Virus genome (UHGV): UHGV-0192279
Direction: 5' to 3' (one strand)
DNA from: a virus
Length of the DNA: 50,405 nt
Part shown: piece by piece, positions 1 to 50,405 of the stretch
Position numbering within the stretch: the stretch's first letter is position 1
How the letters are laid out: every line of letters begins with the position of its first letter
Notes under the pieces: generated by a model
Told to the model about the DNA's origin: nothing
Databases searched by the model: none
What the model saw: only the letters and a program-made list of their open reading frames with translations
Made by a program: the position numbers and the translations under genes

Positions 1-6
1 ATCACA

Positions 7-387
7 ATGTTTCGTTTTCGTCGTGTAAATATTGATGGTAAATCCATTACCGAAACCCGCCTCGCTGGTGCTGAATTAAAACCCGGCGAACTGGTGAAAC
101 TGGAAGATAGCAAGTTTGTGAAGGCGGTGGATGGTGATGCTGGGGTTGCTCGCTTGTATATCGTTAACCCTGCATTCCATGAAGGCAAAACCATTGCCGA
201 TGCAATCGCGCAAGGTGAAACCGTTGTTGCTGACTACGTGGAAGAAGGTCGCGAGTTTGCTTATCGCGCGACGGCGGCTGCCTACACCAAAGACCAGGCC
301 ATCAAGCTGGGTGAAGTAACCGTTGCATACTGCCAGGAAGATGTAACCCTGGACGCAGAAGACTTTATTCGCGTTCGCGTCGCTTAA
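7..387 (+). CDS. putative head decoration/auxiliary capsid protein (126 aa)
   Basis: ATG at 7 is served by the AAAGGGG SD at the window end (wrap-around); lies between scaffold-like gene and major capsid gene; no motif-level identification. Confidence 0.3.
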   Translation: MFRFRRVNIDGKSITETRLAGAELKPGELVKLEDSKFVKAVDGDAGVARLYIVNPAFHEGKTIADAIAQGETVVADYVEEGREFAYRATAAAYTKDQAIKLGEVTVAYCQEDVTLDAEDFIRVRVA

Positions 388-404
388 TTTAAAAGGGGAA
401 TAAC

Positions 405-1460
405 ATGTACTTTACAAAACAAAATTTAGCCACAAACAGCAGGATGCGGGCGCACTGGAACGAACTGTGGGCGCAACGCAACATCTTCAACGATCAGCAT
501 GACGCTATGATTGCAGCAAACAAGGCAAACATGACCGCTGAAATGTTGGCCTGTAACGCCGTTGGCGGCTTCGCAAAAGAATTCTGGAAAGAAATTGATA
601 ACCAGATCATCGAACTGAACACCGAAGAAATCGGTATCGAGATCGTAAACGACCTGATGGGTGTGCAGACCGTATTACCAATCGGTAAAACGCTGAAAAT
701 GTACAACGTATCTGGCGACATCAACGATGAGGTCGTAATGTCTATGGATGGTCAAGCGCCACACGGCTTTGATCACACCGAATACGGCAGCGATGGCGAC
801 CCGATCCCGATGTTCGCCGCTGGTTATGGTGTGAACTGGCGTCTTGCTCAGGGTCTGAATACTGTAGGCATCGACCTTGCTCTGGATAGCCAGCGCCTGA
901 AACTGAAAAAATTCAACAAAGCCCGCGTTAAATTCTATCTTAGCGGTAACGACAATATCGTGGTAGATGGTCACAAAGCTATGGGTATTAAAAACCATAA
1001 AAACACTCAGCAGCTTACCCTGACCACTAACCTTACTACCGCAGATTTCGAGGCGCTGATCAACTTCTTCACCATTGGTGAATTCGGTGTACTGGCCCGC
1101 AATAACTTCGTTGCAAAATACGATATTATGTGGGTATCTCCTGAAATCATGGCTAACCTGGCACGTCCGCACATCGTTAACGGTGCTGTGGTTGGTAGCG
1201 TACTGCAAACGGTTATGCCGTTCGCCCCGGTTGGTGAAATTCGTCAGACCTTCGCACTGAAAGGCAATGAGATTATTGCTTATCAGCGCCGCCGTGACGT
1301 CATTTCCCCGCTGGTTGGCATGACTACTGGTGTAGTCCCGTTACCGCGCTTTATGCCAACTGATAACTACAATTTCCGCATCATGTCAGCCGAAGGTTTA
1401 CAGATCACCTGTGACATGCTGGGCCGTTCCGGTGTAGTTTACGGTAAAAATCTTAATTAA
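405..1460 (+). CDS. major capsid protein (351 aa)
   Basis: Strong SD AAAGGGGA; size and position in head module; followed immediately by a strong terminator as expected for the most abundant virion protein. Confidence 0.55.
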   Translation: MYFTKQNLATNSRMRAHWNELWAQRNIFNDQHDAMIAANKANMTAEMLACNAVGGFAKEFWKEIDNQIIELNTEEIGIEIVNDLMGVQTVLPIGKTLKMYNVSGDINDEVVMSMDGQAPHGFDHTEYGSDGDPIPMFAAGYGVNWRLAQGLNTVGIDLALDSQRLKLKKFNKARVKFYLSGNDNIVVDGHKAMGIKNHKNTQQLTLTTNLTTADFEALINFFTIGEFGVLARNNFVAKYDIMWVSPEIMANLARPHIVNGAVVGSVLQTVMPFAPVGEIRQTFALKGNEIIAYQRRRDVISPLVGMTTGVVPLPRFMPTDNYNFRIMSAEGLQITCDMLGRSGVVYGKNLN

Positions 1461-1476
1461 AACGTTTCCTGTAACT

Positions 1477-1504
1477 CCCCGGCGCAATGCCGGGGATTTT
1501 TTTT
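1477..1504 (+). terminator. rho-independent terminator after capsid gene
   Basis: CCCCGGC-gcaat-GCCGGGG stem-loop followed by A+8T run. Confidence 0.7.
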
Positions 1505-1522
1505 GTATGTGGAGCAAACAAA

Positions 1523-1909
1523 ATGGTCACTACAGAACAGGCGCGGGAATATCTTGAAAGCCAGGGTATTGACCTGCCAGACATTATCTTATCTTTGCTG
1601 GTGGAGCAGGCTAATAGCGTAAACGAATGCCTTGATGCTAATTATCCGGCCTCCACTGCAACATTAATTCAGCTTTATCTCATTGGCCTGTTAGGGCTAA
1701 CCCAGGCTGATAAATACATTTCCTCACAGACAGGGCCGAACGGCGCAAGCCAGTCTTACCGCTATGTCGATTTTAATAAAAGATGGAAGGCAGCTTGTTC
1801 TCTGCTTCGCTCAATTGATAAACATAATTGCACAGCCGAACTAATCCCGGCGGATCCCGAAGCCACCGCGCACGTCGGGCTGTGGATTGGTAAGATCAGG
1901 AGGATGTAA
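1523..1909 (+). CDS. head-tail joining region protein, function unassigned (128 aa)
   Basis: In-frame ATG at 1523 with GGAG SD; track ORF 1487 start overlaps the terminator so internal start preferred; position only. Confidence 0.3.
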   Translation: MVTTEQAREYLESQGIDLPDIILSLLVEQANSVNECLDANYPASTATLIQLYLIGLLGLTQADKYISSQTGPNGASQSYRYVDFNKRWKAACSLLRSIDKHNCTAELIPADPEATAHVGLWIGKIRRM

Positions 1910-1911
1910 CA

Positions 1912-2097
1912 ATGTGGAACGACCTGACACTACCAAATCCAGTATTGCCGAAACTGTTTACCCGTGTGTGGGTAAAAACGGATACCGGACGCCAGGTGGC
2001 GGCCTACCTCAATGATGCTGGTGAATGGGTAATTCTTTGCCCGCGCGTGGCGAAAACACATCCCAAAATCATTAGCTGGAGTTACGGCTATGAGTAA
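1912..2097 (+). CDS. small virion-module protein (61 aa)
   Basis: AGGAGG SD 6 nt upstream of ATG; tightly packed in structural operon. Confidence 0.3.
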   Translation: MWNDLTLPNPVLPKLFTRVWVKTDTGRQVAAYLNDAGEWVILCPRVAKTHPKIISWSYGYE

Positions 2098-2458
2098 GAT
2101 TGCGCGATTCAGTTACAAGGCATTAGCCACCATCTACCCCGTAACGCATGACGACTGGACAAACGCCGACGTATACGGTGCACCATACCTGATTAATTGC
2201 GCGTGGGAGCGCACCGACGGCACGGCAACAGACACAAACGGCAATGAGGTTAGCAATACAATAACCGTATTTACCGAACTGCTTCATAATATGCAGCCAG
2301 TGCAGCGCCCGGAAAAAGGTTGGATGATTGCCACTGGCGACACCACTAATATTTCCGACCCGCTGGCGGCTGGGGCGAACGTTATAACCGGGATCGTTGA
2401 ATGGGATATGAGCATGTTCAACGACGCGCCGGATTATAAGATCGTGACAGGGGGTTAA
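2090..2458 (+). CDS. head-tail adaptor-like protein (122 aa)
   Basis: Start overlaps upstream stop; position between capsid and tail genes. Confidence 0.3.
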   Translation: MSKIARFSYKALATIYPVTHDDWTNADVYGAPYLINCAWERTDGTATDTNGNEVSNTITVFTELLHNMQPVQRPEKGWMIATGDTTNISDPLAAGANVITGIVEWDMSMFNDAPDYKIVTGG

Positions 2459-2460
2459 TT

Positions 2461-2901
2461 ATGCCGATTAAGGGCGTTAAACGCGTAAGGGAACGATTAA
2501 AGCAGGAGCTAAAGGAAATCACAGATAAAAAGACGCACGAAGTTTTATGGCGCGTAGGTATGCTGGCTGGTGGCTTTGCTGCGAACATGACCCCGGTTGA
2601 TACGGGTTTTTTAATTAACAGCCAGTTTCAGTATATAGGGAACACGGCTGACGGTATGCAATTACGCCTGGGATATACGGCCCGCTATGCTGAATGGGTG
2701 CACAATATGCCAGGTACATTAAAAGGCCAGCCTCGCGAACATTTCGGCAAAACCAATAACCTATCTGAATTCGGCGGCGGTACTGGCAAGGGTGAATATT
2801 GGGATCCAAACGCGGAGCCGGGATTCTTGCGCAAGGCATTCGAAGATCCTAACCACGCCGATGATATTTATAAAGAGATTGTAGAAGGTTACAAAGTATG
2901 A
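2461..2901 (+). CDS. neck/tail-completion-like protein (146 aa)
   Basis: GGGGG SD; position; family assignment by recall only. Confidence 0.3.
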   Translation: MPIKGVKRVRERLKQELKEITDKKTHEVLWRVGMLAGGFAANMTPVDTGFLINSQFQYIGNTADGMQLRLGYTARYAEWVHNMPGTLKGQPREHFGKTNNLSEFGGGTGKGEYWDPNAEPGFLRKAFEDPNHADDIYKEIVEGYKV

Positions 2902-3284
2902 AACGCAGCGAAGTTTATGACGAAATAAGGGATTGGATTCAATCCCACGGATACGATGAAGGCTATATTTTACAAGCCCGTTTCTGGAATGAGCGAAGCA
3001 ATTCGAATAACGACAGATACATCGTGATCCAGCAAAACGGCGGCGCGGCTGGTGAAGAAGCAATAACCCGTGATTATTTCCGCATCCTGGTTATTTCGGC
3101 GCGTAATGATGCAAATATCAGTGAGGTGGAAGACCTGGCAGATGCCATCCGTCAAAGCATGTTAACAGAATATAAAACTGATAAAATTACACACATGAAG
3201 CCAGTTGGCGCTATTCCTGCAATGCAAACGAGAGAAGGGCGCTTTATTTTTACCGTAGCTTTTCAAACCATCATATCCAGATAA
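2898..3284 (+). CDS. tail terminator-like protein (128 aa)
   Basis: Overlapping start-stop (ATGA) with upstream gene; size and position just upstream of major tail gene. Confidence 0.3.
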   Translation: MKRSEVYDEIRDWIQSHGYDEGYILQARFWNERSNSNNDRYIVIQQNGGAAGEEAITRDYFRILVISARNDANISEVEDLADAIRQSMLTEYKTDKITHMKPVGAIPAMQTREGRFIFTVAFQTIISR

Positions 3285-3296
3285 GAGGTAATTAAC

Positions 3297-3773
3297 ATGT
3301 CTCAGACTTGCGAAAAAGGCGCGTTTTTAGGCCGTGACGTTGCTGTATTCTTCGCTATCGCTTGTCCAAATGCGAAGCCGGTAGCTAGCGATTATAAAGA
3401 GTTAGGCATGATGCGCGGAAAAACGCTTTCCGTCGAATGGGAAACCGCAGACGCCACCGCCGATAAATCAGCCGATTACACGAAGGAATCAATGGTTACT
3501 TACAAATCCGTTTCTTTCTCCGGCGACGGTGTATCCCGTACTGAGGGAATCCATAATCAGAAAGTGCTGAAACGCCACGTAATTACGCCAGACAAAACCA
3601 CTGGATCACAACCTTATGTATGGCTAAAGATCGTTTCTCCTGTAGACGTAACCGAAGGCCCATTCCTTTGCACTTCCTTTAAAGAAGAAGATCCGCACGA
3701 TGATGTTTCTACCTGGTCTATTGAGTGCGAAAGCGCTGGACAGGTAACGGTAGGCGATATCCCATCGGAATAA
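3297..3773 (+). CDS. major tail (tube) protein (158 aa)
   Basis: AAGAGG SD; position before chaperone and tape measure genes; followed by strong terminator. Confidence 0.5.
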   Translation: MSQTCEKGAFLGRDVAVFFAIACPNAKPVASDYKELGMMRGKTLSVEWETADATADKSADYTKESMVTYKSVSFSGDGVSRTEGIHNQKVLKRHVITPDKTTGSQPYVWLKIVSPVDVTEGPFLCTSFKEEDPHDDVSTWSIECESAGQVTVGDIPSE

Positions 3774-3791
3774 CAACTCAGATTAACAATC

Positions 3792-3815
3792 GGGGCCATT
3801 TGGCCCCTTTCTTTT
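3792..3815 (+). terminator. rho-independent terminator after major tail gene
   Basis: GGGGCC-attt-GGCCCC hairpin followed by TTTCTTTT. Confidence 0.65.
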
Positions 3816-3827
3816 AGGGTGATAACT

Positions 3828-4505
3828 ATGATTCATGTTCGGACCGGGCAATTTGCGGCGGTGGTAGACGGTAGGCGGTATGTGTTTAATCCCTGCTTCG
3901 CCGCGATGGCAAAAATAGGCAGTGACAGAGAACTGGTCGAATATTTTGCAACAATCCACGGCGGCAAATATCCATCACGCTTGCCAGCAGACCCAGACTT
4001 ACGCAATCGCATTCTGGCGCGGTGTTATGGTGAAATAGTGCAGACATCAATGCACATCCTGAAATGTTGCTCAGACGATGAAATAGGCCCGTTATTGGGC
4101 GAGTGTAGGTTTACTCCTTCGGGCAAGTTGCGACTAAAACCAGGCTTGATGCCTACTGACGACGTTATCACGCTGGCGCAGCATTGCGTGTACCACGGCT
4201 TAATCGGTGATGGGCCGGAAGAAGATGCCGGAGAAATCCCGGAAGGGGAATATAAGCCGACTTTTAACGTCCTTGAATTCGTCTATTCTGCCGTTGCTCA
4301 CCTGGGCTTGTCAGAATCGGAAGCATGGAATATGACAATGACCGGATATAGGGCCACTGTACGCGCTAAAACGCCGCCAGACGAAAGAAGCGAAAGAAGT
4401 AAGCCAAACGTTCACATAAATAAACGTGCTTATGACGAGCAAATGGAGGCCGCTAAAAAGGCGCTAAAAAGAATGGAAAATCGCAAGCAAGAAAAAGCCC
4501 GGTAG
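3828..4505 (+). CDS. tail assembly chaperone (G/GT position), 225 aa
   Basis: ATG at 3828 with AGGGTGA SD (track start 3819 is GTG); located between major tail and tape measure genes. Confidence 0.45.
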   Translation: MIHVRTGQFAAVVDGRRYVFNPCFAAMAKIGSDRELVEYFATIHGGKYPSRLPADPDLRNRILARCYGEIVQTSMHILKCCSDDEIGPLLGECRFTPSGKLRLKPGLMPTDDVITLAQHCVYHGLIGDGPEEDAGEIPEGEYKPTFNVLEFVYSAVAHLGLSESEAWNMTMTGYRATVRAKTPPDERSERSKPNVHINKRAYDEQMEAAKKALKRMENRKQEKAR

Positions 4506-4513
4506 ATCCGGGC
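4492..4513. terminator. bidirectional hairpin terminator
   Basis: A5-GCCCGG-tagat-CCGGGC-GTTTGTCTT; T-run on minus strand is clean, sits 8 nt downstream of minus-strand gene 4521-4934. Confidence 0.5.
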
Positions 4514-4520
4514 GTTTGTC

Positions 4521-4934
4521 TTATTTGATTCTAACAATATCAATAAAACCGTTACCTAAATTGACAATTGCGTGATTTTTTGCGCCAGCGCCGCCTTTAT
4601 TAAAAATTCTTTCAGCGAAAGCAATTTTATTTGCTTTACACTCGTTAGCTATCCTGTTTTTTATTTCGCTGTTGTTTTCAAAGCCTACGCTTGCAGCAGC
4701 CTCGATTACAAGGCCATAATTAAACCAACGAGCATAAACTGGTTTACCTTCAAAAATTTTATCAATTACCTTAAAAAGAATTTTGGGTGCGGCTGGTTCT
4801 TTTTTGATCATGTCGTGATATGCGGCTACATGGTTTGCCACTTCTTCACAGTTAATGTTTATGGCCTCGTTAGCGTTCGCGTTAAATGCCAGTGCAGCAA
4901 TCACAGCAAGTACCATTTTTGCTAACCGTTTCAT
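4521..4934 (-). CDS. secreted accessory (moron) protein with signal peptide (137 aa)
   Basis: N-terminus MKRLAKMVLAVIAALAFNANA-NEA is a classic Sec signal with AxA cleavage site; GGGGG SD; antisense to tail operon; AT-rich flanks. Confidence 0.6.
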   Translation of the reverse strand: MKRLAKMVLAVIAALAFNANANEAININCEEVANHVAAYHDMIKKEPAAPKILFKVIDKIFEGKPVYARWFNYGLVIEAAASVGFENNSEIKNRIANECKANKIAFAERIFNKGGAGAKNHAIVNLGNGFIDIVRIK

Positions 4935-5001
4935 AATTAACCCCCGTAATTATTCTGATTTGCTAAATGCTTCATTTAACTTAGTTATACACGCATATTG
5001 T

Positions 5002-5085
5002 TTATTTTTTAAGTGCTTTTAACATTTCTTCGATAAGGTCCGCATAGCGTTCATATTCGTTGGGACGGTAGTTTACGTTTCTCAT
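5002..5085 (-). CDS. 27-aa leader ORF of antisense cassette (MRNVNYRPNEYERYADLIEEMLKALKK)
   Basis: ATG preceded by AAAGAGGATAAGGAA SD; first ORF after candidate minus-strand promoter. Confidence 0.25.
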   Translation of the reverse strand: MRNVNYRPNEYERYADLIEEMLKALKK

Positions 5086-5155
5086 TTCCTTATCCTCTTT
5101 CACTTCCTCCGGGACATCCGTCCTTCCTGCATCTCTTCTATCTTTCCCTACATCA

Positions 5156-5184
5156 TTTATACAAAACGGTATCGTTAAAGTAAA
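5156..5184 (-). promoter_or_regulatory. candidate sigma70 promoter for antisense cassette
   Basis: Minus strand TTTACT -17 nt- TATAAA; TACA-N3-TGT motif abuts the -35 on its upstream side. Confidence 0.3.
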
Positions 5185-5235
5185 GACATTTTGTATAAAA
5201 TAGATGCATAGATCACATTTGCATGAGGTTAAATC

Positions 5236-7584
5236 ATGGCTACCAGTGTAGGCACAATTTATTACGAAGTTGACGCAAAAACAGGACAACTTCTTGTAGC
5301 ACAACGACAGGCAGACCAGGCCTTTGACCGTATAGAGCGCGGTGCTAAACAGGCAGATCGCCAGGTAAACACACTGAAAACATCAATCAAAGCACTGACC
5401 AAGGTTATCTATCTGCTAATTGCTGCCGAGGCCGTTAGACAGTTTATGGAAATGGCAGAGCAGGCCAAAATGCTTCGCGTAAAAATCAAAATGCTTACGG
5501 GCGATGCGGAGTCCGCCGGACGGGTTTTCGACGGCCTGAAAGCAATATCCAGGGAAACAGGGCAAAGCCTGAAGGATACTGGCGAGTTATGGCAAGGTCT
5601 TGCCATCTCACTGAAGAACACGTCAGCTACGGAAGGGCAATTACTTAACCTGGTTGGCACTATTCAGAAAATGGGGGCGTTAGGCGGCGCATCAGCGGAA
5701 CAGATGTCTAACTCTATGCGCCAGTTCCGCCAGTCTATAGACGGCGGCGTGCTGCGTGCTGAAGAATTTAACAGCCTACTTGAAAACACCCCGACCATCG
5801 TACAGACAATGGCCCGTCAGATGGGGTTATCTATGGGCAAGTTCCGCGCCGAAATGCTGGACGGCAAGATCACGGCAGAAAGGATGGTTAACGCAATCCA
5901 GGCGGCTACGCAGGAAACAAACGAGCAGTTTGCTCAGTTGCCGCGCACATCCGGCATGGCTATCAATGAGCTTAAAGTCGAAATCATGGGGCTTGTTGAA
6001 CAGCTTGATGATCTTTTCGGCGTATCAGATGGCGTAGTCTCAGCTATCGACTTAATCACAAAAGGCGTTAAGGGGTTAGGTGAGGGCGCTAAATTCGCTA
6101 AAACCTGCTTCGATACACTCAAAACGGCTGGTGGCGAATTCATCGACATGTTTGATGATGTGGCTGTGAAGGCTGGCGAGGTGGCAGAGAAGATCATCGC
6201 AATGGTGACGCCAATCAAGGCACTTATGGACGCCTACAAATGGATGAAGGAGGTTGTAGATAAGCGCAAGGAAGAACTAAATAGCAACAATGAGAAGAAA
6301 TTCGGCCCTACAGTCGGTAAAGTCATGACTTTTGCAAACGACATTAAAAACGCGACTGCCGCTTATGATGAGTTTATGCAGAAACAGGCAGAAGCCAACG
6401 ACGGCAAGATCACCGGATTCGACAAGCCAGTTGATAAGCCTAAAAAGGGTAAGAAGACTGGCAGCAAGAAAAGCAAAGAGGATACGCTTGGTGACAAGGG
6501 TATAAGCGTTTCTGACCAGTACAATAAAGACACCGCCGCCATGCGCAAAGCGTTAGAGAACGGCAAGGCCATTGATGCTGCATTCGCCCAGGGTAAAATC
6601 ACCCTCCTTGAGTACCGCGCCGCGCAAAAAGGGATAGTTAAGGAACGGGATGAAGAATTAGCCCAAATTCAGGTAGATGAATTGCGTGATAAATGGGCGC
6701 AAATAGTAAGCCCGATGAATCAGCTTAAAGGCGAGGTTGACCCTATTAAGCAGGTACAAGATGAATGGGCCGTCCGTAAGCAAAAGCTTATCGACCTGGG
6801 CGCTACCGAAGCGCAACAGAAACAGGCATTGTTAGCCTATGAGCAACAGATCCGCGATCTGAAATGGGAGCAATGGCAGGCGCAAAGCCAGACAAACGGC
6901 CTGATCGGTGATTGCGTTAATGGCCTTAAAGGTGGTATGAGCAATGCGCTTGTCGGCCTGCTTAACGGTACTCAATCATTGAGCGATGTTTTTGCTAACT
7001 TAGGGAGCAATATACTAGGGAATATTGGCAACAGACTTTCTGATATAGCAGCCGACTGGATAGCAGATCAGATCATGATGGAAACACAAAGCAAGGCAAC
7101 TCAAGCAAGTACAACGGCAAGCGCGGTTGCCGCTCAGGGAAGCATCGCGGCGGCGGCGGCCCCGGCGGCGGCGGCAACGGCTGCATCAACTGGCGGTAGC
7201 TGGGCGGCGGCTGGTTCGGCGGCGCTTACTGCGATCACGTCGCTGGCAACATCCATTTTCGGCGGCGGGCGCTTTAATGGTGGTAGCGTAATTGGTGGCA
7301 ATATGTACCGCGTCGGGGAACATAACAGGCCGGAGCTATTCCAGACGTCTAACGGCAACCAATACATGATCCCCGGCGAGAATGGCAGGGTTATCCCGGG
7401 GCGTGATATTGGCGGCGGCGGCGGCGGTATCAGTATGCCTGTTTACATCGACATTCAAACCACAAACGGATTTAGTGACGAAGACAGCCGCAGACTTGAA
7501 CAGACAATGGAACGTGTAGCAATGAAAATGATAACAAGGGAATCGCAAAGACCTGGCGGGATGTTGCAACCGCGCCGCAAATAA
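5236..7584 (+). CDS. tail tape measure protein (782 aa)
   Basis: Largest ORF between chaperone and tail-tip genes; long alpha-helical sequence with Ala/Gly-rich C-terminal region. Confidence 0.85.
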   Translation: MATSVGTIYYEVDAKTGQLLVAQRQADQAFDRIERGAKQADRQVNTLKTSIKALTKVIYLLIAAEAVRQFMEMAEQAKMLRVKIKMLTGDAESAGRVFDGLKAISRETGQSLKDTGELWQGLAISLKNTSATEGQLLNLVGTIQKMGALGGASAEQMSNSMRQFRQSIDGGVLRAEEFNSLLENTPTIVQTMARQMGLSMGKFRAEMLDGKITAERMVNAIQAATQETNEQFAQLPRTSGMAINELKVEIMGLVEQLDDLFGVSDGVVSAIDLITKGVKGLGEGAKFAKTCFDTLKTAGGEFIDMFDDVAVKAGEVAEKIIAMVTPIKALMDAYKWMKEVVDKRKEELNSNNEKKFGPTVGKVMTFANDIKNATAAYDEFMQKQAEANDGKITGFDKPVDKPKKGKKTGSKKSKEDTLGDKGISVSDQYNKDTAAMRKALENGKAIDAAFAQGKITLLEYRAAQKGIVKERDEELAQIQVDELRDKWAQIVSPMNQLKGEVDPIKQVQDEWAVRKQKLIDLGATEAQQKQALLAYEQQIRDLKWEQWQAQSQTNGLIGDCVNGLKGGMSNALVGLLNGTQSLSDVFANLGSNILGNIGNRLSDIAADWIADQIMMETQSKATQASTTASAVAAQGSIAAAAAPAAAATAASTGGSWAAAGSAALTAITSLATSIFGGGRFNGGSVIGGNMYRVGEHNRPELFQTSNGNQYMIPGENGRVIPGRDIGGGGGGISMPVYIDIQTTNGFSDEDSRRLEQTMERVAMKMITRESQRPGGMLQPRRK

Positions 7585-7588
7585 CACT

Positions 7589-7615
7589 AAGGCCGCTATA
7601 AGCGGCCTTTATTTT
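7589..7615 (+). terminator. rho-independent terminator after tape measure gene
   Basis: AGGCCGCT-ata-AGCGGCCT hairpin followed by TTTATTTT. Confidence 0.55.
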
Positions 7616-7901
7616 ACATGGTAAGGATATAAATTAAACAGCACAGGAATGCGGGCGCGGCGAAGTCGCAAACGCTAGCCATATTCCATGCTTTTGGTAA
7701 AAAACCACCATACCACGGCATTCTTTCTCGTTTCCCTCCGCAAAATTCCGCTATGTAACGATATTCAGCCTGTGTGTGTTCCCGCGCAAAAAAGAATGTA
7801 CATCCAATCAGGCCGCCAGTGAGATAATCACCAGTAAGCAGGCCGATAACAACCTGTATAGTCGCCGCAGCCAGTGCGTGACCAATAACGGTTAAATCCA
7901 T
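7614..7901 (-). CDS. small membrane protein (95 aa, about 2 TM helices)
   Basis: Hydrophobic segments; last gene of four-gene antisense cassette. Confidence 0.45.
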   Translation of the reverse strand: MDLTVIGHALAAATIQVVIGLLTGDYLTGGLIGCTFFFAREHTQAEYRYIAEFCGGKRERMPWYGGFLPKAWNMASVCDFAAPAFLCCLIYILTM

Positions 7902-7903
7902 CG

Positions 7904-8089
7904 TTAATCCTCCCGATCGTTCTCAAATGTGCCATCTACAAATTTTTGCAGCCCGGCGATAAGTTGTGTTGCCTGCGATTTTTCAATTACTATGGTTTCA
8001 GTCCCCATAAGTTCGGTTATCCACAGCCGACCATCCTCATCAAGATCTAACCTAACTCCGTAACATAACTCTGTTTCGTCAATAATCAT
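7904..8089 (-). CDS. small acidic protein (61 aa)
   Basis: AGGAGG SD upstream of ATG; preceded by palindrome GTTACGT-gcg-ACGTAAC. Confidence 0.45.
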   Translation of the reverse strand: MIIDETELCYGVRLDLDEDGRLWITELMGTETIVIEKSQATQLIAGLQKFVDGTFENDRED

Positions 8090-8198
8090 TTTTCCTCCTA
8101 TAATCTTCCGTTACGTGCGACGTAACCCCTGCCGAACATCACTAACCAGATGTTCCAGATCTCCCGCTAGGTATATTTCTCCTCCTCCATATTCCACC

Positions 8199-8459
8199 TC
8201 ACTTATGAGCGCCTTTCACTCCGCAATGACAGTTGTATTCCAGGTGATCGATAATTAACCAAATATTCAAATCTTCACTGAACAGCCGCCAGTCAGGATT
8301 GATATCGAATTTAAAGCCATAACCATCACGTAATTTTTTGGGGCGGGCTTCTTTTTTCAGGAAGGCGTTAAGCAACTTCTTGCCTTTCTTGATTACCCGT
8401 TCCTGTGCATTCTTTTGTGCTTTCAGGTTTTTTCGATAGTTACCAGTTTCATAACTCAC
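8199..8459 (-). CDS. small basic protein (86 aa)
   Basis: GTG start with AAGGA SD; Lys/Arg-rich N-terminal half. Confidence 0.4.
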   Translation of the reverse strand: MSYETGNYRKNLKAQKNAQERVIKKGKKLLNAFLKKEARPKKLRDGYGFKFDINPDWRLFSEDLNIWLIIDHLEYNCHCGVKGAHK

Positions 8460-8469
8460 CCCATCGTCC

Positions 8470-8625
8470 TTAGTTAAGCGCCCTCAGGAAGAAATCCCGG
8501 TATTCATCATTCTTCGCGTTCATCATGAATTGACCGTATTTGAATGCGTCGTCGAAACCCTTAACAATTGCTACTTCCACTTGCTCGAATGCGTTGTTTA
8601 GCATCACTACTACATAGCTACTCAT
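8470..8625 (-). CDS. 51-aa ORF (MSSYVVVMLNNAFEQ...)
   Basis: Below 60-aa track cutoff; ATG with GTGAGG SD; first gene of antisense cassette. Confidence 0.3.
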   Translation of the reverse strand: MSSYVVVMLNNAFEQVEVAIVKGFDDAFKYGQFMMNAKNDEYRDFFLRALN

Positions 8626-8695
8626 TTTTGGGCCTCACTTGCTGGTACCGCTTTTCTTCTTGCTTCCTGTATACAGCTTGTTGCTTCGTGTGTGA

Positions 8696-8709
8696 ATACA
8701 TATTGTAAA
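8696..8709 (+). repeat. 14-bp repeat ATACATATTGTAAA copy 1 (contains palindrome TACAtatTGTA), 6 nt upstream of a TATAAT hexamer
   Basis: Exact 14-mer shared with 10301-10314; both in divergent intergenic regions upstream of tail-tip genes. Confidence 0.6.
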
Positions 8710-8795
8710 TTGGCTATAATTCTTGTGTCGAATATCTCATTTTTCGCGTAGAAGTGCGTAAAGATATATACAAAATGTAACTTACAGGAGGGGGT

Positions 8796-9149
8796 ATGCC
8801 GGAAGTGTTCAGATGGACACCACAGAGAAGCTACAGCGTAAACAGTGAGCCTAACGTGTCCGTTATCAAGCTGGGCGATGGCTATGAACAGCGCCAGACA
8901 AAAGGGATTAATCCACTACTTGACAGCTATACGCTGGTCTTTAAAGGTACGAGCGCCGGATGCGGTGACGCCGGAAACGTGGCGCTCCAGGTTGACGCAT
9001 TTTTAAGAGCACGTTGCGCGGTCGAGGCGTTTTACTGGACGCCATCTACAGACGGAGTGAAAAGGCTTTTTGTATGCCGAAAGTGGAGCATGGCGAAAGA
9101 CGGCCCGGTATGCACTCTGAATGCAACGTTTGAACAAGTTATCAATTAA
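8796..9149 (+). CDS. M: minor tail protein M (117 aa)
   Basis: Clear similarity to lambda gpM pattern (FRW...GDGY.QR...WTP...KWS...FEQV.N); AGGAGGGGG SD. Confidence 0.85.
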   Translation: MPEVFRWTPQRSYSVNSEPNVSVIKLGDGYEQRQTKGINPLLDSYTLVFKGTSAGCGDAGNVALQVDAFLRARCAVEAFYWTPSTDGVKRLFVCRKWSMAKDGPVCTLNATFEQVIN

Positions 9150-9162
9150 TGGAGAAGTCAAT

Positions 9163-9348
9163 ATGTATGCTATTTGTGTAGTTGACCGCACGGGCGCTTT
9201 TACATTATTTGACGACTATGAAATCAAAGATCTTACCGTAAAGGATGACAATGGCGAGATCTGGTATCTTCATGACGTTGGTGACGGGTATGTTGGGTGC
9301 AGGTCGAGAGAGGGAAGGGGAGTTTTATTTTTGGTTGATAGGGTATAA
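9163..9348 (+). CDS. small protein between M and L (61 aa)
   Basis: ATG with GGAG SD; track ORF 9121 start is in-frame upstream and overlaps M. Confidence 0.35.
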   Translation: MYAICVVDRTGAFTLFDDYEIKDLTVKDDNGEIWYLHDVGDGYVGCRSREGRGVLFLVDRV

Positions 9349-9448
9349 ACACGACCCCGCGCGAAGCGGGGTTTATAGTGTCGATAGCAGAATGCATAAC
9401 AATCCAATAATGATAATAATCACCTCCAGAACGTAATGTTCGCACATC

Positions 9449-9697
9449 TCATAACGCCCCCTTCAAATATGTCAATCCCTTATCAGTGACGAATGAATGG
9501 TTTACCTGGTTTTCATCCGTCATGATGATGAATAACTTTTCCTGTAGGTATTTCGCTTTTGGGTACAGCGTTAAACAGACCTGGTACAAAACCCCGCGCT
9601 CAATCAGCAAATCAATAAATTCGTGCTCATGATAACCGATAAGGCGGGCGGCCTGTTTCAACGTGTACACATAGTCACCGTGATTGCGCCGCGTCAT
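9449..9697 (-). CDS. small HTH-like protein (82 aa)
   Basis: Helix-turn-helix-like segment YTLKQAARLIGYHEHEFIDLLIERGVL; last gene of three-gene antisense cassette. Confidence 0.4.
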   Translation of the reverse strand: MTRRNHGDYVYTLKQAARLIGYHEHEFIDLLIERGVLYQVCLTLYPKAKYLQEKLFIIMTDENQVNHSFVTDKGLTYLKGAL

Positions 9698-9706
9698 ATT
9701 GCCACC

Positions 9707-10033
9707 TTATTTGCCGAACGCTCCCAGGTTGTCGATACAGAAATCTTTTGCCGCTTTTTCGTATTCACGTTTTGCTTGCGGATCATCTGCCGGGAAACCT
9801 TTTACGTGTATTTCACTAGGACAAGCCTGATCCATAGAGTTGGCAAAATTAACATTGAAGTTAACATTAATATCTTTCGGGTTCATATCTTCCACCTTAT
9901 CCGCTATTTGTACTGGAATGATTTTAAATTCCCTGGCGCGTCCGAAGAATCGAACAAGTTTTTCACCTTCCTCGATCGCCATTTCGTGACTATCATACAA
10001 GCCGTAACCTTCCCAATCCTTACTTCCTGCCAT
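9707..10033 (-). CDS. hypothetical protein (108 aa)
   Basis: ORF in antisense cassette; no recognisable motif. Confidence 0.4.
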   Translation of the reverse strand: MAGSKDWEGYGLYDSHEMAIEEGEKLVRFFGRAREFKIIPVQIADKVEDMNPKDINVNFNVNFANSMDQACPSEIHVKGFPADDPQAKREYEKAAKDFCIDNLGAFGK

Positions 10034-10081
10034 CCATACATCGAGACGATATTTTGCATGGTGTTACCTTTGTGTTTATTG

Positions 10082-10240
10082 TCATGCGTATCTGTTGTAG
10101 CTATTAGCCTTGCAAGCGTAATACTGACGTTCGGCTATATGGAACGGTTTTCCCATCTCTTTGATAAGAACATCCATAAATTTTTTCATGTCGCCTTTCA
10201 CTTCAACAAAAACTTTCTCTGCGTATTTTGCGGGTCTCAT
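10082..10240 (-). CDS. 52-aa ORF (MRPAKYAEKVFVEVKGD...)
   Basis: Below track cutoff; ATG at cassette 5' end with weak SD. Confidence 0.25.
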   Translation of the reverse strand: MRPAKYAEKVFVEVKGDMKKFMDVLIKEMGKPFHIAERQYYACKANSYNRYA

Positions 10241-10300
10241 AGTGTTCTACCTTGTTCAAAGTTGTGCCATTTTGTTGACTCCCCTTCGTTTGAGTAAAAT

Positions 10301-10314
10301 ATACATATTGTAAA
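10301..10314 (+). repeat. 14-bp repeat ATACATATTGTAAA copy 2
   Basis: Exact copy of 8696-8709, 67 nt upstream of the L start codon. Confidence 0.6.
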
Positions 10315-10380
10315 AATATGGATCAATCCATTTTGGCATGATCTTGCGTGATGCAGATCACAAAATGACAAGGTGAGAAA

Positions 10381-11085
10381 ATGCGCAATATACCTACAGA
10401 GATGATTATTGATTCCGTCGATGCCGGAGTCGGCGCGGTAATTGACTTGTTCGAACTGGACCTTACGCCCCTGGGTGGCGAGGTTATCCGCTTCCATTCC
10501 GGCGCAAACGGCTATTACGGCCCGGTTATCTGGAAGGGGGCGGCTTACAACAGTTACCCCATCGAGGCTACTGGCTTCGAAATGAAAAACGAAGGCGTTT
10601 ATTCGCGCCCTCAAATGGTTGTAGCCAACATCGGCGGGCTAATTACGGGGATGAATAACGATTTCAACGACCTAAGAGGCATGAAGGTTACGCGCCGCCA
10701 GGTGGAGGTGAAATATCTTGACGCTGTTAACTTCCCTAACGGAAACCCCGACGCAGATCCATCTATTGAAGCTGTGTCTTTTTACGTCGTGGAGTCCATG
10801 AGCGAAGAAACAGCGGATCAGGTGCAATATGAACTGTCAACGCCAATTGATGCAGATAAGGCTGTTATTCCTGGGCGCACCATCCTTGCTGACGTTTGCC
10901 AGTGGCAATACAGAGGCGACGGGTGCATGTATTCTGGCGGCCCGGTCGCAACGGATAAAGATTCACCAACAAGTGACCCAACGTTAGACAAGTGCAGTCA
11001 CCGCCTTAGCGGTTGCCGTTTGCGTTTCCCGCGCCCGGCAGCACTGCCGATCTCCTGTTTCCCTGGTTCCAGCAAGGTAGGTTAA
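10381..11085 (+). CDS. L: minor tail protein L (234 aa)
   Basis: Strong similarity to lambda gpL (RPT..V.N..G..TGM, RRKV..LDAVNF.NGN, GR..LA..C.W.YRGD.C.YSG, DKCS..LSGC). Confidence 0.9.
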   Translation: MRNIPTEMIIDSVDAGVGAVIDLFELDLTPLGGEVIRFHSGANGYYGPVIWKGAAYNSYPIEATGFEMKNEGVYSRPQMVVANIGGLITGMNNDFNDLRGMKVTRRQVEVKYLDAVNFPNGNPDADPSIEAVSFYVVESMSEETADQVQYELSTPIDADKAVIPGRTILADVCQWQYRGDGCMYSGGPVATDKDSPTSDPTLDKCSHRLSGCRLRFPRPAALPISCFPGSSKVG

Positions 11086-11087
11086 TC

Positions 11088-11819
11088 ATGGGGATGGAAG
11101 ACAAAATGTCGCGTTATGCCGCCGCGCATCCGTTTGAGGAAGTTTGCGGACTTGTAATAGATAACGAGTATTTTTACCCGTGCGCTAACGTGTCTGAAAC
11201 GCCTCACAACAGCTTCAAGATTTCGCCGGACGATTACATCAAAGCGGACGAATTGGGCGTTATAACCGCCGTTTTCCACTCCCACGTTGATGATATTTCG
11301 GTATTGTCTGCGCGGGATCGACAACAGCAGGTTATTTCCGGTCTGCCGTGGTTTTTATATTCCGGCGGCAAGATAAGAAAATTTCGCCCGGTGGCGCACC
11401 TGCTAGGCCGTAAGTTTGTGCACGGGGTAACTGACTGCTACGCGCTTTTCCGTGACGCCTATCACCTTTGTGGTGTAGACCTGCCGGACTTCGAGCGCCT
11501 TGATGGCTGGTGGCTGCGCGGTGAAAACCTGTATTTAAAAAACTTGCCGCAAAACGGGTTTTATCAGGTTGATGCGCAAAGCATCCAGCCAGGTGACGTA
11601 ATCATCAGACAGCCGTTTAAAGGTGCGGATCCATGCCACGCAATGATTTACCTGGGTGATAACACGGTTTTGCATCATGACCATGCCGGACTATTAAGCC
11701 GCCGCGAGCAAATGCGGCCTGCTTATGTTCGACAAACGCATTCAATATGGAGATCTGATAAATGCTCAAATTTAGATTTACGGGCAATCTTCGAAGATAT
11801 TACAGCAAAGTGTGTTTAA
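11088..11819 (+). CDS. K: tail tip protein K (JAMM/NlpC-P60-like), 243 aa
   Basis: Similarity to lambda gpK incl. JAMM motif HSHx7Sx2D and HGVTDCY..FRDAYHL; ATG at 11088 with AGGTAGG SD (track start 11013 overlaps L). Confidence 0.9.
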   Translation: MGMEDKMSRYAAAHPFEEVCGLVIDNEYFYPCANVSETPHNSFKISPDDYIKADELGVITAVFHSHVDDISVLSARDRQQQVISGLPWFLYSGGKIRKFRPVAHLLGRKFVHGVTDCYALFRDAYHLCGVDLPDFERLDGWWLRGENLYLKNLPQNGFYQVDAQSIQPGDVIIRQPFKGADPCHAMIYLGDNTVLHHDHAGLLSRREQMRPAYVRQTHSIWRSDKCSNLDLRAIFEDITAKCV

Positions 11820-12292
11820 ACGTTGAAACGCCAGCGCAAGGACTTCGCTTATTGACGGCGCAGAATCAGGAATTCAAAAAGGCATTTTTAAACACTCCTT
11901 TGCGCTTACGAATTGCCGGGAAAGATTACGACGAAAAAACCGCGCCAGCGGCGGTCAATAGCAAATATCCAGATGGAACTACGGTTATTATTGCGCCAAT
12001 AGTCGAAGGTGGTATTGCAGGTATTGGCGTGATCGGCTGGATTATGATTGGGATATCAGTTGTCAGTGTCGCTTTTTCTATTTTTATGTCTCGCAACATG
12101 AAAGTGAAAACATCGTCTGAAAGCGCACAGGATAACACCATCACAAACAATTCTTACACCAGTGTAGAAAACAGGGTGGGCCAGGGAAGACCAGTTCCTA
12201 TCTTATTGGGTGAAATGAAAGTTGGTTCAAACGTCGGATCGTTAGGTATAGACACAACCAACAATAAAGACGCCTTAGACGTTGTAAGTTAA
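11762..12292 (+). CDS. I: tail assembly protein I (176 aa)
   Basis: Similarity to lambda gpI (RIAGKD..., Gly-rich hydrophobic core, LGEMKVGS); overlaps K end as in lambda. Confidence 0.85.
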   Translation: MLKFRFTGNLRRYYSKVCLNVETPAQGLRLLTAQNQEFKKAFLNTPLRLRIAGKDYDEKTAPAAVNSKYPDGTTVIIAPIVEGGIAGIGVIGWIMIGISVVSVAFSIFMSRNMKVKTSSESAQDNTITNNSYTSVENRVGQGRPVPILLGEMKVGSNVGSLGIDTTNNKDALDVVS

Positions 12293-12306
12293 CAGGAGAA
12301 TCAACC

Positions 12307-15300
12307 ATGAGTAGCGGCGGCGGTGGTAAAGCAAAAACACCAACATTAATAAACGATAACCTTTATCACAAACAGTTTTATCGTGTACTCGATATTATTT
12401 CAGAAGGGCCGATTTATGGCCCTGTCAATACAAAAGCGCCATTAAATAGCGTGATGCTTAATGACACGCCTGTTACTGACGCAAACGGAAATACAAGCGT
12501 TCATGGTGTTAGTGTGGCGTGGCGTAACGGCACGTTAGATCAATCTCCGATTAACGGTTTTAACGGCATTGAATCAACCACTATTGTTAACGCTAAGGTA
12601 ACTCACGACACGCCAATAATCAGGACTGTTTCCGATCCTAACGTAAACCGCGTTCGCCTGAATATCGGCGTGGATTCGCTTGTGCAGTCTGACGAGCAAA
12701 GCAATCAACATAACACATCCGTAATGATGGCGATTGAAGTTAAACCATCCTCATTTTCGGCATGGTCGCTGGCTAAAAGCGTAACCATCGGCCCGGGTAA
12801 GCAGAGCGGCGAATATCTCGAATCTCATGTCATTAACGCTCCAAATGAAAGACCTTTCGATATTCGCGTTCGCCGTGTAACAGCCGATAGCACAAGCGAT
12901 CTATTGCAGAATGATACGAGATGGAGTAGTTACAGCGAAATAATCGACGATAATTTGTCTTATCCTCACACCGCTGTAGCTGGCGCGGTGATTGATCATG
13001 ATCAGTACGCTGACACGCCTACCCGCACTTATCACCTGCGCGGGCTGATTGTTGATGTTCCTGATAACTATAACCCGGAAACTCGCACTTATTCCGGTTT
13101 ATGGCTTGGCGGATTCAAACAGGCATACAGTAATAACCCCGCCTGGATATTCCGCTATCTGGTTAAAAACAGGCGTTTCGGCCTTGCCCGTCATGCTGGC
13201 TATATTGACGTTGACGACGGCGCATTATATACGCTTTCTCAATACTGCGATCAGCTGGTCGATGATGGTTATGGCGGCCTTGAGCCTCGCATGACGCTTA
13301 ATGCTTACATTACGGAGCAGATGAGCGCCCGCGACTTACTGGACAATATCGCCGGGATGTTCCGAGGCATCGCGTTATGGGACGGGCAACGCCTCACCGT
13401 GATGATTGATGCACCACAAGACCCGATCGCCACCATTACAAACGCAAACGTCGTTGACGGGGCGTTCACTCGATCGAGTATCTCCCGCGCGGAATGCTAC
13501 AACGCCGTGATTGTGTCCTGGACTGACCCGGAAAACGGCTGGGAGCAATCAAAAGAGTATGTAGCAGATGATGAGCTAATCGCCCGCGATGGTTACAACG
13601 AAACCACGATGGAGGCGTTCGGCTGTACGTCACGCGGGCAAGCGCACCGCGCGGGCAAATGGCTGATAGAAACAGCAAAACGCGAGCCGTCAAAATTCAC
13701 GTTTAAAATGGCGCGTGACGCAATTCACTTTACGCCAGGGGATATAATCGAGATCCTCGACAATAACCGCGCTGGCGCTCGCTTAGGCGGTCGCATCGTG
13801 GCGAACAATGGTAAAGTGATAACGGTAGATAAGGTCGATTCAGAATATATTGCGGCTGGCGACACTATAAGTCTTCTTGATAGCGATGGAAAATTTAAAA
13901 AACATCAGATCACTGGTGTTAACGGGAACAAAATCACACTGGCAGCGGCCCCGGCATGGATTCGGAACGGGACTGTTTTTGCTGTATCAACCGAAGCAGC
14001 AAAACCCGTTTTATGCAGGATCACCAGCGTAGCCGAAACTGAAAACAACAGCGTGTACACCATCGAGGCCGCGCAGCACGACCCGAACAAACAAGCGGTA
14101 GTCGATGAAGGCGCAATATTTGAAATCAACAACGACACGCTTAATCATTTCCGCGTTCCGAACATAGAAAACCTGAAAGTAATAAACATTGCGTCAGAGA
14201 CTGTTCAATGCCGCGCTACATGGGAAACACAGACAACTACGCATCGCATGACCTTCGAGATCCGCATATACAATGCAGATGGTGCGGTGGTTAAAAGCTA
14301 TGAAACCACGAAATATAGTTATGATTTTTATGGTATTGAAGCTGGCGTGTATTCTTTAGGCGTTCGCGGAAGAAATGATACTGGCATGAAGGGTGCAGAA
14401 AGTATCGTTGACCTTGTTATCGGTGCGCCAGCAGCACCGATCGGCGTTAATTGGGTTCCCGGCGTATTTCAGGCGACCGTGTACCCGATAAGCAAAACCA
14501 CACTTACTACCGATACGTCATACGAATTCTACTATGCAGGGGAAAACCAGATCACAGATCCGGCAAAAATAACCACGTCGGCACAGTTTACCGGGCGCGG
14601 TTATCAGTGGACTTTTGGCGGCATGAACACGGGCCACACTTATTACGTTTATGTTCGCACTCGTAATGCTTTTGGTGTGTCTGATTTCGTCGAGGCATCA
14701 GGTAAGCCAACAGAGGATTTTGACGAAATCACTGATTACGTTACAAAGGATGTAATGGAATCAGAGCAATTCAAAGAGATGATTAGCGATATTAAAGATC
14801 TTGGCGATCGCACTGATATTATAGAAAGTGCGACCAACGACCTTAAATCCGCTACTGACGACCTTAAGGCAGCCACCGACGACCTTAAAGCTGACACAGA
14901 TACACTTAAAAAAGACACCGAAGACCTTTATAAAAAAGTCGAAGAAAACGCCGATGGAATAGGCAAACATGAGGTAAGAATAGACTCATTAGAGGTATCA
15001 AACGAAAACGTTAACAACGAACTGGCACAGACAAAAGCAAGTTTACAAAACGCTTCGCTTGCTCTGATCAATAACTCGCTTGCTCAAACTAACACGCGGG
15101 TTACTCTTACCGCTCAATATAAGAAAGGTCGCAACGAAACGAAGGCACAGATTGACCGCATCGACAACGTTATCGCAGAGGAGAAAAAAGCGACAGCGGA
15201 ATCACTGGAAACCATCACAGCCGAAATAAATACGATGGACTCAAACATCAAAGGAGAAATAGCCCGAGTAGACAAAGCAATGGCAACCGAAACGCAGGCG

Positions 15301-16524
15301 AGAACGGAGGCTATAAGCAACGTTAACGCCAGTATCAGCAGCCTGGAAAACAAAACTGATGCGAGCGTTTCTCGTCTCGATAAAGCAATATCAGATGAAA
15401 TGCAGGCAAGAAGCGACGCAATAACAGAGGTTAAAGCTGATTTAACAACGCTTGAAAATAGCACAAATGCCAGTGTTAGCCGCCTGGATCAAGCTATCGC
15501 TGACGAATCAAGTGCGCGCGCTCAGGCAATATCAGGTATCAGTGCGGAGCTTGGTCTTGTTGAAAATGAGGTTGATAAAAACAGCGACGAAATAGATCAG
15601 GCGAAAGCAAGTCTGCAAAACGCCTCGATTGCACTTATCAACAACTCAATAGCGCAAAGTAAAATGAGCACTGTTATTGAGGCAAAATACAGGAAAGGCC
15701 AGACAAAAACAAAAGCAGAAATAGCAAGGGTCGACACAGCAATAGCGGACGAAACCCAGGCCCGCGCGGAAGCTATAGCATCACTTGAAGCCAATATTAA
15801 TGAAAATATTTCAGCAAAAATAACAGATATATCAACGGCGCTCGCTACTCACGAGGCATCAAGTGCTGAAAAATTTGTCCAAATATCGGCATCTTTCGAC
15901 GATGTAAACTCAAGCATCACTGAATGGTCGCAGGCCATGACAACGGCGGACGAGGCATTATCAACCAAAATTGATCAGCTGAAAGTGACCGTTAACGGGA
16001 ACACAACAGCGATCGAGACAACATCGAAAGCGTTAACCGATTTCAAAGGCAACGTTGATGCGTCATATTCAATCAAGCTCGCCACCGATAACAACGGCAT
16101 GAAATACGCTACAGGTATGTCGCTTGGATTGACTGGAGACGGGACTAACTTTCAGTCACAGTGTATTTTCCTTGTTGATCGCTTTGTGTTAATGACTGCC
16201 GCAAACGGTACATATCAAACGCCTTTCTACGTTCAAAATGGCTCTTGCTATATACGCGACGCATGGATCAAAGACGCAACAATCACAAGTGCTAAGATCG
16301 CACAGCAGATACAATCATCTAACTACGCGTCAGGATCCGCAGGGTGGATGATTAATAAAGATGGTAGAGCTGAATTTAACAACGTTACCGTGAGAGGTAG
16401 TGTTATTGTTCAAGGCGGCGGAACATTTAGCATGACGAGGAGCGACGGGCGCGTAATTCTTAATAATAACGGTGTTAGAGTTAATCTGCCGAATGGTGGC
16501 GTGATAATACTTGGATACTGGTAA
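12307..16524 (+). CDS. J: host-specificity/central tail fibre protein J (1405 aa)
   Basis: Colinear similarity to lambda gpJ across N-terminal 1000 aa (SEGPI.GPV, YHLRG..., FGCTSRGQAHRAGKWL...); C-terminal part contains coiled-coil repeats. Confidence 0.95.
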   Translation: MSSGGGGKAKTPTLINDNLYHKQFYRVLDIISEGPIYGPVNTKAPLNSVMLNDTPVTDANGNTSVHGVSVAWRNGTLDQSPINGFNGIESTTIVNAKVTHDTPIIRTVSDPNVNRVRLNIGVDSLVQSDEQSNQHNTSVMMAIEVKPSSFSAWSLAKSVTIGPGKQSGEYLESHVINAPNERPFDIRVRRVTADSTSDLLQNDTRWSSYSEIIDDNLSYPHTAVAGAVIDHDQYADTPTRTYHLRGLIVDVPDNYNPETRTYSGLWLGGFKQAYSNNPAWIFRYLVKNRRFGLARHAGYIDVDDGALYTLSQYCDQLVDDGYGGLEPRMTLNAYITEQMSARDLLDNIAGMFRGIALWDGQRLTVMIDAPQDPIATITNANVVDGAFTRSSISRAECYNAVIVSWTDPENGWEQSKEYVADDELIARDGYNETTMEAFGCTSRGQAHRAGKWLIETAKREPSKFTFKMARDAIHFTPGDIIEILDNNRAGARLGGRIVANNGKVITVDKVDSEYIAAGDTISLLDSDGKFKKHQITGVNGNKITLAAAPAWIRNGTVFAVSTEAAKPVLCRITSVAETENNSVYTIEAAQHDPNKQAVVDEGAIFEINNDTLNHFRVPNIENLKVINIASETVQCRATWETQTTTHRMTFEIRIYNADGAVVKSYETTKYSYDFYGIEAGVYSLGVRGRNDTGMKGAESIVDLVIGAPAAPIGVNWVPGVFQATVYPISKTTLTTDTSYEFYYAGENQITDPAKITTSAQFTGRGYQWTFGGMNTGHTYYVYVRTRNAFGVSDFVEASGKPTEDFDEITDYVTKDVMESEQFKEMISDIKDLGDRTDIIESATNDLKSATDDLKAATDDLKADTDTLKKDTEDLYKKVEENADGIGKHEVRIDSLEVSNENVNNELAQTKASLQNASLALINNSLAQTNTRVTLTAQYKKGRNETKAQIDRIDNVIAEEKKATAESLETITAEINTMDSNIKGEIARVDKAMATETQARTEAISNVNASISSLENKTDASVSRLDKAISDEMQARSDAITEVKADLTTLENSTNASVSRLDQAIADESSARAQAISGISAELGLVENEVDKNSDEIDQAKASLQNASIALINNSIAQSKMSTVIEAKYRKGQTKTKAEIARVDTAIADETQARAEAIASLEANINENISAKITDISTALATHEASSAEKFVQISASFDDVNSSITEWSQAMTTADEALSTKIDQLKVTVNGNTTAIETTSKALTDFKGNVDASYSIKLATDNNGMKYATGMSLGLTGDGTNFQSQCIFLVDRFVLMTAANGTYQTPFYVQNGSCYIRDAWIKDATITSAKIAQQIQSSNYASGSAGWMINKDGRAEFNNVTVRGSVIVQGGGTFSMTRSDGRVILNNNGVRVNLPNGGVIILGYW

Positions 16525-16556
16525 TAAAAAGCCCCTACATAGGGGCTTTATTTTTC
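16525..16556. terminator. bidirectional terminator between convergent J and antisense gene
   Basis: A5-AGCCCCT-acat-AGGGGCT-T3AT5; T-runs on both strands. Confidence 0.65.
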
Positions 16557-17517
16557 AATACATTGCTGGTAACAGCGGGTAATTAATGTTAGCGATAGCG
16601 TTTACATGCCTCCCATTTGTCCTTGCAACTATCAGACTCCCCCTGCTTGGTCTAATGTATCCACCTGATCTTATTGCGCCGTAATAGTAATAATAGTACA
16701 TATTTATGTTTTTCTCAGTTAACGCGCCGTATCTTGCTATAGGAACGAATGCATTGCCTATATATTGATTACCATTAGCCATGTTAAATGTACCACCAAA
16801 AACAAACGGCCTTTGTGCCGTTGAGAACACAACCTGACCGGATGCATTCCTCATTACCAATCCAGCATTGCCAGCAGCAGGAGTCTGCCTTCTAAATACA
16901 ACTAAATCCATGTTAACAGTTGCGTCAACGGTGATGTAATCACTCCCTAGCGCGACTCTTGTACACTTTATGGTGTTCCCTGATCTTTCAACAACAACAT
17001 TAGGATCATCCCATCTACCAAACGCCACCACAGTTCCAGACGGCAAATTATAAGTCCCAGTAAACGTAATGTTCCCAGCGTAAGTGCAACATAATAAATT
17101 AGAATTCGTTGTTATCGTAGTGAAATCAGTTGAATCTCTTATATATAAACCAGCTCCGCTATTGCTTGGGTATCCTATTTCAAAAAACAAACCGCTAACC
17201 AGTACGGTATCACCTTCCCATCCGGGCCCGTTTGCATAACCAAAATCTACCTTCCATTGAGTAGAGTTTAACTTAGTAACATTGCTGATCCAGCATACAT
17301 TAGTAGTTGGATAAACTTCTTTTATAGTTGCAGGCTTTAATGAAAAGAAAAAACCGTCACTACCACCAGGGAAGCAGGTTGGCATTGTGAATGTATAGCT
17401 TGTGGTTTCGGCGGGAATTGACCCAAACGATCCGCAATATGACGGCGCTCTTAATCCTGAAGTAATTTCCATCGCCGGACGGCCATCATTAAGATCTATG
17501 TATAAACCTTGCCCCAT
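16555..17517 (-). CDS. hypothetical beta-rich protein (320 aa), antisense between J and tail fibre
   Basis: GGGGGAA SD before ATG; Gly/Thr/Asn/Tyr-rich with YYYYYYG run; no signal peptide recognised. Confidence 0.5.
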   Translation of the reverse strand: MGQGLYIDLNDGRPAMEITSGLRAPSYCGSFGSIPAETTSYTFTMPTCFPGGSDGFFFSLKPATIKEVYPTTNVCWISNVTKLNSTQWKVDFGYANGPGWEGDTVLVSGLFFEIGYPSNSGAGLYIRDSTDFTTITTNSNLLCCTYAGNITFTGTYNLPSGTVVAFGRWDDPNVVVERSGNTIKCTRVALGSDYITVDATVNMDLVVFRRQTPAAGNAGLVMRNASGQVVFSTAQRPFVFGGTFNMANGNQYIGNAFVPIARYGALTEKNINMYYYYYYGAIRSGGYIRPSRGSLIVARTNGRHVNAIANINYPLLPAMY

Positions 17518-17585
17518 GATATTCCCCCAACATTTAATATCTTATAGAAATAATAATATGCATATTTTGTGTGAGCAAATACAGT

Positions 17586-17594
17586 TGGTATAAT
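17586..17594 (+). promoter_or_regulatory. extended -10 promoter element (TGgTATAAT) for tail fibre gene
   Basis: Perfect TGnTATAAT in divergent intergenic region; weak -35 (TTGTGT). Confidence 0.45.
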
Positions 17595-17624
17595 ATTATA
17601 ACTAATAACAAAGGAGTCATTGCG

Positions 17625-19388
17625 ATGATTTACACAACAGGCACGATAGCCGTTAGCGGAAAAACAGTTACCGGGACAGGGACTGAATTCAACGCCGCAT
17701 TATCTCTGATCAGGGTTGGTTGCACTCTTATTGCCATTAGCGATCCGGTGCAGATTTTTTCAATTACAGAGGTAAAAAGCGCAACAAGTTTATCAGTAAC
17801 CCCCTCGGCAAGTCCTGCTATTCCGGCTGGCACTAAATTTAGCATCCTGCTTTCAGACTCGATCTCTGTAGATGGTCTTGCTCAGGATGTCGCCGAAACA
17901 CTGCGTTACTATCAAGGCAAGGAATCAGAAATAGCTGACGCCGTCGAATTTTTCAGCGACAACAAAGATGTGATTTCAGCATCAAAATTAGCGTCACAAT
18001 CAGCTACCACTGCAACCAACGCTGCAACAACAGCGACAAGCGCCGCCGATTCAGCTAAGACATACAGAGACGAGGCCCGCGAATACGCCAATCAGACAGC
18101 GCAGCCTTACGCGTATGTTTTGCAGCCGCTGCCGGACGTATGGATACCGTTTAACGACTCTCTCGACATGATTACCGGGTTTTCCCCTTCCTATAAAAAG
18201 ATTGTTATTGGTGAAGAAGAAACAACAGTACCAGGTGACAAGATCGTTAAATTTAAACGCGCGTCAAAAGCAACTTATATAAACAAATCCGGTGTGTTTA
18301 AGGAAGCAGCCATTGACGAACCACGTTTTGAACGAGAAGGGCTGCTGGTTGAAGGGACCAGAACTAACTACATTATAAACGGTAACACTCCATCAAGCTG
18401 GGGGTGCTCGCCGTCAGTTACGACAACTGCAAACACGGATGCCTTCGGCTTCCTGTACGGTAAGTGCGTGATCGTGGCCGATGGTGTAGGAAAAAATACG
18501 GCGTTTAATATGGCTTCCGTAACTGCGGCTAACAGTCTTGATACGTCTGGTGACGAGAAATATGTAACGGCATCATGCCGATTCCGGTCCGACAAGGATG
18601 TACGTCTGCGCGTGCGTTTTGCAGAGGGTGCGGATCAGAGTAGTATGACTTTCTCCGGCGACGCATACATTAAACTTAGCGACTTGTCAGTGTCTAAAAC
18701 TGGTGGCGCTGCGAAACGTATCACGGTAGAAGTTGAGAGAGACGAGGTCACCGGATGGAATCGCGCGGTGGTGATGCTGCAATCCACCACGGCATTGGTT
18801 AACGCACAGTTCCAGATCTCGCCAGTGAGTAGTTATGCTGCCGGGGATTATATCGAACTAACCACACCGCAAGTTGAGCTAGGAATAGGGGCGTCCTCAT
18901 ATATCATCTCCGGCACATTACCGACAACGCGCGCCAGCGATATGGTCAATATCTTCGCAGAAAACAATCTATCATCCCTACCGTTCACATCACTGGTCGA
19001 GGTGCACGTAAACTGGGGTACGCCGCCAAACCAATCGCCTCGAATTTTTGATGTTGGAGGTAATAGGAGTAATGATAATTACTTATCGCTTGGATTTGTT
19101 AGCACGGGTGAGATTGCGGCTAACGTAGGAATGGTGCAACCGTTAATTCAGCCCGAAAGCCGTCACTTTATTGCTGGTGTTCGCGCGCAGCAGAATCTTT
19201 CGGTCGATGCCGTGTGCAACGGTAAATATACAACCAAACCAAGCGGCAATGTATTCGCAGTCAGTGCTACGTCAATCCGTTTTGGCGGGCAAGCCACGTC
19301 GGGGGTGCGACATCTTTTTGGACACATTAGAAATTTCAGGGTATGGCACAAAGCATTGACCGATGCGCAATTGAGCGAGATTGTTTAA
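17625..19388 (+). CDS. side tail fibre/receptor-binding protein (587 aa)
   Basis: AAGGAG SD 8 nt before ATG 17625 (track start 17571 lies upstream of the SD); C-terminal LFGHIRNFRVWHKALTDAQLSEI resembles ConA-like lectin domains seen in phage fibres. Confidence 0.6.
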   Translation: MIYTTGTIAVSGKTVTGTGTEFNAALSLIRVGCTLIAISDPVQIFSITEVKSATSLSVTPSASPAIPAGTKFSILLSDSISVDGLAQDVAETLRYYQGKESEIADAVEFFSDNKDVISASKLASQSATTATNAATTATSAADSAKTYRDEAREYANQTAQPYAYVLQPLPDVWIPFNDSLDMITGFSPSYKKIVIGEEETTVPGDKIVKFKRASKATYINKSGVFKEAAIDEPRFEREGLLVEGTRTNYIINGNTPSSWGCSPSVTTTANTDAFGFLYGKCVIVADGVGKNTAFNMASVTAANSLDTSGDEKYVTASCRFRSDKDVRLRVRFAEGADQSSMTFSGDAYIKLSDLSVSKTGGAAKRITVEVERDEVTGWNRAVVMLQSTTALVNAQFQISPVSSYAAGDYIELTTPQVELGIGASSYIISGTLPTTRASDMVNIFAENNLSSLPFTSLVEVHVNWGTPPNQSPRIFDVGGNRSNDNYLSLGFVSTGEIAANVGMVQPLIQPESRHFIAGVRAQQNLSVDAVCNGKYTTKPSGNVFAVSATSIRFGGQATSGVRHLFGHIRNFRVWHKALTDAQLSEIV

Positions 19389-19398
19389 GGTGGTGAAT

Positions 19399-19665
19399 AT
19401 GAAAGATGTTAGCTTGCAATTTACTGATAAACAGCAATACAACGATATTGTGATTAAGAGCGGCTGGCTGGACGCCAACTGGTCAACCGTATTTGTTGAT
19501 GAAATTGGTTTTGTGCCTGTATTCGATGATCCAGAAAGTGAGACACCTGTACTGATTGAGAAAAAGGGCTATTACGTCAACATGCGCATTACTGGCGACG
19601 ATGTTGATTTGTCGCCGCTGGAAAAATTCATCGTTCTAGATCCAGGCGTCCGCGCATGGGCTTGA
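19399..19665 (+). CDS. hypothetical protein downstream of tail fibre (88 aa)
   Basis: AAGGTGG SD; ATG at 19399. Confidence 0.4.
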   Translation: MKDVSLQFTDKQQYNDIVIKSGWLDANWSTVFVDEIGFVPVFDDPESETPVLIEKKGYYVNMRITGDDVDLSPLEKFIVLDPGVRAWA

Positions 19666-19710
19666 TGGTGCGACAGCAACAGCATGGTGATGTTGAAGAC
19701 ATCGCCGCGA

Positions 19711-19737
19711 AACGAGGCTAACTCCTCGTTTCTTTTT
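19711..19737 (+). terminator. rho-independent terminator
   Basis: AACGAGG-ctaact-CCTCGTT followed by TCTTTTT. Confidence 0.6.
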
Positions 19738-19836
19738 GTGTACCAAATAGTGACCAAATATCAAAAATCCAAAGCAAAGATAACATAACATGCTGTTTTA
19801 CAAATGATTATTCATGTCGTTAATCATTCCAGACAG

Positions 19837-19868
19837 GGGAACGGAGTTCCGTTCCGTTCCCATTTTTT
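19837..19868 (+). terminator. second rho-independent terminator
   Basis: 9-bp stem GGGAACGGA/TCCGTTCCC, 7-nt loop, then ATTTTTT. Confidence 0.6.
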
Positions 19869-19957
19869 ACGCCATAAATAAAATGTTCCCCTGCTAATTC
19901 CACCAAGCATCCGGCAGATGGCAGGGCGACTAAGAAGGATTGTCCCTGTTTTATCCA

Positions 19958-20611
19958 TTATTCCGTGTATTCAACGTGTCCGATACATCCGTCAATAATA
20001 GCTTGCGCCATATTGCGATAATCACGCGAATAATCATTATCACGATTGAAATTTATTTCTCCTGCCGCATCCTCACCAATAACCTTCGTAGCCAGAGCAA
20101 ACGCAATTTGCGCCAGTGCTTTTTCTTTCGGATCAACGTATAAATAATAATTATAAAAACCCCATTCAATAGCATTTTCTTTCTGTATACTGCCTTTTTC
20201 TGTGTATACCCCGTATTTATCACCGATAAACTTAAACATTACAATCCCAATGTAATAGCCATCAGGATAATAACAATCAAGCCACACGCCGCACGGCGGC
20301 TTTTCTCCTGGCTTCCATTCTGTTTTTTCTTGTTGTGTTTCGCAATCATGGCGTTCATCTTCGATTAATTCATCAATGATTTCACTTTCTTTATTCATGC
20401 CGTCATCATCCTTATTCGATAAATTAGCGTATTTATCAAATTTCCAGCTTGCAGCCATAACCGAATAAGTGCCGCCAGTGTCAGCGCGGACACCCAATAA
20501 ATAGTATGATCCAAAATTATATTCTGTGCGGCATGTTGTTACCTCAAACGATGGGTAACATTCAGGGTTAGTGCGATGGCTAATCACGCCAATTGCTTTT
20601 AGTTTATTCAT
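19958..20611 (-). CDS. hypothetical protein (217 aa), last gene of leftward early operon
   Basis: ATG at 20611 with GAGGA SD (track start 20626 is TTG); no recognisable motif. Confidence 0.5.
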   Translation of the reverse strand: MNKLKAIGVISHRTNPECYPSFEVTTCRTEYNFGSYYLLGVRADTGGTYSVMAASWKFDKYANLSNKDDDGMNKESEIIDELIEDERHDCETQQEKTEWKPGEKPPCGVWLDCYYPDGYYIGIVMFKFIGDKYGVYTEKGSIQKENAIEWGFYNYYLYVDPKEKALAQIAFALATKVIGEDAAGEINFNRDNDYSRDYRNMAQAIIDGCIGHVEYTE

Positions 20612-20626
20612 TTTGCTTATCCTCAA

Positions 20627-20803
20627 TTACGCCACAGTTACGTTGTCAACTTTGATAAAATATTCAGGGTGATTTTCTATTTCGTGCTGAAAGTGAGCGT
20701 GACACAATCGCCACTCCCGCGCCTGGTTGTGGAAGTAATAAACATATTCGCCATCAACCTTATACAAAATTCCGGTAGGTTTAGCCATGTAATAACGCGC
20801 CAT
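20627..20803 (-). CDS. 58-aa ORF (MARYYMAKPTGILYKVDGEYVYYFHNQ...)
   Basis: Below track cutoff; ATG overlaps ninB stop (TAATG), GGGGG SD; exactly fills gap to next gene. Confidence 0.3.
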   Translation of the reverse strand: MARYYMAKPTGILYKVDGEYVYYFHNQAREWRLCHAHFQHEIENHPEYFIKVDNVTVA

Positions 20804-21234
20804 TATTGCCCCCAGCGTTTTATAAATTCCTCGTTTAATTTCGTATCACCCGACCATTGAACATCATGTTCCGCGCCGAACGAGTAAATCAATTCGATTA
20901 GTTCGCTGAATTCTGATTTACTCATTCGACTTGTAGACGTTCCCAATACAACGAAGCCTGATTTATCCAGGTTAGGGACTACGCCATATTTCTTAAGTCC
21001 GGCAGTGAATACCGCTTTCCAGTCTTCCGGCGACAGCTTCTTACCGTACCAATTAACCTGATCGCTAATGTCGGTCAACAGCGCCCAAAGCAACGCATTT
21101 TGGCTTAGCGAGCGGGTTTTCTCCTGAATGGTGATTATCAGCGGGCTTTTGCTATCAGGCTGGATCTCTCTTATCTGCCTGATAGCATTTTCTTTCACTG
21201 CGTCGTTGACTATCTCAAATCTAATTTGCCTCAT
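20803..21234 (-). CDS. ninB: NinB/Orf-family recombination mediator (143 aa)
   Basis: Strong similarity to lambda NinB (TIQE..RSL.QN..LWA, VFTA.LK...VVPNL...GFVV.G.STSRM). Confidence 0.8.
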   Translation of the reverse strand: MRQIRFEIVNDAVKENAIRQIREIQPDSKSPLIITIQEKTRSLSQNALLWALLTDISDQVNWYGKKLSPEDWKAVFTAGLKKYGVVPNLDKSGFVVLGTSTSRMSKSEFSELIELIYSFGAEHDVQWSGDTKLNEEFIKRWGQ

Positions 21235-21428
21235 GATACACCGTTACTATTTCGCCATATAGCACGCGCATACATAATCGCCTGCAAAGAAATTAGCCGC
21301 GAGCTTGTCATGTATTTTTCCTTTAATCTTTTCATATCAACCGTGACAGGCTTATCAGGATCATCGCCGCGCATGTATTCCGCGATCGTGCTTAAATCCT
21401 CCACGGTCAATTCTAAATCCTTGTCCAT
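21231..21428 (-). CDS. hypothetical protein (65 aa)
   Basis: ORF with overlapping start/stop in operon. Confidence 0.35.
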   Translation of the reverse strand: MDKDLELTVEDLSTIAEYMRGDDPDKPVTVDMKRLKEKYMTSSRLISLQAIMYARAIWRNSNGVS

Positions 21429-21437
21429 AATTCCCCC

Positions 21438-21644
21438 TTACACAATCCGCATTGTGTTTCGCAATTCCCCACGCAGCGCCCGCAATGCATCGTGCATTGG
21501 CACAAAAACCCGGTTAAATTTTACGTGTTTATATTTCCGCATCAGTGGCGGTGTATACACCTTTGCGTCGTATACTTCCCACGGATAATAAACGCGCGTA
21601 TCGTCGACAAACGTTTCAACTGAATAAAAGATTACCCGTCTCAT
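21438..21644 (-). CDS. hypothetical protein (68 aa)
   Basis: ORF with overlapping start/stop in operon. Confidence 0.35.
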   Translation of the reverse strand: MRRVIFYSVETFVDDTRVYYPWEVYDAKVYTPPLMRKYKHVKFNRVFVPMHDALRALRGELRNTMRIV

Positions 21645-22234
21645 AATTCTAACCCCGTTTCACCGTTAAGTTTTTCGATCTCAAATACTGGTTTATCCGG
21701 TAACAGGCCGTTATTTTTCCGGTATTCATTCAGGCGGCTGTCAAAATCAAACGCGAGATCATTAGCGTGACCAAAGCGCCCAGGTTTAAACAGTGAGTAA
21801 AAGTTAAGGCCGTGTTTTTTGGTGTCTATGCAAAGCGTTTCATCAAGTACCATTAAACGCAGCGTGCGCGACAGGTAATTCCACGGGATACCAGTTTCCG
21901 CGCTAATGTCACGCATACGCTTCTTAACGCTGTAGTCACTAAATAACGCCGCCACACGATCACGACGTTGTGCATACAAATATTTAATTCGATACCCCAA
22001 TAATCTGCGGCGCGGTCCGAAATATGTATATACACGCTCGACAATACCAGTATCAATCAAGTGTTTAATTGTCTCAGGCAAACATCCGGCTTCGTCATAT
22101 TTCGCTGATAATCCGGTTTTCTGGCGTAGCTGGTGCATTGTTGCGATGCAGTCCAGTTCAAGGATATTGATAACTTTTGTTTCAAGTTCAATGCTCATTG
22201 TTTTTCGTCTCGTTTTAAGCGCGAAAACAGCCAC
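21641..22234 (-). CDS. hypothetical protein (197 aa)
   Basis: ORF downstream of helicase gene; no recognisable motif. Confidence 0.45.
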   Translation of the reverse strand: MAVFALKTRRKTMSIELETKVINILELDCIATMHQLRQKTGLSAKYDEAGCLPETIKHLIDTGIVERVYTYFGPRRRLLGYRIKYLYAQRRDRVAALFSDYSVKKRMRDISAETGIPWNYLSRTLRLMVLDETLCIDTKKHGLNFYSLFKPGRFGHANDLAFDFDSRLNEYRKNNGLLPDKPVFEIEKLNGETGLEL

Positions 22235-22277
22235 CAGAAAGAGATCAACTTTCCGGTAAGCCGTTTGCTCAAGTTAA

Positions 22278-23699
22278 TTAAAAGGATGCGTTATTCTGGT
22301 TATTTCGTGTGGAGAATCGGCTTGCTGCCGGACGTTGTTGCATTGACTGGATGCAGGCGGACGCCGCGCGAGCCTGGTTGCATGGAATGATGTTGCCGTT
22401 ATCGTCAAACCGCTGGTAAACAGTCCCCGTTTTCCCGTAACGGTTTTTTGAAACGATGATCTCCATGTATTCGCGGGCAACTGATTGTTCGTTGTAGTAG
22501 CCGTCGCGGTAGACCATGATGATCCGGTCTGCGTCTTGTTCAAGATTACCGGAATCACGCAGATCAGAATTGTTCGGGCGCTTGTTCGGTCGTTCTTCAA
22601 CGCGGCGGGATAATTGCGCCAGCGCCGCCACTGGCACGCGCAACTCTTTCGCCATCATTTTCAATGACCACGACAATTGCCCTACGGCGAGATCATGACG
22701 TTCGGCCTTAGCCAGTTTCATTAACCCGATGTAGTCAATCATCACCATTCCAAGATTAGGATGGTCCTGTTTCATCCGTTCGACGGTGGCGCGTATTTCC
22801 TCAACCGTTAACTGCGATGCGTCAACAATCCACACATCGAGATCGGCAAGGGCGCTCATCCCCCGGGCAACGTGCGCCCATCCTTCGTCATCCAGTTTTA
22901 CCGGATTACGTAGGCAATCCGTTGATAAATTCCCAGCGCCAGCGATAGCTCGTTCAGTCATCTGATCGAGCGACATTTCAAGCGTGAACAGCAAAACGCC
23001 GACCCGCTGACCTTCTCCGCCAGGGTATTGGCGTCCAGCCGCCGCGCGGGCAATTGCCAACGCCAACGCCGATTTACCAGACCCCGGGCGTCCGGCGATA
23101 AGCACCAGATCAGTAGCGTTAATGCCGCCTAACATTTCGTCGAGTGGGTCAATCCCTGTTTTGATGTTGTCAGAGTTCACGCCACACTCCATGCGTTTAC
23201 TTAGCACTTCCGTGTATTCCTGGACAGCATCGCGCAACAGCACCGGGATAATCTGATCTTTTGTTACCTTTAATTTTGAATACCGGGAATCAAAATCTTT
23301 CATCGTCTCTTTGACAACTTCAAGCGTCCCCGTTTCCAGCTTGTAGCGAACGTCTTCCATTAGCTCCAGCATTTGCCGCCGCTGGTGTTCTTCCTGTAGT
23401 AGCTGCGCGTACCCTTTCAGGTTGGCAGCAGAAGGACACGATCGCGCCGTTTGCATTAGCGGTATGAAATTTTCGTTACCGATTTCATCACCAACCAATA
23501 ACGCGTCGATAAGATTTCTGTTTCTGGCTTGCGCCCTGATGATTTCGAACGCGCGCCTGTACAGAGGAATAGTGAATACATCAGGATCGAGTGTAGCAAG
23601 AACATCTTGCGCGTTAGGAGTAAGCCCGCCTAACAGGAGGCCACCTATAACAGCCGCTTCGCGCTCCTGCCGCAATGAGTTTACTTGGTCAGTTATCAT
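22278..23699 (-). CDS. dnaB: replicative DNA helicase, DnaB family (473 aa)
   Basis: N-terminal DnaB domain plus Walker A GRPGSGKSALALAIA and conserved RecA-fold motifs. Confidence 0.9.
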   Translation of the reverse strand: MITDQVNSLRQEREAAVIGGLLLGGLTPNAQDVLATLDPDVFTIPLYRRAFEIIRAQARNRNLIDALLVGDEIGNENFIPLMQTARSCPSAANLKGYAQLLQEEHQRRQMLELMEDVRYKLETGTLEVVKETMKDFDSRYSKLKVTKDQIIPVLLRDAVQEYTEVLSKRMECGVNSDNIKTGIDPLDEMLGGINATDLVLIAGRPGSGKSALALAIARAAAGRQYPGGEGQRVGVLLFTLEMSLDQMTERAIAGAGNLSTDCLRNPVKLDDEGWAHVARGMSALADLDVWIVDASQLTVEEIRATVERMKQDHPNLGMVMIDYIGLMKLAKAERHDLAVGQLSWSLKMMAKELRVPVAALAQLSRRVEERPNKRPNNSDLRDSGNLEQDADRIIMVYRDGYYNEQSVAREYMEIIVSKNRYGKTGTVYQRFDDNGNIIPCNQARAASACIQSMQQRPAASRFSTRNNQNNASF

Positions 23700-23709
23700 T
23701 ATGGCATTA

Positions 23710-23727
23710 CCTCATGTTTACAAAATG
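23710..23727 (-). repeat. 18-bp repeat CATTTTGTAAACATGAGG (minus strand), copy 1, upstream of helicase start
   Basis: 17 of 18 nt identical to 24846-24863; contains start-stop mini-ORF ATGAGGTAA and the TACA-N3-TGGA motif. Confidence 0.6.
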
Positions 23728-24851
23728 GAATATTCAGGGTAATAAACAAAGCGCCCAATTTCTCCATGAGCCGGGCTGTAAATAATCACCGCCGCCAGCC
23801 GCCGTGAACGCCAGCCGCCATTCGTCGAGTAAGCATCTTTGCCAGCTAACGTTCCGTGATACTCGACAACGCCTAACGATGATTCAATCAGCCGCTGGTG
23901 ATGCCAGTGTCCGCAATGAGCGTAAACTGACGACGATTTACCGAAATCCTCCCGCCAGTCAGAAACACAGGCAGCAAGTAAGGTTTCTGGTTTTTTGATG
24001 GTGTGTCCGTGGTGGTAAGCAAGGAATGTTTTTCCGTATTGTGTGTGGTGGACGATAGCAGGGGACACATCAACCGTTACGCGCGGTTCATCTTCGTAAA
24101 AAGCCGCCAGCGCCGCACGTAGCCAAATCATCCCCGACTGATCGTGATTGCCGGATAACACCTGGATCTCGACGTCCTTATGGTTTAACAACATTTTCCC
24201 CACCGCACGCCGGACCGACCGGATCGCCACATAAACAAGTTTTGCGTAGCGTGAATCGCAATCTAAGACGTGATTACTTGATGGCGTCACTGGTAATAGC
24301 CCGTCCGTGTGAAGCACATCACCGCCGAGAAGCAATACAGCTTTTTCAGACGTTGGTGCAGCGCCTACAGCGTAGTCAAAGAAGTCATTTAACACGCGTT
24401 CAGCGATCCCGGTGTCGTAGCTTTCTCCGCATTCAGCTTTATGCGCAAGCGCCCCGATATGCAGATCGAATACCGGATAAAGGGCCAGGCTTTTCTGAAA
24501 ATCAATTTCCGGCACTGGCACGGCTTCCTCGCGCGGCATTTCTTCCGTAAATGCGTCACAAGCTGCCTGCATTAGCCTTTCCATTTCCTCACGGTCACGG
24601 GCCGTTTTAATCCAGCGCATGATTACATTGCCATCTTTATCAACGAGCAATGATTCACCATTGACACCAAAACCCGGCGCGCGGCGCGTGGATATTAAAC
24701 CGCGTTTCGCCAGCCGTGCGCCCAGGCGCTCGACGTTGCGTTTTGCCATGCCGTACTTCTCAGCGATCTGTTTATACGTCAGGCCGCTGTTATGTTCAGC
24801 GATTAATTCCTCATCGCTGATCTTTCTTTGTGACATAACGTTATTCCTCAT
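23718..24851 (-). CDS. HTH domain fused to metallophosphoesterase (377 aa)
   Basis: N-terminal HTH (LTYKQIAEKYGMAKRNVERL); C-terminal calcineurin-like motifs DLHIG, GGDVLHTDG, GNHD, GHWHH. Confidence 0.7.
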   Translation of the reverse strand: MRNNVMSQRKISDEELIAEHNSGLTYKQIAEKYGMAKRNVERLGARLAKRGLISTRRAPGFGVNGESLLVDKDGNVIMRWIKTARDREEMERLMQAACDAFTEEMPREEAVPVPEIDFQKSLALYPVFDLHIGALAHKAECGESYDTGIAERVLNDFFDYAVGAAPTSEKAVLLLGGDVLHTDGLLPVTPSSNHVLDCDSRYAKLVYVAIRSVRRAVGKMLLNHKDVEIQVLSGNHDQSGMIWLRAALAAFYEDEPRVTVDVSPAIVHHTQYGKTFLAYHHGHTIKKPETLLAACVSDWREDFGKSSSVYAHCGHWHHQRLIESSLGVVEYHGTLAGKDAYSTNGGWRSRRLAAVIIYSPAHGEIGRFVYYPEYSIL

Positions 24852-24863
24852 GTTTACAGAATG
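24846..24863 (-). repeat. 18-bp repeat CATTCTGTAAACATGAGG (minus strand), copy 2; ATG here is the start codon of the phosphoesterase gene
   Basis: Near-identical to 23710-23727; contains perfect palindrome TACAgaaTGTA. Confidence 0.6.
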
Positions 24864-24965
24864 TATATTTATTTCCCGTAAAACGCGCTACAACGCAAAA
24901 TCCCACCGCGTAACCCACTTATAAGAGTGCAGTGTCTTTCTTGCGTCAGAGGCGCTATCAGGTGG

Positions 24966-25154
24966 CTATTTTTTGATTTTTAAGATGACATAAACGTTAG
25001 CTTGTTGGCGTCCATGCAATTTACTCCTGCAAATGGCTATTACTCCGGCCTGTTCCAGAGATCGGATCGCTAGCTTAACACTTTGCCGACTCACTCCCAA
25101 CCTGTCAGCAAGCATGATAAGTGATATTTGATAACCTCCCGTCCGGCAATGCAC
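24966..25154 (-). CDS. small winged-helix/HTH protein (62 aa)
   Basis: Segment DRLGVSRQSVKLAIRSLEQAGVI is HTH-like; GTG start, weak SD. Confidence 0.3.
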   Translation of the reverse strand: MHCRTGGYQISLIMLADRLGVSRQSVKLAIRSLEQAGVIAICRSKLHGRQQANVYVILKIKK

Positions 25155-25207
25155 AGCCAGCAGATCGTAAACTTTACGCTCAGTTTTGGTTAATTTCGTG
25201 AAAAGCC

Positions 25208-25293
25208 CTTAAACGCTCTATAACGAAGAAAACGCATTAAGCCAAGCAAGTATAGCACTTGATATGTTTTATCGCGTTAGGGGAGCGTTTAAG
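25208..25293. repeat. 11-bp perfect inverted repeat CTTAAACGCTC ... GAGCGTTTAAG enclosing 64 bp
   Basis: Arms at 25208-25218 and 25283-25293 in intergenic gap of leftward operon. Confidence 0.5.
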
Positions 25294-25326
25294 TGGGTTA
25301 TTTTGGGTTTTTGTGAAGCTTGGTAG

Positions 25327-26379
25327 TCAAAGAGCGCCAGCGCGGGTGTCGCGTAGCGTTTTTGGTTTTAGTAAGAAATCTAGTGTCGCAGTGAAGCCAT
25401 TGCCGAAGTAAAAATCTGAGGCCGTATTTTTGAACGCTTCGAAGTAGCTGATAAAGCCTTTGACGCTTTTATCTTTCAGGTAGTCAGAGAACGCATAAAT
25501 TTTACGTTCCAGATCCCGATCAAGTTCAGCAGGTGGTAACAGGCCATCAAACGTGCTGTTAAATGCTTCCACTACGTCGGCGGCGTTTACAGTAGCTGAT
25601 AGCTTGCGCCATTGTTCAGCATCAGCCAAATACCCATCAAACTTAGTTACCCGGCAAATGTTGATAGGCTTAGGTGTTCCACCACGGCTACGCCATTGCG
25701 TTAAAGCCCACTCAATCACTAATGTGATCTCATCCTCCGTATACGCTTTACGTGTTTTTGTTTCTGTCAGTAGTTCTACGAATGGCTTAGCATCACGACA
25801 TTTGCATCCTGCCTTGTCGTTGTAGAAGGCCAGGCAACGCAATGCCGCTTCGTTTACGCCATCCTGATTGACCATTTTTTGTTCATTTTCGACAATACAC
25901 GAAGTGTATATATCTTTTTCTCTTTCTTTTTCTACTTCTAATTCTAATTCATGACCCTTTCCTGACCTGGTCATGACCCGGTCATGACCTTTTTGTGTTG
26001 GATTGATTAACTTTTCTAATGTTAATTGCTCCTTCGCTGTGTTTATGGCGGCCCTGTAAGCGCTTTTAGAAGTCATTGATTGGTCCAGCCTTTTCAATAA
26101 CTTTAAACAAGTTATGTGGCCTTGAGAACATTCAAACAAACCAATTTCGATGAAGTATTTCATCATTTCTTCTATACGTTTTTCAGTAGATCCGACGTTT
26201 CGCGCAATTATTCTTGCGTCATGTCGTAGGTCAAAAGTTAGATTGTGCTGATCTACGTCATAAGTTATTAGTTCTAGGCAATACCAATAAAGCCCGTACC
26301 CTTCCAGGCCATAATCTAATAAAACGTTTTGAAGTTTTTCATCGCGGTTTGCATCGCTATCATGCTTAAACCATTTCAT
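25327..26379 (-). CDS. replication initiator / replisome organiser (350 aa)
   Basis: N-terminus MKWFKHDSDANRDEKL...EGYGLYWY resembles phage replisome-organiser N-domain; gene contains iteron array and AT-rich tract. Confidence 0.65.
   Translation of the reverse strand: MKWFKHDSDANRDEKLQNVLLDYGLEGYGLYWYCLELITYDVDQHNLTFDLRHDARIIARNVGSTEKRIEEMMKYFIEIGLFECSQGHITCLKLLKRLDQSMTSKSAYRAAINTAKEQLTLEKLINPTQKGHDRVMTRSGKGHELELEVEKEREKDIYTSCIVENEQKMVNQDGVNEAALRCLAFYNDKAGCKCRDAKPFVELLTETKTRKAYTEDEITLVIEWALTQWRSRGGTPKPINICRVTKFDGYLADAEQWRKLSATVNAADVVEAFNSTFDGLLPPAELDRDLERKIYAFSDYLKDKSVKGFISYFEAFKNTASDFYFGNGFTATLDFLLKPKTLRDTRAGAL
25949..25989. repeat. putative replication origin iterons (4 x TGACC at exact 11-bp phasing, two full GGTCATGACC palindromes)
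   Basis: TGACC at 25952, 25963, 25974, 25985; immediately 3' of a 45-bp AT-rich pyrimidine tract (25905-25948); located inside initiator gene as in lambda O/ori. Confidence 0.55.
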
Positions 26380-26382
26380 AGA

Positions 26383-26637
26383 TCATTCCTCCGGCAATGC
26401 AATGTCATAAATGTCGCCGTATTCGTCAGCGCGTTTAATGAATCCTTTGCGGATCAATGAATTTAATGCGTCAACAGTAGTATGCAGTGGCAGTTCGCAC
26501 ACTTTTGCGATCTCTTCGCGTGAAGCATGTGCGCGGCCTTTGTTGTCTGCCTTTTCTGCAAACGCAATTAAGACAAGTTTTTGGATCGGGCTGTTAAGTT
26601 TTACGTTCCATGCTTCATTCATCATGTGCATACTCAT
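26383..26637 (-). CDS. small HTH DNA-binding protein in cro position (84 aa)
   Basis: First gene of leftward operon divergent from repressor; AGGAG SD; winged-helix-like segment; could be Cro analogue or initiator-associated DNA-binding protein. Confidence 0.5.
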   Translation of the reverse strand: MSMHMMNEAWNVKLNSPIQKLVLIAFAEKADNKGRAHASREEIAKVCELPLHTTVDALNSLIRKGFIKRADEYGDIYDIALPEE

Positions 26638-26746
26638 CTTGTTTTTCTCCTATGGTTAGAGTGAACGCGCGGGCGGGCATCCCATTAGCATTAGATAGCA
26701 GTGACTGACCGCTCAACAGATCCCGCCGTTGCGTGATATTTGTTTT

Positions 26747-26780
26747 TCGCTTCGCAGCGACACCGGATTTTTAAAGAGCA
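26747..26780 (-). promoter_or_regulatory. nut-like site (boxA-like TGCTCTTTAAAAA + hairpin TCGCT-gcga-AGCGA) in leader of leftward operon
   Basis: Minus-strand boxA matches lambda nutL/rrn boxA consensus; 8 nt later a 5-bp stem with GNRA-type loop. Confidence 0.45.
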
Positions 26781-26979
26781 TGAGGTATGCGCCTTTTTGT
26801 GCTATTCCGTTATCTTTTTTTTTGCGTCTTTGCAACTATGGCCTTACCTTGTCTGCAAGTTTACAGAATGGAGTTTTTAAATCAAGGCTTTGAAAAATAC
26901 ATTTTGTGACTTGTATCAAACTTTTGAGGTTATAGGGTAGCGACATGAAAACAAATGGTATGACTTAGCAAAGCAGCTC

Positions 26980-27591
26980 ATGCGAGCGCAAGGCATGAGC
27001 CAGGATTCACTCGCGGATCTCATGGGGATAACTAAAGGCGGCCTGTCACACTGGCTTAACGGTCGCCGCGAGCCAAATCTTGAAGATATTGCGCGGATTA
27101 TGCGGGCACTTGGTCGTCGGCAGTTCACTGTTACCCATGATGGAATGGTCATTGATGATTCTGTTTCTAACACGTTACCGGGAGCGCCGCAGCGTGATTT
27201 AGGCAGTTACCCGGTTGTTGACTGGAAGGACACAGTAAACAATATGGAAGATACAAGGCGATCAACATTACCACACGTTACGACTAGCGTTATTTGTTCA
27301 GATGATAGTTACTGGCTGGTTGCTAAAGGTGAATCAATGAACGCGCCGCAGGGGTTGAGCATCCCTGCCGGGACGATGATACTTGTTGACCCACACGCGC
27401 CAGCTATCGATGGAAAGCTGGTTATAGCACAGCTTGAGGAAGGGCAAATACCGACGTTTAAACAGTTGATTATTGATGGAGGTCAAAGGCTTTTACGTTC
27501 GCTTAACCCGCTGTATCCACCAATCCCCATGAATCCTGAATCGAAAATCATAGGCGTGGTGGTGGACGCGAAGATCGTAAACCTGCCATAA
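26980..27591 (+). CDS. CI-like repressor (HTH_XRE + S24 LexA-like peptidase), 203 aa
   Basis: N-terminal HTH (SQDSLADLMGITKGGLSHWLNGRREP) and C-terminal S24 domain with Ser (GESM) and Lys (TFKQL) dyad. Confidence 0.85.
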   Translation: MRAQGMSQDSLADLMGITKGGLSHWLNGRREPNLEDIARIMRALGRRQFTVTHDGMVIDDSVSNTLPGAPQRDLGSYPVVDWKDTVNNMEDTRRSTLPHVTTSVICSDDSYWLVAKGESMNAPQGLSIPAGTMILVDPHAPAIDGKLVIAQLEEGQIPTFKQLIIDGGQRLLRSLNPLYPPIPMNPESKIIGVVVDAKIVNLP

Positions 27592-27597
27592 AAAATT

Positions 27598-27622
27598 AGC
27601 CGCCGAATGGCGGCTTTTCTTT
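27598..27622 (+). terminator. rho-independent terminator after repressor gene
   Basis: AGCCGCC-gaat-GGCGGCT followed by TTTTCTTT. Confidence 0.65.
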
Positions 27623-27714
27623 GCCCTGAAAACACCAAAACGTAAACATAAAACGTGTTTTATTATTTAAATATCAATGACATATAAAATATTTAAAAAA
27701 GTATACAAAATGGA

Positions 27715-27743
27715 TTGACTCGGTGTATCACGGGGCGTATATT
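27715..27743 (+). promoter_or_regulatory. candidate early promoter (pL analogue): TTGACT -17- TATATT
   Basis: Near-consensus -35 and -10 with 17-bp spacer; TACA-N3-TGG motif abuts -35; about 40 nt upstream of boxA. Confidence 0.5.
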
Positions 27744-27785
27744 TCGAGGCAAAGGAGGTAGCAAGGCAGGGGAAAGAAGGTTACT

Positions 27786-27823
27786 TGCTCTTTAACAATC
27801 TGGTCAGCCGCTGGAAGTGCGGC
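27786..27823 (+). promoter_or_regulatory. nutL-like site: boxA TGCTCTTTAACAAT + boxB-like hairpin GCCGC-tggaagt-GCGGC
   Basis: boxA identical to E. coli rrn boxA core; hairpin 7 nt downstream; located in leader of N-like gene. Confidence 0.6.
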
Positions 27824-27879
27824 AATTAATGAAGATGATTTTTATTAAGTATCATCATGGGATATAAGGAGATCAGATT

Positions 27880-28170
27880 ATGACCGTAACAATTATGTAT
27901 GGCAAATGTGATAGCAAAATAAATGCCAGGGAACGCAGAAGAATAAAAAGAGAAAACGAAAGAAAATCATCACCTGCAATCAATAAAACTGACAATGTTG
28001 ATAAAGCTATTCGTTTTGCAAACGTAGAAAGATGCAAACCGAATGGCATTAAAGAGCATCGCAAAGGTGCGGCAAAATGGTATGCGGAAAACGAAAGCGG
28101 CAATTACTACCACGCAACACAACCGCGTAGTCTAGGGGAAAAACCCCTGGATAAAGTACGCTACAGATAA
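27880..28170 (+). CDS. N-like transcription antiterminator (96 aa)
   Basis: N-terminus MTVTIMYGK...NARERRRIKRENERK resembles P22 gp24/lambda N arginine-rich motif; AAGGAG SD; preceded by nut site. Confidence 0.65.
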   Translation: MTVTIMYGKCDSKINARERRRIKRENERKSSPAINKTDNVDKAIRFANVERCKPNGIKEHRKGAAKWYAENESGNYYHATQPRSLGEKPLDKVRYR

Positions 28171-28200
28171 TACAAAATGTAAACTTTCAAAGGTGACATT

Positions 28201-28323
28201 ATGGTTGTTCAGGCGCTTCAATTCAAACTGGCTGTAGCGGAAATGCTTCACGATGCCGAAATGTGGAGCACCGCGAATAAAGCTTTATATGTAGTGTTAA
28301 CAGCGAGGGAGATTAAAGGGTGA
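28201..28323 (+). CDS. 40-aa ORF (MVVQALQFKLAVAEMLHDAEMWSTANKALYVVLTAREIKG)
   Basis: AAGGTGA SD; stop overlaps erf GTG start; preceded by perfect TACAaaaTGTA. Confidence 0.3.
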   Translation: MVVQALQFKLAVAEMLHDAEMWSTANKALYVVLTAREIKG

Positions 28324-28961
28324 AAACAGAATTACATAAAAAGCTGTGGACTATTCAGCAGACGCTGAATGCGCCGAAAAGTCAGCGCAATAATTTTGGC
28401 GGTTATAATTATCGTTCGGCAGAAGATATTTTAGAGGCTGTTAAACCACTGCTTCAAAATATCACTCTGACGGTAAGTGATGAAATCGTCTTAATTGGCG
28501 AACGCTATTACGTGAAAGCTACGGCGACACTAAGTGACGGTGAGGACGCGATAGCGGTAACTGCTTACGCAAGGGAGGAAGATAATAAGAAGGGAATGGA
28601 TGCAAGCCAGCTAACAGGAGCAACATCAAGTTACGCGCGGAAATATGCTTTGAACGGTTTATTCTGCATAGACGATGCAAAAGACGCGGATACTGATGCT
28701 TACAGTAAGCAGACAGGCCAGCAGCCTAGACAGCAGAAAAACCAGCCAAAACAACAACAGCAGCAGCAGAAAGCGCCGCCAAATCCTGATGAAGTGTTAG
28801 CGCGTTTCTGTGATGCAGCAGCGAAAGCGCCGGACGCTAACAAGTTGCGTGAAATATTCGGTAAATGCTGGAAATTACTGCCGGAAGGATCGGAACATCG
28901 AGTTAAAGCAAAAGATGTTTATGACATCCGGATCGCAGAGCTTAATGTGGAGATGAGCTAA
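28320..28961 (+). CDS. erf: Erf-family single-strand annealing protein (213 aa)
   Basis: Strong similarity to P22 Erf (LNAPK.Q.N.FG.Y.YRS.EDILE.VKPLL, SDEIVLIG.RYYVKATAT, GATSSYARKY.LNGLF.IDDAKDADT). Confidence 0.9.
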   Translation: MKTELHKKLWTIQQTLNAPKSQRNNFGGYNYRSAEDILEAVKPLLQNITLTVSDEIVLIGERYYVKATATLSDGEDAIAVTAYAREEDNKKGMDASQLTGATSSYARKYALNGLFCIDDAKDADTDAYSKQTGQQPRQQKNQPKQQQQQQKAPPNPDEVLARFCDAAAKAPDANKLREIFGKCWKLLPEGSEHRVKAKDVYDIRIAELNVEMS

Positions 28962-29380
28962 TGAGTTTAAATTCAATCACGCTTGGCGGGAATATCGGAA
29001 ACGACATGGAAGTACGCTATACGCAAAACGGGAAGGCGATTGGTAGTTTTCCGTTAGCTGTAACGAATGGCTACGGCGATAATAAGCGGACGATGTGGAT
29101 CACTTGCCTGGTATTCGGTGAGCGAGCGGAAAAATTAGCGTCACATATCCGCAAGGGTGGAAAGATAGTTGTAAGTGGTCGCCTGGATGTTCGGCAATAT
29201 GACCGGAACGACGGCACTAAGGGGACGGCGGTAGAAGTGGCGGTTAACGAATTTGAATTCATGAACGTTAACCAACAAGGCCAGCAGCAAGGCCAGCAGC
29301 AGAAAGCGCCGCCGCAGCAGCAGAATAATAACGGGAATAATCCGCCGCCGATGGACTTCGATGACGATATCCCGTTCTGA
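28961..29380 (+). CDS. ssb: single-stranded DNA-binding protein (139 aa)
   Basis: OB-fold SSB pattern, Gln/Gly-rich linker and acidic C-terminal tail MDFDDDIPF. Confidence 0.9.
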   Translation: MSLNSITLGGNIGNDMEVRYTQNGKAIGSFPLAVTNGYGDNKRTMWITCLVFGERAEKLASHIRKGGKIVVSGRLDVRQYDRNDGTKGTAVEVAVNEFEFMNVNQQGQQQGQQQKAPPQQQNNNGNNPPPMDFDDDIPF

Positions 29381-29395
29381 TTAAATAGGTTAGCG

Positions 29396-29674
29396 ATGGG
29401 TGATTATTTAAAAGCGCCACCGCCACCACGAACAAAAGAGCAAGTATTAAAAGAAGCCCGTGATCAAATCGATCATGAGCTTTTTTTATGCGGCACGGCA
29501 GCGGATCGGATGGCAAAAAGATTTAGTGACCTGTACGCAAAGCAAATATGGTTCGACAACTGGCAGGCAAGTTTTTACCCACTACAGAAAACTGATGATA
29601 TGCATTGGCCTGAATATGTCGATCCACGTATGCGCAAATATCGCGGGCGTATGGGCCAGGTTATTAACGATTAA
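29396..29674 (+). CDS. hypothetical protein (92 aa)
   Basis: ORF in early operon. Confidence 0.4.
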   Translation: MGDYLKAPPPPRTKEQVLKEARDQIDHELFLCGTAADRMAKRFSDLYAKQIWFDNWQASFYPLQKTDDMHWPEYVDPRMRKYRGRMGQVIND

Positions 29675-29687
29675 TGAGGAGTTAATC

Positions 29688-29939
29688 ATGACAGCTACAA
29701 CATTAAGCGAAAATAACTGTAGAGGTTTTCAGAGAACTGCGGAAAGCCTTGATGATAGTGATGTATTTGTTGATTTCGGCGGCGGCAACTATGAATTCGA
29801 AACGTCTGCGGGCTGGAGTGATAAATGGCCTTTCCCTACTCGACAGGAATTAAGCGATCGTAAATCATTTGGCGAAGATGCCGAACGCCTGGCGAATAAT
29901 AAATGGCTGGATAAATTTATTGCGGAGGCTGAAAAATGA
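29688..29939 (+). CDS. hypothetical protein (83 aa)
   Basis: ATG at 29688 with GAGGAG SD (track ORF 29460 extends upstream in same frame across previous gene). Confidence 0.4.
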   Translation: MTATTLSENNCRGFQRTAESLDDSDVFVDFGGGNYEFETSAGWSDKWPFPTRQELSDRKSFGEDAERLANNKWLDKFIAEAEK

Positions 29940-30055
29940 ACATAATCAAAATAGCAGCGTTATCCGCAGGGGTTGCAATAGCGGTTGCTTATCTTGCCGC
30001 TTCGCTTTATATCACGATAGCGATCATAAAACTGATTACTAATATGTGGGGTTAA
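29936..30055 (+). CDS. 39-aa single-TM peptide (MNIIKIAALSAGVAIAVAYLAASLYITIAIIKLITNMWG)
   Basis: Below track cutoff; GGAGG SD; ATGA overlap with upstream stop; hydrophobic core. Confidence 0.4.
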   Translation: MNIIKIAALSAGVAIAVAYLAASLYITIAIIKLITNMWG

Positions 30056-30057
30056 TC

Positions 30058-30177
30058 ATGAAAGTCGGTAAGGATATTGTGACGGTCGCGTTTTGCGTTA
30101 TTTGTTTCCTGTTTACGATTGCATTTTGCGGAGCACTTGCTGCGGTATTGGCTTTTATTGGTAAGGGGTTGATGTGA
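30058..30177 (+). CDS. 39-aa single-TM peptide (MKVGKDIVTVAFCVICFLFTIAFCGALAAVLAFIGKGLM)
   Basis: Below track cutoff; GGGG SD; stop overlaps next start. Confidence 0.4.
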   Translation: MKVGKDIVTVAFCVICFLFTIAFCGALAAVLAFIGKGLM

Positions 30178-30449
30178 TGGTTACTTGGAATGTAAAAGAG
30201 GGCGATCTTGTTGTTTTGCCTGAATATCGTAGTGACCCTGGTCTGGTTGTGCTGAACAAGACATATAACGATCTTGAGCGCCCAATCCTGGTTAAATATC
30301 TGGACGGAACAATTATAGAGCCGCGTTTCTTCGACAAGATTGAACTGAAGGCCCGCAATGTTCGCGTTAAGCCGTTCCGGGCTTATGTTGAAAACCACTG
30401 GCGTAAATTGTTCGCCGGACTGGATGGGATGTTCGGCGTATGGCTATAA
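30177..30449 (+). CDS. hypothetical protein (90 aa)
   Basis: ATG at 30177 overlapping upstream stop (TGATG). Confidence 0.45.
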   Translation: MVTWNVKEGDLVVLPEYRSDPGLVVLNKTYNDLERPILVKYLDGTIIEPRFFDKIELKARNVRVKPFRAYVENHWRKLFAGLDGMFGVWL

Positions 30450-30631
30450 AATTAGTGAAGGTTAAACACCTGAAAGGCGGTGAAAGATTAATGTCATGGT
30501 GGGGACATGAATTTATTGCTACTGCCTTTCATTTCGGCCCGGGTGGTCAAGTAACAATATTTGATGAAGATTACGACGAGGTGGGGCAATGGCATCTTGA
30601 GCAATATGTCGAGGTGTTAAATGAAAATTAA
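30440..30631 (+). CDS. hypothetical protein (63 aa)
   Basis: ORF with overlapping start; weak SD. Confidence 0.3.
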   Translation: MAIKLVKVKHLKGGERLMSWWGHEFIATAFHFGPGGQVTIFDEDYDEVGQWHLEQYVEVLNEN

Positions 30632-30953
30632 ATTCCACAAAGCGTATGACGCTAACACAAACAAGCTATCACTATTTATCGAATTCGAACGCCGGATCGT
30701 GGTAGCGCCCTGGTCGCGCCGCTTCAATGACGCTGGCGGGCGGCGAAAATTCGCGGTTGATATGCTGTTACGCGGCTGCGGCCTTATGCGACCGCTATCT
30801 GACTTAAAACGAATGATGCCGGGATCGTTCGGTCAGATTGATGAAATAGAAATAAGCCCGGAAGAACTGAAACGGGAGCGTGATTTATTCCTTTCAAGCG
30901 AAGAAAACCCGTTTAATTCAGAAACTGAAATGAAATGGCATCATCCACTATAA
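30621..30953 (+). CDS. hypothetical protein (110 aa)
   Basis: GAGGTG SD; ATG 30621. Confidence 0.4.
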   Translation: MKIKFHKAYDANTNKLSLFIEFERRIVVAPWSRRFNDAGGRRKFAVDMLLRGCGLMRPLSDLKRMMPGSFGQIDEIEISPEELKRERDLFLSSEENPFNSETEMKWHHPL

Positions 30954-30964
30954 GGGTAAATATT

Positions 30965-31585
30965 ATGAACAATATCAAAACGGCTTATTCACTCGGCAGC
31001 GAAGGCATGTTAATTACTCGCTACACAGAAGACGCGAGCTTTCACGAAGTGGTAACTAAGGATTATCACGAAGTATTAAAAGATATGAACGCTGGCGCGT
31101 ATGACGGTGATTTAAACCTGGCGCTACAGGTTGTTGACATTGTGATGGATGCGTCAATCCGCGATTACGTGTCTCTAAATATGGAAGAAAAAACATCGGT
31201 AGCGCGTTATGTGTTCTGCCTCACTTTCGTAAGACGCATGGAGGAGGAATTCGGACGTGTACCAGTGCCGGAAGAACTGGACCCGCTTGCGTATGGTAGT
31301 GCGATAATGGTCCCGCTGGGCGACGGGGTGATGGGTAGTGCTTCATTGCATACAATCCGTGAACTGATGCGAGATAGCCTTGAAGCTGAAGTGCTTAAGA
31401 AAGCGGTAGAAGAAGGGCGCGACGCGGAAGAAGTGAAAAAATTCATGCCTGTTATTTATGGTGATATGGTCGGCGATAATATGCGGGCTAATGATTTTGG
31501 CGTCCAGTGTGTTCTGGCGACGCTGAATGATGCCAGAAAACGTGCACAGCCAATGCCGAAACAGGAAAAACGTGTACTACATTAA
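30965..31585 (+). CDS. hypothetical protein (206 aa)
   Basis: ATG 30965 with AAGGG SD (track start 30935 overlaps upstream gene). Confidence 0.45.
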   Translation: MNNIKTAYSLGSEGMLITRYTEDASFHEVVTKDYHEVLKDMNAGAYDGDLNLALQVVDIVMDASIRDYVSLNMEEKTSVARYVFCLTFVRRMEEEFGRVPVPEELDPLAYGSAIMVPLGDGVMGSASLHTIRELMRDSLEAEVLKKAVEEGRDAEEVKKFMPVIYGDMVGDNMRANDFGVQCVLATLNDARKRAQPMPKQEKRVLH

Positions 31586-31589
31586 CAGG

Positions 31590-31621
31590 GTGATCGCGAT
31601 CACATAAATATACATTTTGTG
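31590..31621. promoter_or_regulatory. perfect 14-bp palindrome GTGATCGCGATCAC followed by ATACATTTTGTG motif
   Basis: Intergenic gap inside early operon; palindrome arms GTGAT/ATCAC recur at 34002-34015. Confidence 0.4.
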
Positions 31622-31683
31622 CTGTGATCGCATATCCGTTTTGTAAGAAGAAATCGAAAGGTTTACGGCGCGGAGAAAACAAG

Positions 31684-31902
31684 ATGGAGCGCGAATTGAT
31701 GCTCTACTGTGTAGAAGGTGGTGTAGGTCACGATGCCTACGTCGCCGGGAAAAGCTATCCAGCCGATGAAGTGCTTTTTAATATGCACTTGAGAGAAAAC
31801 GAATACCAGATATCCGTGTGGAAGCGGTGCGTTGATGGTGTTGAAGTTGCTAGCCTTGAAAGATATTTAGGTAAATTCGACTACGGATTAATGGAGGCTT
31901 GA
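31684..31902 (+). CDS. hypothetical protein (72 aa)
   Basis: ATG 31684 (track ORF begins at upstream GTG 31624). Confidence 0.35.
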   Translation: MERELMLYCVEGGVGHDAYVAGKSYPADEVLFNMHLRENEYQISVWKRCVDGVEVASLERYLGKFDYGLMEA

Positions 31903-31904
31903 TT

Positions 31905-31973
31905 ATGGACGACGCATTGTTATTCATGTGCATTTGCTGGAGATTTGTTGCTTTCTGTTTATTTGTTAGATGA
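31905..31973 (+). CDS. 22-aa hydrophobic micro-ORF (MDDALLFMCICWRFVAFCLFVR)
   Basis: GGAGG SD 7 nt upstream; below track cutoff. Confidence 0.3.
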   Translation: MDDALLFMCICWRFVAFCLFVR

Positions 31974-32001
31974 TTTATTGAATACCATATGAGGTGATTT
32001 T

Positions 32002-32139
32002 ATGAAATGCGTTGGAGACTATAGGCTACCGGATAACGCTAAATTAGCTGGGTCGGTTATGCTGGCTGTTATTACTATAACGCGGTCGGTGATATTTACA
32101 GAGTTAACATTATTGATGGTGTACAGCATTTTCGTTTAA
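32002..32139 (+). CDS. 45-aa single-TM peptide (MKCVGDYRLPDNAKLAGSVMLAVITITRSVIFTELTLLMVYSIFV)
   Basis: GAGGTGA SD 6 nt upstream; below track cutoff. Confidence 0.35.
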   Translation: MKCVGDYRLPDNAKLAGSVMLAVITITRSVIFTELTLLMVYSIFV

Positions 32140-32181
32140 TGCCTTATAGATTGAGCGCGCTTAAACAGGCGGTATTAATGC

Positions 32182-32385
32182 ATGAAGTTTAAACATTACA
32201 GGGAATGGAAAATTCCAGAAGCAGCAACAAAGGCAGCGCCAGGTGATTTTTCTGGCGTTTATTTTTATATGGATGGCGAATGGTATTTCGGCAGCAGGCC
32301 GGATCACTATTACCATGAAGTATGCAAGCCCCACGTATGGGATATTAAAGAACGCGTGAAAGACGGAGTGATTGAGGACGTTTAA
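32182..32385 (+). CDS. hypothetical protein (67 aa)
   Basis: ORF in early operon. Confidence 0.4.
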   Translation: MKFKHYREWKIPEAATKAAPGDFSGVYFYMDGEWYFGSRPDHYYHEVCKPHVWDIKERVKDGVIEDV

Positions 32386-32387
32386 AA

Positions 32388-32624
32388 ATGTTTAAGAGCT
32401 TTTTAAACTGGTTGGGAGCGTGGCTTTTAGCTACGCTTTTTGTTTTCCTGGCGGCAGCGGCTGTTATCGTCGTTATTATGCTGGGGGCGATTTTTATTAC
32501 GTGGTCGATGCCTGAATTTAACGACATTGGGAATATTCTTTTTGTCGCCCGCGCTTTATTGGCGGTTAGCGCATTTGTCGGGTTTTGCTGGACTGCCGCG
32601 CCAGATTGGGATGATCCGTTTTAG
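32388..32624 (+). CDS. small membrane protein (78 aa, 2 TM helices)
   Basis: Two long hydrophobic segments. Confidence 0.45.
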   Translation: MFKSFLNWLGAWLLATLFVFLAAAAVIVVIMLGAIFITWSMPEFNDIGNILFVARALLAVSAFVGFCWTAAPDWDDPF

Positions 32625-32626
32625 TT

Positions 32627-32860
32627 ATGGCTTTATTCAACCTGTCAGAGCCGCAATTTAATGCCGTTAAAACTGCCGCGCGGGCGGCGCTTTCTGCCTG
32701 CAAGACAGAGGTGGAAAGAAACGGATATAGCGATAAAGCCACGCGGCTGATACTCGACAAGCATTATCGCAAGGTCGCCCCGCTAATCAGCATTGAGCGT
32801 TTTGTGTGGTTGGTGGGGTATCTGAATAACCGCTGGGGGACGGAGCAGGATTATTTCTAA
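32627..32860 (+). CDS. hypothetical protein (77 aa)
   Basis: ORF in early operon. Confidence 0.35.
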   Translation: MALFNLSEPQFNAVKTAARAALSACKTEVERNGYSDKATRLILDKHYRKVAPLISIERFVWLVGYLNNRWGTEQDYF

Positions 32861-32869
32861 GGGGGCGCA

Positions 32870-33217
32870 ATGAAAAATGATTACGGCGGCAGTCATACGC
32901 CGAAAGAAATAAAAGACCTATGGCAGACGCCGAAACCTGTTTTTAGAGGAATGGATCGGGAATTCGAATTCGTCGCGGTTGTTTCCGGTGCGCTTATTTC
33001 TGGCGGCGTTTACCGGGTTCTACCTGGTGATTTCGATTCCAAACGCTGGCCTGCAAATATAGCGTCCGCCATTGGCGATGCGTTAATTTTTCCCACGCTA
33101 TCGTTTATGGCATTTATGCCGGAAATATCAGCTATTCAATTCATCTCAAAAATGGCAGCGGTAACGGTGATCACTATCATCATGCGCCGCTATTTCACGT
33201 TTGAGGGTGGAAAATGA
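32870..33217 (+). CDS. hypothetical membrane-associated protein (115 aa)
   Basis: GGGGG SD; hydrophobic segments. Confidence 0.4.
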   Translation: MKNDYGGSHTPKEIKDLWQTPKPVFRGMDREFEFVAVVSGALISGGVYRVLPGDFDSKRWPANIASAIGDALIFPTLSFMAFMPEISAIQFISKMAAVTVITIIMRRYFTFEGGK

Positions 33218-33978
33218 GCGGGCTTAGAAATTGGGTTATCTGGTCGCTGTACGACGGAAGCGGGTACGCCGTTAAAGATTGGGCGGAAGCTGGTTATAAA
33301 TGCTATTGCTTCAACTATGACGGCGCTAATCACGGGGATTATGACGGGGTAAAAATAATTCATCCAAATATTGAATATGTTAACGTATGGATTGACAGCC
33401 ATTTCCTGGTAATGTTCTCCCCTGAATTGTCTGTTTATCCAGATCCTGACATTATCTTGGGCTTTCCTCCGTGTGATGATCTTGCCGTATCAGGCGCTCG
33501 TTGGTTCGCTGATAAACGGAAAAAAGATCCTGGCTTCCAGGTAAAGGCGGCGTATAACGCAAAAATTGTAGAAAAACTGGCGAATATGTATAACGTGCCG
33601 TGGATGGTGGAAAATCCAGTTGGCGCACTGTCAACGTTATGGCGTAAACCGGATTTTATCTTCAATCCTTGCGTTTACGGTGGCTACCTGCCTGAAGATG
33701 ACAAACATCCTGCTTTCCCGGAATACATTGCCGACCGCGATGCCTACACGAAGAAAACATGTATTTGGTGTGGTAATGGATTTAAGCAGCCGCTATTCCG
33801 GCCTGTACCAATGCCGGATGAATGGGAAGACAGTAAGCAGCACGCGAAGTTAGGCGGAAAGTCGAAGCGCACTAAGATGATCCGCTCACTAACGCCGCGC
33901 GGCTTCGCACGAGCTGTATTCCTGGCTAACGACAGGGCCATCACGCGGACTACGCTTAACCGCGTTTTACCGGACTAA
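33214..33978 (+). CDS. DNA methyltransferase-like protein (C5-MTase-like motifs), 254 aa
   Basis: Motifs resembling C5-MTase I (LYDGSG), IV (GFPPCDD, Pro-Cys) and VI (ENPVG); short, no obvious target-recognition domain. Confidence 0.4.
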   Translation: MSGLRNWVIWSLYDGSGYAVKDWAEAGYKCYCFNYDGANHGDYDGVKIIHPNIEYVNVWIDSHFLVMFSPELSVYPDPDIILGFPPCDDLAVSGARWFADKRKKDPGFQVKAAYNAKIVEKLANMYNVPWMVENPVGALSTLWRKPDFIFNPCVYGGYLPEDDKHPAFPEYIADRDAYTKKTCIWCGNGFKQPLFRPVPMPDEWEDSKQHAKLGGKSKRTKMIRSLTPRGFARAVFLANDRAITRTTLNRVLPD

Positions 33979-34075
33979 AGTTTACAAAATGGCGTCATAG
34001 CGTGATATGCATCACATAATGGCGCTTTTCGCCTTGTTCTGGCGCATCCGTTTTGTATACTTCAAGCAAACAAAA

Positions 34076-34108
34076 TACTCTTTAAAAATCCGGCATCGCT
34101 GAAATGCG
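34076..34108 (+). promoter_or_regulatory. third boxA-like element TACTCTTTAAAAAT with adjacent hairpin
   Basis: CTCTTTAAAAATCCGG is a 16/16 match to the minus-strand element at 26765-26780; upstream of nin-like genes. Confidence 0.4.
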
Positions 34109-34137
34109 TAGAAATAACCTGAAAAGGAGAGAGCATT

Positions 34138-34314
34138 ATGTCTTTTGATGATTACCAATGGCATGACGACTATGAAAGAGAAAGCGTCATGCGTGCAATG
34201 TGCAATGTATGCAGCACGAAGAAAGGAGGCTGTAACGAGTGCAACGAATGCTTAGAACATTGGCTAAGGGCCGGACACGCCGAAAGGCGGAACGAAACAG
34301 AGAATCAAAAATAA
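34138..34314 (+). CDS. small Cys-rich zinc-ribbon-like protein (58 aa)
   Basis: AAGGAG SD; CxxC...CxxC...C pattern. Confidence 0.35.
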   Translation: MSFDDYQWHDDYERESVMRAMCNVCSTKKGGCNECNECLEHWLRAGHAERRNETENQK

Positions 34315-34328
34315 TCGGGGTGGTTTTT

Positions 34329-34934
34329 ATGCAGAACCCTAAAAAAACCATAAGACGCCGTTGCAAATGCTGCGGCGTTTTTTTTGAGCCTAAATATCAC
34401 AACCAGACGTGGTGCAGCGATGAATGTCTGGAAGAACTGAAGTTTGATCAGCTATGCCGCGACCGTGAGAAGGCTATGAAGGCTATGGAACGGAAGAAAC
34501 GCCGTGATAGCCAGCGGGAAGAACGAAACCGGAAGCGGAAGCAGTTAAATCCGCGTAGCTACTGGATTAAACAGGCGCAAAACGTTTTTAACGCTTATAT
34601 ACGCGAGCGTGACGCGCGATTGCCGTGTATATCTTGCGGGACTTACTACGGTGAGCAATGCGGGTGGGATGCGGGCCATTACAGGACGGTAGCCGCCGCC
34701 GGACACCTTCGCTTTAACGAGGATAATTGCCATAAACAATGCAGGCACTGCAACCAGACATTAGACGGAAACACCGGAGGGTATCGCCCTGCGCTGATTC
34801 GAAAAATTGGCCTCGCAATGGTGGTTGCGCTGGAGAACAACAACGATACACACAAATGGACGATCGCAGAATGTAAGGAGCTAATAAACATCTATCAGGC
34901 GAAATTGGACGCCTTAAGGAGAAAGGCAGCATGA
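34329..34934 (+). CDS. ninG: NinG/Rap-family recombination endonuclease (201 aa)
   Basis: N-terminal RCKCCG zinc-binding start and conserved central Cys/His pattern typical of lambda NinG; ATG 34329 with GGGGTGG SD. Confidence 0.7.
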   Translation: MQNPKKTIRRRCKCCGVFFEPKYHNQTWCSDECLEELKFDQLCRDREKAMKAMERKKRRDSQREERNRKRKQLNPRSYWIKQAQNVFNAYIRERDARLPCISCGTYYGEQCGWDAGHYRTVAAAGHLRFNEDNCHKQCRHCNQTLDGNTGGYRPALIRKIGLAMVVALENNNDTHKWTIAECKELINIYQAKLDALRRKAA

Positions 34935-35338
34935 ATGAATATACCTTTAGCCTGCCTTACCCGCCATCGAATAACCGCTATTACCGACATTCACGGGGTT
35001 TTCACTATATCAGCGAAGTGGGGAAGGAATACCGGGAACAAGTAAAAGACATCATCGAATTATTAAATCTAGACATTAACCTGTCTTGCCGACTGGCAAT
35101 CGCCATTTATGCCGCGCCGCCTGATAACCGGACCAGGGATCTTGATAATATCCCTAAATGCCTATTTGACAGCCTTACTTATGCCGGATTTTGGAAAGAT
35201 GATGGACAAATTGACTCAATAAAAATTGTCCGCTGCCGGAAGGTAAAAGGCGGACGCTTGTTTATTAAGATCCGCGAACGCGGCGACCTACTACCGGATA
35301 TTGACGAATACGCGACTAATATGTGGGGTGAGCAATGA
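34931..35338 (+). CDS. rusA: RusA-family Holliday junction resolvase (135 aa)
   Basis: Typical RusA pattern (LPYPPSNNRYY, DLDNIPKCLFDSLTYAGFWKDDGQI). Confidence 0.85.
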   Translation: MNEYTFSLPYPPSNNRYYRHSRGFHYISEVGKEYREQVKDIIELLNLDINLSCRLAIAIYAAPPDNRTRDLDNIPKCLFDSLTYAGFWKDDGQIDSIKIVRCRKVKGGRLFIKIRERGDLLPDIDEYATNMWGEQ

Positions 35339-35517
35339 AAAACGAAGTTAAAGATCTGCAAATAGATATTCAGCGCGATGAGCATGATTTAGCTACAGTC
35401 CGACAAATCCAGGCTTTTCATATGCGCGAATTGCTTGCATTGAAAGAGCTTGAGAAAAAGTTAGTCCAGTCTATTTCTGATCGTAAACAACTTATTGCTC
35501 GTTACGGGGGGAAATAA
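35335..35517 (+). CDS. small coiled-coil protein (60 aa)
   Basis: ORF with ATGA overlap. Confidence 0.4.
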   Translation: MKNEVKDLQIDIQRDEHDLATVRQIQAFHMRELLALKELEKKLVQSISDRKQLIARYGGK

Positions 35518-36239
35518 TGAATTTAGAATCCATTCTGAAATTCCACTTTCCCAAATCACCGCGATTATCAGACGAAAGCCGGGGCACATCCCCGGATGCG
35601 CTTAATACGACTGATGCGCTAACCGCTGCGGGTATGGCGCAATCGCGCGTAGAGCTTGGCTATAGTGCTTTTTTAGGGAAGATGGAGCTATCGCAAGCCG
35701 AAAAACACAGGGCTGTAGTATTGCTTACAGAGCGTTTAAGAGCTATGGCGAAAGATTACGAATATGTGATGGAATTAAATGAAGAACAACGCAATGATCT
35801 TATTATTCTTGTTGCCGTTTTCGCGTTTCGGGATTATTGCCAAAGCGCCGCGACGGAAAAAACTTGTATGGAGTGCGGCGGATATAAATTTACGTTTGAC
35901 GACTACGGAGAAAAACATCTTTGCAAAAAATGCAAGGGGCATGGAAAGGTTCGCAATCATTGTAAACAATGCAAGGGGAGTGGCGAGATACCGGATAAAA
36001 CAGCCAGCGAAGCGGCGGAAATGCCAGTATTCAAAACGTGCCAGCACTGCGGCGGGCGAGGCTACTCGCGTTTCCCTGTAGATCTTGTCCGGCAGGCTGT
36101 TAACCAGCTTGTTTTCCCGGTAAGCCGATCAACATGGTGGAAGAAATACAGGGTTTTCTATGAGGACGCCATAGCGGAGCTATTCAAAGAAGAAGCCCGC
36201 GCGGAAAGCGAAATCAAGCGAGTGACACGGGGTGAATAA
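35517..36239 (+). CDS. putative late antiterminator Q-like protein with 4 CxxCxGxG zinc-finger repeats (240 aa)
   Basis: Position directly after rusA as in lambdoid prophages; four DnaJ-type CxxCxGxG repeats; family assignment tentative. Confidence 0.4.
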   Translation: MNLESILKFHFPKSPRLSDESRGTSPDALNTTDALTAAGMAQSRVELGYSAFLGKMELSQAEKHRAVVLLTERLRAMAKDYEYVMELNEEQRNDLIILVAVFAFRDYCQSAATEKTCMECGGYKFTFDDYGEKHLCKKCKGHGKVRNHCKQCKGSGEIPDKTASEAAEMPVFKTCQHCGGRGYSRFPVDLVRQAVNQLVFPVSRSTWWKKYRVFYEDAIAELFKEEARAESEIKRVTRGE

Positions 36240-36439
36240 TGGATAAGCTGGAAATAAACGATCAGTTCGCTGTTATCTTATTTGAAGACAAAACAGGCGG
36301 CGCATGGTGTAAGAAAGTTACTGGTGCGGAAGCGCGTTTAATATTAGGTATGGCAAGCGCGTTAAATGAAGGCGAATTGCCTGCCATTCCTGTTAAGCCA
36401 GTGCATATCTATAAGCGGGGCGATGATGAAAATAATTAA
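36239..36439 (+). CDS. hypothetical protein (66 aa)
   Basis: ATG overlaps upstream stop. Confidence 0.4.
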   Translation: MDKLEINDQFAVILFEDKTGGAWCKKVTGAEARLILGMASALNEGELPAIPVKPVHIYKRGDDENN

Positions 36440-36773
36440 TATCGGGTGGTTATATTGCGAAAACTGCTACGAAGACGGCATGGTCGTTAAGACTGAAAAA
36501 GGTTGTGGCCTCTTTCTGTATCAAGGCGATAAGTTTGTTTGTCCGCGATGCGGTGGTAGTGGTGAGATAGAAATTATTGAAGATAACGCCGAAGCGCCAG
36601 AACCAGAGCGCATTGTCCTTGACGAAAAAATAAAAATTCATCCTGATTTATTACAGCAAATTATCGATCACGTATCGGCAGCAGCAATCTACAGCAATAA
36701 CAATTATCAGCGTGAAATTAACGTCAAACGTGCGATTGAGCAGTATTTCGAGGGTGATGATAATGAAGCCTAA
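36423..36773 (+). CDS. zinc-ribbon protein (116 aa)
   Basis: ATG 36423 (in-frame within track ORF 36366); CENC...CPRC motif. Confidence 0.4.
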   Translation: MMKIINIGWLYCENCYEDGMVVKTEKGCGLFLYQGDKFVCPRCGGSGEIEIIEDNAEAPEPERIVLDEKIKIHPDLLQQIIDHVSAAAIYSNNNYQREINVKRAIEQYFEGDDNEA

Positions 36774-37035
36774 ATTAAAAGAACATATTTACCGCCAGTT
36801 GGTTAACGCGCTTGCGGATACAGCACGATATTACGCCGGGACACAACAGCTACGCGGGCGGCTATCTTCGGTTGTTAACCGCTATATTGATGCCGGATGC
36901 CATCGCAAAGGTGAAATTATAATGGATGAAGCCATCAAGCGACGGACGGCTGAATGGTCAGTTAGTAACACCGGATTGACCGGATACATTGAAGGCTATA
37001 ACGACTTTTTACAGGAGCATAGCGATGGCAAGTAA
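36763..37035 (+). CDS. hypothetical protein (90 aa)
   Basis: ATG 36763 with GAGGGTGA SD. Confidence 0.4.
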   Translation: MKPKLKEHIYRQLVNALADTARYYAGTQQLRGRLSSVVNRYIDAGCHRKGEIIMDEAIKRRTAEWSVSNTGLTGYIEGYNDFLQEHSDGK

Positions 37036-37333
37036 AGATCTACATTTAAACCTGAAAGGAGAATACTTTTACGCCATCCGGGCGGGAAAGAAGGTGGAAG
37101 AATACAGGCTTTACAATGACTATTGGCGTAAACGCCTGGAAGGGCGGAAATATGAACGCCTGATCATTAAGCTGGGGTATCCAGCCAGCCACGAAGCGCA
37201 CCGGATTATAAACCTGCCTTATTTCGGGTACGAAGTAAAAACTATCACGCATCCATTATTCGGCCCTGATCCTGTTAAGGTATTCGCAATTAAGTGTGAT
37301 GTGAATTGGATGTTAAGGTGGGGTGAGCAATGA
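37025..37333 (+). CDS. ASCH/PUA-like domain protein (102 aa)
   Basis: ATG 37025 with AGGAG SD; LKGEYFYAIRAGKKVEEYR resembles ASCH-domain N-terminal motif. Confidence 0.4.
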   Translation: MASKDLHLNLKGEYFYAIRAGKKVEEYRLYNDYWRKRLEGRKYERLIIKLGYPASHEAHRIINLPYFGYEVKTITHPLFGPDPVKVFAIKCDVNWMLRWGEQ

Positions 37334-37545
37334 AAAAAGCTGGCCTATCAATTAGCCGTGTATTGTGCGGTGACGAAAACGAGATCCGCATAGAAATTAA
37401 ATTTAGCACAGGTAAAGAGATAATCCTTTACACGACACCTGAAAACCTGACGCTGGCGCTTACTGGTAAATCTGAAACGCCGTGCGACGTCCGGTTGCGC
37501 AATATTGAAATTAAGGAATTAAGGAAGGTGAAAGATGAAAAGTAG
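37330..37545 (+). CDS. hypothetical protein (71 aa)
   Basis: ORF with overlapping start. Confidence 0.35.
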   Translation: MKKAGLSISRVLCGDENEIRIEIKFSTGKEIILYTTPENLTLALTGKSETPCDVRLRNIEIKELRKVKDEK

Positions 37546-37735
37546 AATGAAACGCATGGTAAGAGCTTACGATAAGGCTTTAATGGTTTTTGATGATTTG
37601 CGACGCAATAAGCGTGAGCGTCGTAAATGGGCGCGTTTATTCGCGAAAGAATGGCACGAAGACGATGCGACAATCGACTGTCAAAAAGACGCTGACGAAT
37701 TAGCTGACGATAACGTTTATTATATGATGTGGTGA
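37535..37735 (+). CDS. hypothetical basic protein (66 aa)
   Basis: AAGGTGA SD. Confidence 0.35.
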   Translation: MKSRMKRMVRAYDKALMVFDDLRRNKRERRKWARLFAKEWHEDDATIDCQKDADELADDNVYYMMW

Positions 37736-37739
37736 CAAC

Positions 37740-38105
37740 ATGCAAATAATCATTGATTACCTTTGCCATGCAGCAAATACACTTTTCGGTTTTTATCAAC
37801 AACCTTTCCTTAAAGAGTGGGATTCGATGTTAAACGATATCCTCGACAAAGGATTAATAATGGAGGTTGACGAGCTTACAATCAAAATTAATTATGAAGG
37901 TGAAGAATATCAAATTTGGGTGGGTAATAGATGGTATTCATACGGTCATATTTATTCAATTGGTGGTAAGTTCATTAAAAGAAACCAGGAATTCAGACCG
38001 CGCTTCCGCACAATGCGCCGACTACATAACCTGCATATGAATCTATTTGAAGACCAGGAAGCACGGGAACTATTCAAGATCTACGGAGATAAATCATGGA
38101 GCTAA
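37740..38105 (+). CDS. hypothetical protein (121 aa)
   Basis: ORF in early/accessory block. Confidence 0.4.
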   Translation: MQIIIDYLCHAANTLFGFYQQPFLKEWDSMLNDILDKGLIMEVDELTIKINYEGEEYQIWVGNRWYSYGHIYSIGGKFIKRNQEFRPRFRTMRRLHNLHMNLFEDQEARELFKIYGDKSWS

Positions 38106-38326
38106 AAATTTGGCAGGCTATCGACGTAGTTGATAATGAGTTAAGTATGTTTGCCACTGACGGAAAGCGCGCGGTGATCGCCACATGGACGCGTAACCAT
38201 GATGATATCGCTTTTCGTCGCAAGGCTGCGGAGTGGCTTTTCTCTGATGGCGGCTACACGATGAACATCGCCCAGCTTGCCAGAATGAAGGATGAAAAGC
38301 TGGTAGACAGCTACACAACTGCATAG
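38096..38326 (+). CDS. hypothetical protein (76 aa)
   Basis: ORF with overlapping start. Confidence 0.35.
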   Translation: MELKIWQAIDVVDNELSMFATDGKRAVIATWTRNHDDIAFRRKAAEWLFSDGGYTMNIAQLARMKDEKLVDSYTTA

Positions 38327-38336
38327 CGGGGTAAAT

Positions 38337-38570
38337 ATGCGTATCTATGAACACAAGCGGGATAAAACCCGCTTTTTTGTTCGTGCTGGCGTGGCGTACC
38401 AGTATCACGAATGTGGATATATTGAGGCGCTTGCTTACGACCTGGATTTCGAACAAGAAAAAGAATGGTTTGACTTTAAGATTTACCGGAAGCGCAAGCC
38501 AACGCGCGACGAGCGCCACGCTATCCGTGATTTTCTAATCAGCATTGACCGCTGGGAGGCAGAAGAATGA
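38337..38570 (+). CDS. hypothetical protein (77 aa)
   Basis: GGGGT SD. Confidence 0.35.
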   Translation: MRIYEHKRDKTRFFVRAGVAYQYHECGYIEALAYDLDFEQEKEWFDFKIYRKRKPTRDERHAIRDFLISIDRWEAEE

Positions 38571-38860
38571 GAACGAAGAAAGTGGCAGATCAGAAAGCGT
38601 TAGTTATCGCTACAACGGACGTATCGTTATTCACGAAGGGCGAAGAAATAGATCTTAAATTGCTTTTCGGTATGTTTGAGCCACACGAAAAGCCGTGGTT
38701 TGTTCATGAAGACAAACAAGGCAATATGCGCGTAGTAGTGCCTGACAAAAACAGCGACATATTTTTTTCTATTCCAGATCCGTTGCATGACGGTGAAATG
38801 CTGGCGGTATTGTTGATTGCTGATGCTGTTACTTATAAGGGTAAAAAATATGAAAGTTAA
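38567..38860 (+). CDS. hypothetical protein (97 aa)
   Basis: ATGA overlap with upstream gene. Confidence 0.4.
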   Translation: MRTKKVADQKALVIATTDVSLFTKGEEIDLKLLFGMFEPHEKPWFVHEDKQGNMRVVVPDKNSDIFFSIPDPLHDGEMLAVLLIADAVTYKGKKYES

Positions 38861-39077
38861 ATTCTTGCACGATCACGGATACCCGTCATTAAAACGCGTG
38901 GTAGGGGAAACGGTAGACGTCGTTCATTCTGATGATGTGACCTGCGTCATTATGGGTAAAGACCTTATCGCTCACGGTGCTGATGATCACTACATTAACC
39001 CGGCGTGGTCATATACGTTTAGCCTGGGCGACTTCGTAGGCGATAAGGGGCGCGGCTTGCAAGTAGTCGAGGGTTAA
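38850..39077 (+). CDS. hypothetical protein (75 aa)
   Basis: ATG 38850 (track ORF 38817 extends upstream). Confidence 0.35.
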   Translation: MKVKFLHDHGYPSLKRVVGETVDVVHSDDVTCVIMGKDLIAHGADDHYINPAWSYTFSLGDFVGDKGRGLQVVEG

Positions 39078-39081
39078 TATC

Positions 39082-39297
39082 ATGGACGTTTACGAGGATT
39101 TATACCTCCAGACAAATAGCCGCACTTTTTATTTTCTGAAAAGTGGCGTCGTATATCGCAGCGACGACGGGGTGATAATGAAAGAGTGGTTATTTAAGCG
39201 TAAAGACCTACTTGATGATCTGGTTTTTGCCGGGATATTCCGTAAACATCCGGCTAACCTGGAAGAAGAAATGCTGATCGACGAGGTATTGAAATGA
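39082..39297 (+). CDS. hypothetical protein (71 aa)
   Basis: GAGGG SD. Confidence 0.4.
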   Translation: MDVYEDLYLQTNSRTFYFLKSGVVYRSDDGVIMKEWLFKRKDLLDDLVFAGIFRKHPANLEEEMLIDEVLK

Positions 39298-39545
39298 AAA
39301 TGAAAGTGAATTATTTCAGGGCGAAAGACAAGGTGACAGGAAAGCGTGTAGCTATCCTGGTTAATGAAGCAAATTATATGTTTGTCCTCCAGCCGTGGTG
39401 CATGGCTGATTATAACGATGATTATCGCCGTCACGCCGCGCGGCGGGCGGTCGGGATGAAAGGCTGGCAACCGCGCGACATGCTCAACTATTGCGACTGG
39501 AATCTGATAGCAAAATATACGGTCGATTATAAAGGGGTTTTCTAA
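39294..39545 (+). CDS. hypothetical protein (83 aa)
   Basis: ATGA overlap. Confidence 0.4.
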   Translation: MKMKVNYFRAKDKVTGKRVAILVNEANYMFVLQPWCMADYNDDYRRHAARRAVGMKGWQPRDMLNYCDWNLIAKYTVDYKGVF

Positions 39546-39757
39546 TGCAAGTTAAATGCTCATACTCAAGCAATGACGGCGTTTTCACGACTGGACGTAT
39601 TTATGACGTTCACATCGTTTATGGCAACGAAAATCACACAATGAATAACTGCCTTGCCTTGATTGACAATCAAGATGAGATCTGGATATTCAGGCCGAGC
39701 TACAGTGGCGGTGAAATATCCGGCGTGGGTTTTGCTGCCAGCTTTGAACGTTATTAA
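39545..39757 (+). CDS. hypothetical protein (70 aa)
   Basis: TAATG overlap. Confidence 0.35.
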   Translation: MQVKCSYSSNDGVFTTGRIYDVHIVYGNENHTMNNCLALIDNQDEIWIFRPSYSGGEISGVGFAASFERY

Positions 39758-39767
39758 AGGGGTAGAC

Positions 39768-40022
39768 ATGAAACATTTATATTTTGAGGTAGTGCAGACG
39801 CGTGACCGCGATATATTCGAAGACGGGAAAATTTACTGCGGCGTTCAACTCCACGGCGCACCGGGCGGTGATGGCGCAATGGCGATAACTGGTGATGATG
39901 ATAAGGTTTATTTTGCTTATGTCACACGCTTTCCACACACTGACAAGGTTTATTATCGCATCGTGCATGACTTCCACGGCGTAGCTGTATTTTGTGACCG
40001 CGAAGGCAGTAAACCGGAATAG
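39768..40022 (+). CDS. hypothetical protein (84 aa)
   Basis: ATG 39768 with AAGGGG SD (track ORF 39663 extends upstream). Confidence 0.4.
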   Translation: MKHLYFEVVQTRDRDIFEDGKIYCGVQLHGAPGGDGAMAITGDDDKVYFAYVTRFPHTDKVYYRIVHDFHGVAVFCDREGSKPE

Positions 40023-40031
40023 GTGATGGTT

Positions 40032-40178
40032 ATGAGTAGGAAACATAGATACCAGTGTACATACTCACGATGCAGCGCGTTTTTTAAGAATGGCAAGATC
40101 TACGAGTTTGGCGCGGCATTGGTTGACGCAAAGGACGCAGTTCATAAGGCGCGTAGCTTACCAGGTGTGGAGTATTAA
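40032..40178 (+). CDS. 48-aa ORF (MSRKHRYQCTYSRCSAFFKNGKIYEFG...)
   Basis: AGGTGA SD; below track cutoff. Confidence 0.3.
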   Translation: MSRKHRYQCTYSRCSAFFKNGKIYEFGAALVDAKDAVHKARSLPGVEY

Positions 40179-40180
40179 TT

Positions 40181-40435
40181 ATGGAGATAATCAAAATATG
40201 GCGCGGCAATAGTAAGGCTGATGGTGAGTTTTGTCGCGTCGTTCAATTCGTCAATTACGGTAGGTTTTACGAGCTACCTTATGACAAAAGGAAAGATGAT
40301 TTCTATTTAAGCGAATCAATCCCGGTGCACAGAAAAATGAAGGCGCTTAGAGGATTATTGCGAAGTGGTTTTTATTCTTGCCCTAACCCATTAAACAATC
40401 CTGAACTGGTAGCTGTTTTTTACGAAGGAGAATAA
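40181..40435 (+). CDS. hypothetical protein (84 aa)
   Basis: ORF in accessory block. Confidence 0.4.
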   Translation: MEIIKIWRGNSKADGEFCRVVQFVNYGRFYELPYDKRKDDFYLSESIPVHRKMKALRGLLRSGFYSCPNPLNNPELVAVFYEGE

Positions 40436-40438
40436 ACA

Positions 40439-40762
40439 ATGACTAAATTTATCAGCGTTAAAGTTTTCCGTGGCACTATTCCAGAAGGTGAGAAATACGG
40501 CGAATTCGGTGGGATGCCTGGCGCATGTTTCCGTGTAGCAACGGAAGACGAAGAACATGTTAAATGCTTCCACGTATCGGAGCCGCCTTTTAATCCAGAG
40601 CATCTTGAACACCCTGATAAAATTAAAATGTTCGTTTTCGCTTCACTGATGATTAATCCTTGCCCTGATGCTGATGTCGAATTGGTTGGCGCGGAAGTGG
40701 TCGCGGAATACAAAATAACCGAAACAGAAAGCGGAGATTCTAAAATTGAGCGCATCAAATAA
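40439..40762 (+). CDS. hypothetical protein (107 aa)
   Basis: GGAG SD. Confidence 0.4.
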   Translation: MTKFISVKVFRGTIPEGEKYGEFGGMPGACFRVATEDEEHVKCFHVSEPPFNPEHLEHPDKIKMFVFASLMINPCPDADVELVGAEVVAEYKITETESGDSKIERIK

Positions 40763-41000
40763 ACCTTACAAAATCCGGTGTAAAAATAAATATATCGGAT
40801 TTACACCTGGTTGTGAATACCTGGGCCATATTGGTTATGGCCCTTTCGGTAACTTAGGGATGATTACGATTGACGACGACGGCGACAGCAGGACGCTTGA
40901 TCTTGATACGGATGATGATTTCGAATACATCCCGCCAGTCACTTCCCGCGCCGTCGATGAATTCCTGGCAGAACAAGAAGACGATGAAGAGGACGATTAA
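40746..41000 (+). CDS. hypothetical acidic protein (up to 84 aa; start uncertain)
   Basis: Track start is TTG; first in-frame ATG is at 40857. Confidence 0.3.
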   Translation: MSASNKPYKIRCKNKYIGFTPGCEYLGHIGYGPFGNLGMITIDDDGDSRTLDLDTDDDFEYIPPVTSRAVDEFLAEQEDDEEDD

Positions 41001-41002
41001 CG

Positions 41003-41143
41003 ATGAATGACGAATACGTTAATAATTTTATTGTTATGTTTCTTAGTGAACATTGGCGCATGTTTGAACATTATTGTTTTGAGCGAGGGGAAAACGCTGA
41101 AGAAATTTATCAATATTTAGGCGGGGAGAAAGAAGATGATTGA
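41003..41143 (+). CDS. 46-aa ORF (MNDEYVNNFIVMFLSEHWRMFEHY...)
   Basis: Below track cutoff; fills gap between flanking genes. Confidence 0.25.
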   Translation: MNDEYVNNFIVMFLSEHWRMFEHYCFERGENAEEIYQYLGGEKEDD

Positions 41144-41336
41144 ATGTCTTATCCTTGCGGTGGTTCTCCTTTATATCGCTGGCGCTATCCTGATGTCTTG
41201 TTTCATCAAATCTAACGATCTCGATCGTGGTGGTCTTGAGATTACTTTCTGGCCTGTAGCAGTCTTTTACGCTTTTGTAGACGCTACGCGCATACAGATC
41301 ATGCGAGCTATTAAGGAGCGCAAAAATGGGAAATAG
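41136..41336 (+). CDS. small membrane protein (66 aa)
   Basis: Hydrophobic helices. Confidence 0.4.
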   Translation: MIECLILAVVLLYIAGAILMSCFIKSNDLDRGGLEITFWPVAVFYAFVDATRIQIMRAIKERKNGK

Positions 41337-41439
41337 CGACCATGAATATGACGGCGTTTATCAGTCGTTAGCATCACGCGCTTATTACCGCCTTGAAGGC
41401 GAAAGCGTTTTGATGCGCCTGGGTAGACTTGATCGGTGA
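41326..41439 (+). CDS. 37-aa ORF (MGNSDHEYDGVYQSLASRAYYRLEGESVLMRLGRLDR)
   Basis: AAGGAG SD 9 nt upstream; below track cutoff. Confidence 0.35.
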   Translation: MGNSDHEYDGVYQSLASRAYYRLEGESVLMRLGRLDR

Positions 41440-41519
41440 CATGAGCCATTTTTACCTATGACAGCGAAAGAAATTATTACGATGGTTAATCATGGGTACT
41501 GGCGCAAGGTTGGTGATTT

Positions 41520-41693
41520 ATGAATGAGATCGAAGACGGTGTATATGTGCATAACTTATTTGATATTGCTTACTTGCTGAAAGAGGAAAAGGTTTTTGTT
41601 ATGTCGAGTGAGCATCCTTTCTGGACTGGCGTAAACATGGATCGTGAACAGATGCAAATATTGCTTGATAATGGCCTGATAAAGAAGAAATAG
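41520..41693 (+). CDS. 57-aa ORF (MNEIEDGVYVHNLFDIAYLLKEEKVFVMSSEHPFWTG...)
   Basis: Below track cutoff; last ORF before late terminator. Confidence 0.3.
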   Translation: MNEIEDGVYVHNLFDIAYLLKEEKVFVMSSEHPFWTGVNMDREQMQILLDNGLIKKK

Positions 41694-41759
41694 AAGCCAT
41701 GATCGCGCATAAAAAACAAATAGATTAAAATACTTCCTAACAATGCGAAATTGTAATTA

Positions 41760-41786
41760 CCCGGCCCAGCGCCGGGTTTTTGCTTT
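41760..41786 (+). terminator. rho-independent terminator immediately upstream of lysis genes (tR'-like)
   Basis: CCCGGC-ccagc-GCCGGG followed by TTTTTGCTTTG; 16 nt before holin SD. Confidence 0.65.
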
Positions 41787-41801
41787 GTTGGAGGTAAATC
41801 T

Positions 41802-42002
41802 ATGCTCGACAAAATACGGGAGACGTGCGCGTATGCAGTAGGGGCCGTAACGGCCTTTTTCGGTGCGATAACCATCAATGATGTTGCTGTCTTTGTGGGT
41901 ATCTTATCAACCGCAGGTACATTTGCCGTTAACTATTACTTCAAATCACAGGAGAACAAGCGAGCGCAAGAGGAACACGACGCGCGAATGGGGAATAAGT
42001 AA
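41802..42002 (+). CDS. holin, phage-21 S-like pinholin (66 aa)
   Basis: GGAGGT SD; two hydrophobic helices and charged C-terminus resembling S21 (…YFK..E..R). Confidence 0.7.
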   Translation: MLDKIRETCAYAVGAVTAFFGAITINDVAVFVGILSTAGTFAVNYYFKSQENKRAQEEHDARMGNK

Positions 42003-42494
42003 ATGATTAGCCAATCGCTGAAGAACAAGATTATTGCTGCGGCGGCTGGTGGGGCGATCTCTATTGCGGCTGTGATGGTTAAATCATTAGAAGGCGTGGA
42101 GTACGATCCGTATCGTGATGTTATCGGTGTATGGACTGTATGTTATGGTCATACCGGAAAAGACATCATGCTTGGTAAGACTTACACGCAATCAGAATGC
42201 GATGCTTTGTTAAATAAAGATCTCCACAAAACCGCAAAAGCGATCGACCCCTATATTAAAGTCGAAATATCAGATTTTACCCGCGCGGCGCTTTATTCAT
42301 TCGCCTATAACGTAGGCGCTACCAACTTTAAAACATCAACATTATTGAAGCTACTCAATGACGGCAAGAAATCGGAAGCGTGCGCACAGCTTAAACGCTG
42401 GATCTATGCTGGTGGTAAGCAGTGGCAAGGGTTAATTAACCGTCGTGATATTGAATATGCCGTTTGCGAATGGGGTGAAACATGGACAAGGTAA
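42003..42494 (+). CDS. SAR endolysin, lysozyme GH24 family (163 aa)
   Basis: N-terminal signal-anchor-release segment [17 protein letters not shown] followed by E-x8-D-x5-T catalytic motif ([23 protein letters not shown]) as in phage 21 R. Confidence 0.9.
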
Positions 42495-42952
42495 AGGCGT
42501 TAGTTATTGCCGTTGTTGTTTGCATTATTGCCGGACTAACTGCCGTTACATGTTATTACCAGGGTGAGGCGGCAAGGTTACAGGAAGAAGTCACGGTGAC
42601 GCAAGGCGCACTAAAAACAGCAAGTAACACTATTCAGCAGATGAAGGAGCGAAACGCAGAGCTATCAAAACTTGATAAGAGGTATCACGATGAAATTAAA
42701 GCTATCAGATCTGACATTGCCGATCTTCGCGCTGGCATTGATAGCGGCGCTATCAGGTTGCACGTCAACGCCGAGCCAGTGCGATTGCTCGACAATACCG
42801 GAACCGCCAGCCGCATTGATGGAGCCACCTGTAGACTCACTGCCGACGCTGAATCGGCTTATCTATCCCTCAGAGAACAACTAAAAGAGAAAGACGCGAA
42901 GATCACCGGATTGCAGGACTACATCAAAACGCAGTGCTTACGCAAAAAATAA
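42482..42952 (+). CDS. i-spanin (Rz-like), 156 aa
   Basis: N-terminal TM helix then coiled-coil periplasmic domain; overlaps endolysin end. Confidence 0.7.
42690..42884 (+). CDS. o-spanin (Rz1-like lipoprotein) embedded in +1 frame of i-spanin (64 aa)
   Basis: ATG 42690 with AAGAGG SD; lipobox LSGC after signal peptide; Pro-rich mature part. Confidence 0.6.
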   Translation: MKLKLSDLTLPIFALALIAALSGCTSTPSQCDCSTIPEPPAALMEPPVDSLPTLNRLIYPSENN

Positions 42953-43230
42953 CAGCGCGTGGACGTGTCGCCGTTTTCGCCAGCCAGCCATAACCGGGTC
43001 AATCCTTCCCGCGAGCGACTGCGGAATAGTCAAAAACACGTAATACCGGATCATCCATCCCATTAACAGGTCGGCGCTACCTGGGTAGAAGAAAGCGCCA
43101 TCCACCAATTTTATAAAATTCTGGAAACGGTACTGATGAAGCGCCGTTTTCAGTGTTTTATAGCTGTTTTCACTCCCTGCGGTGTCGAGTTTTGCGGGGG
43201 TTATATTTTTCAGAATAGGAGATTATTCTG

Positions 43231-43773
43231 ATGGCTAAGGCTAAAGGCATTAAGTTGCCTCACTTCAAGATCCCGCTTTTTGAGCATACCACTGTTTTCT
43301 TTTGCCCGACCAGCGAGATGTTCTATGAATTTTGCGAAAAGGCAGGAATTCCGATTGAACCTGATTTCGAGTTGGCTGAAGGATTAACGCTTACTTGCAC
43401 TGGCGAGAATGGTGGTAACTTCTACGTGATCGCAGTATTCAACAATGAGTTGGGAACGCTGGTCCATGAATGCGCCCACACTACATTCCACGTTTTAAGT
43501 GATGTAGGCGTCGTGGCTACCACGGATCCTACCCATCCGGCGAATGAGACTTACGCTTACATGGTAGGCCGTATCTTCGATGCGTTTTCCCCTATCCTGG
43601 CAGAATCAAACGAAGCACAGGTTGCAGCAATGCAGGCGGCAGAAGTCGTCGATCAGGCGCTGGAACAGGCAGAACAGCCGAAGGAAGAAGAAAAGCCAGC
43701 GAAGAAAGGTAAACGTAAGCCGAAATCAAAAGAGGCATATGTGCCGCGCGTAATGAGCTTTAAACGAGGGTGA
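43231..43773 (+). CDS. HExxH-motif protein with Lys-rich C-terminal tail (180 aa)
   Basis: HECAH followed about 25 aa later by ETYAY (possible third zinc ligand); AGGAG SD; C-terminus KEEEKPAKKGKRKPKSKE. Confidence 0.5.
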   Translation: MAKAKGIKLPHFKIPLFEHTTVFFCPTSEMFYEFCEKAGIPIEPDFELAEGLTLTCTGENGGNFYVIAVFNNELGTLVHECAHTTFHVLSDVGVVATTDPTHPANETYAYMVGRIFDAFSPILAESNEAQVAAMQAAEVVDQALEQAEQPKEEEKPAKKGKRKPKSKEAYVPRVMSFKRG

Positions 43774-43775
43774 TT

Positions 43776-43844
43776 ATGTTTACTTTTCTGTTAGGCGTAT
43801 TTGTTGGTATTGCTGCCGCTGTGATCTTGATATACGGGCATTAA
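43776..43844 (+). CDS. micro-ORF 1/12: 22-aa hydrophobic peptide MFTFLLGVFVGIAAAVILIYGH
   Basis: ATG 3 nt after upstream stop; GAGGG SD. Confidence 0.4.
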   Translation: MFTFLLGVFVGIAAAVILIYGH

Positions 43845-43848
43845 TATT

Positions 43849-43944
43849 ATGGATGAGAACATCATCGCCGGACTAATCGGTGTTTCTGTATTTCTGGTGT
43901 GTTTTGTCATTGCCGTGCTGATAACCGTAAAGAGTAAATTATGA
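43849..43944 (+). CDS. micro-ORF 2/12: 31-aa peptide MDENIIAGLIGVSVFLVCFVIAVLITVKSKL
   Basis: ATG 5 nt after previous stop; hydrophobic core, basic C-terminus. Confidence 0.4.
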   Translation: MDENIIAGLIGVSVFLVCFVIAVLITVKSKL

Positions 43945-44015
43945 ACGCCTACGATCTCATCTGGTTATTGGTGCTCATCGTAGGTATTTGCGTGAACATT
44001 TACAGGCTGTGGTGA
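43941..44015 (+). CDS. micro-ORF 3/12: 24-aa peptide MNAYDLIWLLVLIVGICVNIYRLW
   Basis: ATGA overlap with previous stop; AAGAG SD; paralogous N-terminus with micro-ORFs 5 and 7. Confidence 0.45.
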   Translation: MNAYDLIWLLVLIVGICVNIYRLW

Positions 44016-44020
44016 AAAAT

Positions 44021-44095
44021 ATGATTGACCCGGTCGTTATCCTTTCTGCATGCGTCGCTGTATGGCTGGCGGTCATGATATTCATCGAAAGCTAA
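44021..44095 (+). CDS. micro-ORF 4/12: 24-aa peptide MIDPVVILSACVAVWLAVMIFIES
   Basis: ATG 6 nt after previous stop; GGTG SD-like. Confidence 0.35.
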   Translation: MIDPVVILSACVAVWLAVMIFIES

Positions 44096-44105
44096 AGGTA
44101 TCAAC

Positions 44106-44180
44106 ATGAATATTTACGATCTCATCTGGTGCTCATCACTCGCCGTCATTATGTATCTGTGGTTAAAGAATGTTGTATAG
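44106..44180 (+). CDS. micro-ORF 5/12: 24-aa peptide MNIYDLIWCSSLAVIMYLWLKNVV
   Basis: AAAGG SD; shares MN.YDLIW with micro-ORF 3 (DNA-level tacgatctcatctggt repeat). Confidence 0.45.
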   Translation: MNIYDLIWCSSLAVIMYLWLKNVV

Positions 44181-44188
44181 GTGACGGC

Positions 44189-44287
44189 ATGGATATATTC
44201 GAATTACTGGCGATTATGTGCGGCATGATGTTAGGCATTGTCGCCATAATCATCATCATCGGTCTGGTTGTAGGTAGTATCAAATGA
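44189..44287 (+). CDS. micro-ORF 6/12: 32-aa peptide MDIFELLAIMCGMMLGIVAIIIIIGLVVGSIK
   Basis: AGGTGA SD 5 nt upstream. Confidence 0.45.
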   Translation: MDIFELLAIMCGMMLGIVAIIIIIGLVVGSIK

Positions 44288-44364
44288 ACGCCTACGAAAT
44301 GCTATTGCTGGTGGCTGCCGTTGCAGTTATTGCCGTGGACGTATACCGGGAGACTAAAAAATGA
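44284..44364 (+). CDS. micro-ORF 7/12: 26-aa peptide MNAYEMLLLVAAVAVIAVDVYRETKK
   Basis: ATGA overlap; shares atgaacgcctacga with micro-ORF 3. Confidence 0.45.
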   Translation: MNAYEMLLLVAAVAVIAVDVYRETKK

Positions 44365-44429
44365 AATGGCTTGATTTATTTTTCCTGACCGTTGCGATTG
44401 TTCTTACCATGACCGCGTTGACTCAATAG
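44361..44429 (+). CDS. micro-ORF 8/12: 22-aa peptide MKWLDLFFLTVAIVLTMTALTQ
   Basis: ATGA overlap; GGGAGA SD. Confidence 0.45.
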   Translation: MKWLDLFFLTVAIVLTMTALTQ

Positions 44430-44437
44430 GTGAATAT

Positions 44438-44512
44438 ATGGAAACCATCGAGGCTGTATTATTCGTATGTATTGCAGCGGCTGTTATTGTGGGGTTTATT
44501 ATCAATGTCTGA
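44438..44512 (+). CDS. micro-ORF 9/12: 24-aa peptide METIEAVLFVCIAAAVIVGFIINV
   Basis: AGGTGA SD 6 nt upstream. Confidence 0.45.
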   Translation: METIEAVLFVCIAAAVIVGFIINV

Positions 44513-44528
44513 CGGTGATTTCTTAATT

Positions 44529-44573
44529 ATGGCTATATGCACACTGTTAGCCGTTATCGTTTTTTTTGCGTGA
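44529..44573 (+). CDS. micro-ORF 10/12: 14-aa peptide MAICTLLAVIVFFA (may be truncated at T7 homopolymer)
   Basis: Weak SD; ORF ends just after a run of 7 T. Confidence 0.2.
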   Translation: MAICTLLAVIVFFA

Positions 44574-44582
44574 GAAAGCATC

Positions 44583-44726
44583 ATGTCTGAATTCCTCAAT
44601 CTGCTAACGTTCTTGCTTTGCGCTGGTCTGCTTATTGCCGCATTAATGTTATGCGTATACGTGATTGTAATGATTACCGCGCTTATTTACAGAGAAGCAA
44701 AACAGAGATTTAAGGTTAAACAATGA
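44583..44726 (+). CDS. micro-ORF 11/12: 47-aa peptide MSEFLNLLTFLLCAGLLIAALMLCVYVIVMITALIYREAKQRFKVKQ
   Basis: Long hydrophobic span then basic tail; GAGAAAG SD-like. Confidence 0.45.
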   Translation: MSEFLNLLTFLLCAGLLIAALMLCVYVIVMITALIYREAKQRFKVKQ

Positions 44727-44806
44727 AAAAGCTATTCGACTGGTTGGAAGTATTAACATACTGTGCAAGTTTTGTTGCTTGCGTATATATCATCAATAAA
44801 TATTGA
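44723..44806 (+). CDS. micro-ORF 12/12: 27-aa peptide MKKLFDWLEVLTYCASFVACVYIINKY
   Basis: ATGA overlap; AAGGT SD. Confidence 0.45.
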   Translation: MKKLFDWLEVLTYCASFVACVYIINKY

Positions 44807-44816
44807 GAGGTGAATT

Positions 44817-45302
44817 ATGGCCCGCACTAAAAATGCAAAAGCTGACGACAAAAAGCCAGCCGCTAAAAAGGTGGGCCGTCCGCATGGTTATACCGAAGAA
44901 AAAGCATTAGAAATCTGTGAGCTGGTGGCGGACGGTCAGAGTGTTAACAAAATTTCGAAAATGCCTGGTATGCCTACCCGTTCCACAATCCTGAAATGGT
45001 TTAGAGACGTGCCGGAATTCTCGGACATGTACATGCACGCGAAGGAAATCGGCTTCGAGGTATTAGCTGATGAGATCCTCGATATAGCTGATGATGCTAA
45101 GAACGTTGATAAAGACCAACTACGCCGCCACCAACTAATGATTGAAACGCGTAAATGGTTACTGGCAAAACTGCAACCGCGTAAATATGGCGAACGCGTC
45201 ACACAGGAGATCGTCGGCAACAAGGAAGAAGCACCCGTCCAGGTTGAAGTCACGAAAGAAGAGATCGCCCGCATCGTCCAGGAAGTAGAAGACGAGGTGT
45301 GA
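44817..45302 (+). CDS. terminase small subunit (161 aa)
   Basis: GAGGTG SD; N-terminal HTH-like DNA-binding region (GRPHGYTEEKALEICELVADGQSVNKISK) typical of small terminases; directly upstream of large terminase. Confidence 0.75.
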   Translation: MARTKNAKADDKKPAAKKVGRPHGYTEEKALEICELVADGQSVNKISKMPGMPTRSTILKWFRDVPEFSDMYMHAKEIGFEVLADEILDIADDAKNVDKDQLRRHQLMIETRKWLLAKLQPRKYGERVTQEIVGNKEEAPVQVEVTKEEIARIVQEVEDEV

Positions 45303-46783
45303 TTATGTTGTCCATCAAAGAAAGGGTTATTCAATCCAAATGTGAAAACGATGGCTTGTTCTTCAACCGTTATTTCTATAAGCAGGCCAACGGCACGAAG
45401 ATGTTAATCTCAGGCCATCACATAGCCATACGCGATGCGCTACAACGCGTTATCAATGGTGAGATTACCCGTCTCATCATTAACATTCCCCCAGGGTACG
45501 GTAAAACCATGATTGCGACCATTAACATGATGGCGCGGTCCCTCGCAATAAATCCCCGCACACGTTTCCTTCACGTTTCCTATTCCGACAATCTTGCGTT
45601 ACTCAATTCCTCGACAGTCAGAAACATGATTTGCTCGCAGGAATACCAGAAGTTATGGCCTATGAAGATCCGCAATGATGCCAACAGTAAATCAATGTGG
45701 TGGACGGAACAGGGAGGCGGGATATATGCCGCATCTTCACAGGGCCAGATAACAGGCTTCCGTGCTGGTTACATGGAGCCGGGCTTCAACGGCGCGATGA
45801 TTATCGACGACCCATTAAAGCCCGCTGACGCTTACTCTGATGTGATGCGTGAGAAGGTAAAGACCAACTACAACGACACGCTGGCTTCACGTCTGGCAGT
45901 ACAAACAACGCCAGTGATCGTTATCATGCAACGCATCCACTACGATGATTTGTCCGGCTACCTGTTACGCGGTGGAAGCGGTGAGAAATGGTATCACCTC
46001 AACCTGCCTGTGAAGATTGATAACAGCGTCGACTATTGGGATCTGTACCCGGAAAATGAATTCGCTATTCCTATTGCTCACAACCTGCCGGACGGCTGGC
46101 TATGGCCTAAAAAGCACAATGACAGCCACGAAGCCGGACTAAAGGCGCACCGCAGGTCATTCGAAGCCCAATATATGCAGCGCCCGCGTAAATTCGACGA
46201 GGAAGGCGCATTGTGGACGGAAGCGATGATAACCGCTGCGCACCGGATGCAGATAACGCAGGACAAGATTCGCACGGTAATAGCCATCGACCCGGCTACA
46301 ACATCATCTGATGAATCGGACGAAACCGGGATCGTGGCATGTTCCGCCTATGGTGGCGGCAAGTACGCACAGTATTCAGTAGACGGTGACTACTCAGGCC
46401 GCATGTCTCCTAACGATTGGGCGCAAGCCTCAATGAACGCTTATAACATCCATGAGGCTGATGCGATAGTTATCGAAACCAACCAGGGCGGCGAAATGGC
46501 AGTGGCCACGTTGCGTAATGCCGGATTCAAAGGCCGCATTGTTAAGGTGCACGCAAGCAAAGGTAAATTCGCCCGCGCCGAGCCAATATCGGCACTGTAT
46601 GCACAGGGAAGGGTAGCCCACACTGGCAGCCTGTACACGCTGGAAAATCAAATGATGGAATACGTGCCAGCTACCGCTAAAAAATCACCCGACCGCCTCG
46701 ACGCGATGGTATGGGGTATCACTGAATTAAGCCAGCCACAGGCTGTGGGCCTCATGTTACCTAAGCGCCTGCGCGGATTTTAA
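45299..46783 (+). CDS. terminase large subunit (494 aa)
   Basis: Size, position between small terminase and portal, ATPase-like N-terminal region (PPGYGKTM) and acidic nuclease-like C-terminal region. Confidence 0.75.
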   Translation: MIMLSIKERVIQSKCENDGLFFNRYFYKQANGTKMLISGHHIAIRDALQRVINGEITRLIINIPPGYGKTMIATINMMARSLAINPRTRFLHVSYSDNLALLNSSTVRNMICSQEYQKLWPMKIRNDANSKSMWWTEQGGGIYAASSQGQITGFRAGYMEPGFNGAMIIDDPLKPADAYSDVMREKVKTNYNDTLASRLAVQTTPVIVIMQRIHYDDLSGYLLRGGSGEKWYHLNLPVKIDNSVDYWDLYPENEFAIPIAHNLPDGWLWPKKHNDSHEAGLKAHRRSFEAQYMQRPRKFDEEGALWTEAMITAAHRMQITQDKIRTVIAIDPATTSSDESDETGIVACSAYGGGKYAQYSVDGDYSGRMSPNDWAQASMNAYNIHEADAIVIETNQGGEMAVATLRNAGFKGRIVKVHASKGKFARAEPISALYAQGRVAHTGSLYTLENQMMEYVPATAKKSPDRLDAMVWGITELSQPQAVGLMLPKRLRGF

Positions 46784-46861
46784 AAACCATCTCACAATCC
46801 CCCATAAGTTTTTCCATTTTTCGCGTAGCAACGCGTAAACATGTATTCAGGAGTAAACATT

Positions 46862-48235
46862 ATGCCATCCAATTTAGAATTGGCGGTTAATGCTGCCTTG
46901 TCACAACGCCAGGCGGCCTTTGCCCGCTATGCAGCCGCTAACCCATTCTCAATGGGTATTGATGCAAAACGTGATGCTGCGTGGAGTGAATACGGATTCA
47001 AAGAAGAAATCACCTATGACGATTTATACAAACTGTATCGTCGCGGTGGTATCGCTCACGGTGCTATTGAGAAGATCATCACTACGTGCTGGCGCACCAG
47101 GCCAACGCTGATCGAAGGTACGGAAGACGAGAAAGCAGAAAAGGAAACGCCGTGGGAAAGAGAAATCAAAAAACGATTTGATAATCGTTTCTGGCGCGTC
47201 ATAGCTGAATGCGATCGCCGCCGCCTCATTGGTCGTTATGCTGGCCTGTTAATTCACGTCAGGGATAACCAGCCGTGGGATCGGCCAGTGACGAAAGGTG
47301 TAGGCATTGCCAAATTTACCCCTGTATGGGCTGGTGCTCTTACACCGAAGGACTTCGAAGAAAACCCGGATAATGAAAACTATGGCCTGCCGACATGGTG
47401 GGAATACAAGGAGCGCATTAACAGTAAGACCATAGCAAGAAAGATACATCCCGATCGCATATTTATCTTCGGTGATTATTCTGATGATGCCATCGCTTTC
47501 CTTGAGCCGCCCTATAACGCATTCGTTTCGCTGGAGAAAGTGGAAGGCGGTAGCGGTGAGTCATTCCTGAAAAACGCCGCGCGTCAACTGGCTATCTCGT
47601 TCGATAAAGAAATTGATTTCCGTTCCCTGGCTGCAACATACGGTTGCGACGTTACAGAGCTACGCGAAAAATTCAATGAGGCGGCAGAGGATATAAACAA
47701 GGGCAATGATGTGATGATGGCATTGCAGGGAGCTACCGTTAGCCCGCTGGTCACTGCCGTAGCCGATCCGTCCGCTACCTATGACGTCAACCTGCAAACC
47801 GCCGCCGCTGGCATCGACATTCCAACGCGTATCCTGGTTGGGAATCAGCAGGGTGAGCGTGCATCAACCGAAGACCTCCGCTACTTCAATAACCGCTGTA
47901 TGACCCGCCGGGAGGAAATAGGAGGCGAGCTTGAGGAACTATTCCGCAAGATGGCAGATCTCCGCCTTATCAGTATGCCAGTCGACGTGTCGGTACTGTG
48001 GGACGACCTTAACGCCATGACGAAAGCCGAGCTACTCGACGCGGCATACAAAATGGCGCAAATCAATCAGGCATGTCTCGCCACAGGTGAACAAGTATTC
48101 GACGGTGACGAGATTCGCGAAGCTGCCGGGTATGAAGGGCCAACGCAGGAAGTAGAACTGGACGACGAGGAAAACAACAATGAAGGTGAAGAAAATAATC
48201 AGGCGAATACCTCCAGCCGCGATAATGCCATCTAA
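46862..48235 (+). CDS. portal protein (457 aa)
   Basis: ATG 46862 with AGGAG SD (track start 46841 lies within SD region); size, position, acidic C-terminus. Confidence 0.7.
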   Translation: MPSNLELAVNAALSQRQAAFARYAAANPFSMGIDAKRDAAWSEYGFKEEITYDDLYKLYRRGGIAHGAIEKIITTCWRTRPTLIEGTEDEKAEKETPWEREIKKRFDNRFWRVIAECDRRRLIGRYAGLLIHVRDNQPWDRPVTKGVGIAKFTPVWAGALTPKDFEENPDNENYGLPTWWEYKERINSKTIARKIHPDRIFIFGDYSDDAIAFLEPPYNAFVSLEKVEGGSGESFLKNAARQLAISFDKEIDFRSLAATYGCDVTELREKFNEAAEDINKGNDVMMALQGATVSPLVTAVADPSATYDVNLQTAAAGIDIPTRILVGNQQGERASTEDLRYFNNRCMTRREEIGGELEELFRKMADLRLISMPVDVSVLWDDLNAMTKAELLDAAYKMAQINQACLATGEQVFDGDEIREAAGYEGPTQEVELDDEENNNEGEENNQANTSSRDNAI

Positions 48236-49121
48236 CACCGAAGACCCGACTATGACAGGGAAGTTACGATCGGGGGCTATTAAGCGCTTCAAATCCTGCC
48301 TGAATAAAATAGCCGATCCATATCTCTCCATACTTGACAGAATACAATATAGCCTGGCTGTTAATAAGAAATATACCTTTCAGATTTACATGGATGAACT
48401 GCATGACATGCTGGAGGACGCCAGCGACATGATTGATGAGATATTCGAGCTAACCGACCCGGAAAGTTTTTGGTTTTGGCAGAATTACGTGAAGGTGGCC
48501 TATCAGCGCGGCACGGCCCAGGAATACGCCAACATCGCTAACCAGTCGGTCACGTACTCAAGCGCTTATCCTGATGTATCCGCCGTGCTATCCAGTACGA
48601 CTTACCGCACGCGCCTTGCCCTTGTCCGTACCCGTGTATTTGAGGAAATGCGCGGGCTAACGGCACAGATCAAAAAGGATATGGCCCGGCGATTAACCGA
48701 AGGTATGGCCCGTGGTTTAAATCCACTGGAAATAGCGCGCACATTGAATCAGGAAACGCAATTACCTCTATACAGGTGCAAACGCATTGCCCGAACTGAA
48801 ATATGCACAGCGTTACGCACAGCACGTATGGATGAGGCCGAAGCGGCTACGGAGGAATTCAACCTCCGCACCATGCAAATGCACATTTCGGCATTATCAC
48901 CGACTACCAGGCTGTCACACGCGCAGCGGCACGGGAAAACATACACCATAGAAGAACAGCGAGAATGGTGGAGTAGATCCCCTAATTCTATTAACTGCAA
49001 ATGCACCACGATTACCGTATTAGTTGACGAAGACGGTAATATATTAAACGAACGAATATTAGATCGGGCGCAAGAAAACTATAAGGTTGCGCACGCCAAA
49101 TATGGTAATGATTGGGAGTAG
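48180..49121 (+). CDS. head morphogenesis protein (minor capsid, Mu F/SPP1 gp7-like), 313 aa
   Basis: Position after portal; start uncertain (overlaps portal end by about 55 nt). Confidence 0.45.
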   Translation: MKVKKIIRRIPPAAIMPSNTEDPTMTGKLRSGAIKRFKSCLNKIADPYLSILDRIQYSLAVNKKYTFQIYMDELHDMLEDASDMIDEIFELTDPESFWFWQNYVKVAYQRGTAQEYANIANQSVTYSSAYPDVSAVLSSTTYRTRLALVRTRVFEEMRGLTAQIKKDMARRLTEGMARGLNPLEIARTLNQETQLPLYRCKRIARTEICTALRTARMDEAEAATEEFNLRTMQMHISALSPTTRLSHAQRHGKTYTIEEQREWWSRSPNSINCKCTTITVLVDEDGNILNERILDRAQENYKVAHAKYGNDWE

Positions 49122-49126
49122 TAACC

Positions 49127-50395
49127 GTGAGTAAAGAATTGATTCAGGTTAATACCAAATTAACCGCTAATACAATCCGCCGTGAAACATATAACGGTCG
49201 CGAGCATATTGTTGTCCCGTCATATACACTACCCTTTAACATCGTAATGAATCGGGAATATTACCCGGAAGCTGAAATTATCGCTAATTATCAGTCGCTG
49301 GAGGGTACACTTGCCCCGCTGGGCCATCCAACCGTAGACGGTGAGTTTGTTTCCGCATTTAGCCCGGAAGGATTGAACACCGGGTTTTGTGGAGCGTGGA
49401 ACAGAAACGTTGAATTACGCGGCAATCGTGTTTATGTGGAAAAATGGGTGGATATTGAAACAGCCAGCCATTCAGAACAGGGGCGCGAATTATTAACCCG
49501 ACTGGAAGCACTGGAGAAAGGAGAACGCAAAGATCCTATCTGGTCGTCCGTCGCTGTATATCGTAAACGTATGCCAGCTACTGAAGAGATGAAAGCCCAG
49601 GGCGCTGACTATGTAGTAAGAATTATGTCGATCGACCATGACGCTATTTTGCTGCATGAGCCGCCAGCCGCATCACCTGAACAGGGTGTAGGGTTGATGG
49701 TTAATACTGACCAGGCGAAACCGTTAATGGCGGTGGCAATGAAAGAAAACAGCTACCGCACGCTTGAGAAACAATTAACCGACGCGGCGCGGGAATTATT
49801 CCCTGACGCTGATTATGTGTATGTGGTGGACTTCACTGATAAAGAAGTGACGATCGCCACTAATACCGAAAGTGCTCAAGTTTGCGCATATGAAAAACAG
49901 GCTGATAAAATTATTCTCAATAATGGCGAGCTTACAACCAACGAGGAAAGTAAATCTTGGTTTACTCAGTTCGCTGAACACCTTTCTAATCTTTTCTCAC
50001 TGAATGAAAAAATTAAGGCCAATAAATCGGAGGACGATCCCATGCCTTTGACCAAAGAAGAACGCGCCGAACTGGTAAAAGAAATTAACGAAGGCTTATC
50101 CGCCAATATCGCTAATGCAGTAGCAGAGGCATTAAAACCAGTGCAGGCAAGCGTGGAAGAATTACAGACCAACCAGAAAGCAATTAAAGAAGAAATTGCA
50201 GCAAACGCAAATAAAGAAGAAGCAGAAAAACGCGCCGCAGTTGCGAAAGTACACGGCGAAATTGTTGCTAACGCATTAAGCGGTGATGCGCTCGATGCAA
50301 TGTTTAAATCCCTGGGCAAAGCAGCGCCGATGGCTACCAACGCAGCAAACGAAGGTAAAAAAGGCGAAGTCCCGGACTTTAACACCTATTTCTAA
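49127..50395 (+). CDS. scaffolding/prohead-processing-like protein (422 aa)
   Basis: GTG 49127 with GGGAG SD (track start 49112 is TTG); C-terminal third is Ala/Glu/Lys-rich helical as in scaffolds; position before decoration and capsid genes. Confidence 0.4.
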   Translation: MSKELIQVNTKLTANTIRRETYNGREHIVVPSYTLPFNIVMNREYYPEAEIIANYQSLEGTLAPLGHPTVDGEFVSAFSPEGLNTGFCGAWNRNVELRGNRVYVEKWVDIETASHSEQGRELLTRLEALEKGERKDPIWSSVAVYRKRMPATEEMKAQGADYVVRIMSIDHDAILLHEPPAASPEQGVGLMVNTDQAKPLMAVAMKENSYRTLEKQLTDAARELFPDADYVYVVDFTDKEVTIATNTESAQVCAYEKQADKIILNNGELTTNEESKSWFTQFAEHLSNLFSLNEKIKANKSEDDPMPLTKEERAELVKEINEGLSANIANAVAEALKPVQASVEELQTNQKAIKEEIAANANKEEAEKRAAVAKVHGEIVANALSGDALDAMFKSLGKAAPMATNAANEGKKGEVPDFNTYF

Positions 50396-50405
50396 TTAAA
50401 AGGGG

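Follow-up and report, generated by a model that had tools for sequence, protein, structure and literature searches.

The junction between the DUF6246 and tape measure genes of a group of temperate coliphages is a modular cargo slot, and in the phage analyzed here it holds a moron, in the Juhala/Hendrix sense, that is inserted backwards in the late (tail) operon and encodes a 137-residue protein (P137) with a predicted Sec signal peptide. The phage is represented by a 50,405-nucleotide stretch, the UHGV virus genome UHGV-0192279 (hereafter, the window), and belongs to the mEpimmI (mEp021-like) group. An earlier note, made from the sequence of the window alone, had described a minus-strand cassette flanked by the tail chaperone and tape measure genes, and all five of its elements, namely the candidate promoter, the 27-residue ORF, the 137-residue ORF, the hairpin terminator, and the AT-rich composition, were recovered in place (Table 1). 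The left flanking gene, DUF6246, would be the tail assembly chaperone gene by virtue of its position between the tail tube and tape measure genes. The cassette is AT-rich relative to its surroundings, with a GC content of 0.35-0.40 over positions 4500-5250 (0.37 for the slot as a whole) versus 0.47-0.53 in the flanks.

Table 1. Positions of the cassette elements, the flanking genes, and the lysis genes in the window
Feature	Positions	Strand	Details
Tail tube gene	3297-3773		
DUF6246 gene (left flank)	3819-4505	+	PF19759, E = 1.4e-54; phrog_791
Intrinsic terminator	4487-4513	-	Stem-loop GCCCGG-ATCTA-CCGGGC (4513-4497), then TTTTTCTTGC
P137 gene (137 aa)	4521-4934	-	SD GGGGG at 4941-4945
P137 mature part (116 aa)	4524-4871	-	
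P137 signal peptide (codons 1-21)	4872-4934	-	Predicted cleavage between ANA and NE
s27 (27 aa)	5002-5085	-	MRNVNYRPNEYERYADLIEEMLKALKK, hydrophilic; SD GAGG at 5094-5097, 8 nt upstream
Candidate sigma-70 promoter	5156-5184	-	-35 TTTACT (5184-5179), 17-nt spacer, -10 TATAAA (5161-5156)
Inverted repeat	5156-5199		TTTATACAAAA / TTTTGTATAAA; repeat search
Tape measure protein gene (right flank, 782 aa)	5236-7584	+	PF20155 (TMP_3), E = 1.5e-49; phrog_1538, E = 5e-149
Lysis genes	~42000-42950		Away from the cassette

Comparisons of this locus across relatives established the slot as an insertion site. In most of the distant DUF6246 phages (31-41% identity; 11 distinct slots), only 20-102 bp separate the two flanking genes, with a few distant loci having 0.9-1.5-kb inserts of their own; in the E. 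coli group, all 55 loci contain an insert of 646-1322 bp, whose GC content is 0.37-0.41 and whose cargo is always antisense. Because the two flanking genes are adjacent in most distant relatives, the cassette is a textbook moron, combining (i) insertion between otherwise adjacent genes, (ii) a deviant GC content, and (iii) its own factor-independent terminator. These features, along with a patchy presence among relatives, bear out the earlier description of an antisense secreted-protein moron. The cassette is a fine new case of an already familiar type of element, not a type of its own.

The cargo of the slot comprises P137, VasI-like and BamE-like lipoproteins, small membrane proteins, and other secreted proteins, all of which share a common promoter region and terminator and often also the same first signal-peptide codons. 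Of the nine cargo families, seven are exported by Sec, are lipoproteins, or are membrane proteins; every slot has at least one such protein, and the families sol106 and sol74 contain no export signal. The VasI/TagO-like lipoprotein matches PF11319 (E = 2e-16), and the match of the BamE/OsmE-like lipoprotein is weak. Two of the secreted families, Sec119 and Sec165, were considered as remote P137 homologues and were rejected, their similarity to P137 ending after the signal peptide. Further, we considered and rejected a co-variation between cargo and tape measure protein: loci with the same cargo have tape measure proteins that are uniformly more similar (by 0.06-0.13), with no segment standing out, and this uniform excess therefore reflects relatedness only.

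The terminator has a 6-bp G+C stem and a 5-nt loop, and folds with -15.8 kcal/mol (z = -4.76), with none of 200 shuffled sequences folding as well. Moreover, the hairpin is kept behind every cargo type in 41 of the 43 distinct slots, and both exceptions contain a single stem mismatch, which upholds its earlier designation as a terminator. It is bidirectional, being weaker on the plus strand, and overlaps the DUF6246 stop codon. An Rfam scan of positions 4300-5400 returned a lone, sub-threshold match to the rimP-leader over the terminator, which we judged to be due to chance.

That P137 is a real coding gene is shown by its substitution pattern. Across 17 distinct homologues, the pN/pS of the P137 frame is 0.21, a value indicative of purifying selection on the 137-residue minus-strand ORF, whereas four of the five other frames over it have values of 1.2-1.7; the remaining one, an antisense frame, has a value of 0.30, yet contains three to four stops in each sequence. 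A 117-residue shadow ORF on the plus strand over P137 has a ratio of 1.42 and is broken in relatives. Plus-strand shadow ORFs are also called in mEp554, where they are annotation errors. In an alignment of 13 homologues, the mean column identity is 82% and Cys29 and Cys99 are invariant, and P137 evolves faster in its signal peptide (pN/pS of 0.31) than in its mature part (0.19). Among the 29 complete E. coli genomes with this tail module, 8 contain P137, and E. coli PAR has a cassette that is 97% identical.

Between P137 and the candidate promoter lies s27, which on its coding signal is a conserved small protein gene: its pN/pS is 0.10, compared with 1.15 and 1.58 in the off-frames, and it is present in 29 of the 43 distinct slots. 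The earlier note had taken this ORF for a leader, and while the ORF itself stood up to analysis, a leader specific to P137 did not, since s27 is seen before every cargo type; for most cargo types there are also slots that lack it. A tblastn search of a phage database found s27 in mEpimmI-type phages only, and comparisons with Pfam, PHROG, NCBIfam, and PADLOC gave no family match.

The candidate sigma-70 promoter, with a predicted transcription start at ~5149, matches the consensus in 9 of 12 positions, a match which, taken by itself, could arise by chance in AT-rich DNA. Our consensus scan did not list this TTTACT-17-TATAAA element because it demands a T at the last -10 position; even by this stricter criterion, shuffled sequence yields 2.9 ± 1.9 matches per 1.4 kb. 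What nonetheless makes the candidate credible is its positional conservation across 33 distinct sequences and before every cargo type, so that the promoter of the earlier note is retained as a conserved candidate. In these relatives, the -10 element is TATAAA, TATAGA, or TATAAG (degrading to TATAGA in the closest relatives) and the -35 element fits TTyAyT. In slots without s27, the candidate is the sole conserved upstream element that remains.

The promoter hexamers lie inside an inverted repeat, which is perfect over 11 bp in the window and extends to 13-14 bp in relatives, with arms 22 nt apart. The right arm contains the -10 element of the cargo promoter, and the left arm presents a mirror TATAAA that faces the tape measure gene and lies 36 nt before the ATG of that gene. 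Across the 33 distinct sequences both arms are essentially invariant, while the spacer varies, an arrangement which suggests regulation or a divergent promoter pair. Folded as an RNA hairpin in the late transcript, the repeat has a stability like that of shuffled sequence (z = -0.29), and a role at the DNA level is therefore more likely. Elsewhere in the window, the repeat arm has nine matches at ≤2 mismatches versus 3.3 expected; one of these matches (8765-8777) adjoins a second antisense island, whose architecture differs.

The same region could instead belong to the late operon and serve the tape measure gene as a promoter or control site, with the cargo transcribed from elsewhere or hardly at all. 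The mirror TATAAA, a conserved TGTGATC motif that follows the repeat and precedes the ribosome-binding site of the tape measure gene, and the conservation of the arms beyond what promoter hexamers need all agree with such a function. Nonetheless, the plus-strand -35 element is poor (3/6 by inspection), and slots without s27 have the repeat ~45 nt ahead of the cargo start codon, with nothing else conserved upstream. The purifying selection on the cargo shows, moreover, that the cargo is expressed. We therefore regard a purely late-operon function as quite unlikely, and the cargo-promoter and tape-measure roles are in any case mutually compatible.

The N-terminus of P137, which reads MKRLAKMVLAVIAALAFNANA followed at the predicted cleavage site by NEAIN, consists of an n-region MKRLAK (+3), an 11-residue core MVLAVIAALAF, and then NANA before the mature NE. 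The n/h/c pattern and the A-x-A at -3/-1 are kept in all 13 aligned homologues, although the sequence of the h-region varies, which supports the Sec signal peptide and the cleavage after ANA that the earlier note had predicted. The charge, an h-region within 7-15 residues, the small residues at -3/-1, and the lack of a lipobox agree with Sec export and processing by signal peptidase I; P137 has no cysteine before residue 29 and its signal peptide ends in NANA, which does not fit the lipobox [LVI][ASTVI][GAS]C that closes the signal peptide of exclusion lipoproteins, both those of the receptor-blocking Cor/Llp type and the Lpp of mEpimmI phages. In a heuristic scan, P137 was the sole ORF in the window that combines a Sec pattern with a real coding signal.

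The earlier note had proposed structure prediction and a homology search of the mature domain as checks, and we pursued both lines for P137. The mature part, which is without a hydrophobic segment, was modeled by AF2 with a pLDDT of 87.4 and a pTM of 0.82 (pLDDT of 79 for the full-length protein) as an N-terminal strand, five helices, and a C-terminal β-hairpin. Foldseek found no match in BFVD at E ≤ 0.001. Pfam (E ≤ 0.1), PHROG, NCBIfam, and PADLOC gave no usable match to P137, the PADLOC models at E ≤ 1 contained no families for P137, s27, or DUF6246, and a profile of the P137 family against PDB sequences gave only noise at E ≥ 0.5. A word-indexed search returned 17 clusters, all of them from E. 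coli or Caudoviricetes. Further, when 1.84 billion representatives were searched exhaustively with an HMMER profile, one family cluster and one fragment were recovered, the matches outside the family being two eukaryotic EF-hand repeat proteins and a β-prism repeat protein. Residues 38-74 of P137 align to the EF-hand repeat of the two eukaryotic proteins. We therefore compared P137 with the 12-residue EF-hand loop, which calls for Gly at position 6 and for an acidic or polar ligand at each of positions 1, 3, 5, and 12, and rejected this assignment: positions 1 (D/N), 5 (E), and 6 (G) fit, whereas 3, 8, and 12 fail. The EF-hand families of Pfam gave no match to P137.

These data also bear on whether P137 is an ordinary virion assembly factor or a tail component encoded on the other strand. 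The earlier note had named homology to such a factor as evidence against its own reading, and our search for it placed P137 in no PHROG structural family. Its location among tail genes, and nothing else, speaks for a virion role; tail assembly in the cytoplasm cannot be reconciled with a cleavable Sec signal peptide, and the gene has a deviant GC content and its own terminator. P137 is, moreover, lacking in roughly two of every three relatives that are otherwise collinear, where unrelated proteins replace it, and its mEp021 homologue, mEp021_63, is annotated as hypothetical, while the neighbors of the latter are labelled 'virion structural protein'. We consider a virion function extremely improbable.

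The explanation that we favor, though only tentatively, is that the cassette is a prophage-expressed moron whose periplasmic product acts in superinfection exclusion. The sigma-70 promoter beside the tape measure start would drive a minus-strand transcript that carries the s27 and P137 genes and ends at the hairpin terminator. Because the late operon is silent in a lysogen, this transcript would most likely be made from the prophage; during lytic growth, converging late transcription, antiterminated by Q, would probably dampen it. Both N- and Q-type antitermination are in use in the mEpimmI group. P137 would be exported by Sec, cleaved after Ala21, probably form a Cys29-Cys99 disulfide, and stay in the periplasm as a small helical protein, where it would most likely block a periplasmic or inner-membrane step in the genome entry of an incoming phage, in the manner of HK97 gp15. 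P137 would thereby serve as a lysogenic conversion or exclusion factor, as had been suggested.

Small, mostly helical, exported proteins that block the entry of superinfecting phages outside the cytoplasm are exemplified by T4 Spackle (Sp), which inhibits the tail lysozyme, and TP-J34 Ltp, which acts on the tape measure protein, and P137 would share with both a small size, a mostly helical model, and a predicted export. The closest precedent in position is HK97 gene 15, which separates the tail chaperone gene from the tape measure gene; its product is made from the prophage and stops the entry of genomes (PMC3594210). The two loci share (i) this genome position and (ii) a deviant GC content and an own terminator; gene 15 also has its own promoter and an envelope-located product (PMC3594210), to which the candidate promoter and the predicted periplasmic location of P137 would correspond. 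However, HK97 gp15 is a YebO-like single-pass inner-membrane protein, whereas P137 has a cleavable signal peptide and is predicted to be soluble in the periplasm; the P137 cassette also differs in being antisense to the tail genes and in having an extra small gene. No Pfam match between P137 and the gp15/YebO family was found at E ≤ 0.1.

Within the mEpimmI group itself, superinfecting phages are excluded upon expression of lipoproteins whose antisense genes lie at other points of the structural cluster (PMC11893012). These lipoproteins (Lpp021 and Lpp010) are envelope-targeted products of the same phage group (PMC11893012), but they are ~80 residues long with a lipobox, whereas P137 has no lipobox, is unrelated in sequence, and occupies a different slot. 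The type-C Lpp gene of mEp554 is antisense within the structural cluster, like P137 (PMC11893012); it was nevertheless rejected as a slot cargo, since it is located after the J gene. In the two carriers of the type-A Lpp (mEp021 gp81), the slot holds Sec119 (mEp515) or a P137 homologue (mEp021), and no lipoprotein. The Lpp primer sequences were absent from the window and from all relative loci examined, and the window contains no exclusion lipoprotein of this kind. The proposed regulation has a counterpart in taiEcA of phi80, an antisense gene in a Q-controlled late operon whose expression occurs in the lysogen and falls under the action of Q (PMC11364771). This 'non-contiguous operon' follows the same regulatory logic as that proposed for the P137 cassette, but TaiEcA acts in the cytoplasm as an inhibitor of tail assembly, has a counter-defence gene as its partner, lies at another location, and is unrelated in sequence to P137.

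P137 could instead confer, by lysogenic conversion, a trait unrelated to phages, such as protection against a colicin, a type VI effector, or envelope stress, or an altered periplasmic host process, in the way of an immunity or stress protein of the periplasm. Small size, a helical fold, and disulfide bonds are found in many periplasmic immunity proteins and are predicted for P137 as well, and the VasI/TagO-like and BamE/OsmE-like cargoes of the slot belong to type VI secretion and outer-membrane families that are not phage-linked; the VasI-like cargo, in particular, points equally to inter-bacterial competition and thus weighs against exclusion. Morons in general have varied host-benefit functions (PMC3594210). 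In contrast, our searches by sequence and fold found no similarity of P137 to known immunity or stress proteins, and those envelope-directed accessory genes of the mEpimmI group that have been tested are exclusion factors. A host-directed trait is thus a serious alternative, albeit a somewhat doubtful one.

P137 could also act in the periplasm during the lytic cycle, either by preventing the injection of progeny into debris or cells undergoing lysis, as has been described for T5 Llp, or by modulating lysis. An exported protein could work at either stage, and the invariant inverted repeat could be an operator for a phage or host regulator; with the promoter inside such a repeat, expression need not be constitutive. 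However, an antisense position within a Q-antiterminated late operon disfavors late expression, with phi80 as the precedent, the lysis genes lie elsewhere (Table 1), and the P137 gene is dispensable in most of the group. A lytic role therefore seems very unlikely, and superinfection exclusion from the prophage remains our preferred, if tentative, explanation.

Tail-operon morons are a known source of prophage-conferred traits, and few of them have assigned functions. P137 adds to these a protein family without relatives by sequence or fold in the databases searched, and one which is confined to a gut-prevalent E. coli prophage group; with the homologue mEp021_63 being in an already genetically tractable phage, an exclusion or conversion phenotype is directly testable. 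In a bolder and, in our estimate, unlikely version, the slot would be a modular export cassette with a constant head, onto which unrelated mature domains (P137, Sec119, Sec165, and the VasI-like lipoprotein) are recombined. The head would consist of the inverted-repeat promoter, a small protein of 27-29 residues, the ribosome-binding site, and the first 10-15 signal-peptide codons; P137 would be a new fold that blocks tape-measure-dependent genome entry, s27 a new small regulator of the cassette, and the prophage group would gain a set of periplasmic factors that can be swapped quickly. Our survey of relatives further shows that the boundary of the chaperone-position and tape measure genes, which in HK97 is where the word 'moron' was first applied, is a dedicated exchange site for envelope cargo in a second, non-lambdoid phage group, and its pattern of fixed borders, with a recombination junction inside the signal-peptide coding sequence, is useful for finding envelope-acting prophage genes in other genomes.

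The minus strand between the DUF6246 and tape measure genes of the window carries a complete small transcription unit at 4487-5199. An earlier note had read this stretch as an antisense moron encoding a secreted protein, and its components, namely promoter-like hexamers, a 27-codon ORF (s27, there termed a leader), a 137-codon ORF (P137), and a hairpin, were all recovered at the coordinates in the table. The hairpin, which forms a strong terminator, folds at -15.8 kcal/mol (z = -4.76 versus shuffles), and the cassette is indeed AT-rich (GC of 0.35-0.40, versus 0.47-0.53 in its flanks).

Features of the P137 cassette, its neighbors, and other accessory loci in the window
Feature	Coordinates	Strand	Details
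Tail tube protein gene	3297-3773	plus	
DUF6246 protein gene	3819-4505	plus	chaperone position
Terminator hairpin	4513-4487	minus	GCCCGG-ATCTA-CCGGGC then TTTTTCTTGC
P137	4934-4521	minus	137 codons
Spacer, s27 to P137		minus	67 nt; GGGGG six nt ahead of ATG
s27	5085-5002	minus	27 codons; preceded by Shine-Dalgarno GAGG
Promoter candidate	5184-5179, 5161-5156	minus	TTTACT, 17 nt, TATAAA; read from sequence
Inverted repeat	5156-5199		TTTTATACAAAATG-N18-CATTTTGTATAAA (form in relatives)
TGTGATC motif	5213-5227		between inverted repeat and tape measure ribosome-binding site
Tape measure protein gene	5236-7584	plus	782 aa
Second antisense island	7614-8625	minus	between tape measure and minor tail genes
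ParE-like toxin domain protein	8199-8459	minus	PF24732; second island
51-aa ORF	8470-8625	minus	just upstream of ParE-like gene; possibly its partner
Repeat-arm copy	8765-8777		CATTTTGTATATA; one mismatch
Third antisense island	9449-10370	minus	between minor tail genes
KilAC/ANT-like protein	9449-9697	minus	82 aa; third island
Promoter-like TTGATC-17-TATATT	10326-10298		upstream of third-island ORFs
CRP box, near consensus	about 10367-10352		TGTGATCTGCATCACG; upstream of third-island ORFs
J-like gene	12307-16524		
DUF6453 gene	16555-17517	minus	320 aa; own hairpin terminator; directly after J-like gene
156-aa ORF	42482-42952		lysis region
Lipobox ORF	42690-42884	plus	embedded in other frame of 156-aa ORF

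P137 has homologs in 17 clusters (67-100% identity), every one of which derives from E. coli genomes or Caudoviricetes contigs. In 17 distinct DNA sequences, pN/pS was 0.21 in the P137 frame and 1.2-1.7 in four other frames; one antisense frame gave 0.30, yet it contains 3-4 stops in every sequence. For s27, the ratio was 0.10, against 1.15 and 1.58 off-frame. Because both ratios lie below those of the off-frames, they mark P137 and s27 as real protein-coding genes under purifying selection. A 117-aa plus-strand ORF overlapping P137 was dismissed as a shadow (ratio of 1.42, stops in relatives).

To place the region among its relatives, we fetched 74 viral contigs encoding a DUF6246 relative and measured the gap between this gene and the tape measure gene. 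The gap is 20-102 bp in 11 distinct distant slots (31-41% identity), with a few distant loci holding 0.9-1.5-kb inserts of their own, whereas each of the 55 E. coli-group loci (≥80% identity; 43 distinct slots) carries an insert of 646-1322 bp with a GC of 0.37-0.41. Since the flanking genes adjoin in most distant relatives and the insert runs throughout the E. coli group, the region is a moron in the original sense of the term, with fixed borders. Its cargo is antisense to the tail genes in 55/55 inserts and is arranged in many ways, including two further Sec-type secreted proteins of 119 and 165 aa (Sec119 and Sec165) and a family lacking an export signal (sol74).

Cargo architectures, 5' to 3' on the cargo strand (s27 labels reflect loose clustering; by motif search, several slots in the s27 rows, e.g., L017, L019, and L046, lack s27)
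Architecture	Loci
s27 > P137	16
s27 > VasI-like lipoprotein (219 aa) > BamE/OsmE-like lipoprotein (124 aa)	10
s27 > 35-aa membrane peptide > 100-aa two-span membrane protein	9
VasI-like lipoprotein > 106-aa soluble protein	8
P137 > membrane peptide	4
P137 > BamE-like lipoprotein	2
Sec119 alone	2
Sec119 > membrane peptide > 100-aa membrane protein	2
sol74 > Sec119	1
Sec165 alone	1

Of the nine cargo families other than s27, seven consist of exported, lipidated, or membrane-embedded proteins, and no slot lacks a member of these seven. At one border, the terminator hairpin overlaps the DUF6246 stop and is kept in 41 of 43 distinct slots; at the other, the 110 bp adjoining the tape measure start are conserved in 33 distinct sequences. 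The slot is a cargo-exchange site with both borders constant. In phage mEp554 (PP180005.1, 5266-5817), the deposited annotation places two plus-strand ORFs, mEp554_92 and mEp554_93, in a slot whose conserved minus-strand genes are s27, the 35-aa membrane peptide, and the 100-aa membrane protein; strand bias of the gene caller appears to have produced the two plus-strand calls as artifacts.

By motif search, 29 of the 43 distinct slots contain s27, a hydrophilic protein that had no match in family scans and in the phage database is restricted to mEpimmI-type phages. Its gene precedes every cargo type, most of which also occur without it. This, together with selection on its amino-acid sequence, identifies s27 as a small protein of the cassette head; the ORF is thus real, but it is not a leader tuned to P137.

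The predicted Sec signal peptide of P137, with cleavage after ANA, is borne out by the alignment, which displays (i) an n-region of charge +3, (ii) a core of 11 hydrophobic residues that varies in sequence while keeping its hydrophobicity, and (iii) AFNANA, which is invariant and places Ala at -3 and -1. Some homologs are longer by 2 or 4 residues in the NA repeat (NANA, NANANA, and NANANANA); in the window, NANA is encoded by AACGCG AACGCT (4872-4889, minus), and the variation looks like hexanucleotide slippage that preserves the A-x-A cleavage motif. An MK(R/Q/S)L(A/V)K start is common to P137, Sec119, Sec165, and the VasI-like lipoprotein, and the three Sec-type proteins also share the NANA ending, with profile similarity among these cargo proteins confined to residues 1-26 or 1-33. 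Likewise, the DNA is almost identical from -45 to roughly nt 30-45 of the ORF, beyond which identity drops to background, so that mature domains with no relation to one another have in common the upstream region and the first 10-15 codons of the signal peptide (4872-4934 in the window; loci L004, L006, L018, L037, L049, and L086). This drop within the ORF start locates a recombination junction, between a constant head and a variable body, inside the signal-peptide coding sequence.

Mature P137 comprises 116 residues, with invariant cysteines C29 and C99 that are consistent with a periplasmic disulfide. AlphaFold2 predicts, with confidence (pLDDT 87.4, pTM 0.82), five helices between an N-terminal strand and a C-terminal beta-hairpin. 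Searches of Pfam, PHROG, NCBIfam, PADLOC, and PDB sequences returned no match, nor did the model match BFVD, and an exhaustive profile search retrieved only its own family and three repeat proteins. Two of these are eukaryotic EF-hand proteins with summed scores inflated by repetition; we rejected this assignment, since hhalign gave a single unit a probability of 44% and the calcium ligands are not retained. By these searches, the P137 family is new and without detectable relatives.

Upstream, the promoter proposed earlier is present, and its -10/-35 pattern recurs in relatives; however, the consensus scan did not list it, because its -10 ends in A, and a 9/12 match carries no significance by itself where DNA is AT-rich. 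The region's most conserved element, more so than the hexamers, is an inverted repeat with essentially invariant arms and a variable spacer. The outer end of its right arm forms the cargo -10 (TATAAA, in some TATAGA or TATAAG), the cargo -35 (TTyAyT) sits within the spacer, and the left arm carries the mirror-image TATAAA, which points at the tape measure gene and has a poor -35. When folded as RNA, the repeat does not exceed shuffled sequence in stability (z = -0.29), and compensatory changes were not seen; a role at the DNA level, as back-to-back promoters or an operator, is therefore our reading. That it drives the cargo is best supported by the slots without s27, in which no other upstream sequence is conserved and the repeat and the cargo ATG are ∼45 nt apart. 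The nearby TGTGATC motif, also conserved, matches the left CRP half-site perfectly (AAATGTGATCT) and the right one poorly; its center falls ∼71 bp upstream of where minus-strand transcription is predicted to start.

Escherichia phage MagusPhagus shares 90% identity with the region, whose left flank matches mEp554, mEp013, and mEp515. These are temperate coliphages of the mEpimmI (mEp021-like) group, which is Nus-dependent and non-lambdoid and relies on antitermination of the N and Q types (PMC11893012). Of 5426 complete E. coli genomes, 29 contain the tail module as a chromosomal prophage, and 8 of these have a P137-family gene, each in one copy; the P137 cassette is non-core. The archetype mEp021 has a homolog, mEp021_63, annotated as a hypothetical protein among neighbors labeled virion structural proteins; a virion role for P137 itself is very improbable.

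Two further antisense islands interrupt the tail genes. The second also holds a 61-aa ORF and a hydrophobic 95-aa ORF, with the repeat-arm copy at its upstream edge, and the third also holds ORFs of 108 and 52 aa.

We propose that the P137 cassette would be transcribed from its own promoter in the lysogen, while the late operon is off, and that converging Q-modified late transcription would lower its expression during lytic growth. The model for this is phi80 taiEcA, likewise antisense within the late operon and lowered by Q-modified late transcription (PMC11364771). A role for P137 in the lytic cycle seems improbable. The protein would be cleaved after A21, oxidized, and retained in the periplasm, where it might, as we tentatively suggest, serve superinfection exclusion at a post-adsorption step. 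This reading draws on three observations. HK97 gp15, encoded at the same genome position, prevents genome entry, and sensitivity maps to the region of the tail tube or tape measure (PMC3594210). Tested envelope-directed accessory genes of mEpimmI phages exclude superinfecting phages (PMC11893012). Finally, no lipoprotein of the Lpp type, the exclusion lipoproteins of these phages, was found in the window: the post-J position, occupied in mEp554 by the antisense, experimentally tested type-C Lpp gene (mEp554_111; PMC11893012), here holds the DUF6453 gene, and the only lipobox ORF is an o-spanin-like gene, arranged as expected for an o-spanin within an i-spanin gene. The main rival, a host benefit unrelated to phages, is suggested by the VasI-like and BamE-like alternative cargo, and we rate it as somewhat less likely.

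Morons are a known class; what is new here is the content, the P137 family, which lies in a slot of unusually regular modular design. It is conceivable, though doubtful, that the slot is a dedicated exchange cassette, in which a single promoter, small protein, and signal peptide precede varied periplasmic domains, and that P137 would be a new-fold inhibitor of tape-measure-dependent entry.

Follow-up and report, generated by a model that had tools for sequence, protein, structure and literature searches.

A TACA-N3-TGTA palindrome dispersed over early and tail-cassette promoters of a mEp021-like phage is probably the operator of its CI-type repressor

The analysed stretch of DNA (50,405 nt, hereafter the window) is the genome of a mEp021-like phage of the mEpimmI group. 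Its immunity repressor gene, rep, has a full product of 215 aa in relatives, with the N-terminus MKTKWYDLAK, and the closest solved structure is lambda CI (3bdn). In the window, a 1-nt deletion near 26950 shifts the rep frame at codon 4, and the intact frame restarts at ATG 26980 or 26995; use of the upstream start lifts the HTH_3 score from 40 to 49 bits. Because rep is frameshifted in this genome, the candidate operators described below may currently be unoccupied. Rep021 expressed alone gives immunity to all members of the group (PMC11893012). The neighbouring gene at 26383-26637, whose product had been considered as a Cro-position regulator from the sequence alone, matches a replication-initiator domain, which rules out its identity as Cro, and no Cro homologue was found in the window. 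The features around rep are as follows.

26383-26637, minus strand: "Cro-position" gene, HTH_36 replication-initiator N-domain
26780..26769: boxA downstream of the leftward early promoter
26885..26858, minus strand: predicted leftward early promoter, -35 TTGATT 26885..26880, 16-nt spacer, -10 TAAACT 26863..26858
26862..26872: candidate operator TACAGAATGGA in the leftward early promoter, where it overlaps spacer and -10
26898..26908: candidate operator TACATTTTGTG, 36 bp from the 26862-26872 site
26911-16 (TTGTAT), 26933-38 (TAGGGT), ATG 26945: PRM-like rep promoter, predicted to be leaderless
26945..27591, plus strand: rep, CI-type repressor gene, Pfam HTH_3 and Peptidase_S24
27634..27644: weak extra site ACCAAAACGTA, PWM score 11.8 bits, 70 bp ahead of the N-side operators
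27704..27743, plus strand: N-side early promoter module, promoter scan 10/12
27704-14: distal N-side candidate operator TACAAAATGGA, adjoining -35 TTGACT 27715-20
27729-39: weak proximal N-side candidate operator CACGGGGCGTA, which is TACGGGGCGTA in relatives

Across 44 relatives the site at 26862-26872 does not change while the promoter spacer varies in its upstream half, and the same promoter/operator layout recurs in a relative with 55% identity (L127). The leftward promoter would drive the replication operon. The centre of the operator at 26898-26908 lies at about -42 from the predicted leaderless rep start, where the PRM-like assignment was inferred by eye; a matrix built from the operators of four foreign prophages alone (the foreign matrix) gives this site 12.9 bits. 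On the N side, the distal site adjoins the -35 as had been noted from the sequence, the last TA of the proximal operator opens the -10 TATATT (27738-43), the operator centres are 25 bp apart and a boxA follows at 27786. The block AAAAAAGTATACAAAATGGATTGACTC at this promoter is invariant in relatives while the spacer varies, and the module is found identically in L129, L130, L132, L133 and phage L; at the 27634 site, CCAAAACGTAAAC is invariant in relatives. TACA-N3-TGTA is the only invariant element common to both divergent early promoter regions around rep.

Similar arrangements are found further downstream, where the position of nutR2 is taken from PMC11893012.

31611..31645, plus strand: candidate site pair, TACATTTTGTG 31611-21 and TCCGTTTTGTA 31635-45, centres 24 bp apart
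33983..34061, plus strand: predicted third early promoter, before nutR2, -35 TTGTTC 34034-39, 16-nt spacer, -10 TATACT 34056-61
33983-93 and 34047-57: candidate sites at the nutR2-side promoter, TACAAAATGGC and TCCGTTTTGTA, the latter overlapping the -10
34077: boxA-like ACTCTTTAAAAAT, downstream of the nutR2-side promoter

In relatives the 31.6-kb region carries TACATTTTGTA followed by TTGTGA-16-TAAACT, the same promoter-operator module; its hexamers are degraded in the window (CTGTGA, TAAGAA), and the site pair matches the foreign matrix. The nutR2-side promoter site scores 11.6 bits with that matrix, and mEp021 has TCCATTTTGTATACT and then TGCTCTTTAA at this promoter.

Three cassettes on the reverse strand of the tail operon carry sites at their predicted promoters.

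5156..5195, minus strand: predicted cassette A promoter module, gene 4521-4934 (minus strand)
5185-95, reverse complement: distal cassette A candidate operator TACAAAATGTC, adjoining -35 TTTACT 5184..5179
5160-70, reverse complement: proximal cassette A candidate operator ACCGTTTTGTA, overlapping -10 TATAAA 5161..5156
7614-8625, minus strand: cassette B genes, including a ParE-like toxin
8697..8731, minus strand: predicted cassette B promoter, TCGACA-18-TACAAT, promoter scan 10/12
9449-10240, minus strand: cassette C genes, including a KilAC/ANT-like protein
10266..10369, minus strand: cassette C control region, promoter scan 9/12
10326..10298, minus strand: predicted cassette C promoter, TTGATC 10326..10321, 17-nt spacer, TATATT 10303..10298
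10327-37, reverse complement: distal cassette C candidate operator GCCAAAATGGA, adjoining the -35
10302-12, reverse complement: proximal cassette C candidate operator TACAATATGTA, overlapping the -10, centres 25 bp apart
10266-76 and 10359-69: weaker cassette C copies, PWM matches

We infer the orientation of the cassette A promoter from its -35, which is better on the minus strand, and it is there that the 5185-5195 copy abuts a -35, another adjacency read correctly from the sequence. This promoter has a 17-nt spacer with operator centres 25 bp apart, and its sites are better in relatives (TACAAAATGTA and GCCATTTTGTA, also 25 bp apart). The cassette B -10 consists of the first 6 nt of the operator TACAATATGTA (reverse complement of 8697-8707). 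This operator also falls within the spacer that belongs to a plus-strand TATAAT (8715-20) directed at gene M. Relatives carry GCCATTTTGTA in its place, so that the site has been replaced and the motif kept. The cassette C sites are conserved in relatives.

Four more copies lie at gene junctions with no promoter nearby.

8769..8779: site TACAAAATGTA, ahead of minor tail gene M (8796-9149), 6 nt before its Shine-Dalgarno
23719..23729: site TACAAAATGGA, ahead of the DnaB-like helicase gene (22278-23699, minus strand), directly before its Shine-Dalgarno
24855..24865: site TACAGAATGTA of the leftward operon, ahead of a 377-aa gene (23718-24851, minus strand), about 6 nt before its Shine-Dalgarno
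28171..28181: site TACAAAATGTA, following the stop of the N-like gene (27880-28170) and preceding a Kil-like 40-aa gene (28201-28323; weak Kil match), no convincing promoter in its surroundings

The 28171 site is a perfect copy in 41 of 43 relatives with variable flanks, and the divergent L127 has TACAAAACGTA at the same N-like/Kil-like junction as well as a site at the same helicase-gene junction. The 23719 site is conserved as TGGA in 41 relatives, the 24855-24865 site scores 15.1 bits with the foreign matrix, and a site about 31 nt upstream of M is conserved in most group relatives; in the window it lies 72 bp from the 8697 site.

Altogether, sites overlap the -10 or adjoin the -35 at at least seven predicted promoters, three of them those of the tail cassettes. 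A layout of site, -35, 16-17-nt spacer and a -10 starting inside a second site, with centres 24-25 bp apart, occurs four times in the window. The promoter tool made calls with a site over or beside them at 27715-27743 (plus strand), 8731..8702 and 10326..10298 (both minus strand), and the leftward, nutR2, cassette A and PRM promoters, which fall below its threshold, were called by eye.

Perfect copies of TACANNNTGTA start at 8697, 8769, 10302, 24855, 28171 and 47027, six in the window against about 0.6 expected, and five of the six are intergenic. One-mismatch copies start at 5185, 23719, 26862, 26898, 27704 and 31611. The sequence-only reading had placed five perfect and these six one-mismatch copies correctly in our motif scan, but its list was incomplete, lacking for example the sixth perfect copy, which is outside the range it covered. 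That copy (47027-47037, TACAAACTGTA) lies within the portal gene with no promoter context, the same codons occur in the portal gene of mEp021, and it is probably fortuitous, kept as coding sequence. The earlier estimate of less than one perfect copy by chance agrees with the shuffles: whole-window dinucleotide shuffling gives 0.54 copies and shuffling within 50-500 nt blocks 0.57-0.65, with six reached in none of 100 and none of 300 shuffles, respectively. Copies with at most one mismatch show a modest excess (29 versus 17.5 +/- 4 expected). Among all 4-mer dyads with spacers of 0-12 nt (3328 tests), TACA-N3-TGTA ranks second (p = 6.7e-5); the raw count by itself is not decisive, because p is about 0.2 after Bonferroni correction over the 3328 dyads.

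The recurring palindrome is real. EM motif discovery, with each intergenic word used as a seed, arrives at TACA-N3-TGTA as the top motif, and the foreign matrix finds 11 matches of at least 12 bits in the window versus 1.08 +/- 0.97 expected (maximum of four in 200 shuffles). Nine of these 11 matches are intergenic, while intergenic DNA makes up only 9% of the window. Perfect copies number 61 in 284 kb of the group versus none in 481 kb from other enterobacterial phages, whose tails are homologous but whose immunity differs. About 70 related loci keep sites at orthologous places. In the immunity region, about 44 relatives have unchanged site blocks while promoter spacers vary; in the tail region, sites are kept or swapped for alternative versions of the motif. 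Within-group conservation carries little weight, since the flanks are also 84-95% conserved. In the ACA/TGT arms the G and C show almost no variation, and the general operator form appears to be TACR-N3-YGTA with A/T-rich flanks. Conserved as such, the one-mismatch TGGA variants are, on this sequence evidence, genuine sites.

Homologues of Rep (38-55% identity) that share its ITKGGLSHWLNGRREP-like recognition helix are carried by Citrobacter, Enterobacter, Tatumella and Shewanella prophages, Salmonella phage L and VT2-Sakai, all with the same TACR-N3-YGTA operator. All six have three copies in the cro-cI gap, with spacings of 32-36 and 25-26 bp, and all except VT2-Sakai, where it was not found within the 3.6 kb read, have a two-site module with 25-bp spacing at the N-side promoter. 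These arrays suggest that the palindrome is the operator of this CI family. Phage L and the four prophages share with the window the order of site, -35, spacer and a second site with the -10, followed by boxA. All six, VT2-Sakai included, differ from the window in having cro and in confining their sites to the immunity region. The immC of phage L contains all four strong matches and its other 39 kb none, and because every site is kept there, the dispersal appears to be specific to the lineage of the window. No paper defining the operators of the phage L/VT2-Sakai CI family was found in the accessible literature; an older phage L paper may do so.

The evidence favours the phage repressor over a Cro-like protein or a host factor, and the dispersed operator of a dimeric regulator proposed by the sequence-only reading gains support in that form: the palindrome is probably the site of Rep, dispersed over at least seven promoters and several junctions. 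What would be unusual is the presence of repressor sites at tail-cassette promoters and a few junctions, beyond the two early promoters. A Rep dimer, with its HTH_3 domain and an S24-peptidase-like oligomerisation domain, would bind each palindrome, and site pairs 24-25 bp apart, the lambda OR1-OR2 spacing, would allow cooperative binding. Rep would control the leftward replication-operon, N-operon, pre-nutR2, ~31.6 kb and three tail-cassette promoters, so that one repressor could keep at least seven transcription units off in the prophage and release them together upon induction. The site near -42 could activate rep, like lambda OR2. The junction copies (helicase, 377-aa, kil-like and M genes) are most likely either roadblocks against read-through or auxiliary sites, which through looping would raise Rep occupancy locally; this is the least supported step.

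It is unlikely that another phage protein, such as an unrecognised Cro analogue or a cassette product, binds the sites and that Rep recognises something else. Cro shares the operators in lambda-type switches, and the Cro of the foreign prophages has a similar recognition helix, so a second binder is expected there; the window lacks such a homologue, its gene in the Cro position encodes a replication-initiator domain and varies among relatives while the sites do not, and no further conserved palindrome is common to both early promoter regions. Rather improbable, too, is that the junction copies work as RNA, as a translational operator or processing signal. The hairpin would be limited to 4 base pairs closing a 3-nt loop, the leftward and N-side promoter copies, which precede or span the predicted start, would be untranscribed, and the motif is symmetric on DNA, with the site kept and the flanks not in L127; these points stand against the placement of the four copies 0-8 nt upstream of Shine-Dalgarno sequences and their common ending TGTAA(A)C along the mRNA.

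A host transcription factor, among the options raised earlier, is very unlikely to be the binder. The motif is A/T-rich and superficially like host sites such as OmpR half-sites, its sequence appeared in an OmpR paper, and CRP-like GTGA-N6-TCACA sites adjoin three copies, which makes host input plausible. However, the motif tracks one CI family over at least six genera, with the three-site array exactly in the cro-cI gap, and is absent from the 481 kb of other phages. We know of no E. coli factor with a TACA/TGTA-type 4-N3-4 palindrome; TyrR, GalR, LexA and DgoR sites have their arms in reverse order or other spacings. Least probable of all is a by-product of promoter composition (A/T-rich -10, UP-like sequence) or chance: the last TA of the site also opens the -10 at five promoters and the corrected dyad count is weak, but local-composition block shuffles never reach the observed count, the sites vary in position (over the -10, beside the -35, at -42, at junctions), the G and C of the arms hardly change, a foreign-trained matrix recovers the sites and phage L restricts them to immC.

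As the presumed operator system of Rep, the sites resemble those of lambda in several respects: a repressor with an HTH and an S24-type C-terminal domain, pseudo-palindromes over early promoters with adjacent sites 24-25 bp apart as in OR/OL, a repressor promoter that points away from an early promoter and has a site near -42, and N-like antitermination with boxA downstream. The window differs from lambda in having no cro, two clear rep-side sites rather than three, at least 15 sites at at least seven promoters rather than six sites at three, and no Ala-Gly at the aligned cleavage position of Rep. The core of 9-11 bp is also shorter than the 17-bp lambda operator. This short core, the missing Ala-Gly and the frameshift in rep count against the Rep-operator reading. 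In P1 a single immunity repressor, C1, governs many transcription units from operators scattered over the genome; the analogy is one of layout only, as C1 belongs to an unrelated family and binds an asymmetric 17-bp site, and P1 is a plasmid prophage. The gp71 repressor of mycobacteriophage L5 and cluster A has sites at promoters and in short intra-operon gaps, with a proposed elongation stop (PMC9283540), and these stoperators are placed similarly to the four junction copies. The L5 sites are asymmetric 13-mers, more than 20 in number and strictly co-oriented with transcription, bound by a monomer with two DNA-binding domains, whereas the window has near-palindromes, a putative dimeric CI-type binder and only about four promoter-less sites.

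The window is a siphophage genome, complete and circularly permuted, that belongs to the mEpimmI group, a recently defined coliphage family prevalent in the gut. Its nucleotide identity to mEp021, mEp044, mEp515 and MagusPhagus is 84-94%, and its two ends map to adjacent positions of mEp021. The 2025 description of the group presents its members as Nus-dependent, non-lambdoid temperate coliphages with a single common immunity, in which the CI-like repressor Rep021 by itself stops infection by all mEpimmI members, and leaves the operators undefined (PMC11893012). A literature search for the operator sequence and for the mEp021 operators found no accessible paper defining them.

The near-palindrome TACA-N3-TGTA recurs across this genome, and the coordinates given for its copies in a sequence-only reading were every one correct on re-check; a sixth perfect copy was found at 47027, within the portal gene. 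Shuffled-genome controls had been proposed in that reading; dinucleotide shuffles set an expectation of 0.54 against the 6 perfect copies. Shuffling in blocks of 50-500 nt, which keeps the A/T-richness of intergenic DNA, gives 0.57-0.65 expected perfect copies, with 0 of 300 shuffles reaching 6. The one-mismatch class is modestly enriched (29 copies vs 17.5 expected). In a census of all dyads (3328 four-base dyads with spacers of 0-12 nt) TACA-N3-TGTA ranked second, with p = 6.7e-5; this is not decisive after correction over all 3328 dyads, and the palindrome count was therefore dropped as sole evidence. The top dyad of the census, CCGCGCGG, has 9 copies vs 1.6 expected (at 13485, 13647, 15762, 23042, 32676, 33895, 36197, 39436 and 42281), and the copies that were placed lie mostly inside long ORFs.

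Tests independent of the chosen motif recovered the same element. Motif discovery by EM, seeded with every intergenic word, yielded TACAWWWTGTA from all best seeds. A foreign matrix, for which 20 operators from four prophages of other genera served as the sole training set, detected 11 matches of at least 12 bits in the window, vs 1.08 +/- 0.97 expected; the highest count among 200 shuffles was 4. Of these 11 matches, nine are intergenic, while intergenic DNA makes up 9% of the window. The sites are found at the same places in IMG/VR relatives (43 for the immunity region, 30 for the tail region), where the TGGA "mismatch" variants are kept as such and some sites are swapped for another version of the motif (GCCATTTTGTA in relatives vs TACATATTGTA at 8697). 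Such within-group conservation, or phylogenetic footprinting, tells little, since conservation of the flanks almost equals that of the sites. Perfect copies number 61 in 284 kb of the group vs 0 in 481 kb from 50 phages with more distant homologous tail modules.

The repressor gene rep lies on the plus strand with one early promoter on either side. In its 215-aa form the product, Rep, carries HTH_3 (4.9e-13) and Peptidase_S24 (3.6e-19) domains and matches lambda CI (3bdn) over its full length. Translation of rep really begins 17 codons before the start annotated in mEp021 (MKTKWYDLAK...): with this start the HTH_3 match is complete, and 215-aa homologues are abundant. Lambda-type repressors cleave themselves at an Ala-Gly by means of a Ser/Lys dyad when stimulated by RecA. 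Alignment of Rep with homologues shows the dyad, Ser131 and Lys173, to be invariant, and at residues ~95-105 (27225-27260) the Rep sequence DTVNN, with no Ala-Gly, is aligned to VSAG of the homologues. The promoters associated with the palindrome, four of them assigned by eye, are listed below.

Predicted promoters and promoter-site modules associated with the palindrome
27715-27743, plus strand: rightward (N-side) promoter TTGACT-17-TATATT, promoter scan 10/12
Left of rep, minus strand: leftward promoter TTGAYY-16-TAAACT, predicted by eye, boxA downstream
5156-5195, minus strand: promoter-site module upstream of cassette A
10298-10337, minus strand: promoter-site module upstream of cassette C, called by the promoter scan
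31611-31645: promoter-site module
34034-34061: nutR2 promoter TTGTTC-16-TATACT, single-site form, overlapped by a repressor site
Cassette B promoter TCGACA-18-TACAAT, scan 10/12, its -10 being the first six bases of site 8697-8707

On both sides of rep, pseudo-palindromic sites overlap the -35/-10 elements of the predicted early promoters. The rightward promoter is followed by boxA and then by an N-like gene. Site 27704-27714, which the sequence-only reading placed next to a pL-like promoter, indeed abuts its -35, and the last two bases of a weaker site, CACGGGGCGTA (27729-27739; TACGGGGCGTA in relatives), coincide with the start of its -10. The centres of the two sites are 25 bp apart; the block AAAAAAGTATACAAAATGGATTGACTC is invariant among relatives, and the promoter spacer varies. 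On the other side, site 26862-26872 covers the spacer and the -10 of the predicted leftward promoter, and site 26898-26908, at a distance of 36 bp, is positioned at approximately -42 of a predicted leaderless rep promoter. The N-like gene also contains, on its opposite (minus) strand, a third exact boxA-like sequence, GCTCTTTAA (28049-28057), which may be due to chance.

The probable binder is indicated by related repressors in other phages. In the alignment, CI homologues 38-55% identical to Rep have retained its recognition helix. We read the loci of L127, a mEpimmI-like phage with a 55%-identity Rep, and those of prophages from Citrobacter (L130), Enterobacter (L129), Tatumella (L132) and Shewanella (L133), of Salmonella phage L and of the Stx2 phage VT2-Sakai. 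In the six loci other than L127 the cro-cI gap contains three TACR-N3-YGTA copies, spaced 32-36 and 25-26 bp. The N-side module of two sites 25 bp apart followed by boxA is present in five of the six classical loci, and none was found in 3.6 kb of VT2-Sakai. Because the foreign loci display this canonical operator arrangement, TACR-N3-YGTA is the predicted operator of the CI (and Cro) family of Rep, and we infer that Rep would bind it in the window phage. In Salmonella phage L, immC contains every strong match and the other 39 kb contain none, whereas the window and mEp021 have 11 strong matches each, mostly outside the immunity region. Dispersal of the sites is therefore a trait of the mEpimmI lineage. 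The VT2-Sakai cI (L134, 1501-2160) has an in-frame stop in its HTH-coding region (…LGMT*GGIGHW…), and the cro-cI gap of this phage still holds three TACA-N3-TGTA-type sites.

The protein that the sequence-only reading had seen in the position of Cro turned out not to be Cro, having an HTH_36 replication-initiator N-domain instead; it was rejected as the binder on account of this domain and of its quite different versions among relatives with unchanged sites. Its gene, the first of the leftward operon (26383-26637), encodes this domain as a stand-alone 84-aa protein; L002 and L003 have the equivalent domain fused to a replication protein, and mEp021 has a divergent 81-aa version. No Cro homologue was found in the window, where tblastn with four Cro proteins of related switches returned only the HTH of Rep itself, and a cro gene is absent from the switch of the mEpimmI group. 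The 933W repressor was discarded as a characterised relative since its 15-bp operator differs. Host LexA was dismissed, as LexA boxes do not exceed chance in the window, and so were the sites of TyrR, GalR and DgoR, whose arm order or spacing is unlike that of the palindrome.

The arrangement of a site, a -35, a spacer of 16-17 nt and a -10 beginning within a second site is repeated at several positions in the window. Site 5185-5195 had been noted beside the -35 of a cassette promoter, and the module of cassette A (5156-5195) has this order of site and -35. Centre-to-centre spacing of the sites is 25 bp in three modules and 24 bp in the fourth. Most of the dispersed copies are explained by such dispersed promoters. 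Cassettes A (gene 4521-4934), B (7614-8625) and C (9449-10240) are each a reverse-strand unit in the tail operon with a terminator at its end, and their products include a ParE-like toxin and a KilAC/ANT-like protein. Within 8199-8625, cassette B encodes the ParE-like domain protein (86 aa), preceded by a 51-aa ORF that could be its antitoxin, both on the reverse strand within the tail operon; the KilAC/ANT-like protein (82 aa, 9449-9697) of cassette C lies behind a predicted repressor-controlled promoter. The NinG-Q region would be a separate repressor-controlled transcription unit, because nutR2 (34034-34090) appears to own a site-overlapped promoter. The palindrome as an extended -10 or alternative promoter element was rejected: its TG is one base too near the hexamer, and its position relative to the hexamers varies.

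A second palindrome, GTGA-N6-TCACA, is present in 4 copies vs 0.33 expected. Host CRP-cAMP sites have the form TGTGA-N6-TCACA, with their centre at about -61.5 or -41.5 relative to a weak promoter. The three intergenic copies (10348-10362, 31590-31604 and 34002-34016) match 9/10 CRP consensus arm bases, and each lies beside a repressor site, ~58-64 bp upstream of the predicted start of an operator-overlapped promoter. Relatives have kept the arms, and their spacer sequence varies freely. The promoters beside these copies may be co-activated by cAMP-CRP.

Four copies, at 23719, 24855, 28171 and 8769, occupy gene junctions without a nearby promoter, a few bases upstream of the ribosome-binding sites of a helicase gene, a 377-aa gene, a Kil-like gene and the minor tail gene M, respectively. 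The pre-kil and pre-helicase sites also occur in the divergent L127 phage, with unrelated flanks. These junction copies would most likely be auxiliary looping sites or elongation roadblocks. Internal promoters were rejected, since a -35 is missing and transcription from the predicted starts would truncate the Shine-Dalgarno sequence. CsrA-like sites have the consensus RUACARGGAUGU; such a site or an RNA hairpin was discarded because the stem has just 4 bp and GGA is missing from the loops. In cluster A mycobacteriophages the repressor gp71, which binds as a monomer and has an HTH and a "stoperator" domain, recognises an asymmetric 13-bp site; the stoperators are many, lie in short intergenic gaps of operons co-oriented with transcription, and are proposed to stop elongation (PMC9283540). 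The likeness of the junction copies to the L5 stoperators is in placement only. Stoperators are asymmetric, monomer-bound and strictly oriented, whereas the window has four promoter-less junction copies of a near-palindrome, so near-symmetric that orientation is not definable and with flanks that differ in L127, and Rep combines HTH_3 with S24.

As in lambda, a Cro/C1-type HTH makes up the N-terminal part of the repressor and an S24 (LexA-like) domain its C-terminal part, and adjacent sites are ~2.3-2.4 helical turns apart, a spacing that would allow cooperative binding; in the six foreign phages adjacent sites are spaced 25-26 bp. Unlike lambda, where the product of a divergent cro gene shares the operators, the window phage lacks cro and has no Ala-Gly at the aligned cleavage position. 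By most sequence-level criteria the system would work like the lambda switch. There is no new mechanism here, but a solid regulatory map of a prevalent gut phage family that was defined recently; what we rate as new is the apparent use of an ordinary CI-type operator as a genome-wide regulon extending into the tail operon. It is possible, and on balance doubtful, that a Cro-less, lambda-CI-type dimeric repressor acts as a genome-wide silencer of at least seven promoters, including those of three tail-operon cassettes, and also blocks read-through at promoter-less junctions. Under such silencing, the cassettes for the ParE-like toxin and the KilAC-like antirepressor would be immunity-controlled early genes, possibly co-activated by host CRP, and not lysogenic-conversion morons. 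The block of read-through would be a Gram-negative, dimer-based analogue of the mycobacteriophage stoperators.

The map provides a concrete operator sequence and promoter map for mEpimmI immunity that is open to testing, and extends to a repressor family common to Salmonella phage L and VT2-Sakai. It predicts that the immunity repressor switches reverse-strand cassettes of the tail operon, which changes the interpretation of such "morons", and gives a rationale for the unusual third nut site of the group, nutR2, with its own predicted repressor-controlled promoter. Whether repressors of the CI type can also work over a distance, or as roadblocks, could be studied in this E. coli system, which is tractable.

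With the mEp021 integrase as query, tblastn found no integrase gene in the whole window, and homology to mEp021 resumes at 19665-19960, just beyond the position of mEp021 int. The start region of rep (26945-26980) is frameshifted: ATGAAAACAAAATGG (MKTKW...) stands at the rep start in 43 of 43 relatives, and the window has one A fewer, leading to a stop after 7 codons. Reading of the remaining frame would resume at 26980 or 26995, which leaves out HTH helix 1. Either a mutation has inactivated the gene, or the frameshift stems from a sequencing error in a homopolymer. With int absent and rep frameshifted, the phage gives the appearance of having derived from a temperate mEpimmI phage and become obligately lytic, and, given the frameshifted rep, its sites may be remnants from a very recent temperate ancestor.

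What the first reader, a model, noticed from the sequence alone, without database searches (positions are those of the whole stretch)
7614..8625. Four-gene antisense cassette between tape measure and tail-tip genes
Four minus-strand genes (51 aa; 86 aa basic; 61 aa acidic; 95 aa membrane) are inserted between the tape measure gene and gene M. The 61-aa gene is preceded by a perfect palindrome GTTACGT-gcg-ACGTAAC (8110-8126). A basic/acidic small-protein pair plus a membrane protein would fit a toxin-antitoxin or exclusion module, but no family could be recognised.
Basis: partly seen in the sequence, partly recalled or inferred. Interest (0 to 1): 0.55.

Follow-up and report, generated by a model that had tools for sequence, protein, structure and literature searches.

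The report
Prophage accessory operon with RelE/ParE-like toxin gene
The antisense block between the tape-measure and tail-tip genes is an ordinary but real prophage "moron" operon of five small genes (one dead). Its conserved core encodes a RelE/YoeB/ParE-fold toxin-type protein from an already catalogued but untested family, and that gene is damaged in this copy.

Summary

- **Family:** the 86-aa basic protein belongs to Pfam PF24732 (ParE_like, 40.8 bits against a cutoff of 24.4). A confident model of a canonical relative matches almost only RelE/YafQ/HigB/YoeB/ParE toxins.
- **Spacer:** the "spacer" holding the palindrome is a fifth gene (30 aa) killed by an amber codon. The palindrome lies in its 3' coding end, is imperfect in relatives and is no rarer than chance.
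- **Damaged toxin gene:** a 1-bp deletion destroys the native start frame of the 86-aa gene here. It stays open only from an upstream GTG.

Across 46 related loci (mEp021-like coliphages) the constant unit is 51-aa gene plus toxin-like gene. The 61-aa and 95-aa genes are optional add-ons. The basic/acidic pairing is therefore not supported.

A toxin-antitoxin reading (51 aa as antitoxin) is plausible but weakened. Three loci, including cultured E. coli UMNK88, keep an intact toxin gene without the 51-aa gene. The two proteins also do not co-diverge.

Verdict: new member of a known kind, modest interest.

The parts
8702..8731 (-). Sigma-70-like promoter candidate (TCGACA-18-TACAAT) for the cassette, in the 170-bp divergent gap to gpM
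   Evidence: Consensus scan, 10/12 matches. The -10 element is largely conserved and the -35 only partly, across 38 distinct relatives. Function not shown.
8470..8625 (-). A51: 51-aa mildly acidic protein (PHROG 29810, function unknown); first cistron and candidate partner or antitoxin of the next gene
   Evidence: Present in 44/46 related loci. dN/dS 0.07. No Pfam, NCBIfam, PADLOC or PDB match.
8199..8459 (-). T86: 86-aa basic RelE/YoeB/ParE-fold toxin-type protein (Pfam PF24732 ParE_like; PHROG 1525). This allele starts at GTG 8457-8459.
8432..8452 (-). Damaged native 5' end of T86. The family's ATG is at 8450-8452. A 1-bp deletion at about 8432-8434 makes that frame stop after 9 codons (MKLVTIEKT*).
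   Evidence: Alignment with four E. coli prophages, column 370. Translations. The same allele occurs in L009 and cluster P0001.
8098..8190 (-). c2 pseudogene: a 30-codon Trp-rich peptide gene with an in-frame amber at codon 8 (8167-8169); intact in about half of the relatives
   Evidence: Translation MEEEKYT*REIWNIWLVMFGRGYVARNGRL*. The intact form is MEDDKFTWREIWNIWLVMFSRSYIARNGRL in relatives.
8110..8126 (.). Perfect palindrome GTTACGT-gcg-ACGTAAC, lying in the 3' coding end of c2 (codons Y-V-A-R-N)
   Evidence: Imperfect in the closest relatives. 7 observed against 3.5 +/- 2.2 expected in the window.
7904..8089 (-). X61: 61-aa strongly acidic protein (PHROG 13627, unknown function); optional cistron
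   Evidence: A 61-aa-type gene is present in 21/46 loci. dN/dS 0.21. Among phage isolates, found only in mEp-type phages.
7614..7901 (-). M95: 95-aa membrane protein (PHROG 1443, unknown function) with a conserved polar core AREHTQAEYR...MPWYGGF; optional cistron, start 2 nt after the X61 stop
   Evidence: dN/dS 0.14. Homologues lie directly after tail-fibre or tailspike genes in P2-like, P22-like and lambda-like phages.
7589..7609 (.). Bidirectional intrinsic-terminator-like hairpin (9-bp stem, 6 G-C pairs) shared by the end of the tape measure gene and the end of the cassette
   Evidence: Stem conserved in relatives. Annotated as terminator T15 in phage mEp010.
5236..7584 (+). Tape measure protein gene (left flank)
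   Evidence: Annotated as such in relatives.
8796..9149 (+). gpM-type minor tail protein gene (right flank)
   Evidence: Pfam Phage_min_tail 2e-28.

Best explanation
The block is a prophage accessory ('moron') operon embedded antisense in the late tail operon of an mEp021-like temperate coliphage. It is one transcription unit: promoter candidate at 8731-8702, five tightly packed cistrons, and a terminator hairpin at 7609-7589.

It is built from independently exchangeable parts. The constant core is the 51-aa gene followed by a RelE/YoeB/ParE-fold toxin-type gene (Pfam PF24732). The 30-aa c2 gene, the acidic 61-aa gene and the 95-aa membrane-protein gene are optional additions.

Most likely mechanism (inferred, not shown): the core works like a type II toxin-antitoxin or abortive-infection pair expressed from the repressed prophage. 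T86 would be a YoeB/RelE-type translation-dependent mRNA endonuclease rather than a gyrase poison, and the upstream 51-aa protein would hold it in check. Antiterminated late transcription running through the cassette on the other strand during lytic growth would oppose cassette expression.

In this particular window the module is probably attenuated or dead. The toxin gene has lost its native first beta-strand through a frameshift, and c2 carries an amber codon. The 95-aa protein is most plausibly a separate envelope-acting conversion or exclusion factor.
For: Shown:
- The ORFs are real genes under purifying selection.
- The cistrons are 2-10 nt apart, each with a Shine-Dalgarno-like sequence.
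- There is a promoter-like site and a bidirectional terminator.
- GC is 0.43-0.47 against 0.49-0.55 in the flanks, and GC skew is reversed.
- Gene content at this site varies among 46 loci, while 51 aa + T86 is constant in 44/46.
- T86 scores above the PF24732 curated cutoff, as do all of its relatives that were scanned, close and distant.
- The AF2 model of canonical relative P0004 has pLDDT 89.3 and pTM 0.79.
- The top Foldseek hits are YoeB, with probability 0.91 and 21-23% identity.
- Weak hhalign matches place the family's invariant Arg on RelE R61 and YoeB R65.
- His and Tyr/Asn near the C-terminus are nearly invariant in the family.
- Gene order (small gene first, toxin second) is that of relBE, yefM-yoeB, dinJ-yafQ and parDE (established knowledge).
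- The toxin gene is independently broken in several lineages: a frameshift in PAR and Ecol_244, an extra 85-bp deletion in Ecol_244, and the N-terminal frameshift here and in L009.
- The model of the window allele falls to pLDDT 68 and loses the N-terminal strands.

Precedents: morons with their own promoter and terminator in tail operons (HK97 gp15, PMC3594210), and antisense defence genes inside the Q-dependent late operon (phi80 taiEcA, PMC11364771).
Against: - An intact, canonical T86 gene sits directly behind the same promoter region with the 51-aa gene cleanly deleted in L021, L025 and cultured E. coli UMNK88. UMNK88 has no 51-aa homologue anywhere in its genome by blastn.
- The 51-aa protein and T86 do not co-diverge. 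Mantel r is 0.17 (p = 0.056), whereas the 51-aa protein tracks gpM with r = 0.52.
- The 51-aa protein matches no antitoxin or DNA-binding family.
- Distant PF24732 proteins sit in long co-directional arrays of small phage genes, after a ParB-like gene, or (by tblastn match) in other isolated phages such as Sortsne, Kc237 and phiKp_21. The neighbours checked were not homologous to one another or to the 51-aa protein, and matched no known antitoxin family.
- No PADLOC defence model matches.
- Transcription, toxicity and binding are all untested.
Confidence: 0.5

Rival explanations
1. T86 is a stand-alone phage RelE-fold protein, for example a small RNase or ribosome/nucleic-acid-binding regulator comparable in concept to T4 RegB. 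It is not one half of a toxin-antitoxin pair. The 51-aa, c2, 61-aa and 95-aa genes are then unrelated morons that merely share a promoter.
For: T86 is intact without the 51-aa gene in L021, L025 and E. coli UMNK88, and UMNK88 has no second copy of the 51-aa gene. The 51-aa protein and T86 do not co-diverge. Distant family members lie in co-directional arrays of small phage genes, or match other isolated phages, with no partner shared between the contexts examined. No antitoxin-type domain is found in any neighbour.
Against: The 51-aa/T86 adjacency, at 10-17 nt spacing, holds in 44/46 loci. Repeated independent inactivation of T86 suggests it carries a cost. The closest structural matches are all bona fide toxins. 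Every locus that lacks the 51-aa gene still has an intact c2 directly downstream, so another neutraliser is not excluded.
Confidence: 0.33
2. One reading: the basic 86-aa and acidic 61-aa proteins form the toxin-antitoxin pair in toxin-first order (as in higBA). The palindrome is their operator, and the 95-aa membrane protein is an exclusion effector of the same module.
For: Opposite charges: pI 9.7 against 4.1. Toxin-first TA operons exist (higBA; established knowledge). The three genes are co-transcribed here.
Against: A 61-aa-type gene is absent from 25 of 46 loci that carry T86, including the minimal two-gene cassettes in LSU61 and L035-L045. A decayed gene (c2) lies between the two. The palindrome is a coding remnant, imperfect in relatives and not above chance. 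Homologues of the 95-aa protein occur in P2-, P22- and lambda-like phages with neither partner.
Confidence: 0.05
3. The cassette is decaying cargo with no current function in this phage. What is seen are remnants of morons that were useful elsewhere.
For: In this window T86 has lost its native start frame and c2 has an amber codon. In the nearest relative L009 the 95-aa gene is also split. Content at this site turns over rapidly.
Against: The 51-aa, 61-aa and 95-aa genes are intact here and under purifying selection across relatives. The T86 ORF remains open for 77 conserved codons, with a plausible AGGA-7 nt-GTG start. The same allele is found on several contigs.
Confidence: 0.12

Closest known systems
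YefM-YoeB, RelBE and DinJ-YafQ type II toxin-antitoxin systems (RelE/ParE superfamily, mRNA-interferase branch)
   Different: There is no significant direct sequence match to PDB toxins. The upstream 51-aa protein has no YefM/Phd, RelB or DinJ-like domain. The toxin-type gene occurs without it in three loci. Activity is untested.
ParDE and PaaR2-PaaA2-ParE2 (gyrase-poisoning ParE toxins, the latter in an E. coli O157 prophage)
   Different: ParE structures rank below the RNase-type toxins and share only 5-7% identity. T86 is shorter than typical ParE. It keeps an Arg/His/Tyr set that resembles RNase-type toxins (inference).
Pfam PF24732 (ParE_like) / PHROG 1525 / RefSeq 'ParE family toxin-like protein'
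   Same: T86 is a member by HMM score above the curated cutoff. So are all relatives found.
   Different: The family is a catalogue entry only. No paper in the searchable library mentions it and no member has a tested function. This subfamily is very narrow: 9 representatives at E <= 1e-3 among 1.84 billion.
HK97 gp15 and other tail-operon morons (PMC3594210)
   Same: Extra genes are inserted between conserved tail genes next to the tape measure gene. [quoted passage not shown]
   Different: Here the orientation is antisense to the late operon, and the unit is polycistronic. The 95-aa protein gives no Pfam match at all, so none to any membrane-protein family there. No exclusion phenotype is known.
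phi80 TaiEcA/AtiEcA 'non-contiguous operon' (PMC11364771)
   Same: A prophage-expressed gene is placed in divergent orientation inside the antiterminated late operon, so that lytic transcription and cassette transcription oppose each other.
   Different: The genome position differs (upstream of the packaging module in phi80). No homology could be tested because the Tai sequences are not held. There is no evidence here of tail-assembly inhibition or of a counter-defence gene.

Membership tests
RelE/ParE toxin superfamily (Pfam PF24732 ParE_like) | Sequence match to the family HMM above the curated gathering score | tested here: met
   40.8 bits against cutoff 24.4, E 2.2e-10, residues 21-76. 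All close and distant relatives also match.
RelE/ParE toxin superfamily (Pfam PF24732 ParE_like) | RelE/ParE fold: N-terminal strand, helix, then a 3-4-stranded antiparallel sheet | tested here: met
RelE/ParE toxin superfamily (Pfam PF24732 ParE_like) | Catalytic residues of the RNase branch (RelE R61/R81/Y87; YoeB E46/R65/H83/Y84), or the ParE-type C-terminus needed for gyrase poisoning | tested here: inconclusive
   The invariant Arg aligns with RelE R61 and YoeB R65 in weak hhalign matches (E 0.0019-0.19). His and Tyr/Asn are nearly invariant near the C-terminus, but their equivalence to catalytic residues was not established. Lys replaces YoeB E46.
RelE/ParE toxin superfamily (Pfam PF24732 ParE_like) | Growth inhibition on expression (mRNA cleavage or gyrase poisoning) | not testable with these tools
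   Needs expression and biochemical assays.
Type II toxin-antitoxin system | Small partner gene adjacent to the toxin gene in one operon | tested here: met
   The 51-aa gene ends 10 nt before the T86 start here and 17 nt before it in relatives. The pair is present in 44/46 loci.
Type II toxin-antitoxin system | Toxin not maintained without its antitoxin | tested here: not met
   T86 is intact with the 51-aa gene deleted in L021, L025 and E. coli UMNK88. There is no 51-aa homologue elsewhere in UMNK88.
Type II toxin-antitoxin system | Partner recognisable as an antitoxin (RHH, Phd/YefM, RelB, HTH, AbrB and similar) | tested here: not met
   No Pfam, NCBIfam, PADLOC or PDB match for the 51-aa protein or its family profile.
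Type II toxin-antitoxin system | Co-divergence of cognate partners | tested here: not met
   Mantel r between the 51-aa and T86 distances is 0.17 (p = 0.056). It is 0.52 for 51 aa against gpM.
Type II toxin-antitoxin system | Direct neutralisation and autoregulation of the promoter | not testable with these tools
A strongly conserved block upstream of the promoter candidate was noted but not interpreted.
Moron (independently transcribed accessory unit in a phage late operon) | Present in some related genomes and absent or different in others at the same site | tested here: met
   The distance between the TMP and gpM genes ranges from 684 to 1396 bp, with at least 7 recurring gene types in differing combinations.
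Moron (independently transcribed accessory unit in a phage late operon) | Own promoter and terminator, and a base composition different from the flanks | tested here: met
   Promoter-like site and terminator-like hairpin by consensus only. GC 0.43-0.47 against 0.49-0.55, with reversed skew.
Moron (independently transcribed accessory unit in a phage late operon) | Expressed from the repressed prophage | not testable with these tools
   Needs RNA-seq or reporter data from lysogens.
Superinfection-exclusion or lysogenic-conversion membrane proteins (HK97 gp15/YebO, Cor, SieA, Imm) | Sequence membership of a known exclusion family | tested here: not met
   The 95-aa protein matches no Pfam, NCBIfam or PADLOC model and only a function-unknown PHROG. 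Its profile finds nothing in the PDB.
Superinfection-exclusion or lysogenic-conversion membrane proteins (HK97 gp15/YebO, Cor, SieA, Imm) | Small membrane protein encoded next to receptor-binding or tail genes | tested here: met
   Hydrophobic segments at 1-25 and 74-95. Homologues lie directly after tail-fibre, tailspike or Stf genes in other phages.
Tai/Ati tail-assembly-inhibition systems | Homology to Tai or Ati proteins | not tested
Only the antisense-in-late-operon architecture is shared (PMC11364771).

The most novel reading that the evidence does not exclude
PF24732 would be a phage-restricted, uncharacterised branch of RelE/YoeB-fold RNases, used in two ways. In other phages it would be a stand-alone gene within arrays of small genes. 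In mEp021-like prophages it would be the toxin of a new TA-like module whose inhibitor is a previously unknown 51-aa protein (or the 30-aa Trp-rich c2 peptide). Because the module lies antisense inside the antiterminated tail operon, late transcription would shut off inhibitor synthesis and release the toxin at a defined point of the lytic cycle or of a superinfection.
Probability: 0.15. Interest if true: 0.55.

Novelty: new member of a known kind. Interest (0 to 1): 0.3.

Why it matters
If the core pair is an active toxin-antitoxin or abortive-infection module, it would add an uncharacterised RelE-fold family and a new small inhibitor to the prophage-borne defence and addiction repertoire of E. 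coli. About 0.6% of complete E. coli genomes carry it, as do all seven sequenced isolates of the gut-prevalent mEpimmI phage group that these searches found.

It would also give a compact test case for how antisense morons inside late operons are switched between lysogeny and lytic growth.

As it stands, the finding mainly corrects annotation. It adds one unannotated pseudogene and one frameshifted toxin-type gene. It also shows that the 95-aa membrane protein belongs to a widespread family associated with tail-fibre genes, whose strikingly conserved polar motif would merit a phenotype screen.

Tried and rejected
- PADLOC and NCBIfam scans of all cassette proteins found nothing.
- PDB sequence searches with T86, its profile, the 51-aa profile, the 95-aa profile and the 61-aa protein gave only chance-level hits.
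- Rfam on 4000-11000 at E <= 1 gave no RNA family.
- tblastn of the family against plasmids gave no match.
- Literature searches for PF24732, and for ParE-like + prophage + tape measure, returned no papers. The mEpimmI paper does not discuss the cassette.
- Palindrome as operator or RNA element: rejected. It is a coding remnant, not conserved and not above chance.
- 86-aa/61-aa as the TA pair: rejected on co-occurrence.
- Homology between the 61-aa protein and the 92-aa gene that precedes 95-aa homologues in lambda-like phages: none.
- Biased decay of the toxin gene relative to the 51-aa gene as evidence of toxicity: the counts are too small to claim (4 altered T86 against 2 deleted 51-aa genes in 46 loci).
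- The rule 'every intact T86 has the 51-aa gene or c2' holds, but it has no statistical power (about 1 exception expected by chance).
Full report
**Observation.** The window is an almost complete genome of an mEp021-like temperate coliphage (the 'mEpimmI' group). The closest public relatives of the region are phages MagusPhagus, mEp010, mEp044 and mEp515, plus prophages in 32 of 5,426 complete E. coli genomes (group described in PMC11893012).

The palindrome is at 8110-8126. Charge and hydropathy are as described: 86 aa pI 9.7, 61 aa pI 4.1, and 95 aa with hydrophobic segments at about 1-25 and 74-95.

**Are they genes?** Yes. I collected 53 viral-contig loci and several E. coli prophage and phage loci. 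In-frame dN/dS is 0.07 (51 aa), 0.07 (86 aa), 0.21 (61 aa) and 0.14 (95 aa). That is the same range as the structural gene gpM (0.07). The two wrong frames give about 0.9-2.7.

The cistrons are 10, 8, 8 and 2 nt apart, each preceded by a Shine-Dalgarno-like sequence. A sigma-70-like site (TCGACA-18-TACAAT, 8731-8702) lies upstream. A 9-bp G+C-rich hairpin (7589-7609) that reads as a terminator on both strands lies between the last cistron and the end of the tape measure gene. GC is 0.43-0.47 in the block against 0.49-0.55 in the flanking tail genes, and the GC skew changes sign. These are the textbook properties of a moron (PMC3594210), here in antisense orientation.

The 86-aa protein (T86) matches Pfam PF24732 'ParE_like' at 40.8 bits (cutoff 24.4; E 2.2e-10). 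RefSeq already names its homologues 'ParE family toxin-like protein'.

The subfamily is narrow. The word-indexed search found 34 clusters. An exhaustive profile search of 1.84 billion representatives found only 9 at E <= 1e-3. Every relative scanned, close and distant, also matches PF24732.

Direct sequence searches of the PDB found nothing. Profile comparison with RelE, YoeB, RK2 ParE and YafQ was weak but colinear (E 0.0019 to 0.19).

The RNase-type toxins rank above the gyrase-poisoning ParE proteins. The family's invariant Arg aligns with RelE R61 and YoeB R65, and a His and a Tyr/Asn near the C-terminus are nearly invariant. I therefore infer a YoeB/RelE-like mRNA-interferase activity rather than gyrase poisoning. 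This is inference only.

All relatives start MKLVAI... from an ATG that corresponds to window 8450-8452. The window has a 1-bp deletion about six codons in (alignment column 370), so that frame reads MKLVTIEKT-stop. The ORF stays open only from a GTG five bases upstream in another frame, which replaces the first residues with MSYETGNY.

In the confident model those first residues form strand beta-1 (residues 3-7). Their loss fits the collapse in model confidence for the window allele. The same allele occurs in viral contig L009 and in cluster P0001.

Two of the four closest E. coli prophages (PAR, Ecol_244) carry a different frameshift in an A-run of the gene. Ecol_244 also has an 85-bp deletion of its 3' end.

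About half of the relatives have an intact 30-aa gene at this position (MEDDKFTWREIWNIWLVMFSRSYIARNGRL). The window and L009 carry TAG in place of Trp-8, the PAR-type prophages carry a frameshift, and other relatives keep only a C-terminal remnant.

The palindrome covers the codons Y-V-A-R-N at the 3' end of this gene. The four nearest relatives have two arm mismatches. Perfect 7+3+7 palindromes occur 7 times in the window against 3.5 +/- 2.2 expected. It is therefore a by-product, not an operator for the 61-aa gene. Rfam finds no RNA family in the region.

**Modularity.** In 46 loci the site between gpM and the tape measure gene holds 684-1396 bp. The content is built from at least seven recurring small genes.
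- T86 is present in 46 loci (by construction of the search).
- The 51-aa gene is present in 44.
- The 30-aa c2 gene is recognisable in about 23.
- A 58-aa gene is present in 17.
- A 61-aa-type gene is present in 21.
- The 95-aa gene is present in 11, always after a 61-aa gene unless truncated.
- A 49-aa gene is present in 5.

The minimal cassette, for example in E. coli O157:H7 LSU61 and in L035-L045, is just the 51-aa gene plus T86.

**Is 51 aa + T86 a toxin-antitoxin pair?**
- *For:* the fold; the canonical gene order (small gene first, 10-17 nt spacing); near-universal adjacency; and repeated independent inactivation of T86.
- *Against, (i):* in L021, L025 and the cultured strain E. coli UMNK88, the 51-aa gene is cleanly deleted. 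The promoter region and a fully conserved T86 remain. UMNK88 is not among the 34 genomes that contain any 51-aa homologue.
- *Against, (ii):* pairwise divergence of the 51-aa protein correlates with that of gpM (r = 0.52) but hardly with that of T86 (r = 0.17, p = 0.056). T86 varies down to about 60% identity while the 51-aa protein stays at 86-98%.
- *Against, (iii):* the 51-aa protein matches no antitoxin or DNA-binding family.
- *Against, (iv):* distant PF24732 proteins show no shared partner. They lie immediately after a ParB-like gene in 40-45-kb phage contigs, inside long co-directional arrays of small phage genes, or (by tblastn match) in other isolated phages such as Sortsne, Kc237 and phiKp_21. 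The neighbours checked in the first two settings were not homologous to one another.

All loci lacking the 51-aa gene retain an intact c2 directly downstream, so another neutraliser cannot be excluded. The sample has no power to test this.

I put the TA-like mechanism at roughly even odds. A stand-alone RelE-fold effector is the main rival.

**The optional genes.** The 61-aa acidic protein has no homologues outside mEp-type phages among isolates, and no informative match.

The 95-aa protein belongs to PHROG 1443 and has a strikingly conserved polar core (F-x-AREHTQAEYRWI...GKR..MPWWGGF..AW..S..D...P). Its 50-60% identical homologues sit directly after a Peptidase_S74 tail fibre in a P2-like Enterobacter prophage, and directly after a P22-type tailspike at a prophage end. 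In many lambda-like coliphages they follow the side tail fibre gene and a 92-aa gene. Partial homologues occur in Aeromonas phages, including records of about 235 kb.

That position is where receptor-masking and conversion genes usually lie (own knowledge: cor, llp; gp15 in PMC3594210). An envelope-acting conversion or exclusion role is therefore a reasonable guess, but nothing here tests it.

**How the whole thing probably works.**
- *Shown:* the operon anatomy, gene reality, family and fold of T86, modular turnover, and the lesions in this copy.
- *Inferred:* the unit is transcribed from its own promoter in the lysogen and stops at the shared hairpin. During lytic growth, antiterminated late transcription crosses it on the other strand and opposes its expression, as proposed for the phi80 taiEcA 'non-contiguous operon' (PMC11364771). 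T86 acts as a translation-targeting toxin restrained by the 51-aa protein. The 95-aa protein acts at the envelope.

In this window the T86/c2 segment looks attenuated or dead. The 51-aa, 61-aa and 95-aa genes are intact.

**Novelty and score.** The family is already catalogued (Pfam, PHROG, RefSeq name), but no member has been studied. Toxin-type genes and membrane proteins in tail-operon morons are a familiar theme. I rate this a new member of a known kind, with interest 0.3.

The most novel reading still open has probability about 0.15. It is a phage-restricted RelE-fold RNase family with a new small inhibitor, whose antisense placement in the late operon times toxin release.

Noticed in passing
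window 9121-10297: A second accessory block lies between gpM and gpL. It has a plus-strand 75-aa ORF (9121-9348, PHROG 3249) overlapping the end of gpM. It then has three minus-strand genes: 82 aa with a KilAC antirepressor-type domain (9449-9697, Pfam ANT 3.4e-6), 108 aa (9707-10033, PHROG 38567) and 52 aa (10082-10240). The block is conserved and annotated in relatives. GC is low and the skew is reversed, as in the studied cassette. The 224-aa plus-strand ORF at 9623-10297 is probably an antisense artefact of these genes.
   Followed up: partly
window 4521-4934 (minus): A 137-aa minus-strand gene with a Sec-type signal peptide (MKRLAKMVLAVIAALAFNANA) sits between the DUF6246 tail-chaperone-like gene and the tape measure gene. 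This is the same site as the HK97 gp15 moron. GC is 0.35-0.39. In E. coli STEC308 the site upstream of the tape measure gene holds a different minus-strand gene, annotated as a T6SS-associated TagO protein.
   Followed up: no
window about 8735-8785 (gap between the 51-aa gene and gpM): A block of about 45 nt (minus strand: AAGTTACATTTTGTATATATCTTTACGC..TTCTACGCGAAAAATGAGAT) is as conserved across 38 distinct relatives as the coding sequence. It contains a near-repeat, CTTTACGC / CTTCTACGC. It could be a regulator binding site or part of the gpM translation-initiation region. It is unexplained.
   Followed up: partly
window 7589-7609: The terminator stem is identical in the window and its four closest relatives, but the central bases differ: GCTTATAGC here against GCTATAAGC in relatives on the minus strand. 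It looks as if the centre of the hairpin had been inverted.
   Followed up: no
L048-L061 (IMG/VR contigs of 40-45 kb), about 2171-3201 in L048: Distant PF24732 proteins (about 32% identity, 61-72 aa) start at the stop codon of a 271-aa ParB-HTH protein. They are followed by DNA-methyltransferase-like or other early genes. No small upstream gene is present. This context is quite unlike a toxin-antitoxin operon.
   Followed up: partly
L046 (140-kb IMG/VR contig) 319-405 and 2974-3240: A 62%-identical homologue of the 30-aa c2 peptide and a 51%-identical T86 homologue occur on the same strand of a much larger element, 2.6 kb apart rather than adjacent.
   Followed up: no
L069 3210-3794; L070 3213-3788 (lambda-like phages): In many lambda-like coliphages the homologue of the 95-aa membrane protein forms a conserved pair with a preceding 92-aa gene, directly after the side tail fibre gene. 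In Lambda_ev203 it is followed by a sitABCD manganese-transporter cargo. The 92-aa protein is unrelated to the window's 61-aa protein.
   Followed up: partly
L009 (IMGVR_UViG_2541047752_000007), cassette region: The nearest relative of the window shares both lesions (T86 N-terminal frameshift, c2 amber). Its 95-aa gene is also split into two ORFs, which suggests ongoing decay of the cassette in this lineage.
   Followed up: no

Follow-up and report, generated by a model that had tools for sequence, protein, structure and literature searches.

Extra genes that lie in the late gene clusters of lambdoid phages, each with its own promoter and terminator, are known as morons. One of them, in the tail-gene region of HK97, codes for gp15 (PMC3594210), which is a membrane exclusion protein. 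In phi80, the taiEcA/atiEcA locus represents a noncontiguous operon, in which an antisense gene within the late operon is expressed in the lysogen, and supplying Q lowers that expression (PMC11364771). The Tai protein of phi80 (approximately 26 kDa) is encoded ahead of the packaging genes.

For KilAC domains, antirepression, SOS inhibition or a block of cell division is known only from experiments on AriS, CreP, P1 KilA and phi11 gp07. The isolated KilAC domain of AriS, a Listeria phage protein encoded in an early regulatory region, inhibits the SOS response (PMC9043618). CreP of Acinetobacter baylyi, a stand-alone KilAC protein of 103 aa from a CRISPR-cas locus, is bacteriostatic and causes filamentation (bioRxiv 10.1101/2024.01.05.574328). 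In the pangenome of the mEpimmI phages, which reportedly equal lambdoid phages in their frequency in human-gut E. coli, a KilAC-like gene was placed in the core by manual analysis, with no function assigned (PMC11893012). Genes 71-74 of mEp021 and their counterparts in mEp010, mEp013, mEp044, mEp515, mEp554 and MagusPhagus constitute an antisense operon at the M-L junction, orthologous to the one described here (PMC11893012). GenBank records of the group annotate this locus as a 'putative antirepressor' plus hypothetical proteins.

The window, which is the whole stretch of 50,405 nucleotides that was analysed (UHGV virus genome UHGV-0192279), represents a temperate siphophage or a prophage, with Escherichia coli as its host, and belongs to the mEpimmI (mEp021-like) group. 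The DNA of the M-L region matches Escherichia phage MagusPhagus (86% over 81% of 1.9 kb) as well as mEp021, mEp010, mEp013, mEp044, mEp515 and mEp554, and of the 5426 complete E. coli genomes searched, 35 contain matching prophages. The features of the region are as follows.

5236-7584, plus strand: tape-measure gene (H)
7589-7609: further predicted terminator, after H
7614-8625, minus strand: first (neighbouring) antisense cassette, a 51-aa gene followed by a ParE_like gene
8696-8709, plus-strand copy: 14-mer ATACATATTGTAAA, M side, in the predicted promoter of the neighbouring cassette
8796-9149, plus strand: M (PF05939, E 2e-28)
9163-9348, plus strand: 61-aa ORF after M (phrog_3249)
9354-9372, bidirectional: predicted terminator hairpin ACCCCGC-ttcgc-GCGGGGT, G+C-rich, from a terminator scan (minus strand)
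9449-9697, minus strand: gene 3, 82 aa, ORF with KilAC match
9707-10033, minus strand: gene 2, 108 aa, ORF
10059..10057, minus strand: canonical ATG of gene 2, with an A4 run at 10055..10052 (A5 in intact alleles)
10082-10240, minus strand: gene 1, allele A, 52 aa, ORF
140 bp between gene 1 and L: L-upstream intergenic region, which includes TACATATTGTA
10298..10335, minus strand: predicted sigma-70 promoter of the antisense operon, from a consensus scan
10301..10314, plus-strand copy: 14-mer ATACATATTGTAAA, L side
10334..10342, plus strand: candidate extended -10 for a rightward promoter into L, read from alignments
10381-11085, plus strand: L (PF05100, E 9e-71), followed by K, I and J

The initial annotation, made from the sequence alone, had placed minus-strand genes of 52, 108 and 82 aa between M and L, and its coordinates for them were exact. 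The HTH-like segment that it saw in the 82-aa protein corresponds to a winged-HTH KilAC model. Its view that the cassette interrupts a lambda-like M-L junction was borne out by comparison with relatives. Erwinia phage vB_EhrS_49, whose L is 69% identical, is the nearest outgroup; its M and L overlap and nothing lies between them, just as the two genes are contiguous in lambda. Therefore, the extra M-L block was probably gained, and then fixed, in the mEpimmI lineage. Also, in many lambda-like phages the match to L extends into the annotated M gene.

All 52 related phages and prophages examined carry the KilAC gene at the M-L junction, antisense to the two tail genes. The operon of these relatives consists of gene 1, gene 2, an optional gene for a 75-79-aa protein (g3, seven of 52 loci), the KilAC gene and an optional gene for a 45-aa hydrophobic peptide (g5, 33 of 52), and it converges on the 61-aa ORF. 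The latter, present in 52 of 52 loci (dN/dS 0.12) and missing at the outgroup junction, is part of the extra M-L block and lies outside the antisense operon. The genes of the cassette region are under purifying selection, with dN/dS values from 0.07 to 0.22 across the 52 loci. A plus-strand ORF of 224 codons that covers the cassette was rejected as a shadow ORF, the corresponding open stretch in relatives having a median of 126 codons. Because dN/dS is low and the opposite-strand ORF is not conserved, the cassette ORFs are real genes. The G+C content of the cassette (42.4%) is below that of M (50.8%) and L (52.8%). An Rfam scan of 7400-10600 returned no RNA family at E<=1. The cassette as a sporadic insertion was ruled out, since it is fixed at this site in all of the relatives. 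Fixation in 52 of 52 loci and a core KilAC gene fit a phage-integral function at least as well as a dispensable moron.

The cassette is probably a self-contained, moron-like accessory operon, situated antisense in the tail cluster, with host- or competitor-directed, non-virion products. It would be read leftwards from its own sigma-70 promoter upstream of L to a hairpin used in common with the converging M unit, and this layout, on the opposite strand inside a late structural cluster, would be that of a noncontiguous operon. From this arrangement, we infer that the operon could be expressed apart from late transcription, whether in the lysogen, early in infection or both, and that converging late transcription would dampen it. 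As in morons, the transcription signals (predicted) are its own, the G+C content is lower, and the unit is absent from the junction of the nearest outgroup. Unlike morons, it comprises three genes and is fixed group-wide rather than sporadic, and no membrane exclusion protein such as HK97 gp15 is predicted among its three products. The phi80 noncontiguous operon has the same geometry, with opposite-strand gene(s) interrupting a late operon, a likeness that concerns layout alone; Tai is larger than any product of the cassette. The accessory character of the operon is supported by two unrelated gene 1 alleles, several alleles of the gene 2 N-domain and the optional genes, and the variable genes upstream of KilAC may act in phage-host or phage-phage conflict.

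The loci of the mEp021 type end in an 82-aa KilAC gene whose product is 90-98% identical to that of the window, and they have the same intergenic region and terminator. They carry allele B of gene 1 and an intact gene 2 of 116-117 aa, and mEp021 adds a gene of 75 aa. The window differs in that its gene 1 is allele A, its gene 2 is frameshifted and the KilAC gene is not followed by the gene for the 45-aa peptide.

Gene 3 codes for a KilAC/ANT domain that stands alone. The protein scored 27.8 bits against PF03374 (gathering cut-off 25.3, E 3.4e-6), with residues 10-79 aligned to positions 23-102 of the 108 in the profile, and a profile search recovered 115 PF03374 proteins. It aligns with the C-terminal domain of Ant/Rha proteins of 230-265 aa from Vibrio, Cronobacter and Pseudomonas phages, and its identity to other KilAC domains is 20-36%. 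The structure model (pLDDT 86, from an alignment of 71 sequences) has a fold nearest to excisionase/MerR/Cox-type winged HTH DNA-binding proteins. Two conserved motifs, AKxLxL and TxKG, have been described for CreP and P1 KilA. In gene 3, the TxKG motif reads TDKG at residues 71-74, of which T71, K73 and G74 hardly vary among the 71 aligned sequences. The position of the AKxLxL motif reads QAARLIG and fits in part only. The Shine-Dalgarno sequence of gene 3 overlaps the stop codon of gene 2, the gap between the two genes being 9 nt. Gene 3 is 85-100% identical across the 52 loci, with a dN/dS of 0.10, and it is the most conserved member of the operon.

Gene 3 belongs to the same Pfam family (PF03374) as CreP and AriS, and it is of single-domain size (82 aa), as is CreP (103 aa). 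The kinship is distant, and the setting of gene 3, a tail-module operon, differs from those of creP and ariS. By analogy with the tested KilAC domains, the protein may act on the host or on resident repressors, through a block of division or SOS or an antirepressor-type action. The likeness to the tested proteins is at the domain level only.

The 108-aa ORF of gene 2 is a 5'-truncated allele of a gene of 116-117 aa. Compared with P0001 (117 aa, starting MQKYRLDVWMAGSK) and STEC308 DNA, the window has a 1-nt deletion (A5 to A4) that shifts the usual ATG out of frame, and the ORF restarts at Met10. A sequencing or assembly error was rejected because the A4 allele occurs in at least six independent samples or assemblies. 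In STEC308, gene 2 is disrupted independently, by a nonsense mutation at codon 16. Gene 2 matches phrog_38567, and homology searches confined its family to the mEpimmI group; an exhaustive profile search of 1.84 billion representatives gave 13 hits, essentially the family itself and fragments of it. The N-terminal 52 residues are modelled with confidence as beta-beta-alpha-beta, and the invariant C-terminal half is modelled with low confidence; a fold search with the model gave no informative match. Several alleles exist of the N-domain and of a patch at residues 59-72, but the final 45 or so residues scarcely vary (dN/dS of the C-terminal part 0.08, 52 loci). A stand-alone relative of this C-terminal module, of 56 aa, occurs in an unrelated phage with no KilAC gene adjoining.

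Allele A of gene 1 (52 aa, dN/dS 0.07) was found in four of the 52 loci, where it replaces the usual allele B of 51-67 aa. It shows no relationship to allele B or to gene 2. Allele B may be a paralogue of the N-domain of gene 2, as suggested by their alignment (hhalign P 0.001). Homologues of allele A with 50-58% identity were identified in the phage collection in T-even phages of the genus Gaprivervirus, where the gene sits between denB and ndd, and in Deseoctovirus C1, where it sits in a small-gene cluster. Beyond the mEpimmI loci, the homologues in this collection are confined to virulent coliphages. Allele A had no match in Pfam, PHROG, NCBIfam or PADLOC, and no relative was confirmed in viral metagenome contigs.

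The predicted promoter of the antisense operon consists of a -35 element TTGATC (10326..10321), a 17-nt spacer and a -10 element TATATT (10303..10298), with CAAAATGG ahead of the -35; on the minus strand, the sequence upstream of L thus reads CAAAATGGATTGATC, 17 nt and TATATT. Promoter-like sites were no more numerous in the scan than in shuffled sequence, and the promoter and terminators are given as consensus matches. Both the -35 and the -10 are kept in 39 unique intergenic sequences. Throughout these, the L-upstream region is conserved except for five spacer bases and the part beside the swapped gene 1, and its conservation exceeds that of synonymous sites in the flanking genes. An exact 13-mer, CAAAATGGATTGA, recurs with the same spacing and -10 in an early promoter at 27706-27742, which is flanked by the genes for the CI-like repressor and the N-like antiterminator, has an rrn-type boxA a short way downstream, and is also present in mEp021 and mEp013. 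Given this resemblance, the antisense promoter could be either subject to the immunity repressor or independent of it. Back to back with it lies the candidate extended -10, TGGCATGAT in the window and TGGTATGAT in most relatives, from which transcription into L might be restarted. At the other end, the hairpin at 9354-9372 is a predicted intrinsic terminator common to the antisense operon and the converging unit of M and the 61-aa ORF; its homologue is annotated on both strands in mEp021 and on the plus strand in mEp013.

The initial annotation had also reported the 14-mer ATACATATTGTAAA beside both cassettes and proposed that it marks a shared insertion or regulatory junction. Its two exact copies, at 8696 and 10301, are the only ones in the window; allowing up to two mismatches gives four copies versus 0.70 expected. 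The regulatory part of the proposal stood, as the 14-mer falls in the spacer and -10 of both predicted promoters, and the insertion part did not, as the 14-mer is not at a homology boundary. On the minus strand (TTTACAATATGTAT), the L-side copy is the end of the spacer and the first -10 bases of the antisense promoter. The M-side copy supplies the -10 TACAAT (8707..8702) of the predicted promoter of the neighbouring cassette, which has a -35 TCGACA (8731..8726) and an 18-nt spacer. The L-side copy is kept in seven of seven aligned relatives, two of them with one substitution, and in most of the fetched loci. On the M side, most relatives examined have AGCCATTTTGTAAAC instead of the exact 14-mer. 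The exact duplication is missing from the aligned relatives, and it is possibly also present in the closest relatives of the window, since a third TACA-W3-TGTA site occurs in loci L014 and L015.

The core of the 14-mer (10302-10312) is a palindrome, TACA-TAT-TGTA. The general form, TACANNNTGTA (TACA-N3-TGTA), occurs six times in the window versus 0.54 expected, with all copies but one intergenic; in relatives, L and M each have a copy upstream, the one for M close to the gene. Since it lies inside a promoter, is conserved and contains a palindrome that is over-represented between genes, the 14-mer is probably a promoter- or operator-like element and not an insertion scar. In the moron-like reading, it would belong to the core promoter and carry an operator-like palindrome. 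Another candidate operator, ACAAAATGK, was rejected: it has 12 copies versus 1.6 expected, several of which are start-codon contexts.

These sites also bear on a rather unlikely alternative, in which the 82-aa KilAC protein is a phage transcription factor that acts on TACA-N3-TGTA and controls the back-to-back promoters upstream of M and L. It would autoregulate the antisense cassettes and/or allow tail-gene transcription to re-initiate past the terminators, and the operon would be a phage circuit and no add-on. The winged-HTH fold, nearest to excisionase, MerR and Cox-type proteins, and a core gene with 85-100% identity in 52 loci are consistent with this, as is the excess of the palindrome, five of whose six copies are intergenic, both cassette promoters included, and which relatives keep upstream of L and M. 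The terminators after H and after the 61-aa ORF would imply that M and L need antitermination or promoters of their own, and TATAAT upstream of M and TGGTATGAT upstream of L are conserved. However, the palindromes are equally good candidate sites for a CI-like repressor, a Cro-like protein or a host factor. In other phages, DNA is bound by separate domains (Bro-N, Rha, AntA) to which KilAC is joined as a C-terminal partner, and in AriS it is a domain that acts on the host and not on phage genes (PMC9043618). That genes 2 and 3 are a toxin-antitoxin-like pair, with KilAC as the toxin and the C-terminal module of gene 2 as a neutraliser that folds on binding, is quite unlikely; together with the neighbouring ParE-like pair, the tail cluster would then hold two addiction or abortive-infection modules. 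The bacteriostatic action of CreP, itself a stand-alone KilAC protein, speaks for such a pair, as do the position of gene 2 directly upstream, with the KilAC Shine-Dalgarno sequence overlapping its stop codon, and the order of the neighbouring cassette, where a 51-aa gene precedes a ParE_like gene. The C-terminal half of gene 2 is invariant yet modelled with low confidence, as are many antitoxin tails, and all four 5'-disrupted gene 2 alleles leave the C-terminal part translatable. Yet the low pLDDT may merely reflect an alignment without variation, g3 parts gene 2 from KilAC in seven of 52 loci, the 56-aa relative of the C-terminal module has no KilAC neighbour in its unrelated phage, and the termini of gene 2 and KilAC show no visible co-variation. 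Furthermore, the pair had no match in PADLOC or in toxin-antitoxin families.

It is very improbable that the three proteins are group-specific tail-assembly factors or minor virion components that act with M and L. Their fixed position in the tail module and their presence in every member of the group would fit such a role. Against it, the genes have the opposite orientation with promoter and terminator signals of their own, as well as a G+C content below that of the tail genes, and the homologies are to KilAC and to small genes of virulent phages. Circulating lineages have a non-homologous replacement of gene 1 and truncations of gene 2, and a tail of the same type is made by the closest outgroup, which lacks these proteins. 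Sixteen proteins were detected by mass spectrometry in mEp021 virions. The cassette proteins are conserved, but none matched a structural Pfam family, and their PHROG matches were only to families of 'unknown function'. Thus, the three cassette products are most likely non-structural. Searches with them against PADLOC (PADLOC-DB 2023, which predates the Tai/Ati systems) and NCBIfam returned no match, and among solved structures no sequence relative was found for any cassette protein or profile (best E 0.33).

A bolder reading, and a distinctly unlikely one, is that the antisense cassettes flanking M are a coordinated growth-arrest pair, the ParE-like pair on one side and, on the other, KilAC with the gene 2 tail as its neutraliser. 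Both would be noncontiguous operons in the late operon with the TACA-N3-TGTA operator in common, and the balance would tip to arrest upon late transcription or when a competitor phage invades. Roles as sensors or decoys might then fall to the hypervariable N-domains and to the swapped gene 1. If true, this would represent a new KilAC-based toxin-antitoxin or defence family inside a phage tail module.

The moron-like accessory operon that is preferred here falls into classes that are already familiar, namely moron-like units and KilAC proteins, and the finding is descriptive. As a core antisense operon with a stand-alone KilAC gene, it is a tractable entry to the roles of KilAC in enterobacterial phages, for which division or SOS block, antirepression and DNA binding are the candidate activities. 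The locus likewise illustrates possible ways of regulating antisense units within late operons. As a mosaic with fixed ends and a swappable first gene and N-domain, it amounts to a natural experiment on which parts interact with variable partners.

The KilAC operon, as the minus-strand cassette between M and L is called here, is bordered on its M side by a 61-aa ORF (9163-9348, plus strand; phrog_3249), which follows M on the tail-gene strand and is the counterpart of mEp021_70. This ORF was found in all 52 relatives, with a dN/dS of 0.12; it was not found at the M-L junction of the outgroup. Between the KilAC stop codon and the terminator, 33 of the 52 relatives encode on the minus strand a 45-aa hydrophobic peptide (MKIEVLALIIMGLIVFG...). 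In the window, as judged by eye, the corresponding minus-strand segment (9373-9448) appears to retain no more than GGAGGTGAT, which resembles a Shine-Dalgarno sequence, and a short remnant that lacks an ATG.

Gene 2, the second gene of the operon, is disrupted at its 5' end in other lineages, independently of that of the window. Codon 16 is changed from TGG to TAG in E. coli STEC308 (L004, 3100-3260), and two viral contigs (L057 and L058) carry 99-aa forms. An intact N-domain is missing in four of the 52 loci, the window frameshift included, and the C-terminal module is retained in all four.

A neighbouring antisense cassette was annotated between the tape-measure gene and M:
7614-8625, minus strand: the four-gene cassette as a whole
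minus strand: 51-aa gene, phrog_29810
minus strand: gene for an 86-aa ParE_like protein (PF24732, E 2e-10), after the 51-aa gene
minus strand: the remaining two genes, 61 aa and 95 aa (phrog_1443)

By the arrangement of its genes, the 51-aa gene followed by the ParE_like gene looks like a toxin-antitoxin pair. The number of genes in the cassette at this position ranges from one to five across the relatives. The outgroup, Erwinia phage vB_EhrS_49 (L072), has an uninterrupted M-L junction, yet a single antisense gene of 76 aa (3365-3595) separates its tape-measure gene from M; therefore, the tape-measure/M junction appears to accept antisense additions more generally.

The palindrome TACA-N3-TGTA, part of the 14-mer in the predicted cassette promoter, occurs six times in the window (8697, 8769, 10302, 24855, 28171 and 47027) versus 0.54 expected, and five of the six fall in intergenic DNA. 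An identical 12-mer, TACAAAATGTAA, is present at both 8769 and 28171; the M start codon lies 16 nt downstream of the former, and an ATG that follows the N-like gene lies approximately 20 nt downstream of the latter. A 475-bp stretch of the window (24852-25326) begins on the plus strand with TTTACAGAATGTATATTT, a near copy of the spacer and -10 region of the cassette promoter. No ORF of at least 90 aa lies wholly inside these 475 bp, from which a short ORF or a small RNA could be expressed.

The early region containing the N-like gene comprises the following features:
26768-26780 and 27785-27797: rrn-type boxA sequences (TGCTCTTTAACAA rightward; TGCTCTTTAAAAA on the opposite strand)
26980-27591: CI-like repressor gene
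27706-27742: early promoter, TTGACT-17-TATATT, downstream of the repressor gene
27880-28170: 96-aa arginine-rich ORF

The 96-aa ORF is the N-like antiterminator, and the boxA arrangement agrees with the nutR1/nutL layout described for mEp021.

Upstream of L, the region of the putative back-to-back promoters contains three GATC (Dam) sites within approximately 35 bp (10321-10360), two of which are kept in relatives. A short dyad, GTGAT-N4-ATCAC, is located just upstream of the L ribosome-binding site.

Follow-up and report, generated by a model that had tools for sequence, protein, structure and literature searches.

What does a gene that runs against the late operon, between J and the side tail fibre gene, contribute to its phage? 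On the map of phage lambda, lom lies between J and stf. In the stretch of DNA analysed here (virus genome UHGV-0192279, 50,405 nucleotides, hereafter the window) the same place is taken by a minus-strand gene whose product had been described, in a reading made from the letters alone (the sequence-only reading), as unrecognised. Two roles had been offered for it: a receptor-masking or exclusion factor, or a fibre-related protein expressed separately. We conclude, with a probability of roughly 80%, that the gene is best explained as encoding a separate adhesin of the J tip that probably binds LptD, and we refer to it below as the RBP (receptor-binding protein) gene.

The phage of the window is temperate and encodes a repressor, a Q-like antiterminator, Erf, NinB and a DnaB-like helicase. 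In nucleotides, its tail genes share 84-87% identity with those of MagusPhagus and the mEp021 group, which are E. coli phages. On this sequence evidence it belongs with the relatives of mEp021 to the mEpimmI group, the Nus-dependent, non-lambdoid coliphages of human faeces (PMC11893012).

The antisense gene and its signals

The features of the locus are as follows.

12307..16524, plus strand: gene for the central tail fibre or tip protein J, 1405 aa (Pfam; phrog_31)
16528..16549, between the convergent J and RBP genes: hairpin terminator AAAGCCCCTACATAGGGGCTTT (by scan on the plus strand, by eye on the minus strand)
16555..17517, minus strand: RBP gene, 320 aa, ATG start (ORF; PF20051; PDB 9rpt_C; AF2 and Foldseek)
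17523..17528, minus strand: Shine-Dalgarno sequence GGGGGA, 5 nt ahead of the RBP ATG (read from the sequence)
17550..17578, minus strand: candidate promoter TTGCTC-17 nt-TATTAT (8/12; by eye, weak, low confidence)
17625..19388, plus strand: gene for the side (lateral) tail fibre, in divergent orientation to the RBP gene (tail protein phrog_1419; spike fibre domain NF048003)

The ORF list and the sequence agree exactly with the coordinates that the sequence-only reading had given for a minus-strand gene of 320 aa, and the good Shine-Dalgarno sequence that it had noted is present at 17528-17523. The stop codons of J (16524) and of the RBP gene (16555) converge on the hairpin at 16528-16549, which has a 9-bp stem with 5 GC pairs and a T-run on the plus strand. 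The terminator scan reported it for the plus strand only; read by eye, the minus strand has a shorter stem, GCCCC/GGGGC, with TTTTTATT after it. It is thus reasonable to regard the terminator as bidirectional for the J and RBP genes, as had been proposed, with the scan behind the plus strand and a plausible reading by eye behind the minus strand. A promoter scan upstream of the RBP gene returned nothing above threshold; the candidate at 17550..17578 was sub-threshold in that scan and overlaps a block that is partly conserved with mEp021. The side fibre gene starts at an ATG (17625) that is conserved with mEp021, is called at 587 aa by gene callers and has a weak Laminin_G_3 match (26.1 bits, just under the cut-off of 27.6).

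The composition of the product (G 11.2, T 9.7, N 7.8 and Y 6.6%) and a YYYYYY run at residues 274-279, followed by G, bear out the description of a Gly/Thr/Asn/Tyr-rich protein. No signal peptide, lipobox or transmembrane (TM) segment was found in it, the maximum Kyte-Doolittle mean over 19 residues being 0.92, so the earlier view that it lacks an obvious signal peptide holds by hydropathy. The gene has a GC content of 41%, lower than that of the adjoining genes. Because 11 metagenome contigs from several samples carry the identical protein in the same setting, we regard the RBP gene as a real gene of a circulating phage.

The product is a divergent member of the DUF6453 family

Of all that had been observed about the product, only the statement that it is unrecognised proved wrong. 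It matches Pfam DUF6453 (PF20051) with E 8.6e-79 (265.3 bits against a cut-off of 25, residues 4-297 of 320) and phrog_1265 with E 5.4e-70. A search of PDB sequences matched one protein, chain C of 9RPT, 9RPW and 9RQI (E 3e-43, residues 1-296). This chain is the RBP of the Dhillonvirus phage Oekolampad (Bas18; Bas18_0025), solved by cryo-EM bound to LptDE. It grips the outside face of LptD and plugs the lumen of the LptDE lipopolysaccharide translocon, and its tail-proximal part is disordered when the protein is off the phage.

Structure prediction had been suggested as a check. The AF2 model, computed from a 48-sequence alignment, is confident (pLDDT 89.2, pTM 0.88) and all-beta, in keeping with the earlier description of the product as beta-rich, and it has the fold of the Oekolampad RBP. 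In a Foldseek search of the PDB, 9rpt_C was the sole significant match (E 3.7e-17; TM 0.83 when normalised to the 254 modelled residues of the target, 0.67 when normalised to the query), the next having E 0.08. The fold is so far known from phage adhesins only.

At the sequence level, the window RBP is about 34-35% identical to the Oekolampad RBP (35% over residues 1-296 by tblastn, 34% by global alignment) and about 34-35% identical to Rtp44 (33.6% over residues 1-320), which is itself 96% identical to the RBP of Bas01 (PMC12685063). [quoted passage not shown] Mean column conservation in the 48-sequence alignment is 0.59 at residues 1-28 and 0.29-0.46 elsewhere. The best-conserved segment of the family is encoded here:

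17434..17517, minus strand: RBP codons 1-28 (MGQGLYIDLNDGRPAMEITSGLRAPSYC), the probable docking part on the J tip

A nucleotide search of the 1.5-kb locus against phages gave no match because the allele is too divergent, and protein searches were needed. In 5.8 billion proteins and 1.8 billion cluster representatives, the closest relatives outside its own 98% cluster are at most 40% identical. A word-indexed protein search yielded 10 clusters and an exhaustive one 62 clusters with E <= 0.001, so the DUF6453 family is small. In a neighbour-joining tree the window RBP forms a long branch, sister to a clade that holds both validated LptD lineages. By sequence, therefore, the RBP gene is a new, divergent member of a recognised family, the DUF6453/Rtp44 RBPs. 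An NCBIfam search with the RBP gave one weak and meaningless match. Short matches to the N-terminal ~50 aa were considered as modular adaptor swaps and rejected, as they are frameshifted or truncated fragments. Nothing in the sequence supports the database labels "membrane protein" (from RefSeq) and "moron" (from PHROGs).

The gene adjoins a J protein with the cognate tail

The Pfam domains of J are FNIII-A_GpJ, Phage-tail_3, Ig_J, Ig_J_second and Phage_Tail_Tip. The last of these matches to residue 1368, and J terminates 37 aa past it with no fused receptor-binding domain. Its end carries the pattern ...VTVRG...NG(I/V)xVNLPxGGxxxxGxW:

16402..16521, plus strand: C-terminal 40 aa of J (...GSVIVQGGGTFSMTRSDGRVILNNNGVRVNLPNGGVIILGYW), a tail of the type found with DUF6453 RBPs and the probable docking site

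With the last 50 aa of J as the query we retrieved 235 phage records, whose distribution over taxa closely follows that of the 333 DUF6453-bearing records and which include Oekolampad, Rtp, OzMSK, Bas83 and mEp515; in the J proteins of phi80, N15, SRT8 and Sponge similarity stops at the tip domain. We compared nine loci picked for a matching J tail (last 40 aa) with five controls picked for the tip domain and another tail type. All nine have DUF6453 together with the J tail, with the RBP directly after J. The five controls (MagusPhagus, phi80, N15, SRT8 and Sponge) have neither, and hold gp22-gp23-Cor or a longer J instead. Among 92 further loci, drawn from 12 bacterial genomes and 80 IMG/VR contigs, a cognate-tail J adjoins the RBP gene in 91. 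That the C-terminus of J co-varies with the type of RBP has also been reported (bioRxiv 10.64898/2026.04.02.716166, Fig. S12). From these patterns we infer that the conserved N-terminal segment of the RBP docks on the J tail.

The position is that of an established RBP locus

In Drexlerviridae, Dhillonvirus and Queuovirinae, "bona fide RBP loci" sit downstream of gpJ, and their allelic forms match the terminal receptor (FhuA, BtuB, YncD, LptD and others) without exception, the Rtp44-type allele pairing with LptD (Maffei et al., PMC8594841). Four unrelated RBP families have been confirmed at the post-gpJ locus (bioRxiv 10.64898/2026.04.02.716166). The layout of J, antisense RBP and lateral fibre is common to the window, Oekolampad and mEp021. 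In mEp021 and mEp515, J is followed by a small lipoprotein gene and a DUF6453 gene on the opposite strand and then by the side fibre gene; in the virulent phages Oekolampad, Rtp and ACG-M12 the same module follows the J homologue.

Elsewhere the RBP gene runs with J. It lies on the same strand after J in 72 of the 92 related loci, and it directly follows J in Klebsiella Webervirus and in an Enterobacter Ravinvirus. In a Citrobacter prophage the stop codon of J and the start of the RBP gene overlap, so there it is a late structural gene. The homologue in mEp021, gp80, carries the label "virion structural protein" in a record where the labels track proteins detected by MS. The same label stands on gp41, upstream of the lysis genes, and MS of mEp021 found two structural proteins outside the main cluster, at the region of gp41 (PMC11893012). 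By the label in the record, gp80 is probably a virion protein. By its homology to a virion adhesin, the window RBP would likewise be part of the particle.

Taken together, these lines make it very probable that the gene encodes the RBP of the central fibre. The suggestion of a fibre-related protein expressed separately was thus essentially right: with a solved adhesin as its homologue, the product would be the receptor-binding tip of the J fibre, made from its own gene.

The receptor is probably LptD

Every DUF6453-type RBP with a determined receptor has mapped to LptD (PMC8594841; bioRxiv 10.64898/2026.04.02.716166), and the window RBP is no more distant from Oekolampad (34%) or Rtp44 (35%) than these are from one another (31%). 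By homology, then, LptD is the probable receptor of the window RBP, at moderate confidence. The one LptD-contacting residue named in the main text of the Oekolampad RBP paper is Gln299. Its loop is not conserved in the window RBP, but it differs between Oekolampad and Rtp44 too; the distal loops as a whole are divergent in the window RBP and also differ between the validated binders.

A different receptor, whether OmpA, another outer-membrane protein or the LptD of another host, is a less likely alternative for a central-fibre RBP on so long a branch, which no other member approaches beyond 40% identity and whose distal loops are divergent. Precedent comes from T5-like RBPs: T5 pb5, which binds FhuA, and BtuB-binding homologues share about 30% identity (bioRxiv 10.64898/2026.04.02.716166). 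Because pb5 homologues at about 30% differ in receptor, the same receptor is not guaranteed at 30-35% identity. The absence of the allele from every complete E. coli genome points the same way. The flanks are present in 23 E. coli prophages adjoining zntB, in which the slot holds a small antisense ORF alone, nothing, or gp22-gp23-cor. Against a different receptor stand the 84-87% nucleotide identity of the tail genes to E. coli phages, the uniform mapping of the family to LptD and the similar distances among the window RBP and the validated binders.

The 98% allele differs from the window RBP by 8 non-synonymous and 1 synonymous substitutions, and the J genes by 15 and 15 (Fisher p = 0.056). 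Three of the replacements, N270K, Y274H and H304D, fall in or next to the loop aligned with the Gln299 contact loop of Oekolampad. These sequences give a hint of diversifying selection on the RBP; the 8:1 ratio is statistically compatible with relaxed constraint as well.

A reported dependence on OmpA in the nearest phages that carry a homologous RBP also bears on the receptor. mEp021 and mEp515 were described as OmpA-dependent, and the authors assigned receptor binding to J and OmpA, leaving gp80 undiscussed (PMC11893012). However, mEp021 gp80 shares 64% identity with Rtp44, and the mEp021 lipoprotein (Lpp021, gp81) shares 49% with Rtp45. LptD is essential and lies outside the Keio set used in that study, and in our view could not have been tested there. 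By analogy with Bas01, for which NupG is a second requirement (bioRxiv 10.64898/2026.04.02.716166), OmpA may be a second requirement for mEp021 and mEp515. This suggests that the published assignment is incomplete and that the true terminal receptor of the two phages is probably LptD, beyond the reach of knockout collections.

The window lacks the cognate exclusion lipoprotein

The solved structure of Rtp45, the superinfection-exclusion lipoprotein that accompanies Rtp44, shows it attached to LptD from the periplasmic side. In the window, tblastn with four PF24052 lipoprotein queries gave no match, and in two lipobox scans an Rz1-like spanin was the sole lipobox ORF. A phi80 Cor match (E 0.006, 29740-29847) was considered as an exclusion protein and rejected, as there is no suitable ORF there. 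Between the RBP gene and the side fibre gene the gap is about 107 nt.

Among the related loci the lipoprotein goes strictly with orientation: it is present at each of the 18 other antisense loci and missing from each of the 72 same-strand ones. This leaves the window as the sole antisense locus found without a cognate lipoprotein (Rtp45-like, PF24052). The Shine-Dalgarno sequence and start of its RBP gene align with those of the mEp021 lipoprotein cistron. This alignment fits the loss of a lipoprotein cistron from an ancestral two-gene operon, the course of events that the sequences lead us to propose. The lipoprotein is also absent from 8 of 48 mEpimmI members (PMC11893012).

A diverged receptor would explain why an LptD-specific lipoprotein is no longer kept, and the exceptional status of the window among antisense loci favours that reading; the 72 same-strand loci, which also lack the lipoprotein, weigh against it. 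It is somewhat more doubtful still that the window adhesin has switched to an outer-membrane receptor other than LptD, with the loss of the lipoprotein from a conserved antisense operon as the footprint of the switch. If true, the switch would be the first non-LptD specificity for the DUF6453 fold.

Roles other than adhesion

The sequence-only reading had also considered a receptor-masking or exclusion factor. As a lysogenic-conversion gene like lom, the RBP gene would be a moron expressed from the prophage that masks the receptor or excludes other phages. Its orientation against the late operon, its own Shine-Dalgarno sequence and terminator, a GC content (41%) under that of its neighbours and the filing of the family by PHROGs as "moron ... 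membrane protein" would fit such a gene. However, with no signal peptide, lipobox or TM segment the product has no route to the envelope; its homologue, a virion adhesin, has been solved in complex with the receptor; and exclusion in the module belongs to a separate protein, the lipoprotein Rtp45 or Lpp021, which is absent here. Nor is the antisense arrangement peculiar to phages that form lysogens: strictly virulent T1-like phages form none and have it as a rule. Most relatives carry the gene in the same direction as J and immediately next to it. The likeness to lambda lom is one of position only: Lom is exported, forms a beta-barrel in the outer membrane and is made in lysogens, and the window RBP has no export signal and no match to Pfam Ail_Lom at E <= 1. 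We consider a role of this kind very improbable.

We find it equally improbable that the gene encodes a chaperone for tail-fibre assembly, or that it is what remains of a decaying RBP-lipoprotein operon and has no role in infection. The lost lipoprotein partner, the want of a strong promoter and an 8:1 non-synonymous excess compatible with relaxed constraint might suggest one or the other. However, the ORF is intact, full-length and identical on 11 contigs, every family-invariant residue is retained, the model is confidently folded and, since J offers no other receptor-binding domain, the phage would be left without a terminal adhesin. Pfam, PHROG and NCBIfam gave no match of the RBP to Tfa or gp38-like families, and the RBP gene precedes the side fibre gene, in divergent orientation, where Tfa genes are expected downstream of the fibre gene. 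Clear homology to a tail fibre assembly protein had been named in advance as one finding that would speak against a receptor-masking or fibre-related role; the homology found is to the adhesin itself.

Discussion

We propose that the RBP gene encodes an all-beta protein of about 35 kDa, made separately from J and, by analogy with its solved homologue, monomeric. At the tail tip, its N-terminal segment would dock non-covalently on the short C-terminal tail of trimeric J. After a first, reversible contact of the neighbouring side fibre with surface glycans, the distal end of the RBP would bind a host outer-membrane protein, leading to irreversible adsorption and DNA ejection. By homology this protein is most likely LptD, in which case the adhesin would plug the LptDE lumen as the Oekolampad RBP does.

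The Oekolampad RBP and Rtp44 are the closest characterised counterparts. They share with the window RBP the DUF6453 domain, the fold (TM 0.83), a length of about 320 aa, the conserved N-terminus and a C-terminal LPxMY motif, and in Oekolampad and Rtp, as in the window, the gene lies antisense after gpJ, beside the lateral fibre gene and with the same type of J tail. Unlike them, the window RBP stands on its own long branch at 34-35% identity and has no upstream lipoprotein cistron, and its phage is a temperate mEpimmI member whereas Oekolampad and Rtp are virulent small siphoviruses. mEp021 gp80 and mEp515 gp107 come from the same phage group and occupy the same antisense slot between J and the side fibre. 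mEp021 and the window share tail genes at 84% identity (nucleotides), a J tail at 62% and a partly alignable Shine-Dalgarno and intergenic region; however, their RBPs are 36% identical, compared with 64% between the mEp021 RBP and Rtp44, and mEp021 has the PF24052 lipoprotein Lpp021 (gp81), which the window lacks.

Other phages arrange the same function differently. T5 pb5 (oad) is likewise a separate monomeric adhesin at the tip of the central fibre; it binds an outer-membrane protein and has a cognate periplasmic lipoprotein, Llp, for exclusion (PMC12685063). It is an analogue and not a relative: its receptor is FhuA, similarity to the window RBP was detected neither in sequence nor in fold, and it is absent from the Foldseek PDB matches of the window RBP with E <= 0.001. 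The gp22-gp23-Cor set of the FhuA type (phi80, N15 and T1-like phages) is an alternative occupant of the slot after J, and the fused C-terminal receptor-binding domain of lambda J (LamB) is another solution; both are unrelated to the window RBP and go with other J tails. E. coli prophages related to the window hold gp22-gp23-Cor or other alternatives in the slot.

DUF6453 proteins of the mEpimmI group had been annotated before but not interpreted. The present assignment turns an antisense gene of unknown function into a testable host-range determinant of its phage. The exchangeable post-gpJ RBP locus of virulent T1-like phages, Dhillonvirus and Queuovirinae also operates in the temperate, gut-prevalent mEpimmI phages. 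There the slot is taken by a DUF6453 RBP, whether or not a lipoprotein goes with it, by a gp22-gp23-Cor set of the phi80 type, or by a J that has its binding domain fused to it. The finding as such is ordinary, a further member of a recognised family. A divergent LptD binder without its exclusion partner would add a useful data point for the efforts, considered in the LptD papers, to exploit LptD as a phage target, and the significance of the window RBP would rise if it binds a receptor other than LptD.

Orientation of the receptor-binding protein gene and the exclusion lipoprotein

We compared related loci of the DUF6453 receptor-binding protein (RBP) gene (L025-L116) drawn from GTDB (12 loci) and IMG/VR (80 loci). 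A cistron for a PF24052 lipoprotein lies immediately upstream of the RBP gene in 18/18 other loci where the RBP gene is antisense to the tail tip gene J, and in none of the 72 loci where the two genes share a strand. Orientation and lipoprotein presence are thus perfectly linked in this set, and the window allele is the sole antisense locus lacking the lipoprotein. One of the compared loci, L025 (NZ_VSMK01000220.1, 'Nitratidesulfovibrio liaohensis' NODE_2, 46.7 kb), is on a phage-sized contig within a sulfate-reducer assembly. Its T1-like J, lipoprotein and DUF6453 gene form a locus with 37% identity to the query. The contig probably represents a contaminating enterobacterial phage rather than the genome of the sulfate reducer.

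The window contains no credible lipoprotein besides a 64-aa ORF (lipobox LSGC), which sits in a different frame inside a 156-aa ORF, a nested arrangement like that of Rz/Rz1:

42482-42952, 156-aa ORF of the nested spanin pair
42690-42884, 64-aa lipoprotein ORF of the same pair

The receptor of mEp021 and mEp515

Two relatives carry both the RBP and the lipoprotein:

mEp021 (L003), 8742-9895, gp80 and gp81 (RBP and lipoprotein)
mEp515 (L014), 2994-4228, RBP and lipoprotein locus

Receptor recognition in these phages has been ascribed to J and OmpA (PMC11893012), and the essential LptD was beyond the reach of testing in that study. The DUF6453 RBP of mEp021/mEp515 is 64% identical to Rtp44, the RBP of phage Rtp, and their PF24052 lipoprotein shares 49% identity with Rtp45, the exclusion protein that binds LptD. 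LptD is probably the terminal receptor of both phages, and the mEp021 lipoprotein (Lpp021) probably blocks it.

Variation in and around the RBP gene

E. coli prophages of strains FAH, PAR and M15 (L019, L020 and L021) adjoin zntB/ynaN and have the J end and side fibre in common with the window, the side fibre being the last gene block ahead of host zntB. The slot between these two genes is filled variously, with a lone small antisense ORF, nothing, or gp22-gp23-cor plus IS903B. The GC content of window 16500-18000 (RBP gene and side fibre start) is 41%, and that of J and the remaining side fibre 45-53%, consistent with a horizontally exchanged module.

Two RBP alleles are known, that of the window (16555-17517) and a 98% allele on contig L022 (201-1163). 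Of the 9 codons that distinguish them, 8 carry non-synonymous changes (E37G, V163M, V188I, D193N, I195V, N270K, Y274H and H304D), and the adjoining J has 15 non-synonymous and 15 synonymous differences (Fisher p = 0.056 against the RBP). The Shine-Dalgarno sequences (SD) of the two alleles are one G apart (GGGGG vs GGGGGG). J residues ~830-1230 (window ~14800-16000) form a long coiled-coil-like stretch of imperfect repeats (e.g. ...SVSRLD(K/Q)AI(S/A)DE...) whose length is unequal between the two contigs; length variation in the central region of J is known among mEpimmI phages (PMC11893012).

The side fibre gene and the ORF behind it

The side fibre most likely starts at ATG 17625, giving 587 aa, rather than at GTG 17571 of the ORF list; the ATG has an SD (AAAGGAG) conserved with mEp021.

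17586-17624, stretch upstream of the side fibre start
17586-17594 (+), candidate extended -10 motif TGGTATAAT, spotted by eye just upstream of the start and absent from the promoter scan output
19381-19665, 94-aa ORF (phrog_1361, unknown function) overlapping the side fibre gene end

E. coli prophages retain the 94-aa ORF behind this same fibre, and its product may be a fibre accessory protein.

Reach of the RBP fold

In BFVD, the AF2 model of the window RBP (md7531720ade6) matched proteins from phage ECBP2 and from Pectobacterium phage My1, all uncharacterised, at 14-21% identity, so that the adhesin fold, as modelled, extends outside the DUF6453 Pfam family.
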